Part shown: positions 1 to 64,000 of the stretch, piece after piece
Numbering within the stretch: the stretch's first letter is position 1
Layout of the letters: each line of letters opens with the position of its first letter
Assembly: GCA_016748015.1 (NCBI GenBank)
Contig: JAAOMT010000661.1
Coordinates: 62,001 to 126,000 of the forward strand
Source: Geosiphon pyriformis uo1
Taxonomy: Eukaryota; Fungi; Glomeromycota
DNA length: 64,000 bases
Direction: 5' to 3'
Made by a program: the position numbers and the translations under genes
The notes under the pieces: model-generated
The model's database searches: none
What the model was told of the DNA's origin: nothing
Seen by the model: the letters and a program-made list of their open reading frames with translations, nothing else

Positions 1-125
1 TAAGAAAAATGTCAGTTGTGTTTTTGGTCATTATTTTCATTATTTCGCATGGTAGTCTAACAATACTTGTGTGCCAGCATCAGACTATACCTTTCTAATG
101 ATCAATTTTTAATATCATATTACTT

Positions 126-423
126 ACTCACTCACTCACTCACTCACTCACTCACTCACTCACTCACTCACTCACTCACTCACTCACTCACTCACTCACT
201 CACTCACTCACTCACTCACTCACCCACTCACTCACTCACTCACTCACTCACTCACTCACTCACTCACTCACTCACTCACTCACTCACTCACTCACTCACT
301 CACTCACTCACTCACTCACTCACCCACTCACTCACTCACTCACTCACTCACTCACTCACTCACTCACTCACTCACTCACTCACTCACTCACTCACTCACT
401 CACTCACTCACTCACTCACTCAT
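126..423. repeat. (ACTC)n tetranucleotide microsatellite, about 75 units
   Basis: Directly visible. Two T>C interruptions at 224 and 324. Explains the spurious LTHS-repeat ORF 67..522. Confidence 0.98.
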
Positions 424-2800
424 ATGATCAAAGGCTTAGTAAAAAACAGAAAACCCAAAAATGCTGTCTATGAATGTGCTTTAAGACTTATCAAAAAAGG
501 TCACAAGGATGATATGATTTAGATGATTTTCACAGTATCAAATAAATCGACTTTATATCTTTCTGAGCCACGAATCTATGAGAAGGTTACTCAGGATGAT
601 TCATAGCCTTTTGAAACTTGCAACTGTAACCCGTATTTTCTTTCATTGGATTTTAATATTGGCCCTGCTTAATAATGATCAATTGAAAGACATTTTACTC
701 TCTTAATCTTAAGTGTATTTCAAGATTTGCTTTTGCTAGTTTCATTCTATGACATTCCGCTAGTCCAACAATGTTAAATAACATTTCTAAACTAAAAATA
801 AACGTAGTTTTTTAGCTAGCTATTATTTGATTTTTTGGGGGCTTCATCAGACAAGCAAGCAACAATTAGAGTGACTTAGTTTGTGCTACAAAATGAATGA
901 GTAGGTTATATGAAAATGATCTAACTTAATTTGGTTGAAGTGGTGGGAATTTTTATTTGCCGAAATAATCATATCAAAAACTTTCCCTTTATAGTTAAAG
1001 GCAGGCTATCTTTAGTTGTTGTTTATCAATAAAAAGATTAGTCATTTCGTGTTCGAAAAATAACAATGGACAGCCTCTTAAACACCGGGATTTTTTTACT
1101 TGTACAATCAATAAAGTTTCCAAATTGCCTCGTCCAACACTCATTTAAGAGAAACGGTTTTTTTTACAACAATTGAAGGTTATTGAATTCACACATATGT
1201 ATAACTGAACAATAAAAAAAAATCTTGAAAATAAATGATTTGAACAGTCTATTTCAAATTCTTATTTATCATATGATAGCTTCTAAGCAGCGAAAAAACA
1301 AACCATTAATGGGAAAAAACATCTGGGGCTTGCAAAGACTTTTTTTTCGCTCATGGGGAACTATATCTCCAAAGCGATTTCAATTTCATTTTTCAAACTA
1401 CTCAAAAACACATGAAAACCTTTCTGAAATGACATAATATGACATGACGAAAAATCTAATAAATTTTCAAAACATTATCCGTCAACATAGGCTCATTGCT
1501 TGAATGTATTAAAAAATGCTGTTGGAATGAATTGATTTATTTCCAAAAAATGCTGCATTTCAGTGAAAATTACTTCAACATCCAAAAATGGTTGCTTTTA
1601 TTACAAAGACCTTTAAAAAAATTTATTTGAATTTTCATGTATAACAAATTGTGCTTTTTCGAGCTCGAAAACCATTACGTACTGAGCCATGTAAAATTTA
1701 AATTTGTATTCCCTAATATCTCGATTCATTTTCGCTTTGATGTTTATATGAAATGTTTTTTTGAACAAATTGAGGTTTTGAACAATCCACATATCTACCT
1801 GCACCTTTCAAATATGCAAGGGGCTGTTTACTCGCGAACGTTCCACAGCCCGAATTTTCAAGTTTCTTGATAGCAATTGGTGATTTAGATAGGTTTTTAT
1901 ATATTTAGTAATTGTAAGATATAACCTCTATAAAAGGACATGAAAAGAATTTTCTTATGGTCAATTTTCAATGTGGTGGGATGATAATACATCAAAAGTA
2001 CTATGAGCATTTGCAAAATTGCTTTTTTTTTTTTTTTTAAAGTTTTAGATTAAAGAGTTAAACAATCTAAATTTGATAATATAATATAATATAAATAAAT
2101 ATGCAAAAGAGATCTTAGCGAGTTTGACAAGAAAAAAACCCATCCTTAACTTATGCATTCCTGGTTGGTGTTTTGATTCACGTGCATATATCCTTAGCTT
2201 GTTACACTGATTTTCAATGCAAACTCACCACAAATATTCAACAATCATGCATCAATATCAGATGCAGTGGAACAAATTAGTGATCAAATACACGGTGATT
2301 TCTATTTTAGTATGAACAAAATATACCACAAAACGTTCATGTTTGGAGTGTAATTCAAAAAAAAAATTGATCAGGAAAGGCATTGAATATCTGCGCGCTG
2401 AACAATGACAATCAATATATTTTAAAGAAATCAACTTGGGTCATTTATAAACGAATTCCTTGATTTATGACCAACATAGTCAAAGTATCATAAAATATAT
2501 CTCAGTGAATGTCAATTGCCTCCCCAGAGCAGAATTACAAACAAGGCTTTAAAATTTCGATTAAGAATTGCATTTTCTTTTTCAATACAAATCTTCCATT
2601 TCTGAATCTAATGGCATATGTTACCTCACTTCATCATTCCTTCGCAGCTAATTTCTTTGTGCTTAAACGCAGAAACATAAGAGAGACAAGCGGTACTGGT
2701 AAATTTTGGCAGCAGTTTTTAAGTGTTTATTTCATAAATATTGAAAATTAAAGAGGACAATTGAACCTTAATCTCCAGCCAATAAATTTTTTGATCAATT

Positions 2801-2802
<2 letters not shown>

Positions 2803-2831
<29 letters not shown>

Positions 2832-2836
2832 TAACA
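2803..2836. repeat. (AAT/AAC)n microsatellite
   Basis: Directly visible; gives poly-N in spurious ORF 2761..3093. Confidence 0.85.
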
Positions 2837-3228
2837 AACAGTTTTGTTTTCATCATCAAAACTTTTTAAACGGATTCGGAAATTTTATTTCCACACACTT
2901 CATTTTTTTTCTTTTCTCTTTTTTTATTGCAAGAATGCATTTCCGTCTGACAAAAAGTTTTAGGCAAACGCAAAAAATTTTAAAAAACATAGCACAAAAT
3001 TTCTTCACATTATGTCATATATTTGTAAGGATGTTATTAAAATATATTAAAAATTTAAAAAAGAACAAAGGCCTGTATCAAAAATTGAATTGAAATCTCG
3101 AACGCATTAAATTGACAAATATAAAAAAGTGATCGCTAAAATTCAACTCTGAAAGTTGTATTAGCGCAGATATTGCAGAACATGACTTTACCATAAAAAT
3201 ACTAGTAAAAAAATCTTTTCTGAAAATT

Positions 3229-3237
3229 TATATAAAG
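3229..3237 (+). promoter_or_regulatory. Candidate TATA box of the first HMG gene
   Basis: TATATAAAG about 90 bp upstream of ATG 3324. Weak evidence in AT-rich DNA. Confidence 0.4.
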
Positions 3238-3323
3238 ACGCTGTCTAATCTAATTCGAATGTTTTTATCAAGAAAAACTAAACAATTTTTCTCCCCCTAA
3301 AAAAATTGAATAATTTTAATAAG

Positions 3324-4736
3324 ATGCCACCTCTTTTGTCAGAGCAATCGACCAGAGACCATCCTTATCAAAAGTCTTTTAATGATAGTCAATCTTTGTC
3401 GTGCAAGAATAACAATAACAATAACAATAATAACAACAACAACAGCAAAAGCAACATTCCAAATCCTTCAGTTAACATTGTTAAAGCTCACCTTGATACA
3501 ACCGGTGAGAGAGACCAAGTGATAGTTCAGTTAAACGATGGGGTACAAATCGACTTTCCAGTACCAACTTCGAAAGAAATTCGAGATCGTTTTTTTTATC
3601 GTAAGGCCAAATCATCCGATAAACCCGCAAGGCCTCCAAATAAATTTTTCATCTTTCGTACAATGTTTCAAGGCTCCATGGATACTTTTAAGTTACAAGT
3701 TCCCATCGTTTCTGAGCTAGCAAGTCAGGTTTGGAGCAAATCGAGTAAAGAAGTTAAAGAAGTTTTCTCTAAACTTGCAGAAATTGCAAAGAGGGAACAT
3801 GGGGAAATCAATCCTGGCTATGTTTATAAACCACATAGGAAATCAGCACCGGAAAAACAAAATTCTTCAACGTCTAGTGTCCCCTCAAGTGCTCCAGCTT
3901 CTCCAATTTCTCCAACGACCCCATCTCCGTGGTCAGCTCCTTTTCTTCCGATTTCTCTTCCCGATGATTGTTGTTTCTTAAGATATATTTCCTCCGATCA
4001 ATTTGAAAAAATAGAATCACCGACAATGTATTGTTGCGAACAAACCGAAACCTCTACTATTAATTCCTTCGAAGCCCATTATTATGATCAATCGCCAATC
4101 GAATATCAGCAATCATTTGAGAGTTATTTCCCACTCGATTCCGAAGATTATTTTACTAATAGTTTGACCATACCCTTAACAAGTTATGAACCCTATCAGT
4201 CAATATCTTCAGAAGTTTACGAAGCATCAGTTCCATATGATGCGTTAGAGCCTAATTTTGGTTTCGAATTCCCAGCCTCAGTTGCATTTGCCACATATGC
4301 TGACAATTCTACCGAAATACAGACACCAATTTATCCAGCGACTTCGATCAACGAATCTTTTCCAGATTTTGAAAACTATACGACATTTCAAACAGAATGT
4401 CAACAATTAGAACAAGAAGGAAAAATTGAATTAGAGTCACGAATCAAACCAAAAATTTCGAAACGTATGAATATTTCAAAGAAAAAATACCAGCATAATT
4501 CCATAAGCACTGACGTTATAGATTTGGGGGAAGGTCAATTAATTCGATCCATTTCAAATTCACCCAAGACACCCCCAATTGACTTTCACAATACATCGAA
4601 TCCAAAAATAACTAGTCATGATTCTTTCATGTCACTAACGAGAATATTACCCGATTTTCTCGAAACTGAAGAAGTAACTAAAACTGTAAATTCATGGCTT
4701 AAAACAGAAGGGTTTTGTGAAAAAATTAAAAATTAA
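3324..4736 (+). CDS. Divergent MATA_HMG-box transcription factor (HMG-A), about 470 aa, intronless
   Basis: The ORF track starts at TTG 3306; the first ATG is at 3324. HMG box at about 3621-3842: KPARPPNKFFIFR...VSELASQVW...LAEIAKREH...NPGYVYKP. N-terminal poly-N; acidic S/P/Y-rich C-terminus resembling an activation domain. Confidence 0.9.
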   Translation: MPPLLSEQSTRDHPYQKSFNDSQSLSCKNNNNNNNNNNNNSKSNIPNPSVNIVKAHLDTTGERDQVIVQLNDGVQIDFPVPTSKEIRDRFFYRKAKSSDKPARPPNKFFIFRTMFQGSMDTFKLQVPIVSELASQVWSKSSKEVKEVFSKLAEIAKREHGEINPGYVYKPHRKSAPEKQNSSTSSVPSSAPASPISPTTPSPWSAPFLPISLPDDCCFLRYISSDQFEKIESPTMYCCEQTETSTINSFEAHYYDQSPIEYQQSFESYFPLDSEDYFTNSLTIPLTSYEPYQSISSEVYEASVPYDALEPNFGFEFPASVAFATYADNSTEIQTPIYPATSINESFPDFENYTTFQTECQQLEQEGKIELESRIKPKISKRMNISKKKYQHNSISTDVIDLGEGQLIRSISNSPKTPPIDFHNTSNPKITSHDSFMSLTRILPDFLETEEVTKTVNSWLKTEGFCEKIKN

Positions 4737-6049
4737 ACAAATGCCACATTTAAAAACATTAATCAATGGCATTTTTTAGGATAGGAGGAGCTTGTTTAAG
4801 CCATTTTAATATTATCATAAGCTTTTATGAAAATAAGCCAGACTAAATATGATTACTATGATATTTTTGCAATTAGCACTATGTTTTGATATGAACTGGT
4901 GGATTATGAGAAAATTTCAGTTTTCTCGAAAAACACCAAATGTTTCAATTAATTAATTTTTCCATTTAAAGTTTCAACCAATTAAATATTAGAAGAGACA
5001 TTTTATAAAAAAAATATGATGACTTTGATTCAATTGCAAAATTTTTCTGGAAAATTACGTATCCTCAGAAAGGTACAATTGCAAGTGATTGTTATCTAAA
5101 GTTCTGTTGGTGAAGTTTTGTAAAATTGTAGCATTCTGAATTCAATAGCAAAAATTTTCGATAAAGTATATGTTACTTGAAGTTTAAAATGCTATTGCTG
5201 TTGAATTAGGAACTTTGAATTATATTCTGAAGATACTACTTTGTTGTAATATTTAATTACAAAATGAAACAATATATTCAAAAAAAATTCATGTACCTTC
5301 CTATAACATGCATATGAATCAATAACAAACGAGAGCTTATGCATTCACTTTTTGAAAAATGACCTCATAGTCAAACCAATTTGTAATCATTCAGCGATCC
5401 CGTTTTTTGTATATTGTTCTCTTTAATGAGTAGGCATAGGTTGGTAAAAAATGTTCAAAACCGATCATGAGGTCAAAATTTTGCAAAATTCTATTGCCAA
5501 TTGAGAATTTCAAAATATTAGAGTCACCATTAAAACAATCATTTCAATCCGCAGAAATTGTACCCAATGAAAAATGATTTAAGTGGTGAACAATAACGAG
5601 TCCGATCCAAATTCCCAGTTTAATAAGAAGATAATCTGAAAACATCATTAGAAAAGCCGGAACAACTTGGGCAAATGACACCTGTATTTCATATGGCAGC
5701 AAAGATTTTATCACAGTTATTTTTCATCTAGAATTTTGCTACAATTATAATCCCAATTTATGATAATAAAAGCAATAATGGAATAATCCGAACAATGTAG
5801 ATGAAAGTTCTCAAATTTTGCGGAATCTGCCAGATCTATTCATTTGCTTTTGTTAGCAAAATAGGGTTTTAATATTGCTTAACATGGTGTTGTGGTTTTT
5901 GGAATCAATTGTAGTGTTACTTAAATACATAAGAATCAATAATGGTTTTAACTAATTAAGGAAAGTTTTGCGAATCTAAATCAGCAAAAAAAATTATAGC
6001 TATTTACACATAGAAATATTCATTGTTATGCTACAAATTACGTTTTAAC

Positions 6050-9000
6050 AATTGAAAAATTTAATTGAGTTATTTAGAAAATATTTCTAAAAAATATTTG
6101 AAATTAACTAAAAAGTTGTTCATATTTATTATAAAAGAATCTTCAATAAATTGTTTTGCACGTGAAAAATATATTAATTATTATTTTTTAAATTTTTATA
6201 TATTTATTTATATATTATTTGAGTAAAAAAGGGTCAAAAATATAATTGCATATAAGTTCTATATTAGGTGATATTCTTGTCTCATTTAAAAATAAGTTAC
6301 TGCATAAAAATATTTTTTAAGATATTAAATAAATTGAAGAATTACATAAACTAATTTTTTTCATTGGATAATAATTGTAAAGTGTCTTAAATTTTGAATG
6401 ATATAAGTTTTTCAAATCAAGGCAAGTATTAAAAATACAATATTAATTGAGAAAAATTGGTATTTCTAAAATTCAATCAAAAAAGATATTTCACCATAAA
6501 TGAAAAAGAGTTTCTTTAAATCATTGAAATTTAGTTGCAATCCTAAATTTTATAATTATATATCTTAAATAAATTTTTTACTTTCCAAATGTGAAATTTG
6601 TCATTAATCATTAATAAAATTTAATAATAACCTTTTGGTTGTTTTAATAGATTTATTCAAAAGGAAATTTTCGGAAAATATATTTCATGTAGGTAATAAA
6701 AATTGAGTTATTAATAAAAAATGAGAAAAATATAATTTAAAATGAAATTAATATTTTAAACATTATTCAAATTCTGAAAAGAGAATATTATTTATTATCA
6801 TTAAAAATATATCTCGTAAAATATAATCATAAAAAAGTTGAGATATAAAACCAAGATGTTTTTATTGATGTTAATTTACATACTATAATTCTAGCTGTAA
6901 TTGTATAATGCTGATCAAATTAAATAAAAATTTAACCAGATACATATTTTTGTCAATTCTGAACCTAATTATATCTATTGAAATAATTGCAGTCTTTATT
7001 CTTGAGACTTGGATAAAATATAATTATTATTATTATTTAATAAACTTTAATTTAATTTGATATAAAATCAAACAGTTTAACAAATATTTATTTAATAAAA
7101 AAAATCTTAACCAAATTAAAAAATATATTTAAGATTAATAAGCAGTAGTTGGTATATATATATGTTAAAAAAAATATATTTGATTTTTGTTTTTTTGGTA
7201 AAAAAACTTGAACATAATTAATAAATAATATTGTTTTTATTTTTTTTTAATGCTATTTTTCATGTAATATATTTGCAAATATTAAATTTTTTTGTGTGTT
7301 TTGAAAAATTTAAAATTATATTTTATTAATTTAAAATACAGTTTTATTAATCTTATAAAACAAGTAAATAAGTTAATAAAAAACTTAAATACATTTATAT
7401 TAATAAGTTTTGTTTTAAATATAAATTATTAATAGCTCTTTTTAAGCAAAATTAATTAAATAATATAATAATAATAATAATAAATTTAGTTATATTTATT
7501 AATAATTAAACTACTAATAAAAAAATTGATCAAATTAAAAAACTATTAATTATAATAAATAAAACAATAAATAATCTTGGTTTATCTTTAAAAGTTAATA
7601 ATTTATCTTTTTAATTGCAAAACAAAATAATATTGTAAGATAAAATTTAAAAATAAATAATTTGGTATTTATTATTATTAAAACAAAGTTAAAGAATTGT
7701 ATTAAATCTTAAATTATAATAAATTTAAAAAATTAAGTTTTTACTTTTGTTTTAAAGTTGTAATTATTTTAAACAATTAAGTTTTTATTAATTTATTTGT
7801 TATTTAATAATAAGCTTTTAATTATAATTTTAGGTTTTTATATATAGACTTCTTTAATTATTAAATTAAAATAAACTAATTAAAACAGTTAATAATAATT
7901 TGTTTGTAATTTTAAGTAATAATTTCAATAAGAATAACATTAATTATATTTTATTAATAAATTTCTATTAATATTATAACTAAATAAATAAAATATTAAT
8001 TACAAAATTATTTTTTTATATAATTAATAATATAATTATTAATTTAGTTATTAACTTGGTCATTAACTTAATTATTAACTAAATTATTAATATAATTACT
8101 AATTTAATTATTAAAAATATATAAACAAAATTTTTTAAAGTTATAGAAAAAAGCATTTATATTTAAATCTATATTTAAATTAATACTATAATATCAATTT
8201 TTTATTTTTTTTTACTATTTTTTTTTTCTTGATTTGTATAATTAATATTTAATATTAAATTCTAAAAGTGTTAATATAAAATATAGAATTATATTAGTGT
8301 ATTATCTTTTATTAATAATATAAACTATCTTTTTACTTTCAAATTTTCTTGTTATCTTTGAAAAAAATAGCAATTGTAATATTTATGAGACTAATTTTAC
8401 ATATAAAATCTTTACTAATTTAATTTATTTATTAATTAAATTATTCTTTTATTAATTTTTAAAGATTTGGTATTTAAAAATTTAGTTAATTTATTTTTAT
8501 TTTTTACTTATAAATATTTTTATAATAAATAAAAATATTAGAGCTTATTATTAATTAATATAAATTCAAGATATTATAATTGTTTAGAATTATTTTTAGT
8601 TTATTTTATTACAATTAATAAAATTTAATATTGGTTTTTTATTTTTTTAATAAGTTAACAATTTATAATAAAAATAATTTTTACAATATAATTTGTTTTT
8701 TATCAAGCTAATATAATATTAAATTATTTTATTATAATAAATTATTTGTTATAATATTAAATTATGTTTTACAATAATCAAATTATTTTTGTGTTTTTTT
8801 TTAGCTTTTAAACTAACAATAATTTCTAAAATAATAAAAAATAAAATTAAAAAATAATATTCTGCAAATAAATATAATTAAAAACAATTAATTTAAGCAA
8901 ATAAAAATACAATTATGCTAATTATATTTGGTATTAAAAGAATAATTTGCAAAAATACTTGTTAAAAATAATAATAAAAAATTTAATTTATAAATTATTA

Positions 9001-12000
9001 GCATAGAAAATAATTTTATTTGAATAAAAAAATAAAAATAAAAAATTATTTAATTTATTTTAATTAGAATCTTTTTAATTATAGTTAAAATTATTCTAAG
9101 TTGTTTTTTTATAAGCTAAAATTATTTATATATATACATTTTTTTATTTTATAATATAGTTTTTAAAAGCTTGCAATTTTTTATATTATTTTATAATTGC
9201 TAATTATAATTTGTTATTATATGTTATTTTATATTATTGTTAATTATTTTGTGTTATTATTAGTTTTATTTTATTGTATATTATTTTGTATTATTATATA
9301 TTATTATATTTTTTTTATATAATAACAGATAAATTTAAAAAACTAAAAAAAATAAGAATCTAAATATTATATAAGTTTTTATTTATAAAATTATGTGTAT
9401 AATAATAATATTTAATAAAATTACAAATTTAAGAATTTTTTTAACAATAACAATTATTAAACAACATATATTGTTACATATATAATTATTAACTATAATG
9501 TATATATAAATATAAAAACTATTTCAAAATTTGAAAAAAATAAAAAATTGCAAACAAAATATTTAAAACAAAAAAAATATTGTTATTCTCATTTGTTTTT
9601 AAGCAAAAATTAGCTTAATAAATTTTATTAAAAACACAAAAAATAAAACCAGCAAAAAACCAAAACTAAATTATTATATTAAGCTAAAAAATTTTAATTG
9701 GTTATTAAAAATATGTAGTATTTAAAAACTCAATTTTAAAAAGCAAATATAAAAAAATTATTTAAAGCATTTATGTAATAAAACATAATTAAAATAATTT
9801 ATTAGAATTATTGTAAAAAAATATTTTCAAACAATATAATAACTTTTATTATTTGTTTAATACTATAATAAAAACAAAGTCAGATGATAAATTAATTAAT
9901 TTTAATTAGAAAACATATAATATAAAATATTAAAAAACGTGTTTTAAAAAACATAAATAATAAATATTAATTATAAACATATAAAAAAATTATAAAGATA
10001 GTATAACTTAAATGTTAATAATAAGTATTAAAATATTATTATTATTATTTTACAATAAAAAATTAATATATTAGCTTAAAAATATAATATAATATAAAAA
10101 TACCAGAAATTTTAAAAATATTTGAAAGAATTTTTAAAACTTTAAAAATACCAAAAAATTTTAAAATATTAAAAATGTTAAGAATATTAAAAATAAATAA
10201 ATTATATTATTAGAAATAAATACATAATTATAATAATAAAAAAGGAAAAAAAATTCAAAAACTTATTGAAAAATCTAAATTATTTTAATAAAAACTATTT
10301 TGTTATTTAAAAAACCTATAAATTATATTTATTCTTATTAATACTTATTTTATTTAAATAGCTTCTAAAATAACAGATATTAAAAACATTATAATTAAAT
10401 TCTATTATACTAAATTAAAACTTTTAATTATAATTATTAATAAAATTTTATTTCTATTTTTTTATTGTTTAAATTTTTGGTTTTATTAAATTAATTTATT
10501 AAAAAAAATAACTATTAAAATTATAATATTAAGAATAATCTAATAAAAAAATAAAAAGCTAAAACATAAAATTAAATAATAAAAAATAAATAATTTATCA
10601 AAAAGATAATAAACACCAAAATAAACCAGTTATTATAAAAAAGTAAAACACCAAATATTATTAATTATCTATTTATTAAATTTTTGTTTTTTGTACAAAA
10701 AATTTTAAATAAAAATTTTCAGATTTATTAAAGTTTTTAAATCTTATCAAAAATTAACAACACTAAATTATAAAATATAATTCAACAAGTAACTATTTAT
10801 GTACAGAAAGAACATAAGTTATACTTAATTTAAAATTTTATATGATTGTATTTTTTTAAGTAGTGGTTGAACTGTACTCATTAAATACAATAAAAAAAAA
10901 TAATTCAATATATTTATTTATAATAATAAGTATTTAAAGTATAAAAAAAGACATATAAAAAAAATTAGCTATTTACGATAAAACTATAATAAAAAATTAG
11001 TTTAATATAAAATTAATATTTTTTTAAGCTAAAAAATTTGTATTTTATATTAAATTTACATATTATATTAAATTGCCTAATTAATATATTATTTTTTTAG
11101 AAATTAATAATTTAAATAATTAAATTTAAATAAACAAATTTAAAACTTTAATTATATATTAATAATATTAATTATAATCATAATTAACTTAATTAAAACA
11201 AATTAATTAATTATATTTTTTAATAATTATTTTTGAACAATAATTACAAATTTAAAATATTAAATTATATAAATAAGAATATAAAAAAATTTTGAAACAT
11301 AATAAAGTATGTTATTATTAACCTATATATATTTAATTTAAAAGTAAAAACTTTTTGTCTCTTTAATTTTATAATTATAATTAAAACAAAAAATAAAAAG
11401 ACTGTACTTAATATTTTTTCTAAAATATTTAATAAAGTTTTAATTAAAAAAGTTTTTTTTGTTGTAAAAACTGCTAAACAAAGTACTTTAAAAGTTTTTT
11501 CTCTAAGTAATAATAATAAAAAGCTATTTTTAATAGTCATTAAAGTTTTTTACCAGTTAAGATTCTCTCAAAAAGACATATTTAAATTAGTTTTAGTATT
11601 GTTTCTATTTTTAATAAAAATGAAAACAATTATTTGCTTTTGCTATTATTATATTAAATATTTTGTAATTTTAAATAAAATTTTGAATAGAATTTTTATT
11701 GTATTATTCAGCATATTATCTAAAATAAGCCAATATTATATTGTCAAATATAATATTTTTTAGCAAATTTTTGCCAGTTTTAAAAACAAAACAACAGTTT
11801 TTTATTAGATTATTTGTTTTTAAAAACTAGATTAACTAAATAGAAACTAATTTATTATTACTTTTTTTGGTTTTTGGTATTGCTATTAGTGGTATTTGGG
11901 AAATTATAACTAGTTATTAAATATTTGCTGAATAAATAATTTCTATTTTGTTTAGTACTATTTTTAAAATTAAATTGGCTTATGTTAAAGCTTTTTTTCA

Positions 12001-15000
12001 ATTTATATATGGTTTTTTAAATGTAAAATTAGTTGTAAAAAACAATATAAAGCTTTTTTATATGAAATTTGCTTCTTAATAATCTCTAGAAACTGTATTT
12101 TTGATTAAACTTGAAAGCTTTATTTATTTGACTACTTTTAAGATTGCCAAATTTTTGGTGATTTTTGAATTAGATTTTTTTTTGGTTGCTGTTATATTGT
12201 ATAATATGCTTTTGGGTGTATTTGTTACTAATATTAAAATAGTACTTGATATGTTTAAAAAAGTTACTTATATTGTACTAAAGTCTGTTAATATTTGGCA
12301 AAACATGATTATTTACTTTAAAAATTTAAATACTATTGTATCTGCTTTGAATTATTGGTCAGATTTATTAGATAAAAATAGTATTAAAATCTTTTTTTTA
12401 ATAAATCAAAATAAGATTATTCTGTTTTATGATATGTTTAAGATCAAGTTTGTCAATTTTTTCTTTGGTTGTATTGTTTATAAAATTAATAATATAATTT
12501 TTTAAGTTGGTAATCAGACTTGTTTTATTCTTAGTTTTTTCTGGTTATATTTGGTTTACAAAATAATTTAGATTTTATTATTATTAATACTTTAAAAAAA
12601 TATTATATTTAATGAGAAATTTTTAGATGCTAATGCTGTTTTAGATATTAAAGCTTAAATTATTTAACTGTTAATTGTAAAGTGTTTTTATCTTTTTTTT
12701 TAAAACTTTCAAGACTTTTATGCTTTATTTTATTAGTATTAAATCTTATGTTAAAACTACTGCTTTTGTATTTTCTAGTTTTTCAATTGGTTTTGCTTTT
12801 TTTAATAATATAATAACTGATATTTCTGTGGTTTTTTCTTGGTTGGCTTCTTTGAAATCTGATTTGGTTAATTTTTTTTAATTAAATCTATTAATAAGCC
12901 AGTTAGATTTTTGGTTACTGTATTTAAACAATTTATTAATAATAATTTGGTTTTAAGTAATGTATTTGGTTTTAGAGTTAATAAAATTTTAGAATATATA
13001 AATATCTTTAGTAAAGTAGCTAATAAGTTGAAATAGAAGATAGTTGCTTTAAAAATTAAATATAATTATAAAACATTGATATATCTGGTTTTTACATGAA
13101 TTTATTTGTAATTAATAATAATATGTTTTTTAATTTAATATTACTATAAGAATATGAACTTATTAATATTAAAATTAATGCTTTAAAAACGGCTAAATAG
13201 CTGGTTGAATTGATTAATAATAATACTATATTGTTTAAAATTGTTTAAAAAATGTTTTTTTTTGAGTAAGTTTTCTTCTAAAATATTAATATAATATAAT
13301 CTAAACTGGCTTAAATAATTAATTATATATAAAAAGTATATAAATTTTATTTAGTTTTGAAATACTTAATTTGTTTCTAATTTCTAAATAGTAATTAGAC
13401 TGTATTTATTAGACGCATAATGAAAAAAAATCAAAATAAATAGTTATATTTATTTATATTTCTTTAATGTATTTTTTTATTTTTTATTGCTAGTTATTTA
13501 ATTAATTAAATATAATAATATAAACTTTTATGCATAATTTTAATAATAATTTTTATAATATATATTGTAATTTTTTATTTTTAAAAACAAACAATATTTT
13601 AAATTTTTTTAATTCAAGTATTTAATATTTAAAATATAAAATTTAATATTAAAACTTAATAATAAGTTAAAAAAATTTTGTTTATGTAATTGATTTTTAA
13701 AAAATTAAATAGTTAAAAAATTTAAAAAATAGTAAATATAAAATCAATATTATTAATATTAAGTTAGTTTTGTTTAAAATAAAAAAAATAAACAAATTTT
13801 TAAATTTTTATATAATTTTTATAATTGAAAAATTCAGAATCAGATTAATTATTATAAAGCACATAAATAATTTTGTTTGTAATAAAAATTATATAATAAG
13901 AATATTTATTTTAAAAAGTGTAAATAAATTAATTAATTATAAAAAAAGACTTAATTTTAAGTTTAACTTGATTAAGTTTAAGATAAATAAAATTTTAGAA
14001 AAGTAAATTAAAAAACAAATAATATTAATAAAATTTCTGCTTTATAATACAGTTAATATATATTCATTAAAACATATTAATAATAAAACTATATAATTAA
14101 AAAAATATTTTAGTTTATAGCTTTAATTAAAACTTTTAAAAAAAAATTTTTGTTTATAATAACTTGTTTTAATTTTCTGTTTTTACAATAGATTTAATAA
14201 TTAAAAATGCTTTAAAAAAATATAAAAAGTTGTAATTAATATTAAAAAACATATATAAAATTTATAATTTATTAAAACATATTATTTAAAAAAGAATTTA
14301 ATTAAAATTAAGTTATATAAAAGATCTATTAAGTTTTTTAACATATTTATAATAATAAAAAAATTATAATTATTTTCATTAATCAAAAAAAATTTTTTTT
14401 TTAGTAATAATAGCTTACTTATTTTTTGTTGTAAAAAAAACTATATAAATATCTTATTAATTGAGATTTATTTAAATTTAATTTAAAAGAAATATATTCA
14501 AATATCAAATTTTTTGCCAATATAATATTAAAAAAACTATTGTAAATAAGCAGTTTTTTTTATTTTGTCTTAGTTGTTTTGTAGTTTATTATTAATTATA
14601 AAACTTTAATTAATTTATATTTAAAAAATATATATAACAGATAAAATTAATTGTTAATTTTTTATTATAATTTAAGATATTAAAATTACTTAAAAATTTA
14701 ATATTATGTTTATAAATTAATTATTAATTCATTAAAATATGTATTTTAGTTAAAAGTTTTTATTATTAAAAAAGATTTAAAAAACGAGTTTTAAACAGTT
14801 TAAGCTGGCTTTAGAGTTTGTTAAAAAAGATAATTTGATTAATAAAGTATTAATTATAATATTTAATTTAAGTGTTTAAATTGTGTAAAATTTTTGGTTA
14901 AAATTAAATTAACGAATATTTATTTAAATAAAATTAAAATGTTTATTAATAATTTTATTAAAAAATTAAATTTATTTAAGATGGTTAAAAATATGCTAAT

Positions 15001-15635
15001 TTATTTTTTATATTTGATTTATAAATTAAATATTAAAATTTATAGTATTATAATATTATGTTTTTTATTTTTGCTAAATTATAAATAATTATGCTAATAT
15101 TTAACTGTATTTTAGTAATAAATAAATAATATTATTAATACAAATAACCAAATATTATTAAATATATACAAAATAAAATCTGCTTTATTTAAACTTAATT
15201 TTTATAGTAAATATTAAATTAAAAAACACTATATTTATAATTTAATTAAAAATTAAATAATAAAACTAACTTTTTGATTATATTATAATGTTTAATTTTC
15301 GCTTTTTATTTAAGTTAAAAAAATATTTTTAATGGCTAATAGCCAAATAATTTTTGAAAATTTTTTGGTATTTTGTTTAGAAATTATATAAATTTGTAAA
15401 TTTTGTTTAATAAAAATATTACAAAAAAACTTTTAATAATATTACACAAAAATATTTATTATCTGAATTATTTTAATATAAAATATATTAATATATAATA
15501 AAATAAAAAAATTTAATTACTTATTTTTATATAAATAAAATACTATCAATATTAAATATATTAATAAATAAATAATTTTATTAAATTAATTTTTTTGTAA
15601 TACTATTATGTTTTATTATTTTTATATAATTATAA
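6050..15635. repeat. Extremely AT-rich block of decayed (hypermutated) repeats
   Basis: GC is roughly 10% by eye and CpG is almost absent. No credible genes. Contains a recognisable LINE ORF1 relic and eroded short tandem periodicities. Boundaries are approximate. Confidence 0.75.
11540..13300 (+). pseudogene. Hypermutated relic of a LINE ORF1 (RRM region), related to but distinct from the intact element
   Basis: ORF 12101..12505 (VILYNMLLGV...IWQNMIIYFKNLNTIVSALNYWSDLLDKNSIKI) aligns without gaps to the ORF1 in this window (VIVKEIPVDL...LWQKALVEYESFEMADLVAIRWSVLMGKDSVHV). WQ-to-WS spacing is identical. The relic has the same G/T-rich sense-strand skew. Outer limits are estimated from that skew. 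Confidence 0.75.
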
Positions 15636-15772
15636 TTTTTTTTTTATTAACCCATTTAATGAGTGCAGCCCAATCACTATCTAGTACATAGAACCAAACT
15701 AAGAGGCTCAAACTAAATGCGACTCATGCACTTTCTACATGTGGCTAGCCACTCAGACCAGACAATGCAACA

Positions 15773-18700
15773 TTACACATCTATAACTACCCACACACTG
15801 CCACCCAGACCAGAAAAAAAACAATAAGGCTTCCGATGACCAAAGCTAACAGCAAAGAAATTGGCCAAACCAAGCAATTTCACAACACCGTCAAACAAAA
15901 CCGAAGACACACCACAAGGAAGCCCAGAAACAACACCAACGTCACAGACCAGACCAGCCTTCTCTATCACCACCTGGTGGCTGGCTCTAGCCAACCATAT
16001 TTTAGCACGATATAATCCAACAACGAACCTAACATAATCAACAATCTGAGCAGTGGCCACCTTTCTATCCTCAAAAACATCGCAAGCCTTCTCATACCAC
16101 TTCTCCAGCACAAACCCTTTGCACACCAAAGTGTACAGCCCAACATCAATAAAACATTGAGACAAAACCCACAACACAGCAGAAGCAGGGGAACCACCAG
16201 CCAAAGCTGACCAACAGGCAGAAGCCTCCACCAAAATCTCACCACAAATGCCAGACTCATGAACACAAGTAAAAACATGGTTAGAGAACTCCATCTTACC
16301 GCAAAACAAACACAACACACTAGGATAGCACTTATCATACAACCTCTTCCTTACTGCCACTGGCAATCTCCTGTGCACAGCCTTCATAACATAAGTGCGA
16401 AGCGTTGAGGATGCATGGCTAGTGAACCTAGTAAGCATATGAGAATCAGGATGCCACACCTTTGCCATGACAACCCAGTCTATGCAACCAATCATCGCAT
16501 CCGGAACTACATCACAACCAGGCCCAGCTTCCCAATGAGCACAACAAATTGATCGAAAATTATTCCTGACAAAATGACGGGCATTACCAGAAACAGTGAT
16601 ACCCTCAGCAACCAAAAAATGTTCACGCACATCAGCACAAAGGGAAAAGGGAGACCCAGAGACAGCCCCAGCAGCCAAGTCAGCTCTCACATTACCAGGA
16701 ATCCCAGAGTGTCCTTTCACCTTAACCCAACTCATACTGAGATCCTTATCCCTGACCAAATTGAAAATATGACGCCTTTCCAGCCAGCATTGATTATGGA
16801 AATCAGGGGCAACCAAAGACATCTCAGACACACATGTGTCAATGGCAGCCTGGCTGTCAAGACGTAACACCACAGTACTTGAAGAAGGAACACACTCCAA
16901 AGCCAAAGCGACAGTCTGTAACTCGGCCATAGTAGATAACAAAAGACCACGAACAGCAACACCAATGCTCTTATCCAAGACCAGAAAGTATGCAGCAGCA
17001 CCACAGGCAACCTTAGCAGAGCCTGCATTTCTCAAAGACTCATCCGTGAAAACTTCAAAAAAGTCTGACCAAATGTCATGCAATCTATCTTTAACCACAG
17101 AAAATTCCTCAGACCCCAAAATGTCCAAACCAAGCTTTTCCGCAGAGCCAACAGAACCCGAAAATGAGTAACCCTGACCTTTCAAAAACTCAGAAAAAAC
17201 CATGAACCAGTGAGGCACAGGGCCACGCGGATTCAACCTCTTCCAATGACGAAAAGTTTTCCAATCCAACAAAACACCTTTCTTATCAAAAAGCCGATCA
17301 CCAAAAGCGACACCAAAACATTTAAGAAATTTGACCGAATCAAAATACAGAGACTTTCCAAAAACAGAGGACAACGGGAACCGACCAGGACTACGAAATG
17401 CAGTGGGGAGGTTGTTTACCAAAGTAAGCTCATTGTCCAGAAAGATCTTCACTATCCCAGCCAAAAAATTGTTCACCGGACTAACACGCAACCTGACTGG
17501 AAACTGCAAAGGATCCAAAGGAGCCCAACCAAGAACCTGTAGATCCAAAAACTTATGTCTAAACAAATGCCCAAGAATGCCAAAGGCATTAGAGAATGCC
17601 ATCAAAGCAGCAACCTTCCCTTCTGACTGCACCTGTTCAAAAGGCTTTAAGCCATACAATGAGGAATGATGCAAAGCAGTGTCAGGAAAATCATGGGGGA
17701 GACAAGCCTTGGACCTAAGACCCTTTCTAACCAAGGCATCCCACTTGCAACAAACATTAAATAAGACAAAACTGAACTGAGAATGATAGCTAACAATAGG
17801 CTGCAAAACAGCCGACACCAGATAGGAGAATTGTTTGTCTGTAATAGCCTTCCTAAGCACAACATTGATGAAGAAACGTACATCCGCATGAACTTTAGCA
17901 ACACTCGGCTTGGAGAGCCCTTCAGTCAACAGAAAAATACCCAAATACCGATGTGCTTCCCCTTTCTTAGCAATAGAAATTGGCTGACCACAAATGTTCA
18001 ATGAAGCAACTTTAACGCCCTGATTGATGGGAATAGCTACCGTCTTCTCACTATTGATAGAAATATCATTGATCACAAAAAATTCACTGGCAATGTTCAG
18101 AGCATATTGAGTAGAAGCCTGACAATTTCCAATCCAGATCGTATCATCGACAAATGCACCAGCCGAAAAATACGATGTCAAACCACCACTGCCCTCAATT
18201 CTGTCAGATTTTGAAACAAACTTAGTATCAATCCAGTACCCACACAATTGTTCGTGCCTTTTAACCTTACACAAAAGTGGATCGTAAAAAATTCTCTAAA
18301 GAAGTGGTGAAAAGACCTCATCCTGGTCCAGCTCATCATGCACCTTATAACCACCAGACAAACCAAAGTCAGTCATCACCCTATTAACTCTATCCTCATG
18401 AATACCACCAAAAAACCTTATGAACCTCTCACACATCTTGACATGCTGCAAACTAGCTCTTAAATGATGCCACCCAACTGAATCGTAAGCTTTCTGCATA
18501 TCTTACAAGACCAACCATAACTCTCTATCCTTCTTAATGGTATCCTCAATTACCAAACTGACAGCAAACACTGGAGATTGTGTTGACGTACCCTTCAGCA
18601 CCGAAAAGTTGTCACTCTGAAAAACATTGAACTTGCTACAAGCCATTGAAATATGGTCAGACAGAATCTTGGAAAGAATTTTCCTGGCAGTCTCAATCAA

Positions 18701-20458
18701 AGCAATGGGCCGAGTGTTCATAAGAACTCCATCCCAGTCATAAGGCTTAGGAATTATTGACACCCAAGCCCTCTTCCACAAAACAGGCACCACACCACCA
18801 GACAAACATTTATTAAACAGCGCCAACAGGCACCCCAAAACCACCTCACCACCATGTTTCCATAATTTATTAGGAACACCAGACAAACCAGCAGCCTTGC
18901 CATCAGGAAGACCACCAACAACAGACAATAACTCGCCCATACTGATTGCACTCATAACACCTGAAAAAGCATCATTCTGAACATAGTCCAAAGGTGCGTA
19001 CTGACGAGCCCAAAGACCAGGAAGCACTAACTGCACGGAGCGTTTTCTCGTCCACCCCTCCATTATTCTATCCACACTGGACTTCACCTCTTCAGGCAAC
19101 AAAACCAGATCATCATCAACTATCAAGTGATCCAACACAACCTTGTGAAAAGGCTTTTCCAACACACTCCTGATCATACCACCCTTATCCAAACAGAAAT
19201 TATCCATGCACTTCTCAATCGCCTTCCTAACCAAAGCTTCCTCAGCCAATCTTGACTTAAATATCTTCGACCTTCTGTAATCTCTGCGAACCAATAACAA
19301 ATGCCTAACAACAATATCAGATTTAACACCCAAGCCAACCAAGTCCTTGAAAGCACAAGCCTTCACGTCATCCAGAGTCGACCATTTACTCATAAGACGA
19401 TCAGCGTCCAGCAAGTCACCAGAGCAAAATTTTTTGACAATCTTGGCCACCAACAATTCCAGACCAAAAAACCTAGAAGAATGTTTGTTTCTCGAACACT
19501 TGAATTCACTAAACCAATGCCTCAAAAATGTCACATCAGCAGAATCCACCACAGCTCCCACCAAAACTGCCCACATAGCATCCACATCACCACGTATTTC
19601 AGCACCAGAGAACACCTCACCCAAAGACAAAAGTTTAGCTGACGAGAGATCCTTAAACTTAGCCCATCCAACACAGTCAGCATTCTTGATTTTGAACTTC
19701 CAACGATCTTTATTCGCCTGCTTGCGCAAACTATTCAATTGTACATCTAGAAGCCCACCCAAACCAACTGAAACCACAACTGCCTTGTGATCGGTGTCAA
19801 AAAAATCTGAAACAGAGACAACTTGATGACCAGCAACAGCAGAAAACAAATTACCACCAACAAAAATGTAATCAATCATTTTCCCAACCCCTCTCGAATT
19901 GCTCCACGTATAAGAATTAGCCAAATGATGATCAACAAATGAATTGACCAAACCCAAACTCAAACAAAACTTGAAACTAGTACTTCTACTAGATCCATTC
20001 TCATTAAAGTCCCCACCCAAGACAACAAAATTGCTGGAGTTGACTGCCTTTGCAATAAGAAAGTTAACTTCAGAAGCCTGACCAAATCTAGCCCCAGAGG
20101 AGGCACCAGCATACAACCCCAAAACAGTAACTGAGAGCTTGCCCTTAAACAGGAGCCGAACAGAAATAACCTGACCAGGAATCTCCTCCACCTTAGATAC
20201 ATGACAGGCCAAAGAAGTGTTCATAACAATCACAACTCCAGCACCCATGAAACCCTTATCCAAGCCAAAAGAAAATATTCGCACTCCATCAAATTTATCC
20301 TTTATCCACAGCCCAGAAAAGGACCTCAACTTAGTCTTAGTGATAAAAAAAACCATATTTCCCAAGTTCACATGCCAACGAACAACATCCGCTTGCATCG
20401 CAGGAACATTGATACCCCGAATGTTGCACATAGCAAATTTCCAAACCAAACTACTCAT
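15773..20458 (-). pseudogene. LINE ORF2: APE endonuclease, reverse transcriptase, RNase H, C-terminal CCHC; 1562 codons with two premature stops
   Basis: ORFs 18503..20458, 18296..18499 and 15773..18274 share one frame. APE motifs: CNIRGIN, GDFN, IDYIF, TDH. RT motifs: RPIALIET, DMQKAYDSV, FSPLL, FVDD, YLG. RNase H motifs: TDESL, AEL, DSQAAI, KVKGHSGIPGNVRAD. Zinc motif CLFC...H...C. Stops are TAA at 18503-18505 and TAG at 18296-18298. Confidence 0.93.
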
Positions 20459-22398
20459 TGAGATGGAGGAAAAGCCAACGAACTCGATCCAGAATGCAGA
20501 TGATCCAATCTATCCAAGACTGAGCGAACTGAAGCCTCAAGAGCCATCATATTCGACTCCAAACCACCAATCTTGGCAGTCAAAACCTTAGAACTGTTCA
20601 GACTGAAATCAACAACTGACCCACCAACATTGGGAGAAGAAGAGGCAGACGACAACAACGTGCTATCCAAATCCAAACCTGAGTCCATATCTGAAACAAT
20701 GGCAGTTGGAGACACCAAAGGAAGAGCTGAGGGAGAAGGCGCCAATGGCACCAAGTCAACGAAACTTAATTTCTTTAAAATGAGTGAGACTTGGTCCGCA
20801 AGAATTTCCACGGAGCATTCCAGCATAGCTAGGCGACCACCTAGATCAGCAGCACCAGACAAGGGGGAATCCATTGAGAAAGCCTTTGAACCAGAGACCA
20901 AACTGACACCAGGAGCATCCGAAGAGACAACACGAGAGGAAGAATGGCCTGCCACTTGGGCCCACATCTTTCCACCAAAAGAAACTGGACGAGTGACAGG
21001 GGCCGACTTCCTCTTATATATCCCAACTAGACGAACCCGATCTTGCTCAGAAACCACCCTCCTTCCTTGAACACCAGAATACTCACCCAAGGAACAGTTG
21101 ACTGAAACATGACCAAATTGTTTACAATGAGCACAACTGGCCAAAAAAAGACCAGCCCAACGCAAACTCACATTTCTGAAAACTGGAACGGTACCAATAG
21201 CAGCCAACTTGGATGTCTCATCACCAAAACAAATTACAGCACATCTATCACGAACATATGAACTAGGGTTACAGCCGATATAATAAGTCTTCTCACCATA
21301 TGATTCCAACAAACTGGAGAGATCATAAGCATTAGTGCCAACTGGAAGAGTATAAAGTAAAGCCCGATGCTGATCCCTCGATACCCATGTTTGTTTATCA
21401 ATATTTGCCTTTGTCACGTGGACAGAATCCTTTCCCATGAGCACAGACCATCTAATTGCAACCAAATCAGCCATCTCAAATGATTCATATTCTACCAGGG
21501 CCTTTTGCCAAAGACCAATAAGCTGCACTTTAATTGAAACAATCTTGCCAAACTTGGAGAACACTGCTTCAATTGCCGATTTGAAAAGATCTACTGGAAT
21601 TTCCTTGACGATCACCTCCCGATCTGAATGGTTGTTTACTTTTCTTAGATCATCATTTACCAATATTTTTTCACTGATTGCCATTTCCCTCGTCTTAAAC
21701 AAACTTTTTTCAGATGTAAATGATGACCTTATTATTCCAGGAAATTTTGAGGAAGTCAAAGCCCCCCCAAAATCATCAACCTGATAAAAAATTTTTTTCA
21801 CACAAACCAACTTATCACCAATAGTTTTGCCAGAAACGGCAGATAGCTCAATATCCAATGCAAACAATTTTGACGAAATAAAACTCCGTTTCTCCGAAGC
21901 ACGTAACCCGACTGGAGGAAGGCAATTGGACCCACAAAATTTAGGACTCGGAAGAGGCAGAGTGTCTTCACCATCACTTAGCACATTGAAAGAGAGAGGT
22001 GGCGGCTTACTGTTCAGAACATAGGTGTGGGTACGCGTCTTTCTTGGCGTGGCATCGTTTATGTCATCGTCCAAACCTGAAACATCCAACTCTGCATAGC
22101 TAGTTTTCTCAGCAATGACATTTTCCAAGTTATCCAAGTCCAAGACGCCACTTACACTGTCCACTTTGCTGTTGACCTCGCTAGCCCACAATTGCCCAAT
22201 ATTAGGTCCATCACCACTTTCATCCATAATGTTCGAGACACCAGCAGATGACTCTACCAAACTGTCAACCGCCACAGGTTTTTTTGGCTTCTTATAGGAT
22301 GCACCGCGAGATTGAGGACCAACTGAACGCTTATTTTTGACACCAGACCAGGTCCCCAGAACCACCAGCAGCAAAGCCCACTGGTTCCATAACCACAA
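20455..22398 (-). CDS. LINE ORF1 (gag-like nucleic acid chaperone: RRM, CCHC zinc knuckle, coiled coils); 5' end probably frameshifted
   Basis: RRM-like segment EVIVKEIPVDLFKSAIEAVFSKFGKIVSIK and knuckle CAHCKQFGHVSVNC (CX2CX4HX4C). The ORF track starts at TTG; the nearest ATG (22390) is out of frame. Confidence 0.85.
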   Translation of the reverse strand: MWLWNQWALLLVVLGTWSGVKNKRSVGPQSRGASYKKPKKPVAVDSLVESSAGVSNIMDESGDGPNIGQLWASEVNSKVDSVSGVLDLDNLENVIAEKTSYAELDVSGLDDDINDATPRKTRTHTYVLNSKPPPLSFNVLSDGEDTLPLPSPKFCGSNCLPPVGLRASEKRSFISSKLFALDIELSAVSGKTIGDKLVCVKKIFYQVDDFGGALTSSKFPGIIRSSFTSEKSLFKTREMAISEKILVNDDLRKVNNHSDREVIVKEIPVDLFKSAIEAVFSKFGKIVSIKVQLIGLWQKALVEYESFEMADLVAIRWSVLMGKDSVHVTKANIDKQTWVSRDQHRALLYTLPVGTNAYDLSSLLESYGEKTYYIGCNPSSYVRDRCAVICFGDETSKLAAIGTVPVFRNVSLRWAGLFLASCAHCKQFGHVSVNCSLGEYSGVQGRRVVSEQDRVRLVGIYKRKSAPVTRPVSFGGKMWAQVAGHSSSRVVSSDAPGVSLVSGSKAFSMDSPLSGAADLGGRLAMLECSVEILADQVSLILKKLSFVDLVPLAPSPSALPLVSPTAIVSDMDSGLDLDSTLLSSASSSPNVGGSVVDFSLNSSKVLTAKIGGLESNMMALEASVRSVLDRLDHLHSGSSSLAFPPSQ

Positions 22399-22529
22399 AA
22401 AGGGGAATGTTTGAAGAAATAACTGGAGAAAGGTGAAGGAGAAAGGGAAAAGGAAGGCTATTTCAGTGATGACTTAAAGCTTTTGTTGTGATCAGGGGAT
22501 CAACGAAAGAAGAGTTTTTTTTTTTTTCC

Positions 22530-24900
22530 TATTAATATTTGTCTCTTATAATTAAAAGTATTACTTTTAAAAATTAATATAAATAAGTTTTATAAAAAAT
22601 CTATTTAGTTGTTAAATTTTAAACTTAAGACAAAATATAAAAAAAATGATTTAATAATTAGTAATAATATTATATTTAGATATAATATATTAATAAATAA
22701 ATAAAAATAATATTATATAATTAAATTTGTAAAAATTTAATATGTAAAATTAGTTTTATAAATATTTTAGTTGTTATTTTTCAAAAAAATAATTTATATT
22801 ATTCAAAAAAATTATATATTAATATAGTTTTATATTTTATATTAATATAATTAAAATTTTATATTAAGTATTATTTATATTTAATAAATGTTTTATTCAA
22901 TATATTTTTTACAAAAGTTAATAATATACAAATTAAAAAATAAAAAAAATAAAAAAGTTAATATTATTATTTTAATTTTTATTTAAAATTTTAGTCTGTT
23001 TTAATTAATTTAAGTAATTAATTACAGAAGAATATAAAAAATATTATATATTTTTATATATTATATAAAAAAATTAATTTATAAATTATTAATTTTTTAT
23101 TATTATATTAAAATACATATTAATATTTTGTTTGACTCTTATTTGCTTTAAAAATAGCTTAAACTTAATGTAACATAAATTTAATCAAATTACAATAGTA
23201 ATTTACAAATATTATATTCTATTTTTCTTTAATTTACTGTTTAAATTATACAATATTTAAGAATTGTAAATTATATTAACAAATTTTAACTTTAATATAT
23301 GATCAAAAATTTTTTATTGAAGTAATATCAAGACTTTGTGTTGGTTAAAAAAGTAATTTAATATTTAAAGAGATAAAAAAAAAATACACAACTTTTAATA
23401 TATGAGATTAATGAATTATTTTCCTAAAAAAAACTTTTTTTTAATTATTTTTACATAAAGTTTTATTGTAGAAATTGCATAATTAACCAAAATTTTACAG
23501 TGTATAATTTCAATAATATAACTAATCAAAAAAACTAAAAAATCTAAACTAATTCATAAAAAACATTTTCAAAATATACAACCAAAACTTTTTTTAATTG
23601 TGATTACAATATAATCTTTATAAACCTTTTTAGAAAATTTATGCCATATATATTTAAATCTTATAGTTTTAAATTAAATATATATAAATTTATTTGATTA
23701 AACAACTTATTTAAAATCTTTTAATTTTATAAGTATGAATCTATTATAAACATTTTTTTTATTTATTGATATTTTTAATAAAATTCAATTATATTTAAAA
23801 AAAAGTTTAGTGACAGGTTTTTTTATTCTCTATTATTGAATATTTAAATTATTTATATACATATTTATTAAGAATTTATGATTGGTCTGTTCATTTTTTA
23901 GGAAGTTTTTTTAGCTTATATAATTTTTATACACATATTATAAAAAAATATAAATATTTAATAGTTGTAAAAATTTTATTGTTGTATATTCTAACTTTTT
24001 TGCTAAAATAATTTCTTTTTTTTGATATTCAAAAAGTTTTTTTCAAAATATATTTGATGTAGTAAATTTTTTTACAACAAAAATATTTAATATTTTATAT
24101 ATATATATATAATCTATTGTTGTATTTTACAAAAATATGATTTATGTTAATTTGTAGATTATAACTAAAAGTAATTATAAAAAAAATTATGGCTTAAATT
24201 AATAATAGTATTATAATATATAATCTTTTTTATATATTATATTAAGTATTCAATACTTTTTATACCCTTCTGTATATATAAATAAAATATAAATTATATT
24301 TATTTTAAAACATTTTTGTTGTATTATAGTAAATAGTAATTGAATTATACTTATTAAAAAATAATAATTACTATATTGATTTTATTAAATTATAATATTT
24401 TATTTTAGCTTTCAAATTTTTTTTTATTAATCTTTATATTTTATGCAATAATATTAAATTTAATATTGGTTTGAAAATTTTTGAAAAAATTGCATAATTA
24501 AAATTTAAGATATAATTATATTATTTATCGAAATTTTAAGTTATAATTTTAAGTACAAATTTTCTTAAAAATAGACATATAAATTAATATTTTAATTATT
24601 GTTTTAAATTTAAATATTTTTATTTTTATTTTTAATATTTTTAACTTTTAATAACATTATGACTATAAGCTAATCTATTATTAATATATTAATTTTTTAT
24701 TTAAAGAATAATATAACTTTTTATTATTTTATTATTTGATTTTTCTTTGCATCTAATTTAGTTAAAAATATTTGAAAATGTTGAAAAAAATTATGAATTA
24801 GAAAAAAAATCTTCAATTTTAAAAATAAGTTTGCAATTTTTGATTTAAATATCAATCAAATACAAAATTATTTTATTTATGAACAATACTCAAAGTTTAA
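22530..24900. repeat. Continuation of the AT-rich decayed block on the other side of the LINE
   Basis: Same very low GC and CpG depletion as 6-15.6 kb. Ends shortly before the 3' end of the HAD gene. Confidence 0.65.
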
Positions 24901-25157
24901 ATTTTTTCAGGAATAATTACAGTGAAATTTTATTTCATTCACCGAACTTTGATCATTGGGAAAATTATGAAATGAACAATTTGAGGTTCATTTTGCTTAA
25001 TACATGTACAAACAGTTTCTAAGTGTTATATGAAACTTTTTACGCGCAAAATATCTTAGTGTCAGCTTAAAATAATATGAAAGCAAAAAAATGGGGAAGC
25101 TAAAATCTTTCACGCATTCGATATTTAGTAGCCCAAAAAAGTAAAAATCCAAAGTTC

Positions 25158-25973
25158 CTATAGTCTTACTTGGTCTTTGGACTCCTCACGAAGACGTTTC
25201 AAAATCACTTCTACCGCTTGACCAAAATTATCAAATGCTCCATCAATCGTTTCATCAAGCTTTTCATCTCCTGCTCGATACTTCCCTGTCTTAACAAGAT
25301 ATCGAATCAAGCCTAATTCTTTCGCTCCCCCTCCAAGATCTTGGGTAATGTCATCGCCAATTATTAAAACCTTATTGCAATCTTTTAATAGGCCCATATC
25401 ATTAATAGCTATTTCATAAAAACTTTTTTCGGGTTTTCCTACGGTAATAGAATTCCTCCCAGATGCATGTTCTAATGCAACCACAAACGGTCCGGGTCCA
25501 AGACTCAACCCATCCACCTCGGCAAAATATTTTGCTTTGTGAATAGCAATTAGAGGGGCTTTTGGATTCTGGATCAGTATACGAAAAGCCTTGTTCAGGG
25601 TTTTATAATCGAAATTTGAAGGAGAAAGCCCAATAACTACGGAATCATTAGGTTGACCAGTTTGGATCCCCTGAAAATCTTCTAAAGCGGAGTCTTCCAG
25701 AAATAGTAATGGATTCAAGTTACTTGATAATATTAGCTCACGAGCGGCGATCAAAGACGTGAAAATTTCTTGTTTATAGACCTCGAAATCCAAAGCCTTG
25801 AGTTTTTGATAAATACTGTTGGCACTCTCTTTAGTTGTGTTTGTGCAAAATCGAAAAGGGACCCCTGCTCTTCTTAACTTTTTCAACCCCTCTACAGCAC
25901 CTTCACATGCTGTGTTTCCTATGTGAAGAGTTCCAGATAAGTCAATCAAAACGCCACGAATAGAACTCATCAT
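25158..25973 (-). CDS. HAD-superfamily class IIA hydrolase, HDHD2/LHPP-like, 271 aa, intronless
   Basis: Motif I variant VLIDLSGTLHI (HDHD2-type), motif II FCTNTTKES, GLSLGPGPFVVALE, motifs III/IV GKP...IIGDD...D, and LVKTGKYR. Confidence 0.93.
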   Translation of the reverse strand: MMSSIRGVLIDLSGTLHIGNTACEGAVEGLKKLRRAGVPFRFCTNTTKESANSIYQKLKALDFEVYKQEIFTSLIAARELILSSNLNPLLFLEDSALEDFQGIQTGQPNDSVVIGLSPSNFDYKTLNKAFRILIQNPKAPLIAIHKAKYFAEVDGLSLGPGPFVVALEHASGRNSITVGKPEKSFYEIAINDMGLLKDCNKVLIIGDDITQDLGGGAKELGLIRYLVKTGKYRAGDEKLDETIDGAFDNFGQAVEVILKRLREESKDQVRL

Positions 25974-26121
25974 CTCAAAAACAGTGTCTTAGCCTAAAAG
26001 CCAAAGAAATTATAACCCCAAAATAGATAGTATATCAACAAATGATGTCATTGGTTAATCGATAAGCAGAGTATTTTAATTTCATTCTTTGGTTCTTAAG
26101 TATTCAATTTTTAAACCGACA
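25974..26121. promoter_or_regulatory. Compact bidirectional promoter shared by the HAD gene and SLA2
   Basis: Divergent ATGs are 148 bp apart. Contains TGATGTCA (CRE-like, 26043-26050) overlapping ATTGG (CCAAT reversed, 26050-26054). Confidence 0.65.
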
Positions 26122-29100
26122 ATGACAGATCCTTACTTTCCAACACGTCCTGTAGATCGTGAAAAAGCCGAACACGAGCTCGCCCTCAACATTAAAAAAG
26201 CTACCAACTTTGACGAAACTGCCCCAAAACAAAAGCACGTTAGAAGTAAGCACCCATCACCTTGTTTTCACCTTGAATTTGAACTAACCTGTTGAGCCCT
26301 CTTTAGGTGCAATATTGTATACCTGGGATCATCATACCTCACAATCTATTTGGACTGGATTAAAAGTTCAGCCCATTCTTTCTGACGAAGTACAAACTTT
26401 CAAAGCACTGATTACAGTTCACAAAGTCATTCGGAACGGACATCCCATAGTTAGTATTAATCACTTGACAGGTTGGAACAACTGATTTTAAATTAAAGTT
26501 ATTAAATGACTCTAGACTTTAAAAGAAGCCCAAAATGAAATACATTGGCTTGAGTCTTGCTCTCGCTCCGTGACTGGTGAAGGTATTCGGGGTATGTACT
26601 TTGCAATATTTGAGATCATATATTCTACAGCGCAAATGCCCTGACTCGATTCTGTATAATGCAGGTTATGGGACTTTGATTCGATCATATGTCAATTTTC
26701 TGCTTGCAAAATTAAATTACCACAGACTTCATCCCGAGTTTAATGGAAATTTCGATTATGAAGAATATGTCTCTTTGAAAGGTGTGGACGATCCAAATGA
26801 GGGGTATGTTAGAGATGATTGAATTAGAACCTTTTCATTTTTTACTGATATATTTCTCTGAACTTCTTACTAGGTATGAAACTATTAGCGATTTGATGAA
26901 CCTTCAAGATCAGATAGATCAATTCCAAAAGCTGATTTTTGCTCAATTTCGGCCTTCTTCTAACAATGAATGTCGAATTGCGGCCTTAATTCCACTAGTG
27001 GAAGAGAGTTACGGCATTTATAGATTTATGACCAGTATGCTTCGGGCTATGCATCGACGTACAGACTCTATTGACGCACTGACCCCACTTCGTACGCGTT
27101 ATAATGCTCAACATTACGCTTTACTCAAATTTTATTATGAGTGCATGAATTTGAAATACCTTACCAGCCTGGTAACCGTGCCTACACTTCCACAGGTATT
27201 TTATTTGGACTTTTTAAGCATGTAACAATCAAACAGCGTAAATTTGTACTATTTTTGATAGGATCCCCCTAGCTTGATAGATGGTAGTGCTCCATCATTA
27301 CCTGTTAGACCTAGAGCTAAATCACCAGCGCCCTCTGCTACCAATTCAGAAACTGATTCTCTTCAAGAATCATTGAAAGAAATACAAGCCCAAGCCCAAG
27401 CTCAAGCAAAAGCACAGGCTCAAGCACAGGCTCAAGCACAGGCGCAAGCACAGGCACAACAACAATTAGAATTTGAACGCCAACGACAACAATATGAAGA
27501 GCAGCAGCGTCAACTGCAGCAACAACGTGAGAGAGAACTTCAAAATCAGCGCCTACTTGAGATTCAACGTCAAAGAGAACTTGAAGAACAACAAAGGCAT
27601 CAACAAGAAAGAGAACAACTTGCTCGTGAACAATTACTACAACAACAAATGCAACGCCATGCGCAAGGAAGGGTTGCAGAATTGGAACAAGAATTACTTG
27701 CTGCCAGGGGCCTCACTGAAAGGAATCAAATGCTTCTTGAGCAATATGATAGGGTATATGCTAGTATATATTGCTTAAAATACATAGACAGTATATAAAT
27801 TCTAAATGCGGTGTCGTTCTGATTTTAGAGAGTTAAAGCCCTGGAGAATGAAATGAACCATTTGAACCTGAATGCTCAACAGCAATTAAATTCCAAAGAC
27901 GATATGATCAAAAATCTTCAAGGTTGGTAAAAAACTTTTCATAATATCAATTTGTTTTATTAACACTCACAATGTTGCTATTTATTGAATGGGATTAGAT
28001 CAAATATTAATGTGGAAGAATAAATATGAAGCTTTGGCTAAACTTTATTCCCAACTTCGTCAAGAACATCTGGAATTGCTCAACAAATTTAAATCGGCTC
28101 AATTAAAAGCTAATTCGGCTCAAGAAGCTATTGATAAAATGGAGAGGATGGAAAGAGATATGAAGGCCAAAAATCTCGAGCTTGCGGATATGATTCGGGA
28201 AAGAGATCGTGCGAGACATGACCTTGACCGCTTAAAGAGTGTATGTACTTCACAAGTTTTTTCTTCCTTTGATGAATTCTTATTTTGAAAATTCGTAAAT
28301 TCAGAAATGGGGTGATTACATGCACCCATTAGAATGCTTTAGGTTTTTATATCTTAATATTAAACAATGGCCTTTCACTTTTTTCTCTTAAAACAGAGCC
28401 AACGGGAAGATCTCGAGAGAGTTAAACGAGATCTCTCACTAGCAAATGACCGAGCTGAAGAACTTGCACGTTCAAAAAACAATGAAATAGGATCTATGCT
28501 ATCCAAGTTTAACAAGGAAAAAGCGGAACTAGAGAATTCAATTCGGGTTTGTAAGAAAATTTTTTCAATAGTTTTGTCTTGTATAGTTAATTTATTGATT
28601 TCCTTTATTTACCATCAACCAACAAAACAATCCAAGTAGTCGAAACAGTCATATCTTGACGAACTATTAAGCCTTATGGAAGAGAAGAAATCAGAAATTG
28701 ATCGCATCACTCAGGTAAAGAACACCTATTTTTATGGTTTCAATAACATACCATTTATTCCCTATCATTTTATAGGAAAAAGATGAAGAAATAGCCATAA
28801 TGCAGGTGGCAATGGATCAAAGTTTATCGGCGTTGGCCGATTTTCAACGAGTATGTCAACTATTTACAATCGCTTTTGAATCAAGTCAATAAAGTATAGA
28901 TTCCATATTGAATGAAGATAGTAATCCAATAACATTGAATTATACTTTATATCATAATAGTCAACCAATAGCACTGAGAGGGGTAATCAAGAGAAAATTG
29001 ACAATCTATTATTGGATCACTTTAGGAAACTGAATGATATTTTAGGTGAGTTCATACATAGAAGTCTTTATTTAGAAAGAAACCGGTTTATGTATTCCAT

Positions 29101-30378
29101 CATAAAAAATAAGGTGTACTGATGATGATTTTGCAAAATTTCATAGACAGTATCTTTCAGGCTTCTATACAAAAAATTGATGATAGTATATATGAATTGG
29201 AATCTCCAATGCAAGCTGGTAACCAAAACTCCACCCCCGAGTACACTTTATCGATGATTGAGAAAGCAACAACGGAAACATCCGAATTTTCCTTTATCTT
29301 TCAGCAATTTCTACAGAGGGACCGAACAGAGGATCATACTAAAGTTATAAAGACCGCCACGAATTTTGCTCAGGCAATTGCAGAAGTTTTGATTAATGCG
29401 AAAGGGATAACTCGATTAGCGGGTGAAGATGATGAGATAAGTGAGGAGATTGTAAGGACAGCTAAAAATGCGGCGCAAATGTCCCAAAAATTCTTATTGA
29501 ATGTTCAATCATACAAATTGGATGCACTACCGGCTTCCCAACGAACTCAAGTTGTACTACAGGGTGAGATGGATGTACAAGTGGGATTACAAAAAATCTC
29601 GAAAATGATCGAAGGTCTCTCAAAACAAACCCTGGATGTCGCTAAGGCTGCTGATGGGGAAATTGGAAATATAGTTGAACAAGAAATGCTGAACGCTGCA
29701 AGGGTTATTGAGAATGCAACAGCCAGGATCCAGGCCCTGATGTCAAGGCCACGTGATGCTAGTCTCTCTGCCACAGAGTTACATGTTCATGATGCTATAC
29801 TAGAATCTGCGTTAGCCGTTACCAACGCTATAGCAAACTTAATTAAGTGCGCTACAGTTTCACAGCAAGAGATTGTTGCACAAGGGCGTGGCTCCAGTAC
29901 ACACGCTGCTTTTTACAAGAAAAATAATCGATGGACTGAGGGTCTTATTTCAGCTGCAAAGGCTATAGCCATAGCTACTAACCTTCTAATAGAAACCGCC
30001 GATGGCGTTATTAGTGGACGAAATTCACTTGAGCAACTCATTGTAGCTTCTAACGAAGTAGCAGCAGCAACCGCTCAGTTAGTAGCCGCATCACGAGTCA
30101 AAGCTGACTTTATGTCAAAATCGCAAGATCGTCTTGAGACCGCGTCTAAGGCAGTGACAGAGGCATGCAAAGCGCTTGTCAAAGCTGTCAAAACTATCGC
30201 TGCTAAACAATTAGAACGAGAACCAGGAATTGATTATGCTCGACTCGCCCCTCACGATTTCAAGGTTAAGGAAATGGAGCAACAAGTAGAAATATTAAAA
30301 CTGGAGAAGGAACTGACCAACGCCCGAAGAAAATTGGCAGAGATACGAAAAGTCAGTTATCATGCGGATGAGGATTAA
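26122..30378 (+). CDS. SLA2: Sla2/End4 (HIP1R homologue) endocytic actin adaptor: ANTH, coiled coil, talin-like I/LWEQ; 13 exons, about 1082 aa
   Basis: Manually spliced exons, all GT-AG with frame conserved, total 3249 nt: 26122-26245, 26307-26449, 26516-26591, 26665-26803, 26874-27195, 27262-27753, 27829-27922, 27999-28240, 28397-28546, 28640-28714, 28776-28850, 28961-29045, 29147-30378. Motifs: ETAPKQKHVR, WKNKYEALAKLYSQLRQEHL, FYKKNNRWTEGLISAAK, EMEQQVEILKLE. Confidence 0.96.
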
Positions 30379-33300
30379 ATAAAAAGACACTAAATCTAGG
30401 CTGGAATCATTAATTTCATTTTCAATGAAGCTTATAATTTAATTATTAACTCTATAAACTTTGTCAATGATTTTGAGGCTAGTTTTTATCGTGTCTCATA
30501 TAACGTGAATGAGAAGGTGCAGTTGCTGATAGTGACAGGAAGCTGATTTGGTTTTATTGAAGAAGGTTTGATAGTAGGTTCTGGTAAAATGGAACTTTTT
30601 GCTGATAACTGGAATTTCTCGGAATATGATCTTATATCAAAGCTTGGATGCATTATATACAATAATTAGGTTAAAGATTTTCGCATATAGGGTTTAGACT
30701 CTGAATATATATTATAGAAATTATCATTTCAGAAATCAAAATGTTGCCAAAAGCTAATAAATCTGAAAATAAAGCTTAGGAGAATAAATAAATTTTTATT
30801 TTGGTATAATATTTTGAATTAATTGTTTTATAACTTTGTGTTTTTAAAATCACAAGAATAATATTTTAAATGTATAAGTTGTAAAATATTTAATTTAATT
30901 ATGAAATAAAATTAGTATTTTTGTTTTGAATTTATTATTAAATTCATGTAACTTGGCTATTCTTTAAACCAACATTTTTTTTATTTAATTATTGTTTTAT
31001 GTATTATTTTTATTTTACATAGAATTTTTTTTAAATATTATTGATAAACATATACTTTGTAATTTTTAGGTTAAAGTTAAATAATGTGTTTTATTTAATT
31101 ATTATGTTAATAATTTTTATTTAAATATTTAATTTAATCATTTTAAAAGCTTTTTTACATAAATTTATTGGTTACTTTTTTGTTCAAATTCAAAATGTGT
31201 AAATTTGAAAAATAGTTATATAAAAAGTAAATGTTCAAGAGTATTGAATCTGAAAAGCAAATTAATATACAATTACAAAAAAGATGGTTTCAGGAAAAAT
31301 GACAACTTAAATTTTGGTAATTCAAAAAAATTTGGTTTAAAAAAATTTATTAATTGATTGATTTAATAAATTTTTCAGTTTTGAAATCAGCAATGTTTTT
31401 TAAAAAACAGAATATATGTTTAATTTAAATATTTTTAATTTTTGCAACTTTTTTCCCAATAAAAAATTTAGATAATTCCAATCGTTTTGCTCCAATTAAA
31501 TTAATACCAATAAATGAACGAGTCATTTAGATTGTGCGACAGGAGATCTCAGCGTCCATTCTAGGAAAACATCAATTTTAATTTCAAGCATGCTTCTATT
31601 GTGTCAACAAGTAATAAATCATGAAGAGACGTCTTAGTTACGGCATTTTTAGTATTCATAAAATGTGGCACTATGAGGCCGTGGTACTAATAAAAATATA
31701 TCTCCGCCCAGATGGGAAAACTAGTTGATTGACTCGAAAAATTCTCTTCATCATCGTATTTGAACCCGCTTTTAAACTAAACAGTATTTTCAAAAGAAAA
31801 ATATAGGCATTAAAATAATAGCTCAAAATAATTACATGTTGCAATTTTTTGTTTATCTGTGTTGCAAAATTTAGTCAGTCGTTACCTAATTTTCAAGGTT
31901 TTGGCTTATTCATATACCTTACACACAATGAGGACAATATTAAGCCTCAGGTTTTTTTCCACTGTCTAAATTTCAAATTTCATCGGCACCTTAAATTATG
32001 AATGGTGAAAGGAGCGCATAATGGAATGGGTTCTTTCAAAAATATGTATTTGGAAATCTTATTTCTTTATTTTTCTGCAAATTAAGCTCTTGAATATTCA
32101 ATGAAAGATTGACACCCCAAAATACCTAAATGAAATCAAGCCCATAGGAAATATTGAAAATAATTCTAGAGTGATACTTTTGAAATTTCACTGTATAAAG
32201 TTCATTGCCGATTTGAAATTTTGTTTAAATGCGTAATTTATTCGTGTAATTTTTTTGCAGTCGCGTAAAACGCAAGACAAATGCATTTTTAGAGTTATTC
32301 AACTGCAGAAATGACGCGTTTTCAGAAATATCTTTTGTTGTCCTCTTTTGATTTTTATTATTTCTGAAATATAATGAAATATGTCTCGATCATGAGCCTC
32401 GATTTGATCCTCCGCAATCGATAATCATAAAATGCAAAAGACCACAAGGTTAAAAGCTTAAATCAAGAAAATAACCTAAGGTGAGTCAAAGTAAAAAATA
32501 AAGTTAGCTTCACAATGGCTCTTGTTTTACATTTTTGGCAAGATTCCGGCCTAATTCTCCGAATTCTTAGCAGCGCAGAAAAAAACTTGGCACGGGTTTT
32601 TTGAGCAACTAGTCTAAAATATTTTCAATGAGGATTAAATGGCCGTTTGCAGTTATTATAATGACTAATTCAAGTTTTTTTCTTTTTTAATTATTATTCC
32701 GAGCTTTCTTAAATTGCACCTTTTAAAAAAGGACAAGAAGGGTTTTTACTGTGCCCAATAATAGAGCCAACGAATTTGTTGTAAATCATTTCATGGTCAA
32801 TTGGGAACACGCCTAAAGCTTAAAGACAGCATAAAAAGGGGGTATTAAAAAAGTTTATATTTACTATTCTGAAATGCTAAAGCCACAAGATTAAATTAGA
32901 GGTTTTGGAAAATACATTTTACCTAATTTCCAACGTTTACACGTTAACCTATTGTTTGGTTAGGCCATATCAGCATATCTGCTTATACCTGCATGTGATG
33001 GACAATAGCGATGGCTTTGAATATCTGTCTTAATTGTGACACTCATTTGATTCTTTGGCTGTACTAGTTGTAAAAGTAATAATAGCCAGTGCAATTATTA
33101 AGACTTGAAATTGGTAAAATAAAACTCCATTTATTTCAATTTACGTTTTCTCAAAAGCATATGATGAAAAAAAAGTTGCAACTGATTAACTGCACATCTG
33201 TGAAAGGAAATTGGTATTAGGTACTACTTTATATATTTTCAGTCACACCCATTGTTCGGGGAATTTTTCAACGGGAACACCTATTTCAACATTGGTGTTT

Positions 33301-36300
33301 TGAGCGGCACTACGTATGCTTTTCAAATCTGCCTAGTTGTTTTATTATCAATTAATTTTATTATCTAGTTTCTGAATTTAATGTGAAGCCAAGTGGACTA
33401 ATATTTTGTTTTTTCCTTGCTTATTTATCGATATCATTTGAACTCATAATATCAAACCTAATTTATTGACGATTTTCAATGTTCTAGTTCATATAAGATA
33501 AATATATCCTTAATAAAGCTATTTAATTTGGTGAGTCTTACGCTCATAGAAAAAAAATATATTTTATTTTCATTGGATTGACTCCTGAAATTTTTTTTTC
33601 AGGGAGCTCACTCGTAGAGAGACTTTAAGATAATTCACAAGTAATTATTTACACAACAATGTTTACGTTGCTCAAAAAAAATTTTGATTTATGGGTAAAT
33701 TAAAATACAAAATTATATTTAAAACATTTTCGTTAAATTAAAAAATTAATGTTGAAAACTTTTTAAAAATTCAAAATTTCTTGCTGGTCATAAGAACAGT
33801 AGGAACGGATTTGATGTGATAATCTTAATCTCTTTTTCCAAATGTTGTGAAACAAAAAATAAAATCATTCATTGAACATAAAGTTTTCTACTTTGTTTAC
33901 AATTAACTAAGGATCAAAAAGGTTAGCATTGAAGAAATTTAAATTCTTCTCGAAGCTTTCTTTACCCAAATTGGTGACCAGAATATTTGTGCAAATAGGC
34001 TGGTAAGACTTAAACAAAAATGTTGCCGAAGATTGCTATTAAATTTTTTACAAAAACCTGAAGAACCATTGACAATAAAGAAATTTTTTTGGTTTCATGA
34101 TTGATATATCTATTGTTCTCAGCTTTTCTCTTATACATAAAGCATATCGAAAATGGTTCTAGCATTAAAAATAAACTTAAATTTTAAAATTTTAAAAGGA
34201 ACTATTTTGAACGAAGTCTAATAATCGAAACCTAACTCAATAACATATTAATTATATTATATAAATTAAAGAAATAACAAAGTACCATTACAATATCAAA
34301 AAGACTTTACAAGATCAAAATTTTGTAATTTTCTCTCATTTTTATTTTTCTTATAAAATATGAGTTTATGTTGATGTAAACAATTAAAAAAATGTGGCTT
34401 TCAAGTTTGGTATTTTCTAATAATGCTGCATAGAAATTGTCACTAATAAAGTTAAAATTCAGATAAAACTTGTTTTATAATATTATCATCATTTTCTTAA
34501 TATGTAGCATTAAGAATCTGGAGCTCACATTACAAAAAATTTTTGTGAAAATAAAATATTATTTTAATTTTTTGAGTTTTTTATTAAGAAATATTTTTCA
34601 AAATAAAAAAGATTCAAAAATAAATCTGACAATAATAATAATAATTATTATTTAAGCTTAGTAAAATTAATAAAGAGCAAGTGACTAGAGATCTCTTAAT
34701 TTGAGAACTAAAAGAATATTACTTTTTTGAAAGGGTAGTCTAGTAAAAATTAGATTTCCTCTTAATAAATAAACTACGTAAAAGTTCAATAATTTCCGAT
34801 GCTTTCGAAAGGAAAAATGATAAACTTGTTCAATTAACAATCACTTTTTGGATCAAAAAATAAAAACATCGGAAAATCTATTTCTAAATTCCAGAATATT
34901 TACATTTTTAATGAAGAAATATAACATCACCTAAACTACAATATTAGCTTTTTCCTATTCTGCATAAAGACATAATATTCAGCCCGATGATCTAATTGCG
35001 GCGTTCTCAATCATTTTAAAAATAACATCTAAAATAAATTTCATTAGTTAAAAAAGTCACATTGCAAGTCATTCGAAAGAAAAGGTAATTTATTTGATTA
35101 AAATACTATTCCGTTTGAGTCCTTCCCAATGAAAAGATGTTTTATGAAGTGATCTATTTGAGTTCGGACAATCATTCGCTAAGCTTATAGTTGGCTGATA
35201 AATAAAATTATGTCATAATGATATCATGTTCAATAAAAACATGTGCGATAAAACCCCATTTGATTCGCAAAATAATAAATGAGCGAAATTTATGAAAATA
35301 GCTCCACTTTTCGATCGTGACTAAGTTTTCACAGCTTGAAAAAAATCATCATGGCACATGCAGAGCGTTTTAACCCCTAAATTCATCATAGTCTTTAATG
35401 AGCTAAGGCTTGGTTATCTTTAATTTACAAACCAACAACGCGCAGAGGCTTTCCCTTGATTGTCTCGCTTCCTTCATTATTACGCAAAATTTTTCAAAAT
35501 AAAATTTTTGAATTTACGCAAATAAACCACATATTGAGCAAAGAAAAAGCTTGAAACTTTAAATTAAAAATATCAAATCAAAAGTCCATCGTCAATTGCT
35601 ACCATCATTTATGTATTGGTTGTCGCTACCTATCTCTAATTTTTTATTCAACGAAACTCCAGTTTCACAACAGGGAATAAATTAAAAATTTCTCGTATCG
35701 ATGGTCAAATTGGTTAACTTGAATGGCTAGGCTTTAAAATTCCCGCAGCAAATTTAAATGATAAAGAAAAATCACCTCTAATTAACCGTCATAATTGTTA
35801 ATAAGTTTTGATCACGAAAATTGAAGGATATCCTTGCTTTCTTTTTAACTAAATTGAACCAGTTAAAAAAAGACAGGCTCTAAAATTTCGAAATCACGAC
35901 TCATAGAATATTATCAACTTGCTTGAATAAAAGCTTCATGATATTAACTAACAAGGTTTCCAAACTCAATTAAAAGGCTTGGGTGCGTTTCTTCCAAAAT
36001 CAGAAGCTAGTTCAGGCTAAGGAACATTGAAGATTTAATTGACATTTGGACTCAAAAACGCTTTTTAAAATTTATTATTCTTTTGTGCTTTATGAAAGTG
36101 TGAAAACAATACATCTTTTAGACTTAAGCTTAATCACATGATTAAGGTTAACAACTATATAAGAAAATAAGATTTAAACCTAGTCACATTAGTGAGTAAA
36201 AAGTTAACAACCATGTGATACATTTAATTAAAAAGGATTTTTGAATTACTTTTCTGTTTGTGTATTGGTAATTTTTGATATTCAAAAAAAAGGTTATGTA

Positions 36301-36576
36301 AAAATAAAAATTCCAAATAAGGTAGCCGATGAAATAAATTTACAATTAAACTCAAATATTATTGACCATTGGAAAAATGGAAAAGAAAAACCTTCGTTTT
36401 AATTTTAAACATAAGAAAAATTGTTTAAGCATAAAAAATTTATCTTTTTTTGAGATTCAATTAGTTTTAAAATTTTCTAATTATTATTTAGATTATTGTA
36501 ATAGAAAATGAAGCCATGAATATTTTTTAAAGTTTAATCAAAAATAACTTTGATATTTTTCAAATTTGATTTCAAT

Positions 36577-36591
36577 TATTATTATTATTAC

Positions 36592-36677
<86 letters not shown>
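36577..36677. repeat. (ATT)n microsatellite, about 33 units
   Basis: Directly visible. Confidence 0.95.
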
Positions 36678-36678
<1 letters not shown>

Positions 36679-39600
36679 GCCGAGATTAGTGAATAGAATT
36701 GAAAAAGTCTCGCGAACAGTTTCAAGTATATGTTATGTGTTCTGATTATTTTTATAGAAAAAGATTTGTTGATAACTCTTTTACCAACTATTAATATCAA
36801 GATTAAAAAAGACAAAAAGTTTGTAAAACCAATTGACATCTTATTGACATTCGAATATAGATATAAAGAGATTGCCAAATTTCCATTTAAGTCATTATCG
36901 TATCAGCTGTCCAAGTTGAAATTTCAAAATCTTCAATTAAAAAGTCAAAAAGTCATCATATGAATTGATTGGGTAGCACAGTCTAAATTTTTTTTTCAAA
37001 AGATGCCGAATTTTTCTAGTTGCAAAAAAAAAGTCACAGTGCTTTGCTAAAAATCATTTGCACATTTTGCACAACCAATTTTTTATCGAATAAACGCTCA
37101 TTCAATCGCAAAATGACGTAGCTCCACATTTTCAAGAAATTTTGAAGCTTTGTTTTCCATTCCAGTAAATTTAGTGATTTCCACGTTGAGTAAAAAATTT
37201 TCATCTTTCATTTGAAATATACTCTAAAAGGTTTAATGACGCGCAGTATGAAAGTTAAAAGATAATAATCAAAAGATACTTTTTTATAAAATTTAAAAGT
37301 TTCATTTCAGGGGAATGAAAAAGTCCTCTTTGTTAACTTTGTATGGAATTGTCTGACTTGCATTAAACAATTCTCATGACAATTGAATCTGTCTTCAATA
37401 GTAATTAGAATTCAGGAGAATGAAATCTAAATTAAGGAAAATACCGTTGTTGGTTCACAAAATTTATGAATTGCATTTTTTTCATCTTCTAACCTTTCAA
37501 TAAAATCCTTCAAAGACGTTTTTAGATGAACCCGGAGTGTACCTTTTAATAGAAAATGGAAAATAAGAAGACATGTTTTATGCTAAACTAAATGGTGACC
37601 AGCAAAAGCAGGTCCAAGTTTATTCACTTTTCAAAGTAGTTTAAGATGAACTTTATTTTTGAACCAAGAGTTACTCAATTGAAAAATGTTCAAAGCATTT
37701 TGTATTAATCATAAGAAAACAAGTGAAGCAAAAGAATAAAATCAGACAATTAAATCGAATTTTTCATGTGCTTACGAAATTTTTTTTTGCCATCTTTATT
37801 GTGGAATCCAACCTAGAGTGTTTCTCTTCTTAGTAAAAGATTCTAAAAGCAATAGTTCATTTGACAACATTGTTTCCAATTAGAATGTAAATCTTATTTT
37901 ACGCACATGCGGCAGCATGATACGGTTTTCGTACCTGAATCTTATCCAAGTTAGGAACAATGATCGTGGCTTAAATATAATTGCGACCCGAGTATGAATT
38001 GCCACATATTAAGTTCAATATCAAGCCACTGCCATTGTTCGTCTATAGACCATTTAGTTCATTCATCCATTCACCTATTGTAATATAGATCTCCGTAATA
38101 GGGAGTGCACAAAGCAAGGGCAATGTTTCTAATATTACACTGAGAACAAAATTAGGGAAATTTTATTTCGGATTTTGTGTTCATTAAGAATTATGTATAG
38201 TGAGCCACATAATAATAGGTTAAGATAAACTTTTGTTTAGATACTCCGAGGCATTTTCAAACTCTCATTATAAGATTAAACCATATGAAAAATTTCTAAT
38301 TTTCTTTGTACACCTGTTTCGTATTTTCATTAAAAAAAATTCAAAGTCTTTGACTTAATGCATCAATTACTTAAAACAATTGAGGGCGCATTTTGTGTAT
38401 ATTCCAAAAATTCATTCACAAATTCCTCAATTTTTAAAGCCTTTAGGTTTTTTGTGAAAAAAGGGGAACAAGAGTAATGAGTCTTTTACTAAATGACAAG
38501 GTGTAGCAGTTGAGATTGAAAGTGATGTAATTCCTTTTGTAGACAGTAATTAAGAACCAATAAAATTGTTTCTAGTTTGATTTTGTCAAGTTTCATTATA
38601 ATCTAGGTTTCTATGGGGGAATAGAAGGTAGGATTAATTAAAATAGGAAATAAGCACAAAACCTCAGAAGCTAGCTATATTTATGTTTGTTTGTTTGTTT
38701 TATTTCTTTACAAAATTAAATAAGATTTTTGAATAAACAATTTACACATAAAATACTAAACGATCGTAACAGATTCGAAGAGTCGCAGAAGAAAATAAAA
38801 ATTCCTGATTTTGTATGACATTATAAAAATAGTAATACAACCAAAAGTGACTGATGAGAAAAATTTTGATGGTAAAATAATGTTTTAAATTTCTAAATAA
38901 TTAATAAAGTTATTAGTTTTATCTTTATAACTCTGTAAATGAGATTACTTTAGAAAATCTTGTAACTTAATGAGAAACTTTTGTAAATATAAAATCTATA
39001 ATTCTTAACCTATTTTTATTAATAAAAGTTTGTGACCAATTAAGCCACAAGCTAATCTTTTCATTTAATTCAGTTTGTTTTAAGGTAGAAATAGTTGTGC
39101 GGTATGCATGGCTTCCATGTTATATTTTTTTAAACCCATTTTTGATTGATTGCAGGTTTTTAATATAAAATTCAGTTCAAAAAATTTTGAATTAGCTTAA
39201 AAAGAAAAAAACTGAGATAATCACGGTTTTCCAAAAAAAAAAGAAAAGATTTTTTCCTTTTTGAGATCACAAATAATGCGTGACACTATTTTACAAGATT
39301 GATTAAAAAAAATTTCAATTTATTCCAAACTGCAAAAAATTTTAATATTATTTACTTTTTTTTTAAAAAAACAGTTGCCCTTCAACTAAAATTGTTAATT
39401 TGAAATTTCATTCATTTCATAACTTCCAAAAGTTAAAAAGGATTATATAATACGTCTTTTCAGAAAAAATTCTTAAATTATAAAATCTTGTTCGTTCAAT
39501 TCATCTCTATTGAAAATACGGGCCTTACCTTTTCTTAATTTTTTTTTTTTGACATAAATAGCGTTTCCTTTGAAACCTTTTTTCGAATGTTCCAGGCTCT

Positions 39601-40327
39601 AAACAGAACCCATTCATAACATGCATCTCATTAAAAAATAAAGGAGACTGCTTTCAAGGCTGCTGCAATGTGAATTATGCTATATAGAATTTGAAGAAAA
39701 AAATGAGAGTGAATAAATTAAATCTTTGTCATGGAACTCTTCATTAATTTATTTGGTAACCTTTTTTTTTTATTTTCTTTGTGTCCAAAAATTTCTCAAT
39801 TAAATCCCGCATACTCAAATTAAGTAAATTGGGTTTTCAAAGCTTTTTTTTTTCACTTGAAATTAATTTATTAAAACTGCTTCAAGGTATTTTTGCTTTG
39901 TCCTAATATGAATGAATGAATTAATGAACAAGAAGTTCATTAGTTGCTTTAAATCGAGAAAATCTTTTTATTGAAAAACCACGCCCTCATAGTAAAAAAG
40001 TTTAACAAGAAATAGATCATAGAGAACAAGGGTTTTTACTCGGTGATTCACTCTATGCCAAAACATTTTCAAAAGTAATTTTCTTTGCCTATATGAATAA
40101 AAACTTAAAAATCTTCCATTTACCGAAAAGATTTTCATCTATAGTTCTTTAACCTATTGTACATTGTTAACAAGTACTCCGAGTTATACGCAGATCTTTC
40201 CCAAATTGATGATTGACAGGTCAAAAGTAATGCGCGTGGAGATGCATTTCGGCTAAAATTGAACAATGGTCGTCAATTCAATGCAACTTTAAAATACTTT
40301 GAATAGGTGTAACAATAATTGTCAAGT

Positions 40328-40408
40328 GGTTAATAATAAATGTCAGTTTCCTTTTGGTTAATAATAAATGTCAGTTTCCTTTTATTTAATAATAAATGTC
40401 AGTTTCCT
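40328..40408. repeat. Three tandem copies of an approximately 28 bp unit, core TAATAATAAATGTCAGTTTCCT
   Basis: Directly visible in lines 40321-40381. Confidence 0.9.
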
Positions 40409-43400
40409 ATTGACCCAATGAAAAACACAATATACCTTTTTCGAGACTTACAAAAAACCTAGCTAATAAATTATTCCAATAAATTTAATTGTAAAAACAT
40501 ATTTTTTTAATACAGAATATGCAACGATAATTACTTGCATTTTCTCTCTTTTGAAAAGCCTTTTTCAATAAAAATAATAATTTAACCAAAAACATTTTGC
40601 AAATATTATTGGAATCTCTTGTTAGATTTTTGTGCATGTTGAAATTTAAAATAGTTTAATAAATAATTCAAGAATCAATTAATAAATTTAAAAAAATTAT
40701 GAACAATAAAAACTAGGATTAAAATATAGTAAAGGTTTTAATTATAAATTTTTAAAAAAATAATTTTTTACAAACAACATTATAGAAAAATGGTTTTTGA
40801 AAAATATTTCTTACAAAGTTAAAATAATAATTTTTGTCATTTTTGTCATTTTGGTCAATAGAGAATGTAATTTTTAAAAACAATTTAGGTAAATTAGTTT
40901 TTCAAGCCTCCGATGTCTTTTCAAAGGAAAATTAATCCAAAAATTTTGAATTTAAATATTTCTATACAATCTTGGATTTGTTAACAAATCATATTTTAAA
41001 GCAGCATTATACTCATTATATTATTTAACTTCTAATGTCCAATTTTAATAAAAGAAAATATAAAAACTTTTTTTTTATCAATAATATTTTTGAATTGGAA
41101 TAATATTATCACATACAGAGATTTTGATTATTTAAAAATTTAAATTTAAATGCTTAACCCCTTTCTTCATTAATAATTAATAGGCTAAATTATTAAAAAG
41201 CAATTACAAAGCCTAAAGATGAATTCAAAGGAATAAAAAAAACATCGCTCCTTAAAATCTTTGAAAAAAATTAAATCCTTTGATTAAAACTAAATACAGT
41301 AAAAAATTTTACATTGCATTTTTGTAATAATTTTCGTCAAAAAAGCTATTAAATTTTGTAAATAAATTCCCAAACTCTTTGATCAGTGCCATAAGACTAT
41401 CTTATTAGTCATAAAAATAATTCCGAATATATGCAATGCTATGCATTTGAACTAAAGGCCGATCGTGAACAATGGTGGAAAATTTTAAATTGTGGCGCGT
41501 GAAAATCTCATAATCTAATCAATTTACTATAACCGATGATAAATTTTGTCCGAATTTCACGACAAATTTTTTGGAAAAAAATCCAATTATAATATCCAAC
41601 CGATAAATATCTTTCTTTCTTTCTTTCTTTCTTTCGAATTTTTTATTCTCTTAACCTTTGTTCAACGATATTGTCCTGAATTAGCTTTTATGGAAGCCGA
41701 GGAGTTGAAAGGGATAAGTGACTTTCATTTTTATTTTATCCTGAATATTTCATGCAATAATTATTAATTTGAAATGTGTGAGAATCGGAAAAAATTTCAA
41801 ACGGAATTAAGTTATTCAGTAAGCATTTGAAATTTAAAATATTTGTTAAAGAACTGGATTTGTGGAGCATTTATTTGGTATCTACATGATCAAGAAAATG
41901 TAACAATTAATGTTAATATGGCTGAAAATTTTTTGTTTACATTATTGCAAAGAAGTAATAATTCTTTTATTTGTACATAAAGTTTTCTTCGAATAATCAG
42001 CGATGTTGTAGTATGTAGAAAATAAACATTAATTACCAAATATTAGTAGTTTTAAAGTGACACCCTTATTTATTAAAGAATACTTATGCTTCGAAGCTTA
42101 AATTTTGCAAAGAATAAATTTTTTTTTTGATTGGAATGTAAGAAGGAACAGCAAAATATTTTTATTTGAAAATTATATCATTGAATTGTCATTTTGATTA
42201 GTTCATTCAAAAAACGCCAATTTTTTTTTTGAAATAGTTCAAAATAGTCGTGAAACTTGAAAACGAAATTAATTGCATGAGAATATTCGAATAATATTTT
42301 TTGATTTTATATTTTCAAAAAGAAATAATTTTAAACTAGTTTTGAAAAGGTAATTATTATTTATTTATAAAATTTAATAATATCTGTAAAAACTTATTTT
42401 GGTTAATGGGTTAAGGCTTCTTGGGCTTTGAAATTTGAATTATGTTCATAATTATCTAAAAATCTTTGTTCAAAAACTCTAATAAATTTTGTCATTGATC
42501 TGTTTATTTATAAACCTTTATTTAAAAATTTCTAAACCAAATAAAGGTATACTACTAACACATATTTTTAATCACAACTTATAAAAAACTTTTCAAAACA
42601 AAATCATAGTAACATAAAAATATAATTTAAATTTGTAAAAGAAAATAAATTGTCATTTATGGGTAAAATGAATCCTAAACTTGTCATAAATAAATTCTTT
42701 TACTATGACTGACCGTAATTTCGTGCATATTTAAATTACCAAAAGTTTGTAATTTTTACTATGGAATGCATTTACCTAAATTAGATTCCTCTTTTTCCTA
42801 ACCTATTGTCCATTTGAAACAATCTAGCTCTTTTTTCATACAATAGGTTTGATTATCAATGATACGAATACTGTAGTACATGATACGACAGTGTTATACA
42901 CTCGCGCCATTGTTTTCCAGCCAATCAATATTTATGGCACATATTCTGACCTGGATTTTTGAACCAATTTTGAAAACGATTTAATAGCCAAAAGATATAC
43001 ATCCATTTTTCCCAAAAGAGACTCAATCTTTGGTTAGAAACAGCAAACCTTTATTTTTCTACAAAGTATAGAATGAGAAATGGGTAAAATATTCATATTT
43101 TTAATTATTTTAATTGATTAAAAATTCCTTTAAATTACTATTTTATTAAAGTCTCTTAATTTTTTAAAAAATTTATATTTTTAATTATTATATATTTTTT
43201 TTCATTCAAGACTTTCTCTAGTATTAAGGAAAATTATTTGTGAGAAATTAAAAAATATTAAATTATTTTTCATAGAATTTTTAAACTAGTAACATATAAT
43301 ACCTTTGAATCTTTTGGTAAAATTAATATAATATTTTGTTAAAATGGGAAAATTCCAGGGTATCGAATAAAAATTGATATCTTTTTTCAAAAAAAAATTT

Positions 43401-44824
43401 TAACCAAAAAAGCTAATCCTAAATAAGATAACAAAAGAAACACATTTTCAAGATGACCTCCAAAGGTTATAAATTTTATATTACATGCATTAGATTCTAT
43501 TGCTTCCATTTTGAAACACGCGAATGCTGACGCGTACTCTTTGAATAATTGAAGCAATTGTCCTCGAGGATTACCGATGACGAAATTGTACCAACATATT
43601 TTTGAATGAAAAACGATTTTTCTTATCAAAGTACTTTAATCCAATTTTGGTTATTATCTAAACTCCACACAAAATTTCTAAAAAGCTGTGTTCGAATCTT
43701 TTTTGTCAATGAATAAGAAAATCATTTGAATTTGAAATTGGTACTCATTTATTTATTTATTTTTTTAACGGAGTCCGGGGGAAAAATGAAGTATTGAAAG
43801 AAAAATATTGTGGTAAAAAAGAGTCTTGGAATATAAAAAACATTTTTATAATTAATTTAGACACGACAAAATATACCATAAAAAATTCATACAGTTTGTT
43901 TACTATTGTGATAGTAACATGCAAGTTGATGCGTCTAAATTGCAATTTTAAATTTTAAAGTCTCTGATAACACAAACACAAAGATTTTCAATTCAAATTT
44001 TGTAAAATTGATAGAGCCGTGAATAGTTGTTTGAAAAAGAGTTCAATGAATGCCAAGGAGCATAGTATTTTTTTAAAAAGGGTTTTTCCTCGAGATCTGT
44101 GTTTGATTCAATCATCATTCAAGCTAGTATTTTAATGCCTTCGGGTGAAAAGAATTAAAGTTTGGAAGACGAGATACATTTTAAAATAAAATTGTTTCAG
44201 AAAAATTCCAAGAAATTGTTGCAAAAAACGGCCGATGAGTTTAGAATTTTTTTTACCTTGGCAAAAAACCAAGTGAAAAGATTTTAAGAGTAAAGATGTA
44301 ACCTTTTGAAAAAGCAATTAAGAATGTTTGAAACTTAAAATTTTACAATTAAAAAAAAAAAAAGTTTCATCAACAATTTTGTTTAACATTATTCGAAAAC
44401 ATAGCCAAGATCAGAGCGTCTAAACTTAAAAATTTTTCCAAAGGATTCTTGCATTTTGTCGGGATACAAATAAATTTAATTTTCGTGACACAGAAAAACC
44501 ATTACAAAGTTTTTTTTCCTAATTTGGCCATCGAAATTTTAACATTTTAATTAGATAAAAAAAAAACAAAAAAAAAACTGTTGCCTTAATGATCATTAGA
44601 ATCGGATCGTTCCATTTTTTTCAAACTTCCGATCAAAGCGCCCGAACTTTATGGTTTCATTTTTTATTTTACCAATGCGTTATCAAAAACCAAATTTTAT
44701 ATTCCGAATGTTATTTCTAAGAAAAATGTAAAAAATCATTTAATTTTTGAAACATCTAAAGAATTTTATTTCTCGTAACCCGAAATCTAATTAAAATATT
44801 CATGAATAAACGGGACTGAATATA

Positions 44825-44886
44825 TTATGTTATTTTATATTATGCTATGTTATGTTATGTTATATTATGTTATGTTATGTTATGTT
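44825..44886. repeat. (TATGT/TATAT)n pentanucleotide repeat
   Basis: Directly visible, imperfect. Confidence 0.85.
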
Positions 44887-45458
44887 AAAAAAATCTTTTT
44901 AATTCACTTTTAAAAAATTAATGTCACAAGTGTCAAAGCTTACAAAATTTTTCATCTAGACCCTTTTTCCTAGACTCGATTGAAATTAATGATTTAATAA
45001 TTAGTTCATTTGTAGTATAATTTTACTAAATCAATAAAATTAAAAAAAGTAATCCATTACCACTTTTTTTTTTAGCTAATTACAATTAGACGAATTAAAA
45101 CTTTCCAGTCGGCATATTAACTTTTTAATTCTGCATATCATATTAGGATTGTTTATCACATGATTTTATTCCTAATTTTAATTGGCTAATTCACACACAA
45201 ATATCACATGAAACTCTTTTCCCATTGATTATTAGACAATTTTCCCTTGTGTTCTTTCGACAGTAATCATTGTTGTCTTTGATATTGTTCGGTCTTAAAT
45301 TGTAATCTGATTTGATTAACATGAACCAAGGATGTTGAAATTTGAAAATTATTCATTATTATTCAAAGAAAGCATATAAAACTACTTATTCGGATACAAA
45401 TTTGGTGATGAAGGGTTTTAAAAGCTTAACATTGTCAAAAAAGACTCGCTGTTATAAT

Positions 45459-45480
45459 CACACACACACACCCACACACC

Positions 45481-45517
<37 letters not shown>

Positions 45518-45527
45518 ACACACACAC
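45459..45527. repeat. (CA)n microsatellite
   Basis: Directly visible with interruptions; gives the HT repeats in spurious ORF 45342..45566. Confidence 0.95.
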
Positions 45528-47640
45528 CAGTTACGTGACTTGAAGGCATGCATGGTATGTTTGTAGATTTTTAAAAAAAGTACATTTTTCCCCCGCGAAA
45601 AAACAGCAAGCTTTGCTTTATTTTCTGCTACAGCTCTGAAAATTTTACCCCACCCAAATTCTTTTTTTTAGAAAAATTCCCGTCTCACGCTCTCAGGAAT
45701 TACATTGACGCACTCCACAGACAACCCAATCCCACAGAAGTTTCATATAATATTACGGAAGAAATTCATGCGATCATTAACGATTACTGATTTACCCTTT
45801 TAATAATGTATATGCATCTAATGATCGAAATGCAAATCATCAAACCAAAAAAAGTAGACCTCGAAAAATAACGACTTAAAACACGAATAGATCAATTGTT
45901 AAATAATTGCTTTAATACTCGGAAAATTTAAATTCGGAAAAAAAATAAAAAAATTATTAATTCATCCTTTTTTTTTTTTTTTTTTTTTTTAATGTTGCTT
46001 AAAAAGTATGAAAAAGACGATTTCTTTCCCAAAATCATGAAAATCTTTTAAATGAAAAAATATTTTTAAAACAAAGGAAGAAAAATTCTCATTGTTTTCT
46101 CATAATTCCATACCAACTTTTGGAAGGTTAATTAATATTTTTTTTGCCTTTTAATAATCAATTTTTTTTTCAAATCTTGACTATTTTTAATAAATGTTAC
46201 AAAGGGTTTTAACTATCAATTGTGAGGTAAAAGCCTTCATCAAGGACTCATGATCTATTGAAGGAATTTGAAATGACTCTTAAACCGGGGAAGAAATGAT
46301 TATCTTTTTCCTTTTTGGCTCAATAAACCCATTATACTAAGCTATTAACTCTCAAAAGTTATCGATTTGATTACAAGGGATTCTACCATATATCACCTTA
46401 TATGGGAATTTAATTAATGGCGTCATTTTATAATTGTGTACCAAAAAAAAAACATGGATATAATTATTTACTATAATTGAAAATATGAAAATTGGTAAAA
46501 AAAAATAATTGTCAAATTGTACAAAGCTTTTAAGCTAGTTATTAATAGTTCGAGTTCTCGACTCATCGAGATTTTTTTTCTTAATAAAAAATATTTGGCA
46601 AGAAAAAGATTATCAAATTATTGAATTGCATAATTATGCTTTTAGAAGTAAAATCAAAAGTCAGAAAAGACATATTTGAATGTTGTTACTTGATGATGTC
46701 CAAATACGTTTAATATGGAAATTTCTGTTGAATTCAACATTTGTGCACTTGTACAATTTGTAAATGGTTGCAAAAGTTTAATTTTACCATTCTTGGAAAT
46801 GAGAGTACATATTGTATCAAATTTCCATATTAAAAATAACCTAATATTGATCACAGCTTCTTATTTCAATTGTATATACACATTTATTCATTTATTTACT
46901 AAAGATTATCAAGTCTTTGTATCAAGACCTCTTTGTAAGCTCTGTAAAAATAATATTTTTAATTAAAGATGGCTGCTTTCAAGATTTATGCAGTCTTATT
47001 ATTTTGATTCTCGAAAAGAATAATTATAGGCGTACATTCATTATATTTTAGAGACAAAAATTTTTTTAATGCATTTTGGCGCTCGCGGGAGGGGAGGGGG
47101 TTTTCTTTTCATGATTTAATGATACAGTTACCTATAATTTAAAAAGTATCATTATATCAGGTTAGGAATTAATAATAAATTCATGGCTCAATTTCCATAC
47201 TAAACTGATGTGATTCACCCCTCAATAAAAAGCCCGAGAGATTAGATATGCGCTGTCATATATCGGGAATTTGAACATGAATGATCGTTATAGTTTTATT
47301 TTTTAATTGTATTAGAGTAATGGGGGGGGGGCGAGGGTATCTCGTCAATGTAAAGTCACAAGTGTCAAAATAAATTTTATCTTTTAAAATAATAACCATT
47401 TATTATTCTATTATTAACTTCTTGGACTCGCTAGCCTGTTAAGAAAATTTTTAGCCTTTAATATATTGAGATATGAATAAATTAAATACTAAGTTTAGGT
47501 TTGAAGGATGCTTTTCTTGGAAATTTCTTAAGTATTAATTTTAAATATAACCTCATGAACCAATTATTAAGGTTAGGCTTTAATTGTGAATGGTCTATAT
47601 GGAAACGGGGTGTCCTACTAAGGCTATAATTTTCTTTTTC

Positions 47641-47673
<33 letters not shown>
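47641..47673. repeat. (TAA)n microsatellite
   Basis: Directly visible. Confidence 0.9.
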
Positions 47674-47674
<1 letters not shown>

Positions 47675-49137
47675 TGAACAAATAGTTTTGGGATCTACTA
47701 AAAATTAAGAGTGAATATGCATCACAAGAAATTATAAATTTTATCTCCTTCATCAAAAAACATATTTTTATGAATTCTAAATGCGCAGATAATTTCAAAG
47801 ACTAACACCAAATTCATAATTCAAAAAACTGTTTCTAGCCAAATTAGTTTTGAAATAAATAATTTCGAAAATTCCTTAATAATTGATGTGTTCGATATGC
47901 TTCCTTTTCGGCATTTATCATTAAAAGACTGTGAACCAAAATCAAAAAAGAATTTTGGTAAATCTTTTAAATCTCGTTCATCTTCTTTAAAAAAAAAAAA
48001 AAATTTCCTAGAAATGGAAGACAAGAGAAAAAGAATTTATTGAAAAAAAAAATATTAGTTCATCTCTCATATTACAAGAGATTATAGATTGTCCTGTAAA
48101 AAAAAAATTTTTTTTTTGTAAATATATTAATTTATTTTTTGGGGAGTAAAGACTAAAAGGAAAAAAAAAATCAAAAGTGGATTGGAAAATTGTAATAGGT
48201 TTACTTTAATTTACTAATATTTTGGTTTACAAATTTAATGTAGAATTTATCTTTAAAAAAAAAATTTAAATAGTTTTAAAGGCAAAAATAAAGATATAAT
48301 TAGTATTAACTAAGAAGTCGATAAAAGGCCATTCTATTCAAGATTTCTGATAAACCATAATTTATGAGAAACGATAAATATCCCATGCATAAAAACCAAC
48401 CACACCCAAAGAAAAGTTTATTAATGCATTAAATTTTTCAGTTCCACAAATTAAAAAAAGTTTCTTATATATATATTTTTATTTTTCTTACTTTCTTTTA
48501 CCTTTCAATAATAGTAAACTAAAAAAAACCCCGCCTTTTAATTGACGTAAAATGATATATAATTAAAATAAAAGGGAAAAATCTTCATAGCAGAAAGAAA
48601 ATCAAATATTAAGAAATCGGTTTAACTTATTACTATTATTATTATTATAAAAAAAAATTTTTTTTTTAGTTTAACAGAAGTCTATAAAAAATATATATAT
48701 ATTATTTCAAATTCCTGTTTTCTTTAGTTGTCGAATATTTGTCAGACAAGGCAAGTAGCTTTTTATTATATACAAGTCATTATAATTTTTAAAATAACCT
48801 AATATAAAAATGATCATTTCTATTTCAACATGAAATTTGTACTACCATACCAAGCTCATAAAAAGAAAAGCTTTTCGCACTTCCATTTGCAAAAAGAAAT
48901 TCTTTAATAATTTTTTCTCTGGCAGACTCCGCGACACCTTTTTCATTAGCATCATCGTTGTCGTCATCATTATAATCATCATAACACACCTTGGTAAACT
49001 CAATATTACTGTGTGTTATTGGACCACTTTCTTAAGCTTGTCTCTTCCTTCTTATTTTCACACACCCCTCATTCACATTCTCTCTTTCATCTTGTTCAGA
49101 GCCTATCATTATATTAGTGTAAAAAGAAATTGACAAA

Positions 49138-50721
49138 ATGAAAATGTCACAATTTTCTTTGTCAACAATGTTAAACACAACGTCGGAGTCAACTAATGAT
49201 AATAGTAAAAATAATAACAAATCTTTAGCATCGAATAAAAATTCGTTGGATTCTACCTCGTGTTCTTCTAATATAAAGGCCCCTACTTTTGAAATAATAT
49301 CTACTGATAAACTTATAAGTTTATATGAACAAAAAAGGGGAACTTCTTACTTCATTCCAGAAGGATTCGAACCGGTTTTGATTCCAACCAATCCAAATAC
49401 AAATAATAATAATAACAATAATAATCCTAATCCTAATCCTAATCCTAATCCTAATCATCAACATCATCATGCCAACTTGAATAATTCTCCACTTTTTGTA
49501 CAGCCAACAGCAGCTAACCTTATGTTACTAAATGGTAGTACAAAGAAATCAAATGGTCGACGCAGCACTAGCCTAAAGAGTAGCCAGCAACAATTGCTTT
49601 TACAACAACAACATCAACAACTACTCCTTCAATATCAACATCAACAATTTCAATTTCAACAACAACTGCTACGTCAACATCCTCATTTTCACCATCCATA
49701 TCATCGATCACTACCTGCGACCGTTGTAAATTCGGATGTAAAGTTTCCTTCTTTAGTGCTAACTCAAGCTAAGGGAACGACTTCGCGGGGCGGTTCAATC
49801 CCTAAAGCTCAAAAGCCAAAGAAGCCACCGAGACCACCAAATGCATTCATATTGTACCGAAGATCAAAACAACATCAAATCGTTGCTGCCAACGAAGGAA
49901 TTTCAAATAATGACGTTTCAAAGCAAGTAGGAGAAATGTGGCATAAAGCGAGTAGCGAAGAAAAATTACATTACCAACAATTAGCGGACGCTGCAAAATT
50001 GGATCATACGAAAAAATATCCAGAGTACAAATATCGACCTAGACGACCTCACGAGAAACGGAGACGAACCAAGAGACCTTCTAATGCCTCATCAACTTCT
50101 AATCTTGCAAAAGAAGCCACGAAAACAATGGCAGAAGCAACAACGACAACAACAAAAAATTCGTCTAAAAAAGCTGAAAACAATTCTTCGGAAATACAAA
50201 CTTTTTATAATGATGATTGTAAAGTTATTGAATCACAACGTCGTGATTCACTAGAAACAGTCTGTAGTAGTATCGAAGAAAGTACAGCATTTGACTATTC
50301 TTACGACGAAAATTTATCTCGACGTGGTTCAGTCGCTTCGTCCACCACTGAAAATGAAATATCAAATCATCCTTCAATAGTATATAATTATACTACTGCC
50401 ACATCATCCTCCCCCCTCACCATATCTCCAACCTTAGAACACACAGAGGTCGCACTTTCTCCCGTGAATAGCACTATTAATGATTCTCACCATCAAGTTT
50501 GTTACGAACCAACATTTAGTCAATACGCGTTATGTTCAATGTTGGAAGGTGTTTCACCAGATGGTTCTGATCCTGAATTAATTCCATTTGATTTCCTTGA
50601 TATGGGTTCATTTAATCCTCAAAATTCAACTGCCTCCGAAGCAGCTTACTCTACCAGTGAATCCCTTGATTATCTACTAGGATCTTTTGATTTGTCAACG
50701 TTAATCTCATCTAACGAGTAA
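49138..50721 (+). CDS. MATA_HMG/SOX/ROX1-like HMG-box transcription factor (HMG-B), 527 aa, intronless
   Basis: Canonical sequence-specific HMG box at about 49822-50049: KPPRPPNAFILYRR...ISNNDVSKQVGEMW...EEKLHYQQLAD...HTKKYPEYKYRPRR. Followed by a basic NLS-like tail. Poly-N, NP and Q/H-rich N-terminal region; acidic S/T-rich C-terminus. Confidence 0.94.
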   Translation: MKMSQFSLSTMLNTTSESTNDNSKNNNKSLASNKNSLDSTSCSSNIKAPTFEIISTDKLISLYEQKRGTSYFIPEGFEPVLIPTNPNTNNNNNNNNPNPNPNPNPNHQHHHANLNNSPLFVQPTAANLMLLNGSTKKSNGRRSTSLKSSQQQLLLQQQHQQLLLQYQHQQFQFQQQLLRQHPHFHHPYHRSLPATVVNSDVKFPSLVLTQAKGTTSRGGSIPKAQKPKKPPRPPNAFILYRRSKQHQIVAANEGISNNDVSKQVGEMWHKASSEEKLHYQQLADAAKLDHTKKYPEYKYRPRRPHEKRRRTKRPSNASSTSNLAKEATKTMAEATTTTTKNSSKKAENNSSEIQTFYNDDCKVIESQRRDSLETVCSSIEESTAFDYSYDENLSRRGSVASSTTENEISNHPSIVYNYTTATSSSPLTISPTLEHTEVALSPVNSTINDSHHQVCYEPTFSQYALCSMLEGVSPDGSDPELIPFDFLDMGSFNPQNSTASEAAYSTSESLDYLLGSFDLSTLISSNE

Positions 50722-52073
50722 CCAATTTCTTAGCAACCTTTTCCAAGATGATATGGATTTCAAATAAAGAATTTTTTGAAAGTAAATCAAACCTATTCCC
50801 AAATTTCATTTCCCTTCCATGCAACCTTAATTTTTTTTTTCGCTCTTACTCGTGCAGTTGAGATTCTACCTATATTATATTCGACCTCAGTAAAATTTGG
50901 CTTATATCCCAATAACCATATTCTACTGTACAAATAAAGGACATTTCAATGCCATTAATTCGAATTCTGAATGCCTCTTCCCTTTTTCCAAATACACTTT
51001 CGCTTTCTTGTCTATTTTTTTAAATACCTACCCATCCCCTTCTCTTTTCAACATAATTATTTGCATTCGATTCTTGCTATTTCATAGTATGCATGTGGAT
51101 ATACCTTTTTCATATTTTAATTTTTTGTTATTAATCGAGCCTAATTTGCCTTATTTACTTTGTATTCAACCGCAGTGTGCTGAATATTGTATTTTTTTTA
51201 ATTATTTTGGCATTTTTACACTGGTTATCAAGTTTTCTACATTTAATAACCGATTTTAATCGTTTTTTACTTTTTTTTTCTATTATTCATTCATGTTTCT
51301 TCTAATGAAATCGAACTCTTTCTGTAAATACCAAACTTGTAGTTTTAAAAAAAACATCAAGAAAAATCAAATCGTTTATGACTTCAAATCCTATATAGGT
51401 TTCTTTTTCTAGTAAATTCTTCTTCTTCTTCTTCTTCTTCATTGTGATTCCCTTTTTTAACGTCGATAGCTTCGGCTGTATTAGCACTTCTCATTTGAAG
51501 CAGCAATTCTTTGTGAATATCATGAATATCATGAATATGTGGAAATTTTCCAAATTCTTCTTCAATTCAATGCGGTTATTAACCGCTCAACGAAAATACA
51601 CAAACAAATGTTTGGTCAACTGAAATTGAATGATAAAATGGTATTTGAATTTTTTAATGCAAAAGTCTTGTGTATTTCCTATAACCACGTCGAAATTGCG
51701 GTTGTAAAATATCTGGGGAAGGAAATTATATTATACGACTTTTGGCTGAGAGCTAAATCATGAAAGTTTTCATCAATCAGTTTACTCAATTAGTAGTAAT
51801 TTAATTTGGACCTGAATGGGCTCATCTGCATAGCAAACAAGATTTAAAAACAAGCTTAACCTTTTACCGAATAAACATGAGACCAAAAAAACAAGGTGCA
51901 ACTCAAACTGTATGACCCATTGATGGCTTTTTTTGTAACATAGGGATGGGTTGCAATTTGGATATATGATCTGTGTGTGCATAATAATGAATTGCTTGGA
52001 AAAATAGGTTTCCTTTAAAAGATTTTTAATTGGAGAATTTCCCTAAAGACATCCTTTTTTTTTTTTTTTTTTG

Positions 52074-52234
52074 NNNNNNNNNNNNNNNNNNNNNNNNNNN
52101 NNNNNNNNNNNNNNNNNNNNNNNNNNNNNNNNNNNNNNNNNNNNNNNNNNNNNNNNNNNNNNNNNNNNNNNNNNNNNNNNNNNNNNNNNNNNNNNNNNNN
52201 NNNNNNNNNNNNNNNNNNNNNNNNNNNNNNNNNN
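52074..52234. other. Assembly gap (161 N)
   Basis: Run of n next to a poly-T tract. Confidence 0.99.
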
Positions 52235-53490
52235 AAATCAAAAAAGGGGGGCGATAGAAAAAAATTTTTCTTAAAGCTGACAGATTTCTTTTTATAAATT
52301 TTGTTCTTGGGTACTCATGTATGTAAATTTTTTGTGATTGGGTATGGCGAAAATGGTTTAAACTTCTGATCAAAACAAAGTTCAAACTTTAAAAAAAAAA
52401 TTAAGCTTATGAAACTATATATTTCTTTATATATAACTTTTTTAAAACTTTCAAATAATCTAGGATTTTATTATTTAGGAAATTTATTCTATGCTAGACT
52501 ATTATTTTGTTTTCACATGTTTTCAACTAATAATATTTTGTTAGACTAATAATGTAAAATTTATTGTTTTTTTTTTTTTTTAAAAAGATTTCTTTGTATT
52601 TAATATATCACTTGTTTTTCATAATATATGTTCTAAACAACTTTGGTCGTAAAAAAAAAATAATCACCAGATTTTGGGGGAAAATTTAGTAGAAAACTTT
52701 CTCATGGCTTGTTTCTTTTTGGTTGATAGATAGATAAATAAATAAATAAATAAATTAAGAATTAATGATTGGCAAAACTTATAGTTAAATTACTACCACT
52801 ATCTTTATTCGGCATGGATAGGTAATAATCCTCCAATAACAAAAGAATTCTTTGATCCAAACACCTATGCATAATGGCCTTCCTTTTCTATCCTATATAT
52901 ATATATGAATTCCAAAATCCTATTTTTTTAACATCGATCCCAGCATGCAATGGCGATTAAATTTTTATAATGAAATTTATTTCGCAATCACTTTTTTGTG
53001 CAATTTACGTTTAATATCAACCATGAAATGGTTCGACGTTTTAATTTGCTACCCTTTTGATGCCTATGAGTGAATATATTTCGAAACACTGGAACTATAT
53101 GTAGTTTAACTTGGAATTTTACTACAGCAACTTAAAGTTCACATTAGGAAACTATTTTTGGGAATTCTATAAAAAAAAAAGTCTTGTATCACATATTTTT
53201 AATTTCTATCAAAACAATTAAAAAATTTTACAATATTAAGAATTAGCAAAATTTTTAATCTTAGATGATCTTTAATTAAGAGTCATCTGAATGTTAAAAT
53301 ACTTTTTTTAATGATAGATTAATATTTTACTTCTTGGGATTACGATTTATGGGAAACAATTAAGTTAAGATTTGAGTTAAAATTTAAAAAATGTAAACGA
53401 GTTTTTAAGCAAATCAAAATCATGTCGAGATTATCTAAATGAAAAGGTTACCTTTAATTTCCAATATCCTGCAGTGATTGGAAAACAGCA

Positions 53491-53507
53491 TAATAATTAA
53501 TAATAAT

Positions 53508-53563
<56 letters not shown>

Positions 53564-53567
53564 TAAT
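53491..53567. repeat. (TAA)n microsatellite
   Basis: Directly visible. Confidence 0.9.
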
Positions 53568-54126
53568 CTTTATAGCGATGTTTGAGTCTGTTAATATTTA
53601 GTGTTTTGTTGAACAAATTGATTAATTTTTGACTATTACTAGCCCATTAAAGAAAGAAACATAGTTAATTTGAATTTTTACATTACGCCAAAGATTGTTG
53701 AACAAAGGTAACTTTAAATGATTGAATACTTAAATATCAAATTCAAATTTAAATACAAGTTAGTATTACTGACTTAACTTGACCTAGCAATTACTTGAAA
53801 TTTCTTTGGAAAATAATCACAATGAACTATAAGGATTAGCTGATTAATTGAATACTTAATTCCTTTAATAATAATGATTGCTTTTCCCGCTGTAAATCGT
53901 TAAAGGTTTGAGCCTTCAAAAGTTTTCTTAACAAATTTGATAAAACTTAATTTTCTGTTTTTATTATTTTACGAAATTATTAATTAAGCAGTAAAAACTA
54001 AAAGTTTCTTAGATTGATGTTTCCATTAAAAGAACATTCTAAAACATTTGGGATGCGTTATTAAAAAAGGCAATTAGACATTTTTAGCTTGGTAAGATGG
54101 AAAACTTTTTCATGCATAAGGATCTT

Positions 54127-54166
<40 letters not shown>

Positions 54167-54932
54167 AAAGTTTCCCCCATCAAAGGAAAAAACTTTTTTT
54201 TAAAATACAAATTTGAACTCCTGAGAAGGTGGAAATGATTTTCTAACAATGGTCTGTATGTCCCACGAATACTTCTAAACTTGAGGATTGTCCCACCATA
54301 CTAAAGTTTGATGACCCGAGATTTGTCAAACGTTGGATAAATTGTGATTTTTTTTTTCCAAATTAATAAATCGAGATCTATATAAAATAAAGGGGCTTGG
54401 TTGTAAAGGAACGGCTAAAAGATTTTTTAGACCATATTTTTCCATGTTATAATCAAATAGTTAACTAATATTATTGAGAAACTAAAGGAATTCTCATTAA
54501 AAAATTTTTTGATATCAAGACATTTATTTGTTTGCTTATCATAGTTACTTAAAGCTTATGGAATTTCATAGAGAGGGAAACCTTTTGATACGTGGAATAA
54601 TTAAAGATTTTTTATTAATATCAAAAATGCTCACACTGTATCTTGTATTTATTTTTTGATGGCTGACTTTTGTGCCAAATGCCAAAATGATGTTACCCAT
54701 TGAGGGAGATATAATTCGACTTTTCATACATTTGTGTTACGAAAATATAGTTTAGTAAGACTCAAATATTGTGAAATATTTATTTAAGTCAATTAGATAA
54801 TTAACTTGTTTATTACGGGTTTTTCAAGAAAAATATCAAATAAATTTTTGTCACCCTTCCCAAAATAGTTATATGATGAGGTTGTGAAAATTTTTTTCAA
54901 AACAATTTGACTATTTTTCCTCACGTTTATGT

Positions 54933-54963
<31 letters not shown>

Positions 54964-57900
54964 CAATAAATATTGACTGACTAAACGAGTTCTCGGCGCA
55001 ATTTAAACTTTTTCGTTGTTATAAAATTTACTTCAACTTTGAAGATACATGTAACGTTGTCAAAAGTCACGCATAGGTTTTCAAGATCGGGAATTTTTTT
55101 TACACTTGAACTCTTAAATATATAACTATTTTTATTCATTTTTTGGATGGTACTTGTGAAATAATTCCTCAAATGCTACTATGATATACCTTTATTATCC
55201 TTCACAAAAGATTTTTAATATAGTATCTAATTTAAGAATACTTTTTTTGTAACAGCCATCTGAGGGTCTTTTCCTAAAATATGAATAATGAAGTACTAAA
55301 AAATGATAGATCAATTAAATTAGATTTTCCTCTGTCTTTGCTTTTAAAATTCAGGAAAATTTTATTTATGCTAGTAAACCTAATTTGACATTTAAACAAA
55401 TTGTCCAGCTTTACTTCATTTGTTTCCTCAATAAATAGAGAAAATATTGAGAATTAGTTAAATTATAGAGTATTTACCGGTTTCAGATTCCCAATTAAGC
55501 ATATCTAAACAAACCAGTATAATCAGGCGGTTAAATTTTCACTTATCAGCCGTAATCAAGGTTTTGAATATTCCAAAACAAACAAGGGAATAAAAGCTAA
55601 AAAAAGGAATTAGCAAAAGGATTAGGTAAGAAGATGTGAAGTTTATAATTCATAATTGGTCCAAAAAAGTTAATTTCATTCTAGGGTTCAATCATGCAGA
55701 ACTTTATTTTTTTAAGGTGACTTAAATTTTTGTTAAAATAAGTTTTAAAACATATTTTTAATATTAAGATTCAATTAAAAAAAGTAAAGATTTGCTCTTA
55801 GAATACGATAAAATTCTAAAGTAAATTTTAATATCCCGAGTTTTTCTTATTTTCGATGTGACTTTTTACAAAAATGACTTCTAATGTTACGTTGCTGTGG
55901 CCTTTCAATATCACACATTATGATTGACGAGCTTGGCTATAAATTTCCTAAAAATTTTAGGGGTTTTTTTTTAGTGCAGGATTATATCATGTAAAAGAGA
56001 CTGAGTCCCAGAAATTTCTTACTTTTACTTTGGAAAGTGACTTAAACCTTTTCAAGTACTCGAAATTATTGAGTGCTGTAATACCATTTTTTATCAAAAT
56101 TACAATATATAATTAAAATTATGCATTCGTAAATAAATGCCTATAATTCAAAAATTCCCTAATTTTTTTGTTTTTAATTTTGTGCTAGGCTAAACAAACT
56201 ATTTTAAAGTTTAATTGGAGTAATTAAAAGCAATCAAAAATCTAGAATACTTTTTATTTTTTATCAAAAAACACAATCTTTCCAAAAATATATATATTTG
56301 TGAATTGCATTAGCCATTATTTTTAGTTTTAGGTTATGTTAGACGAACTGATAATCACCCTTTAAAAGTTTAATCTAAATTAAAAAGCTCGAGCTAAAAA
56401 CGAAAATACTTATACTAATATCAAAAGGATGTTAACTATTATAAAATTAATAAGCCTCTAACGCTTACTTGATACACGGGAGAAACTTAAAACTCAATTT
56501 CACACCAAATGTGGGACATCACTCAAAACACTTGCTTTCTTTCTTTGACTATCAAAAGAAATTGAAATCAAAATTTGACTAATATCCGAAAAAGACTACA
56601 AATTAAATTTGTAGGGAAAATCTAAAACAAAACTCGCAGCTCTCTTTTCTAAATGAATTATAATTGAATCCTCATGCCATGCTGTTAAACCTTGAGTTCA
56701 AAAAAGAAAATTTTAAAACGCGATCGTGCCACACTTTTTAAAAAATCCATGTTCCAGCCCCTAGCCTCAACTACAGACCGAAAGGTCAAGAAACAAATGA
56801 AATAAATGCAATTTTGTGTGCCATATGCACAATCAAGAAGGTCTTTTCACTAAAAAAAGATTCAAAGTGAAAATAAGTTTCAGTATTGTTTTTTGCAAAC
56901 TTCTTTTCATTATCCGATGAAGAAGCAAATTCAAAATGAATGATGAACAATAAAAAAATCAAGTAACAGACTAATTTCTATTGTTTCTTTTCAAGATTGG
57001 AAAAAATGATGAATTACCTTAACGGGATAATGATAAAATGATTTTGTATTACTTTTGGCTTTTCCTTTTATGGAACAATCTTTACGTGCTTTTGGTAACA
57101 CATTAATTGAACTTTTAAGTGCTGATCTTATAATTTCAGAAAAAAAATTATTTTAATATTATTCTGTAATAAATAAATAAATATTGTTAATTTTAATGAA
57201 AAATATTTCAAAGAAGAATCTTTTGTTAAAAAATTATCAAACCTTAAAAATTTTTTATTTAATGGACCTTAAATTTTAACAATAATTAGTAAAAACACCT
57301 AGTTATTTAAAACTAACAAAATCAAGAAAAAAAATCTTTTATTTTAGTAAAAATTTATTTTTATTTTTGAAATTAATTATGTTATATTAGTAAACAAATA
57401 AGAAGTTTGTCAAGAAATTTGTCATTAATTTACACGTTCTTATAATTTAACAGGATATTATGGTAATAAATTAATTTATTTTATCCAATAAATAATTTTT
57501 AAATAAAAAATAAAAAATTGTAAAATAAAATTTATTTTTAAAATATTTAAAAACTGGTACTTGATTAATTTATTTTTAAAAATTTAGATTATATTTCTTT
57601 ATTTCCTTTATCAATTTTTTTTTGATTAAAAATTTTTCATTGATCCCAAAAATTTTTTTTACCAGAATAAAATATTGTTTTATAGGTAATTTTTGACAAA
57701 ACAACCACTGATTATTAAGTTTAATATTCAGTTGATTAACCTTTTACAATTATGTTTTTCTCAAAGAAAAGCTTTTCTTGTATAGATATTTCATATTGAA
57801 ATGTTACTAGTTATGCCAAAAAGGTTTTTCTAATCTTACAATATTAGGAATTAAACAATTTGAAAAATTAGTTGTCTACAAAATATAATTCAAGTAACTT

Positions 57901-58095
57901 TCTGATATCAGATATCAGATCAAACAGATTAATGATTTAAGATGTGAGTATCTTATTGACGAAATCGTGTGATTAATATTTTTCCTGTAAAGATGGCCAT
58001 TGTCGCCGACCGCACGTTTAGTCTAACATTGGATCTCGGAAAATGAAATAGCTTAATTGGTTGAATTTGTAAATTTTAGGTTCTTATCATAATCA

Positions 58096-58131
58096 TATTA
58101 TTGTTATTTATTATTATTATTATTATTTTTC

Positions 58132-58168
<37 letters not shown>

Positions 58169-58206
58169 GTTGTTGTTGTTGTTGTTGTTGTTGTCGTTGT
58201 CGTTGT

Positions 58207-58240
<34 letters not shown>

Positions 58241-58246
58241 GTTGTT
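58096..58246. repeat. Compound (ATT)n/(TTG)n microsatellite
   Basis: Directly visible; gives spurious ORF 58076..58273. Confidence 0.95.
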
Positions 58247-61200
58247 GTGGTGATAGTTGAAGAAAAATCTCACACTATTTAGATAAATCAGATGAACATA
58301 ATAAAAAGGGTATCATTTCTGTTTTAAATCTACAAATTTGATCTATGAAAGGAAAACGGATGCAGCCTTCCCTGAATTGATATTTCCGATTCATGTTTCC
58401 TGGTATCAATGATACATTTATTTGATTTATATGTGTATTTATATGTCATTTTCGATTTTTAATCTTATGTGGTAATTCAACTTAACATAAATCGAAATCT
58501 TTTAAGGAAAATTACCCTTTAACGTGGATTAATTTTTTTCTTTGTAATTCTGAGCATAGATACATGCAAATCTTTTATTATCTTGGATGTTTGATTGACT
58601 ACCTCCAAATTTTAAAAAACAAAGTTCCTTGAAAAATATACCTTTATAAACAATCTCTGAATAAGGATTAGTTTTTATTCTTTTAAGCATGGCCTACCTA
58701 ATAAATATCCCAAAATATTCAGCATTCCCAATTAAACTAACTCGATCCTTAATTTCTAAATAGCCTCCTAATTTCCTGAAATCATAAACAAAAATTTCAT
58801 TCTGGATTTACGATTTGAATATGAAAAAAATAATTAACCCTCACACCCTGAATGATGAACTCTCCAAAAAATTTGGTAAGTCGCATTGATCTCCTTAATT
58901 AAAATTTATGAATAATGATTCAAGAGCGCAATAATTAAATTAATTAAAAAAAACTGCATGACGCAAAAATTAAAATACCAAAGTTGGATAACAACAATGT
59001 GGCTACTTGATTGAATAGTCTGTCAAAATATTTAAGTAGATTTTCCCGGAGGAATCTTGAAGTTCATCATGGATAAAAAAAAAGAGAAGGGGTAATTAAC
59101 AATCTTTTCTTCTTTCTTAGATTAGTTTAAAAAAATAAATATCAGTCAAGCTAACTAATAAAACAAAGTCAAAATTTTGAATAAATTTCGCTTGGTTAAA
59201 TTTAGAATATCACATTATTCTGATCGTTACTGTTTGGCAAGAAAAGAATTTTAAATTCGAATTCTCGAATCTTAATCTTACAATCAATGCGCGTTTTAAT
59301 TATGAAAGTTTAAAAATGATTCAACTTAAAATTCTTGTGAATCGTTTTTTATCAAATTTAATTTAAAAAAAAAACTTCAAGAGCTTAGGAAATGATAACA
59401 TAATCCAAACATTCCTGACCGAATTTCCCATTGGAAATTTACAAAACAAACATATCAATTCCAAAACAAATCTATAAATAGTAAATACTGTAAAATGATT
59501 TTAAAATTTTAAAAGTTGTGAGGTTTTTTATGATTTGCAATCTCTTGATGTCAAAGGTTCATAGTTTTGAAACGTGGCCGTTCGAATTTAGATTTTCTTT
59601 GGGCGGGATAAAATTTCAAGGCAAATAATCTTCGATATCACTTTTTTTTTTTTTTTTCAAGATAGAAATAATCACGCGGTGAATCATATATGCTGATCTT
59701 TGTGGTCGATCTGAAAGGGATCAAATTGGATTGATATATTAGATAAATATTTTTATTACACAAAAAAGCAGGGCAAAATTAATTAGATCATGATGATTTT
59801 TATTAGAAAAACCCAGATTTAATGAATTATTAAAAGTATATTCCAAACAAATTACAAATTACACATATAATTTTTAAAAATAAGTATGATTTAAATACAA
59901 AATGATTTATTTAAAAAATTATTTTTATAACTCTTAATTAAAAATAATAAAATCTTGTTGTTAATAAAACTTTAATTTTAAAAATCACATTTAGCATCAT
60001 AAAAATTCTGAATTTTATTATCAGACAATTTTCTATTCTATTCTTTAAAGAAATAAACAATTTTACTTGACTAATTTTATATATTGTAAATTTAAACAAT
60101 TAATTAATTAGTTGTTTATTTATTTTAAAATTTTTTTTTTAATAAATACACAAAGATGTACTAAGCACAAACTTTTCGTAATATCAAACAGTCAAATATT
60201 GTTTGTACAAAAAATTTTATTAATCTTAATTCGCAAAAACGGTCTCATATTTTTTTGTTCATTTTCGGAATAAGCTTCTAATGTTTTGATTATAAATCTA
60301 TAAAACCCATAAACCATAGAAATGGAGTTTTTAGCCTTACCAATTTAACTAATGAGTTCGAATTTTTCAATCCATTGATAAGAACTTAAAACGAGCTTCG
60401 TTGAAAAGATTATTAGTTCTTTCCTTCATATCTATTAAAAATTTGATGATGGAAACATTTTAAAGAATTTTTATTAAACCACCAAATAATTAAGATACCC
60501 CCAGTATATCGGTAAATTAGTTCATGATTAATTTTTTTTTTGAAAAGACATAAAAAATTTTGTTGTTTTAAACCTTCAGAAATCTTACGATTTCGCTACA
60601 CAACTGACGATTGATTCGGCTTCATCGGATAATTATCTCCAATTTATAAAAATAAATGCCGTAATTAGCATTGAATTATTCCTTTTCTTGTTGAATCATT
60701 AGTAGGTTCAAACATGAGGAGATTTGTGAATGGCCGTCTCAAAGATCTTAATTGATAATTCATTTCGATAACGTTGTTTTTAAAGGAATTTCTTTTTTTT
60801 TTGGCTATTTTTAATTAGTGAATTTAGGTTAATAGCTTAGGGATTTATTTGAAACGCAGATTTCATCAAGCTTCAATATTTCTTTATCTTAAGATATTCA
60901 CTAAACTAATTTTAGAAATCTGCAGTTTCAAGATCCAATTTATCCTCGGAATAAAAAAAGGAAACTTCAAAAGAAATTGAGTTGGATATTCAAAGATCGC
61001 CCAACGAATCTGATGGTAGAATTCTCTGGAGGAATTTGGTAAATTAAAAATAAGTAATGATTAATTTCTTGGACATTTTTTTGGAAGGTTTATTTATCTC
61101 GAACGCAGAAATAATAAAGAAAAATATTTGTTAACATTAATTACCAGGAGAATGTTCTGTTGGCCCTTAGAGAGGATCTTATGATTCGTTTATTTCATTA

Positions 61201-64000
61201 ACCAACTGTTGATCCTAAAAGACATTTGACATGTAGAGTAAACCCTCTCTTGCTTCATACTTTATCAGATCTTTTTTAGAGAATTGATCTTGGATTTTTG
61301 AGCATCAAGTTTTTTTTGTTTATCTTGCATTTCCTTCACCATGAAATATTTACAAGTGATAAAAACTGATATTTTTTTTAATTATATAATTGATTACATG
61401 ATTTGCAAGAAAATCTTGCCGATTTTTCGGGTTAAATTGCAACTAATTTTATTAATTTAAAAATATTTTGTATAATGTCTTGAAGCTTTTAAAAATGTTC
61501 AATTAGCGATCGGTAAAATTTGAAATTCTTTGTTAATTTGGGGTTTTCTCAAACTTGATGTACACGTAAGATAGGAAAGTACTGAAATATTGGCAACAAG
61601 AATGTAGCATATTTTTATGTAACAAGAATTTCGGACAAAAATATTAATAGCAATATTTGTATTTAATTCAGCCAAAAATTCAACACAACATAAAACAAGT
61701 AAGTCATAATTTTTGATGATTAAAATTTAGTTAAAAAAATTAGGAGAAATTAATTATTTTAGAATTGTGCTCGCCAGAAAATTTGACCGAAAAGGAACTA
61801 CAAAGTTTAATTGTATATATTAAATATAGATAAACATGTGATCAAAGAATTTAAAGAACTTAAGACTTTGCAAACTTAATTGCCAAGGGTAAAAAATGAT
61901 CATTTAATATTAATGTAAAAACTTTTCGTACAACAATTGGTCTAAATAAAAAAAACCATAACACAAGATAAAATTTCTTTATTGACATTCAGAATTGATT
62001 TCCATTTCAAGTTTCGGCCATGTTTTAGTAAGAATGAAATTTTTTAATAATGAGCAAAATAATTGAAGTGTAGATGCATGTTCTTTGAACCAGGAAATCT
62101 TTTTGACTTACAAGGGTTATTGATGCAATAAGACATTTATTTCCGAAAAGTGAATATCTTAAAAGAATGCAGCAACCATTACTTTTAAAAGTGTAATACT
62201 TTTAATTCATGCATGTGAATTGACAAATAAATGAAATTATTTCATTGATATTCCTTTTTTTTGTTCATAAAGCTAATAATTATGTAATTTCAATAAGGTT
62301 TCATTCAGAAGTTACTCAAAACTAACAATAAAATTTTTAGCAGCCTTCTTGATCTTATTTAAAGATTGGTTTTAAATAAATAAATATATATATATATATT
62401 ATAATTTGTTAATAATAGTTTGAATTATATTTAATAAAGCTGAAATACCCTTGCAGATGGTAATACAAAATTGTTGTTTAGAATAACTCAGTAGAAGATT
62501 TGAAATACTAGTTTGTAATGTTCTTAAATTTGAATGAAAAACTATTGAATTAATAAACAAATTAAAATAGAAAGTTATACAAAATTATATTAGCAAACGT
62601 TTTTTTATTCATTCAAAAAATATTTTAGATTCACAATATATTATTTTTGTAATAGTCAATTTTAATTTATAAAATATTTATATATATTTTGTTTTTTTTT
62701 ACCCTATTGACAACCACATTTATGGCAAGATTTCATTTTAATCGTGTTTCAGCATTTTCTAAAATTGTCTTTTATATTAAAAAATTTAAGCCACGAGGTA
62801 ATAATCTACTATTTACGAGTTTCAAAGAAGTATGTCATTTATTAATTTGAGTTTTTGAGTTAACTTTTTTGGTCAAAACAAATTTTACCTTGTTTTATCT
62901 TTTATTTTGTTGAAAAAGTTATAATATTTAGATTTAAATCTTTTTTATCTCAATTTAGATAAATCTCTTTATTTCTTTTACTTGAAAATTTTTAATAATC
63001 TTTTAGATAATTTAAAAAATCTTTGTAAAAAATTATCTTAGATTTATAGGGTATCAGAATTAAATTAGAACCAAACCTAAAGATACATGTATATTTGAAA
63101 TTGATATAATGTTCAACAACTTATATATCCTTAATAGAGGCTGCTTCATTCTAACCATGGATAAAAGAAATTAATTAACTATATTTCTTGAATAATGTCA
63201 TATAGTTATCCTATTGTTTTTATTAAAATTGATCATCGGTAGTATAAAAACTAAGCTATTTTAGATATGACGTCTATGAACACAATGAACAAAAAAATCC
63301 AAGTTTGGAAAGATTTCACTCAAAGATATTTTTGCTGATAAACTGTAAAAATTTCCAAATCACCTTCAAACCATAAAGAGGCAAGCTTAAAAATTTGAAA
63401 TGATATCTGATTATGACCGATTAGAATATCAAGCCAAAGTTTAAAATATCTTGAAAAACTTATATGTCAAAATCTTGTTATTACATGTATCAAGGTGTAT
63501 GAAAAATTTCTTTATTGGAATGAATGAGCCCAAGTAATCCTCACCAAGCGATCCAAATTTCTTTTCCTTATAGAATTTCGGATAAGAGATAAATTTTAAC
63601 TGGGCCATTTGGTATGACTATAGGTAAAAACGCCCCCACTTTAATCTTTATAGGATAAATTCATGAACACTAGTATAATTCAACCAATTTAAATTTTAAA
63701 AGTTAAAAATTAGTTTACCTGATTTTGATCTATATATTTTAATTACTTAGGACTCATTTATGACACAATTAAACTTGAATATCCATGTATATTGCTTTAT
63801 GTATTTGAAATATAAAAAGATCTAAAAAAGGTTAATAGGTATCAAAAAGCCTGTGTTTGAGATTTTTCTCAATAGTGGGATAAATGTAAGTCACGTTATG
63901 CTAAATGATTGCGATTTCCATAAAAAGTTTAGTCGCATTAGATAAAAATGATGAGGTCTATTACTTTCGGCCATTTTTCAAAATTTAAAGTCCCCTTTCA

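Follow-up and report, generated by a model that had tools for sequence, protein, structure and literature searches.

In the ascomycete arrangement APN2 – MAT1-1/MAT1-2 – SLA2, the gene at one end, APN2, codes for an AP endonuclease with a GRF zinc finger. SLA2 is the classic flank of this mating-type (MAT) locus (PMC3116813), and the sex locus of Mucorales (tptA – sexM/sexP – rnhA) is flanked by genes for TPT and an RNA helicase (PMC3116813, PMC7490403). For arbuscular mycorrhizal fungi (AMF), the putative MAT locus is, according to Ropars et al. 2016 as cited in PMC7490403, a pair of HD2 and HD1-like homeodomain genes, and a preprint has this homeodomain (HD) type of locus kept in early-branching lineages. 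An expanded MATA-HMG family in AMF is likewise attributed to Riley et al. 2014 in PMC7490403, where tandem arrays of HMG genes in Rhizophagus irregularis are described and an involvement of HMG-box loci in the mating responses of AMF is raised as a possibility.

The locus considered here is an ancient SLA2-linked HMG block of Geosiphon pyriformis, located at positions 3324-50721 of the window, i.e. of the whole analysed stretch of 64,000 nucleotides (contig C343:62001-126000). The block is real, and an HMG–SLA2–HMG arrangement has apparently not been reported earlier in the literature that was searched. The genome encodes a named G. pyriformis protein at 100% identity, and the preliminary description had been right to think of Glomeromycotina. 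Its features are as follows.

3324..4736, + strand: HMG-A, single exon, 470 aa, divergent HMG-box protein, putatively MATA-type
4800..15700, no strand: AT-rich stretch, GC 10-16%, old, degenerate dispersed repeats
15773..22398, - strand: full-length LINE retrotransposon (Pfam), GC 42-44%
25158..25973, - strand: HAD-superfamily hydrolase, 271 aa, Pfam Hydrolase_6 and Hydrolase_like
25974..26121, no strand: HAD/SLA2 divergent intergenic region, 148 bp, between head-to-head genes, read from the sequence
26122..30378, + strand: SLA2, multi-exon, intact, with ANTH, coiled coil and I/LWEQ
30379..49137, no strand: SLA2–HMG-B spacer, 18.8 kb, gene-free, mostly unique sequence
49138..50721, + strand: HMG-B, single exon, 527 aa, canonical MATA-type (MAT1-2-1-like) HMG-box protein

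According to the ORF list, Pfam and tblastn, HMG-A, the HAD hydrolase, SLA2 and HMG-B are the only host genes within the window, which bears out the preliminary description of two HMG genes bracketing SLA2 and the HAD gene; the one other coding feature is a LINE with three ORFs. HMG-A, whose ATG stands at position 3324 as had been given, lies 21.4 kb upstream of SLA2. HMG-B was also correctly described as the first gene downstream of SLA2 and in the same orientation, at a distance of 18.8 kb over a spacer devoid of genes. No other conserved host gene is situated between the two HMG genes and SLA2.

The box of HMG-B comprises residues 225-311 and scores 72.5 bits with the Pfam HMG box, above the threshold. 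It is 47% identical to Histoplasma MAT1-2-1 over 87 aa (E 5e-26), the cluster of which is among the best HMG-B matches outside Glomeromycotina, and 72-80% identical, approximately, to the boxes of its orthologues, which bear names such as MATA-HMG or MAT1-2-1-like; identity to the remaining HMG boxes of contig C343 is at most 35%. The closest solved structures are SRY and SOX. Judged by its sequence, HMG-B is thus a protein that retains a canonical MAT1-2-1-like box. The orthogroup spans Glomeromycotina as a single clade (SH-aLRT 99%, 18 rows). In the HMG tree, where the mating-type references were Histoplasma MAT1-2-1 and its relatives, no resolved order was obtained among MAT1-2-1, Pneumocystis, Coemansia and two AMF orthogroups.

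HMG-A has a divergent box and a conserved N-terminal extension, with the conserved core at about residues 45-165. Its ORF (3306-4736) reaches 23.2 bits with Pfam HMG_box, slightly below the cut-off of 25.4, and all seven aligned HMG-A orthologues matched the same model (best E 2.9e-6). Identity to MAT1-2-1 is 32% over 90 aa (E 6e-8), and the R. irregularis relatives were deposited as MATA-HMG. The core is 72% identical to that of Diversispora over 125 aa, and 65 columns are invariant in the alignment of seven species from four orders. HMG-A orthologues group in a single clade, to which every order contributes roughly one gene per species, and their tree mirrors the species tree. An alpha-box identity of HMG-A was rejected, as MAT_Alpha1 gave no matches at E up to 1. 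Both gene products are predicted to be transcription factors that recognise specific DNA sequences and bend them, as members of the mating-type (MATA) HMG class, and their DNA-binding regions are probably under strong purifying selection.

SLA2, whose ATG is at position 26122, carries an N-terminal ANTH (E 5.5e-27) and a C-terminal I/LWEQ domain (E 7.2e-62), as in SLA2/Hip1R/End4, in exons between 26782 and 30378. In tblastn, SLA2 from Dissophora (Mortierellomycotina) was covered without breaks over query residues 3-293, 430-557 and 634-1050. Exons are 79-84% identical to those of Diversispora and Ambispora, and identity to SLA2 of other fungi is 55-84%. The gene was searched exon by exon; with the C-terminal exon, the best full-length representative was from an agaricomycete, and the look-ups of SLA2 clusters returned members from Mortierellomycotina, Zoopagomycota, chytrids and yeasts, with none from Glomeromycotina. 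In the sole Geosiphon genome compared, SLA2 is present in one copy, without an alternative haplotig. The HAD gene produced no tblastn match at related loci and was absent beside SLA2 in the other species examined.

The two intergenic parts of the block are of different composition. For the AT-rich stretch at 4800-15700, 7736 first-look candidates yielded 125 matches to other parts of the genome, at 65-85% identity. The LINE next to it has all three ORFs open (RRM-like ORF1, endonuclease and an RNase H-bearing ORF) and at least 20 full-length genomic copies at 90-93% identity. In the spacer at 30379-49137, there were no ORFs of 90 aa or longer and no tRNA or Rfam matches; its GC peaks are accounted for by a CA repeat and a single small duplicate, and a 0.98-kb intra-contig duplicate is found at 37287-38264. 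The region upstream of HMG-B (approximately 47553-49010) is also present elsewhere on contig C343, the local duplication having taken it together with the N-terminal part of HMG-B. The local build-up of repeats proposed earlier consequently holds for the HMG-A–SLA2 gap, with its LINE and old AT-rich repeats, but not for the mostly unique SLA2–HMG-B spacer.

The genome contains at least 121 HMG boxes. At least seven HMG-box genes, mutually very divergent, are on contig C343 (190 kb), one of them beginning 170 bp beyond the end of the window. The chance of adjacency, which the preliminary description had proposed to compute from the genome-wide density of HMG genes, is low: stretches enclosed by two HMG boxes not more than 50 kb apart make up only 0.38-0.45% of the genome, and the bracketing of SLA2 is therefore improbable by chance even before synteny is considered.

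The comparison of SLA2 neighbourhoods confirmed that its HMG neighbours recur in other species, Diversispora eburnea and Ambispora gerdemannii. The former has, on contig CAJVPK010000010.1, the following genes.

76791-77713, + strand: HMG-A orthologue
79292-83708, + strand: SLA2
92424-95750, + strand: eIF3c
97874-99226, + strand: HMG-B orthologue

Orthologues of HMG-A, SLA2, eIF3c and HMG-B are thus placed in this order on one contig and in one shared orientation. In A. gerdemannii, SLA2 adjoins the HMG-A orthologue with a gap of 2.8 kb and an inverted HMG-A–SLA2 orientation, and two more HMG boxes are near; these extra genes were excluded as orthologues of HMG genes of C343, their similarity being limited to the box. 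The gaps in the relatives are 1.6-2.8 kb between HMG-A and SLA2 and 14 kb between SLA2 and HMG-B. Conservation of the linkage was therefore seen in three genomes from two orders. The Diversispora neighbours ArgSS and eIF3c are located elsewhere in Geosiphon, on contigs C658 and C572, respectively, so that only the trio of HMG-A, SLA2 and HMG-B has stayed linked. Since the order recurs in a distant mycorrhizal order, the HMG–SLA2 linkage has been inherited and did not arise by chance.

In Glomerales, HMG-A is no longer beside SLA2: the orthologues of Funneliformis geosporum and Rhizophagus clarus reside between DUF7102 and F-box/LON genes, and neither of the two HMG-A copies of R. irregularis has SLA2 within 10 kb. 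In Paraglomus brasilianum, SLA2 was found neither within 6.9 kb upstream nor within 10 kb downstream of the HMG-A orthologue. As to HMG-B, the 10 kb around its orthologues in A. gerdemannii and R. clarus were free of SLA2, a range shorter than the spacing of 14-19 kb elsewhere. The SLA2 neighbourhoods in Rhizophagus, Gigaspora and Paraglomus were viewed only from the HMG side, ±10 kb, and the Cetraspora contig stops 2.9 kb past HMG-A. Outside Glomeromycotina, an HMG box near SLA2 was absent in Dissophora ornata (Mortierellomycotina), and no HMG has been reported on chytrid Sla2/Apn2 scaffolds (PMC6572847).

In comparison with ascomycete MAT, the Geosiphon block resembles it in that SLA2 is accompanied by a MATA-class HMG gene whose box is MAT1-2-1-like, and the second, dissimilar HMG gene across SLA2 recalls a fused or homothallic MAT. 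Unlike in ascomycetes, however, SLA2 stands between two HMG genes instead of flanking them, APN2 is absent, no alpha-box gene was found, there are no known idiomorphs, and the spacing is 14-21 kb as opposed to a few kb. None of the 11 genomic GRF-finger matches is on C343, and the window has a single Exo_endo_phos domain, that of the LINE. On contigs C584 and C340, GRF ORFs occur at a distance of about 9.8 kb from HMG boxes; they were rejected as an APN2–HMG pair, because they carry an N-terminal GRF finger alone and the nuclease domain is absent.

With the Mucoralean sex locus, the block shares an HMG-box gene in a conserved neighbourhood of a Mucoromycota fungus, but the window is without a TPT or RNA helicase gene, and Geosiphon has two HMG genes in cis whereas the Mucoralean locus holds one of two alternative alleles. 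The HD-type AMF locus is likewise a candidate sex-related locus of the same fungi, although based on homeodomains; as none of the 11 genomic homeodomain matches is on C343, it must lie elsewhere in the Geosiphon genome. As to the AMF MATA-HMG family, the R. irregularis orthologues of both HMG-A and HMG-B were deposited as MATA-HMG, and the HMG-rich cluster on C343 resembles the R. irregularis tandem arrays (PMC7490403). In contrast to recent lineage-specific copies, however, HMG-A and HMG-B represent subphylum-wide orthogroups and keep a conserved place by SLA2 outside Glomerales. The preliminary description had named derivation of both genes from lineage-specific expansions as grounds against its proposal; both turned out to belong to ancient orthogroups found throughout Glomeromycotina.

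Taken together, these data make it quite probable that we deal with an ancient, inherited HMG-A–SLA2–HMG-B block of conserved regulators and not with alternative mating-type alleles. The block would go back to the ancestor shared by Archaeosporales and Diversisporales, near the base of Glomeromycotina, and in Geosiphon may have expanded from some 22 kb to 47 kb by the addition of the HAD gene, the young LINE and the old AT-rich repeats. The behaviour of HMG-A and HMG-B is not that of alternative mating-type alleles: wherever both were seen, they are in cis, on one haplotype. Non-idiomorphic MATA-HMG factors regulate sexual or developmental programmes in other fungi, and by analogy HMG-A and HMG-B are probably conserved regulators of such a programme. 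Their linkage may have lasted through constraint or slow local rearrangement.

Of the other explanations, the one that fares best, though we hold it to be unlikely, would make the block a genuine region of mating type or sex determination, or the relic of one, homologous to the ascomycete MAT–SLA2 and older than the split of Mucoromycota and Dikarya, with the cis HMG genes in a homothallic-like or fused state. The role of SLA2 as MAT flank (PMC3116813), the MAT1-2-1-like box of HMG-B, the order and orientation kept across two orders while other neighbours were lost, and the HMG-box role in AMF mating responses raised as possible (PMC7490403) all speak for it. Its stricter form, in which the block is a remnant or working HMG sex-determining region linked to SLA2 in the Mucoromycota–Dikarya ancestor, the same locus as ascomycete MAT–SLA2, and the AMF HD-type locus is a later or parallel one, is to be considered decidedly doubtful. 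Against such homology stand SLA2 without a nearby HMG box in D. ornata, the chytrid Sla2/Apn2 scaffolds with no reported HMG (PMC6572847), the different flanks of the Mucorales sex locus, the separation of HMG-A from SLA2 in Glomerales and the lack of an APN2-type GRF finger on C343; the suggestion that SLA2–HMG linkage predates Ascomycota thus found no support. Furthermore, conservation of the DNA-binding regions is very high, the orthologue sequences recovered from R. irregularis, where these genes are unlinked to SLA2, are 97-100% identical, the tree left the placement relative to MAT1-2-1 without resolution, a homeodomain gene is missing from C343, and the contig carries at least seven HMG genes, with HMG-A and HMG-B together in cis.

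It is less probable still that the linkage was kept for a reason other than sex, for instance through elements in or around a bystander SLA2 that regulate the HMG genes over a long range. In favour of this, most of the 10 kb or more surrounding HMG-B is without called genes in three species, and its upstream region was copied together with the N-terminal part in the local duplication. However, eIF3c is only 2.1 kb upstream of HMG-B in D. eburnea, Ambispora shows an inverted HMG-A–SLA2 orientation, and conserved non-coding sequence between species was looked for and not found. Finally, that an expanded and clustered MATA-HMG family put two of its members around SLA2 by chance, a caveat raised earlier with respect to the many HMG boxes in the genome and the very divergent ones on C343, is hardly credible in view of the same two orthologues in the same order and orientation around SLA2 in D. 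eburnea, the HMG-A next to SLA2 in Ambispora, the ancient, single-copy-type orthogroups and the expected bracketed fraction of about 0.4%.

The split of Archaeosporales and Diversisporales dates back hundreds of millions of years, and SLA2 has had two HMG neighbours, one of them MAT1-2-1-like, since before it. The finding bears on the form of the ancestral fungal sex locus and on a possible use of HMG genes by arbuscular mycorrhizal fungi in addition to the homeodomain locus. The block offers a small and concrete locus in which idiomorphs, recombination suppression and mating-related expression may be looked for in Geosiphon, Ambispora and Diversispora. Even if it were merely a block of conserved regulators, it would still mark, in the AMF MATA-HMG family noted for its very large size, two ancient members that stand out for functional study.

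The window is C343:62001-126000, on contig C343 (190,410 bp) of the genome of Geosiphon pyriformis (Archaeosporales, Glomeromycotina; 128 Mb in 792 contigs). Its host genes were called from Pfam scans and an ORF list, together with an exon map and a scan for GC peaks. These scans bore out the preliminary description, in which HMG-box genes bracketing SLA2 and a HAD gene were the sole host genes, four in number, of the window, the main features of which are as follows (positions in window numbering unless preceded by a contig):

3324-4736, + strand: HMG-A (Pfam, ORF list)
4800-15700 and 22400-24900: extremely AT-rich DNA composed of old dispersed repeats (10-16% GC; repeat matches)
15773-22398, - strand: LINE, full-length, all three ORFs open (20 or more full-length genome copies, 90-93% identity)
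25158-25973, - strand: HAD hydrolase (Pfam, ORF list)
26122-30378, + strand: SLA2, multi-exon, with ANTH and I/LWEQ domains (Pfam, exon map)
49138-50721, + strand: HMG-B (Pfam, ORF list)

SLA2 is single-copy in the Geosiphon genome and is arranged head-to-head with the HAD gene across a gap of 148 bp. The LINE, whose full-length copies were found among 5190 first-look candidates, has a normal GC content (42-44%), in contrast to the AT-rich DNA flanking it. The AT-rich stretches gave 125 repeat matches at 65-85% identity, the most-copied repeat being a 2-2.8 kb unit at approximately 11.0-13.7 kb. Neither an ORF of 90 aa or longer nor a tRNA or Rfam match was present in the 18.8 kb spacer between SLA2 and HMG-B, the sequence of which is mostly unique within the genome. 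It should be added that a 0.98-kb non-coding stretch at 37287-38264, with neither an ORF nor an Rfam match, shares 88% identity with C343:51950-52871, which lies 10 kb ahead of the window; that some 75 perfect copies of ACTC form a microsatellite (122-422) that gives a spurious 151-aa ORF; and that a run of N (52070-52250), an assembly gap, lies approximately 1.4 kb downstream of HMG-B.

The best matches of both HMG-A and HMG-B were from Ambispora. In the orthogroup tree, HMG-A orthologues grouped in a single clade, at roughly one gene per species, across Archaeosporales, Paraglomerales, Diversisporales, Entrophospora and Glomerales, with a duplication in Rhizophagus and Glomus. A long-branched Geosiphon paralogue on contig C639 (KAG9290123.1, a protein named for G. 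pyriformis and encoded in this genome at 100% identity) is located 4.6 kb from another HMG-box ORF, forming a second HMG pair (C639:1354063-1360031). The HMG-A core (approximately residues 45-165) has 65 invariant columns in an alignment of seven species from four orders and is 72% identical to that of Diversispora over 125 aa. The HMG-A box itself is a divergent one, its 23.2 bits falling below the Pfam cut-off of 25.4; all seven orthologues examined matched HMG_box, and none of the seven matched the alpha box.

HMG-B orthologues constituted a second subphylum-wide clade (SH-aLRT 99%, 18 rows), and neither gene came from a lineage-specific expansion, an origin that the preliminary description had named among the findings that would refute its proposal. 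A full-length Geosiphon paralogue (45% identical) is on contig C633. Furthermore, a partial copy, broken and inverted, is present outside the window (C343:158091-160099, - strand; 96-98 kb in window numbering): the DNA upstream of it matches that of HMG-B at 83-89% identity, and it retains HMG-B residues 7-204 at 67-68% identity, with four stop codons and no HMG box attached. The HMG-B box is canonical (Pfam 72.5 bits), has SRY and SOX as nearest solved structures, and is nearer to that of Histoplasma capsulatum MAT1-2-1 (47% identity over 87 aa) than to any other HMG box of C343. The partial HMG tree shows membership of HMG-B in the MATA (mating-type) class, and is read for class membership only, not for a specific sister relation, because its rows were chosen by similarity to HMG-B and it gives no branching order for the ascomycete MAT1-2-1 group, Pneumocystis, Coemansia and two AMF orthogroups.

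Comparison of SLA2 neighbourhoods, as had been proposed, revealed HMG orthologues beside SLA2 in Diversispora eburnea and Ambispora gerdemannii. In D. eburnea, the orthologues of HMG-B (P0032) and HMG-A (P0131) share one record, CAJVPK010000010.1, on which ArgSS/GT49 (-) and SPC22 (+) are followed by:

76791-77713, + strand: HMG-A orthologue
79292-83708, + strand: SLA2
92424-95750, + strand: eIF3c
97874-99226, + strand: HMG-B orthologue

The order and orientation of HMG-A, SLA2 and HMG-B are identical to those of the window. In A. gerdemannii, 2.8 kb separates SLA2 (-) from the HMG-A orthologue (+), with two additional HMG boxes close by, one per side, orthologous to no C343 HMG gene. In Geosiphon, ArgSS is on contig C658 and eIF3c on C572, so that only the trio is still linked, and the HAD gene is missing from every related locus compared. 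The block is therefore inherited, going back to the ancestor shared by Archaeosporales and Diversisporales, and was later enlarged in Geosiphon by repeats and the HAD gene.

Protein-context look-ups reached 10 kb to either side, and SLA2 was queried exon by exon, not as one joined protein. In the Glomerales Funneliformis geosporum and Rhizophagus clarus, the HMG-A orthologue lies between DUF7102 and F-box/LON genes; both R. irregularis HMG-A copies are without SLA2 inside 10 kb, and none was seen near the Paraglomus brasilianum orthologue over 6.9 kb on its upstream side and 10 kb on its downstream side. Cetraspora shares ArgSS–HMG-A with Diversispora, its contig stopping 2.9 kb past HMG-A. 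In A. gerdemannii and R. clarus, no SLA2 lay in the 10 kb reach around the HMG-B orthologue, a reach that falls short of the 14-19 kb by which the two genes are spaced elsewhere and would miss a linkage at that distance. Hardly any gene is called in the 10 kb to each side of these two orthologues, which resembles the window and contrasts with D. eburnea, where eIF3c is only 2.1 kb upstream of HMG-B.

Evidence for mating-type-locus behaviour was mostly negative or missing. Wherever the block was seen, its two HMG genes are in cis, and conservation of their DNA-binding regions is almost equal to that of SLA2. Deposited R. irregularis HMG-B orthologues are 99.6-100% identical and HMG-A-like sequences 97-99%, both figures coming from 90%-identity clusters of genes not beside SLA2 in that species. 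C343 carries no APN2-type GRF-finger gene. According to a preprint, an HD-type putative AMF MAT locus is retained in early-branching lineages, Geosiphon included; since C343 has no homeodomain gene, that locus must lie elsewhere in the genome. That the block is a MAT locus, functional or relic, and homologous to the MAT–SLA2 linkage of ascomycetes is an unlikely reading: it requires that linkage was lost independently several times, and neither it nor the earlier proposal that SLA2–HMG linkage predates Ascomycota was supported by the outgroup checks. Around the SLA2 of Dissophora ornata (Mortierellomycotina), HMG boxes are absent from the 4 kb upstream and the 10 kb downstream, and a published survey reported no HMG or alpha-box gene on chytrid Sla2/Apn2 scaffolds (PMC6572847). 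In Mucorales, published sex locus flanks are TPT and RNA helicase. A full-text literature search returned no paper linking SLA2 with HMG genes in Glomeromycotina; the nearest work (Mateus et al. 2020, PMC7490403) deals with different HMG loci of R. irregularis, the flanks of which also differ (an EamA transporter, Sec21), and with a tandem array of five HMG genes.

Six-frame searches, the counts of which are lower bounds, gave at least 121 HMG boxes in the Geosiphon genome and at least seven on C343, six above the Pfam cut-off (contig positions 29401, 111123 [HMG-B], 126170, 166855, 175551 and 186491) and HMG-A as the seventh; a custom profile added four weaker candidates. The C343 boxes are mutually very divergent (at most 35% identity within the box). 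Elsewhere, two contigs (C584:147000-158100 and C340:121200-132100) each carry a ~400-aa ORF that has a GRF zinc finger at its N-terminus and is separated from an HMG box by about 9.8 kb; with their equal spacing these pairs look like a duplicated unit, and the ORFs were rejected as APN2. As judged from HMG-box coordinates, pairs of HMG boxes no more than 50 kb apart enclose only 0.38-0.45% of the genome, and an HMG bracket around any given gene is unlikely by density, a ground that alone is not decisive. Decisive on chance against inheritance is the synteny in D. eburnea and A. gerdemannii, which contradicts pure chance adjacency, including the earlier caveat that HMG expansion could have produced it.

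We consider the locus most likely to be an ancient, conserved SLA2-linked block of two MATA-class HMG transcription factors, which probably act as conserved sexual or developmental regulators rather than as alternative mating-type alleles.
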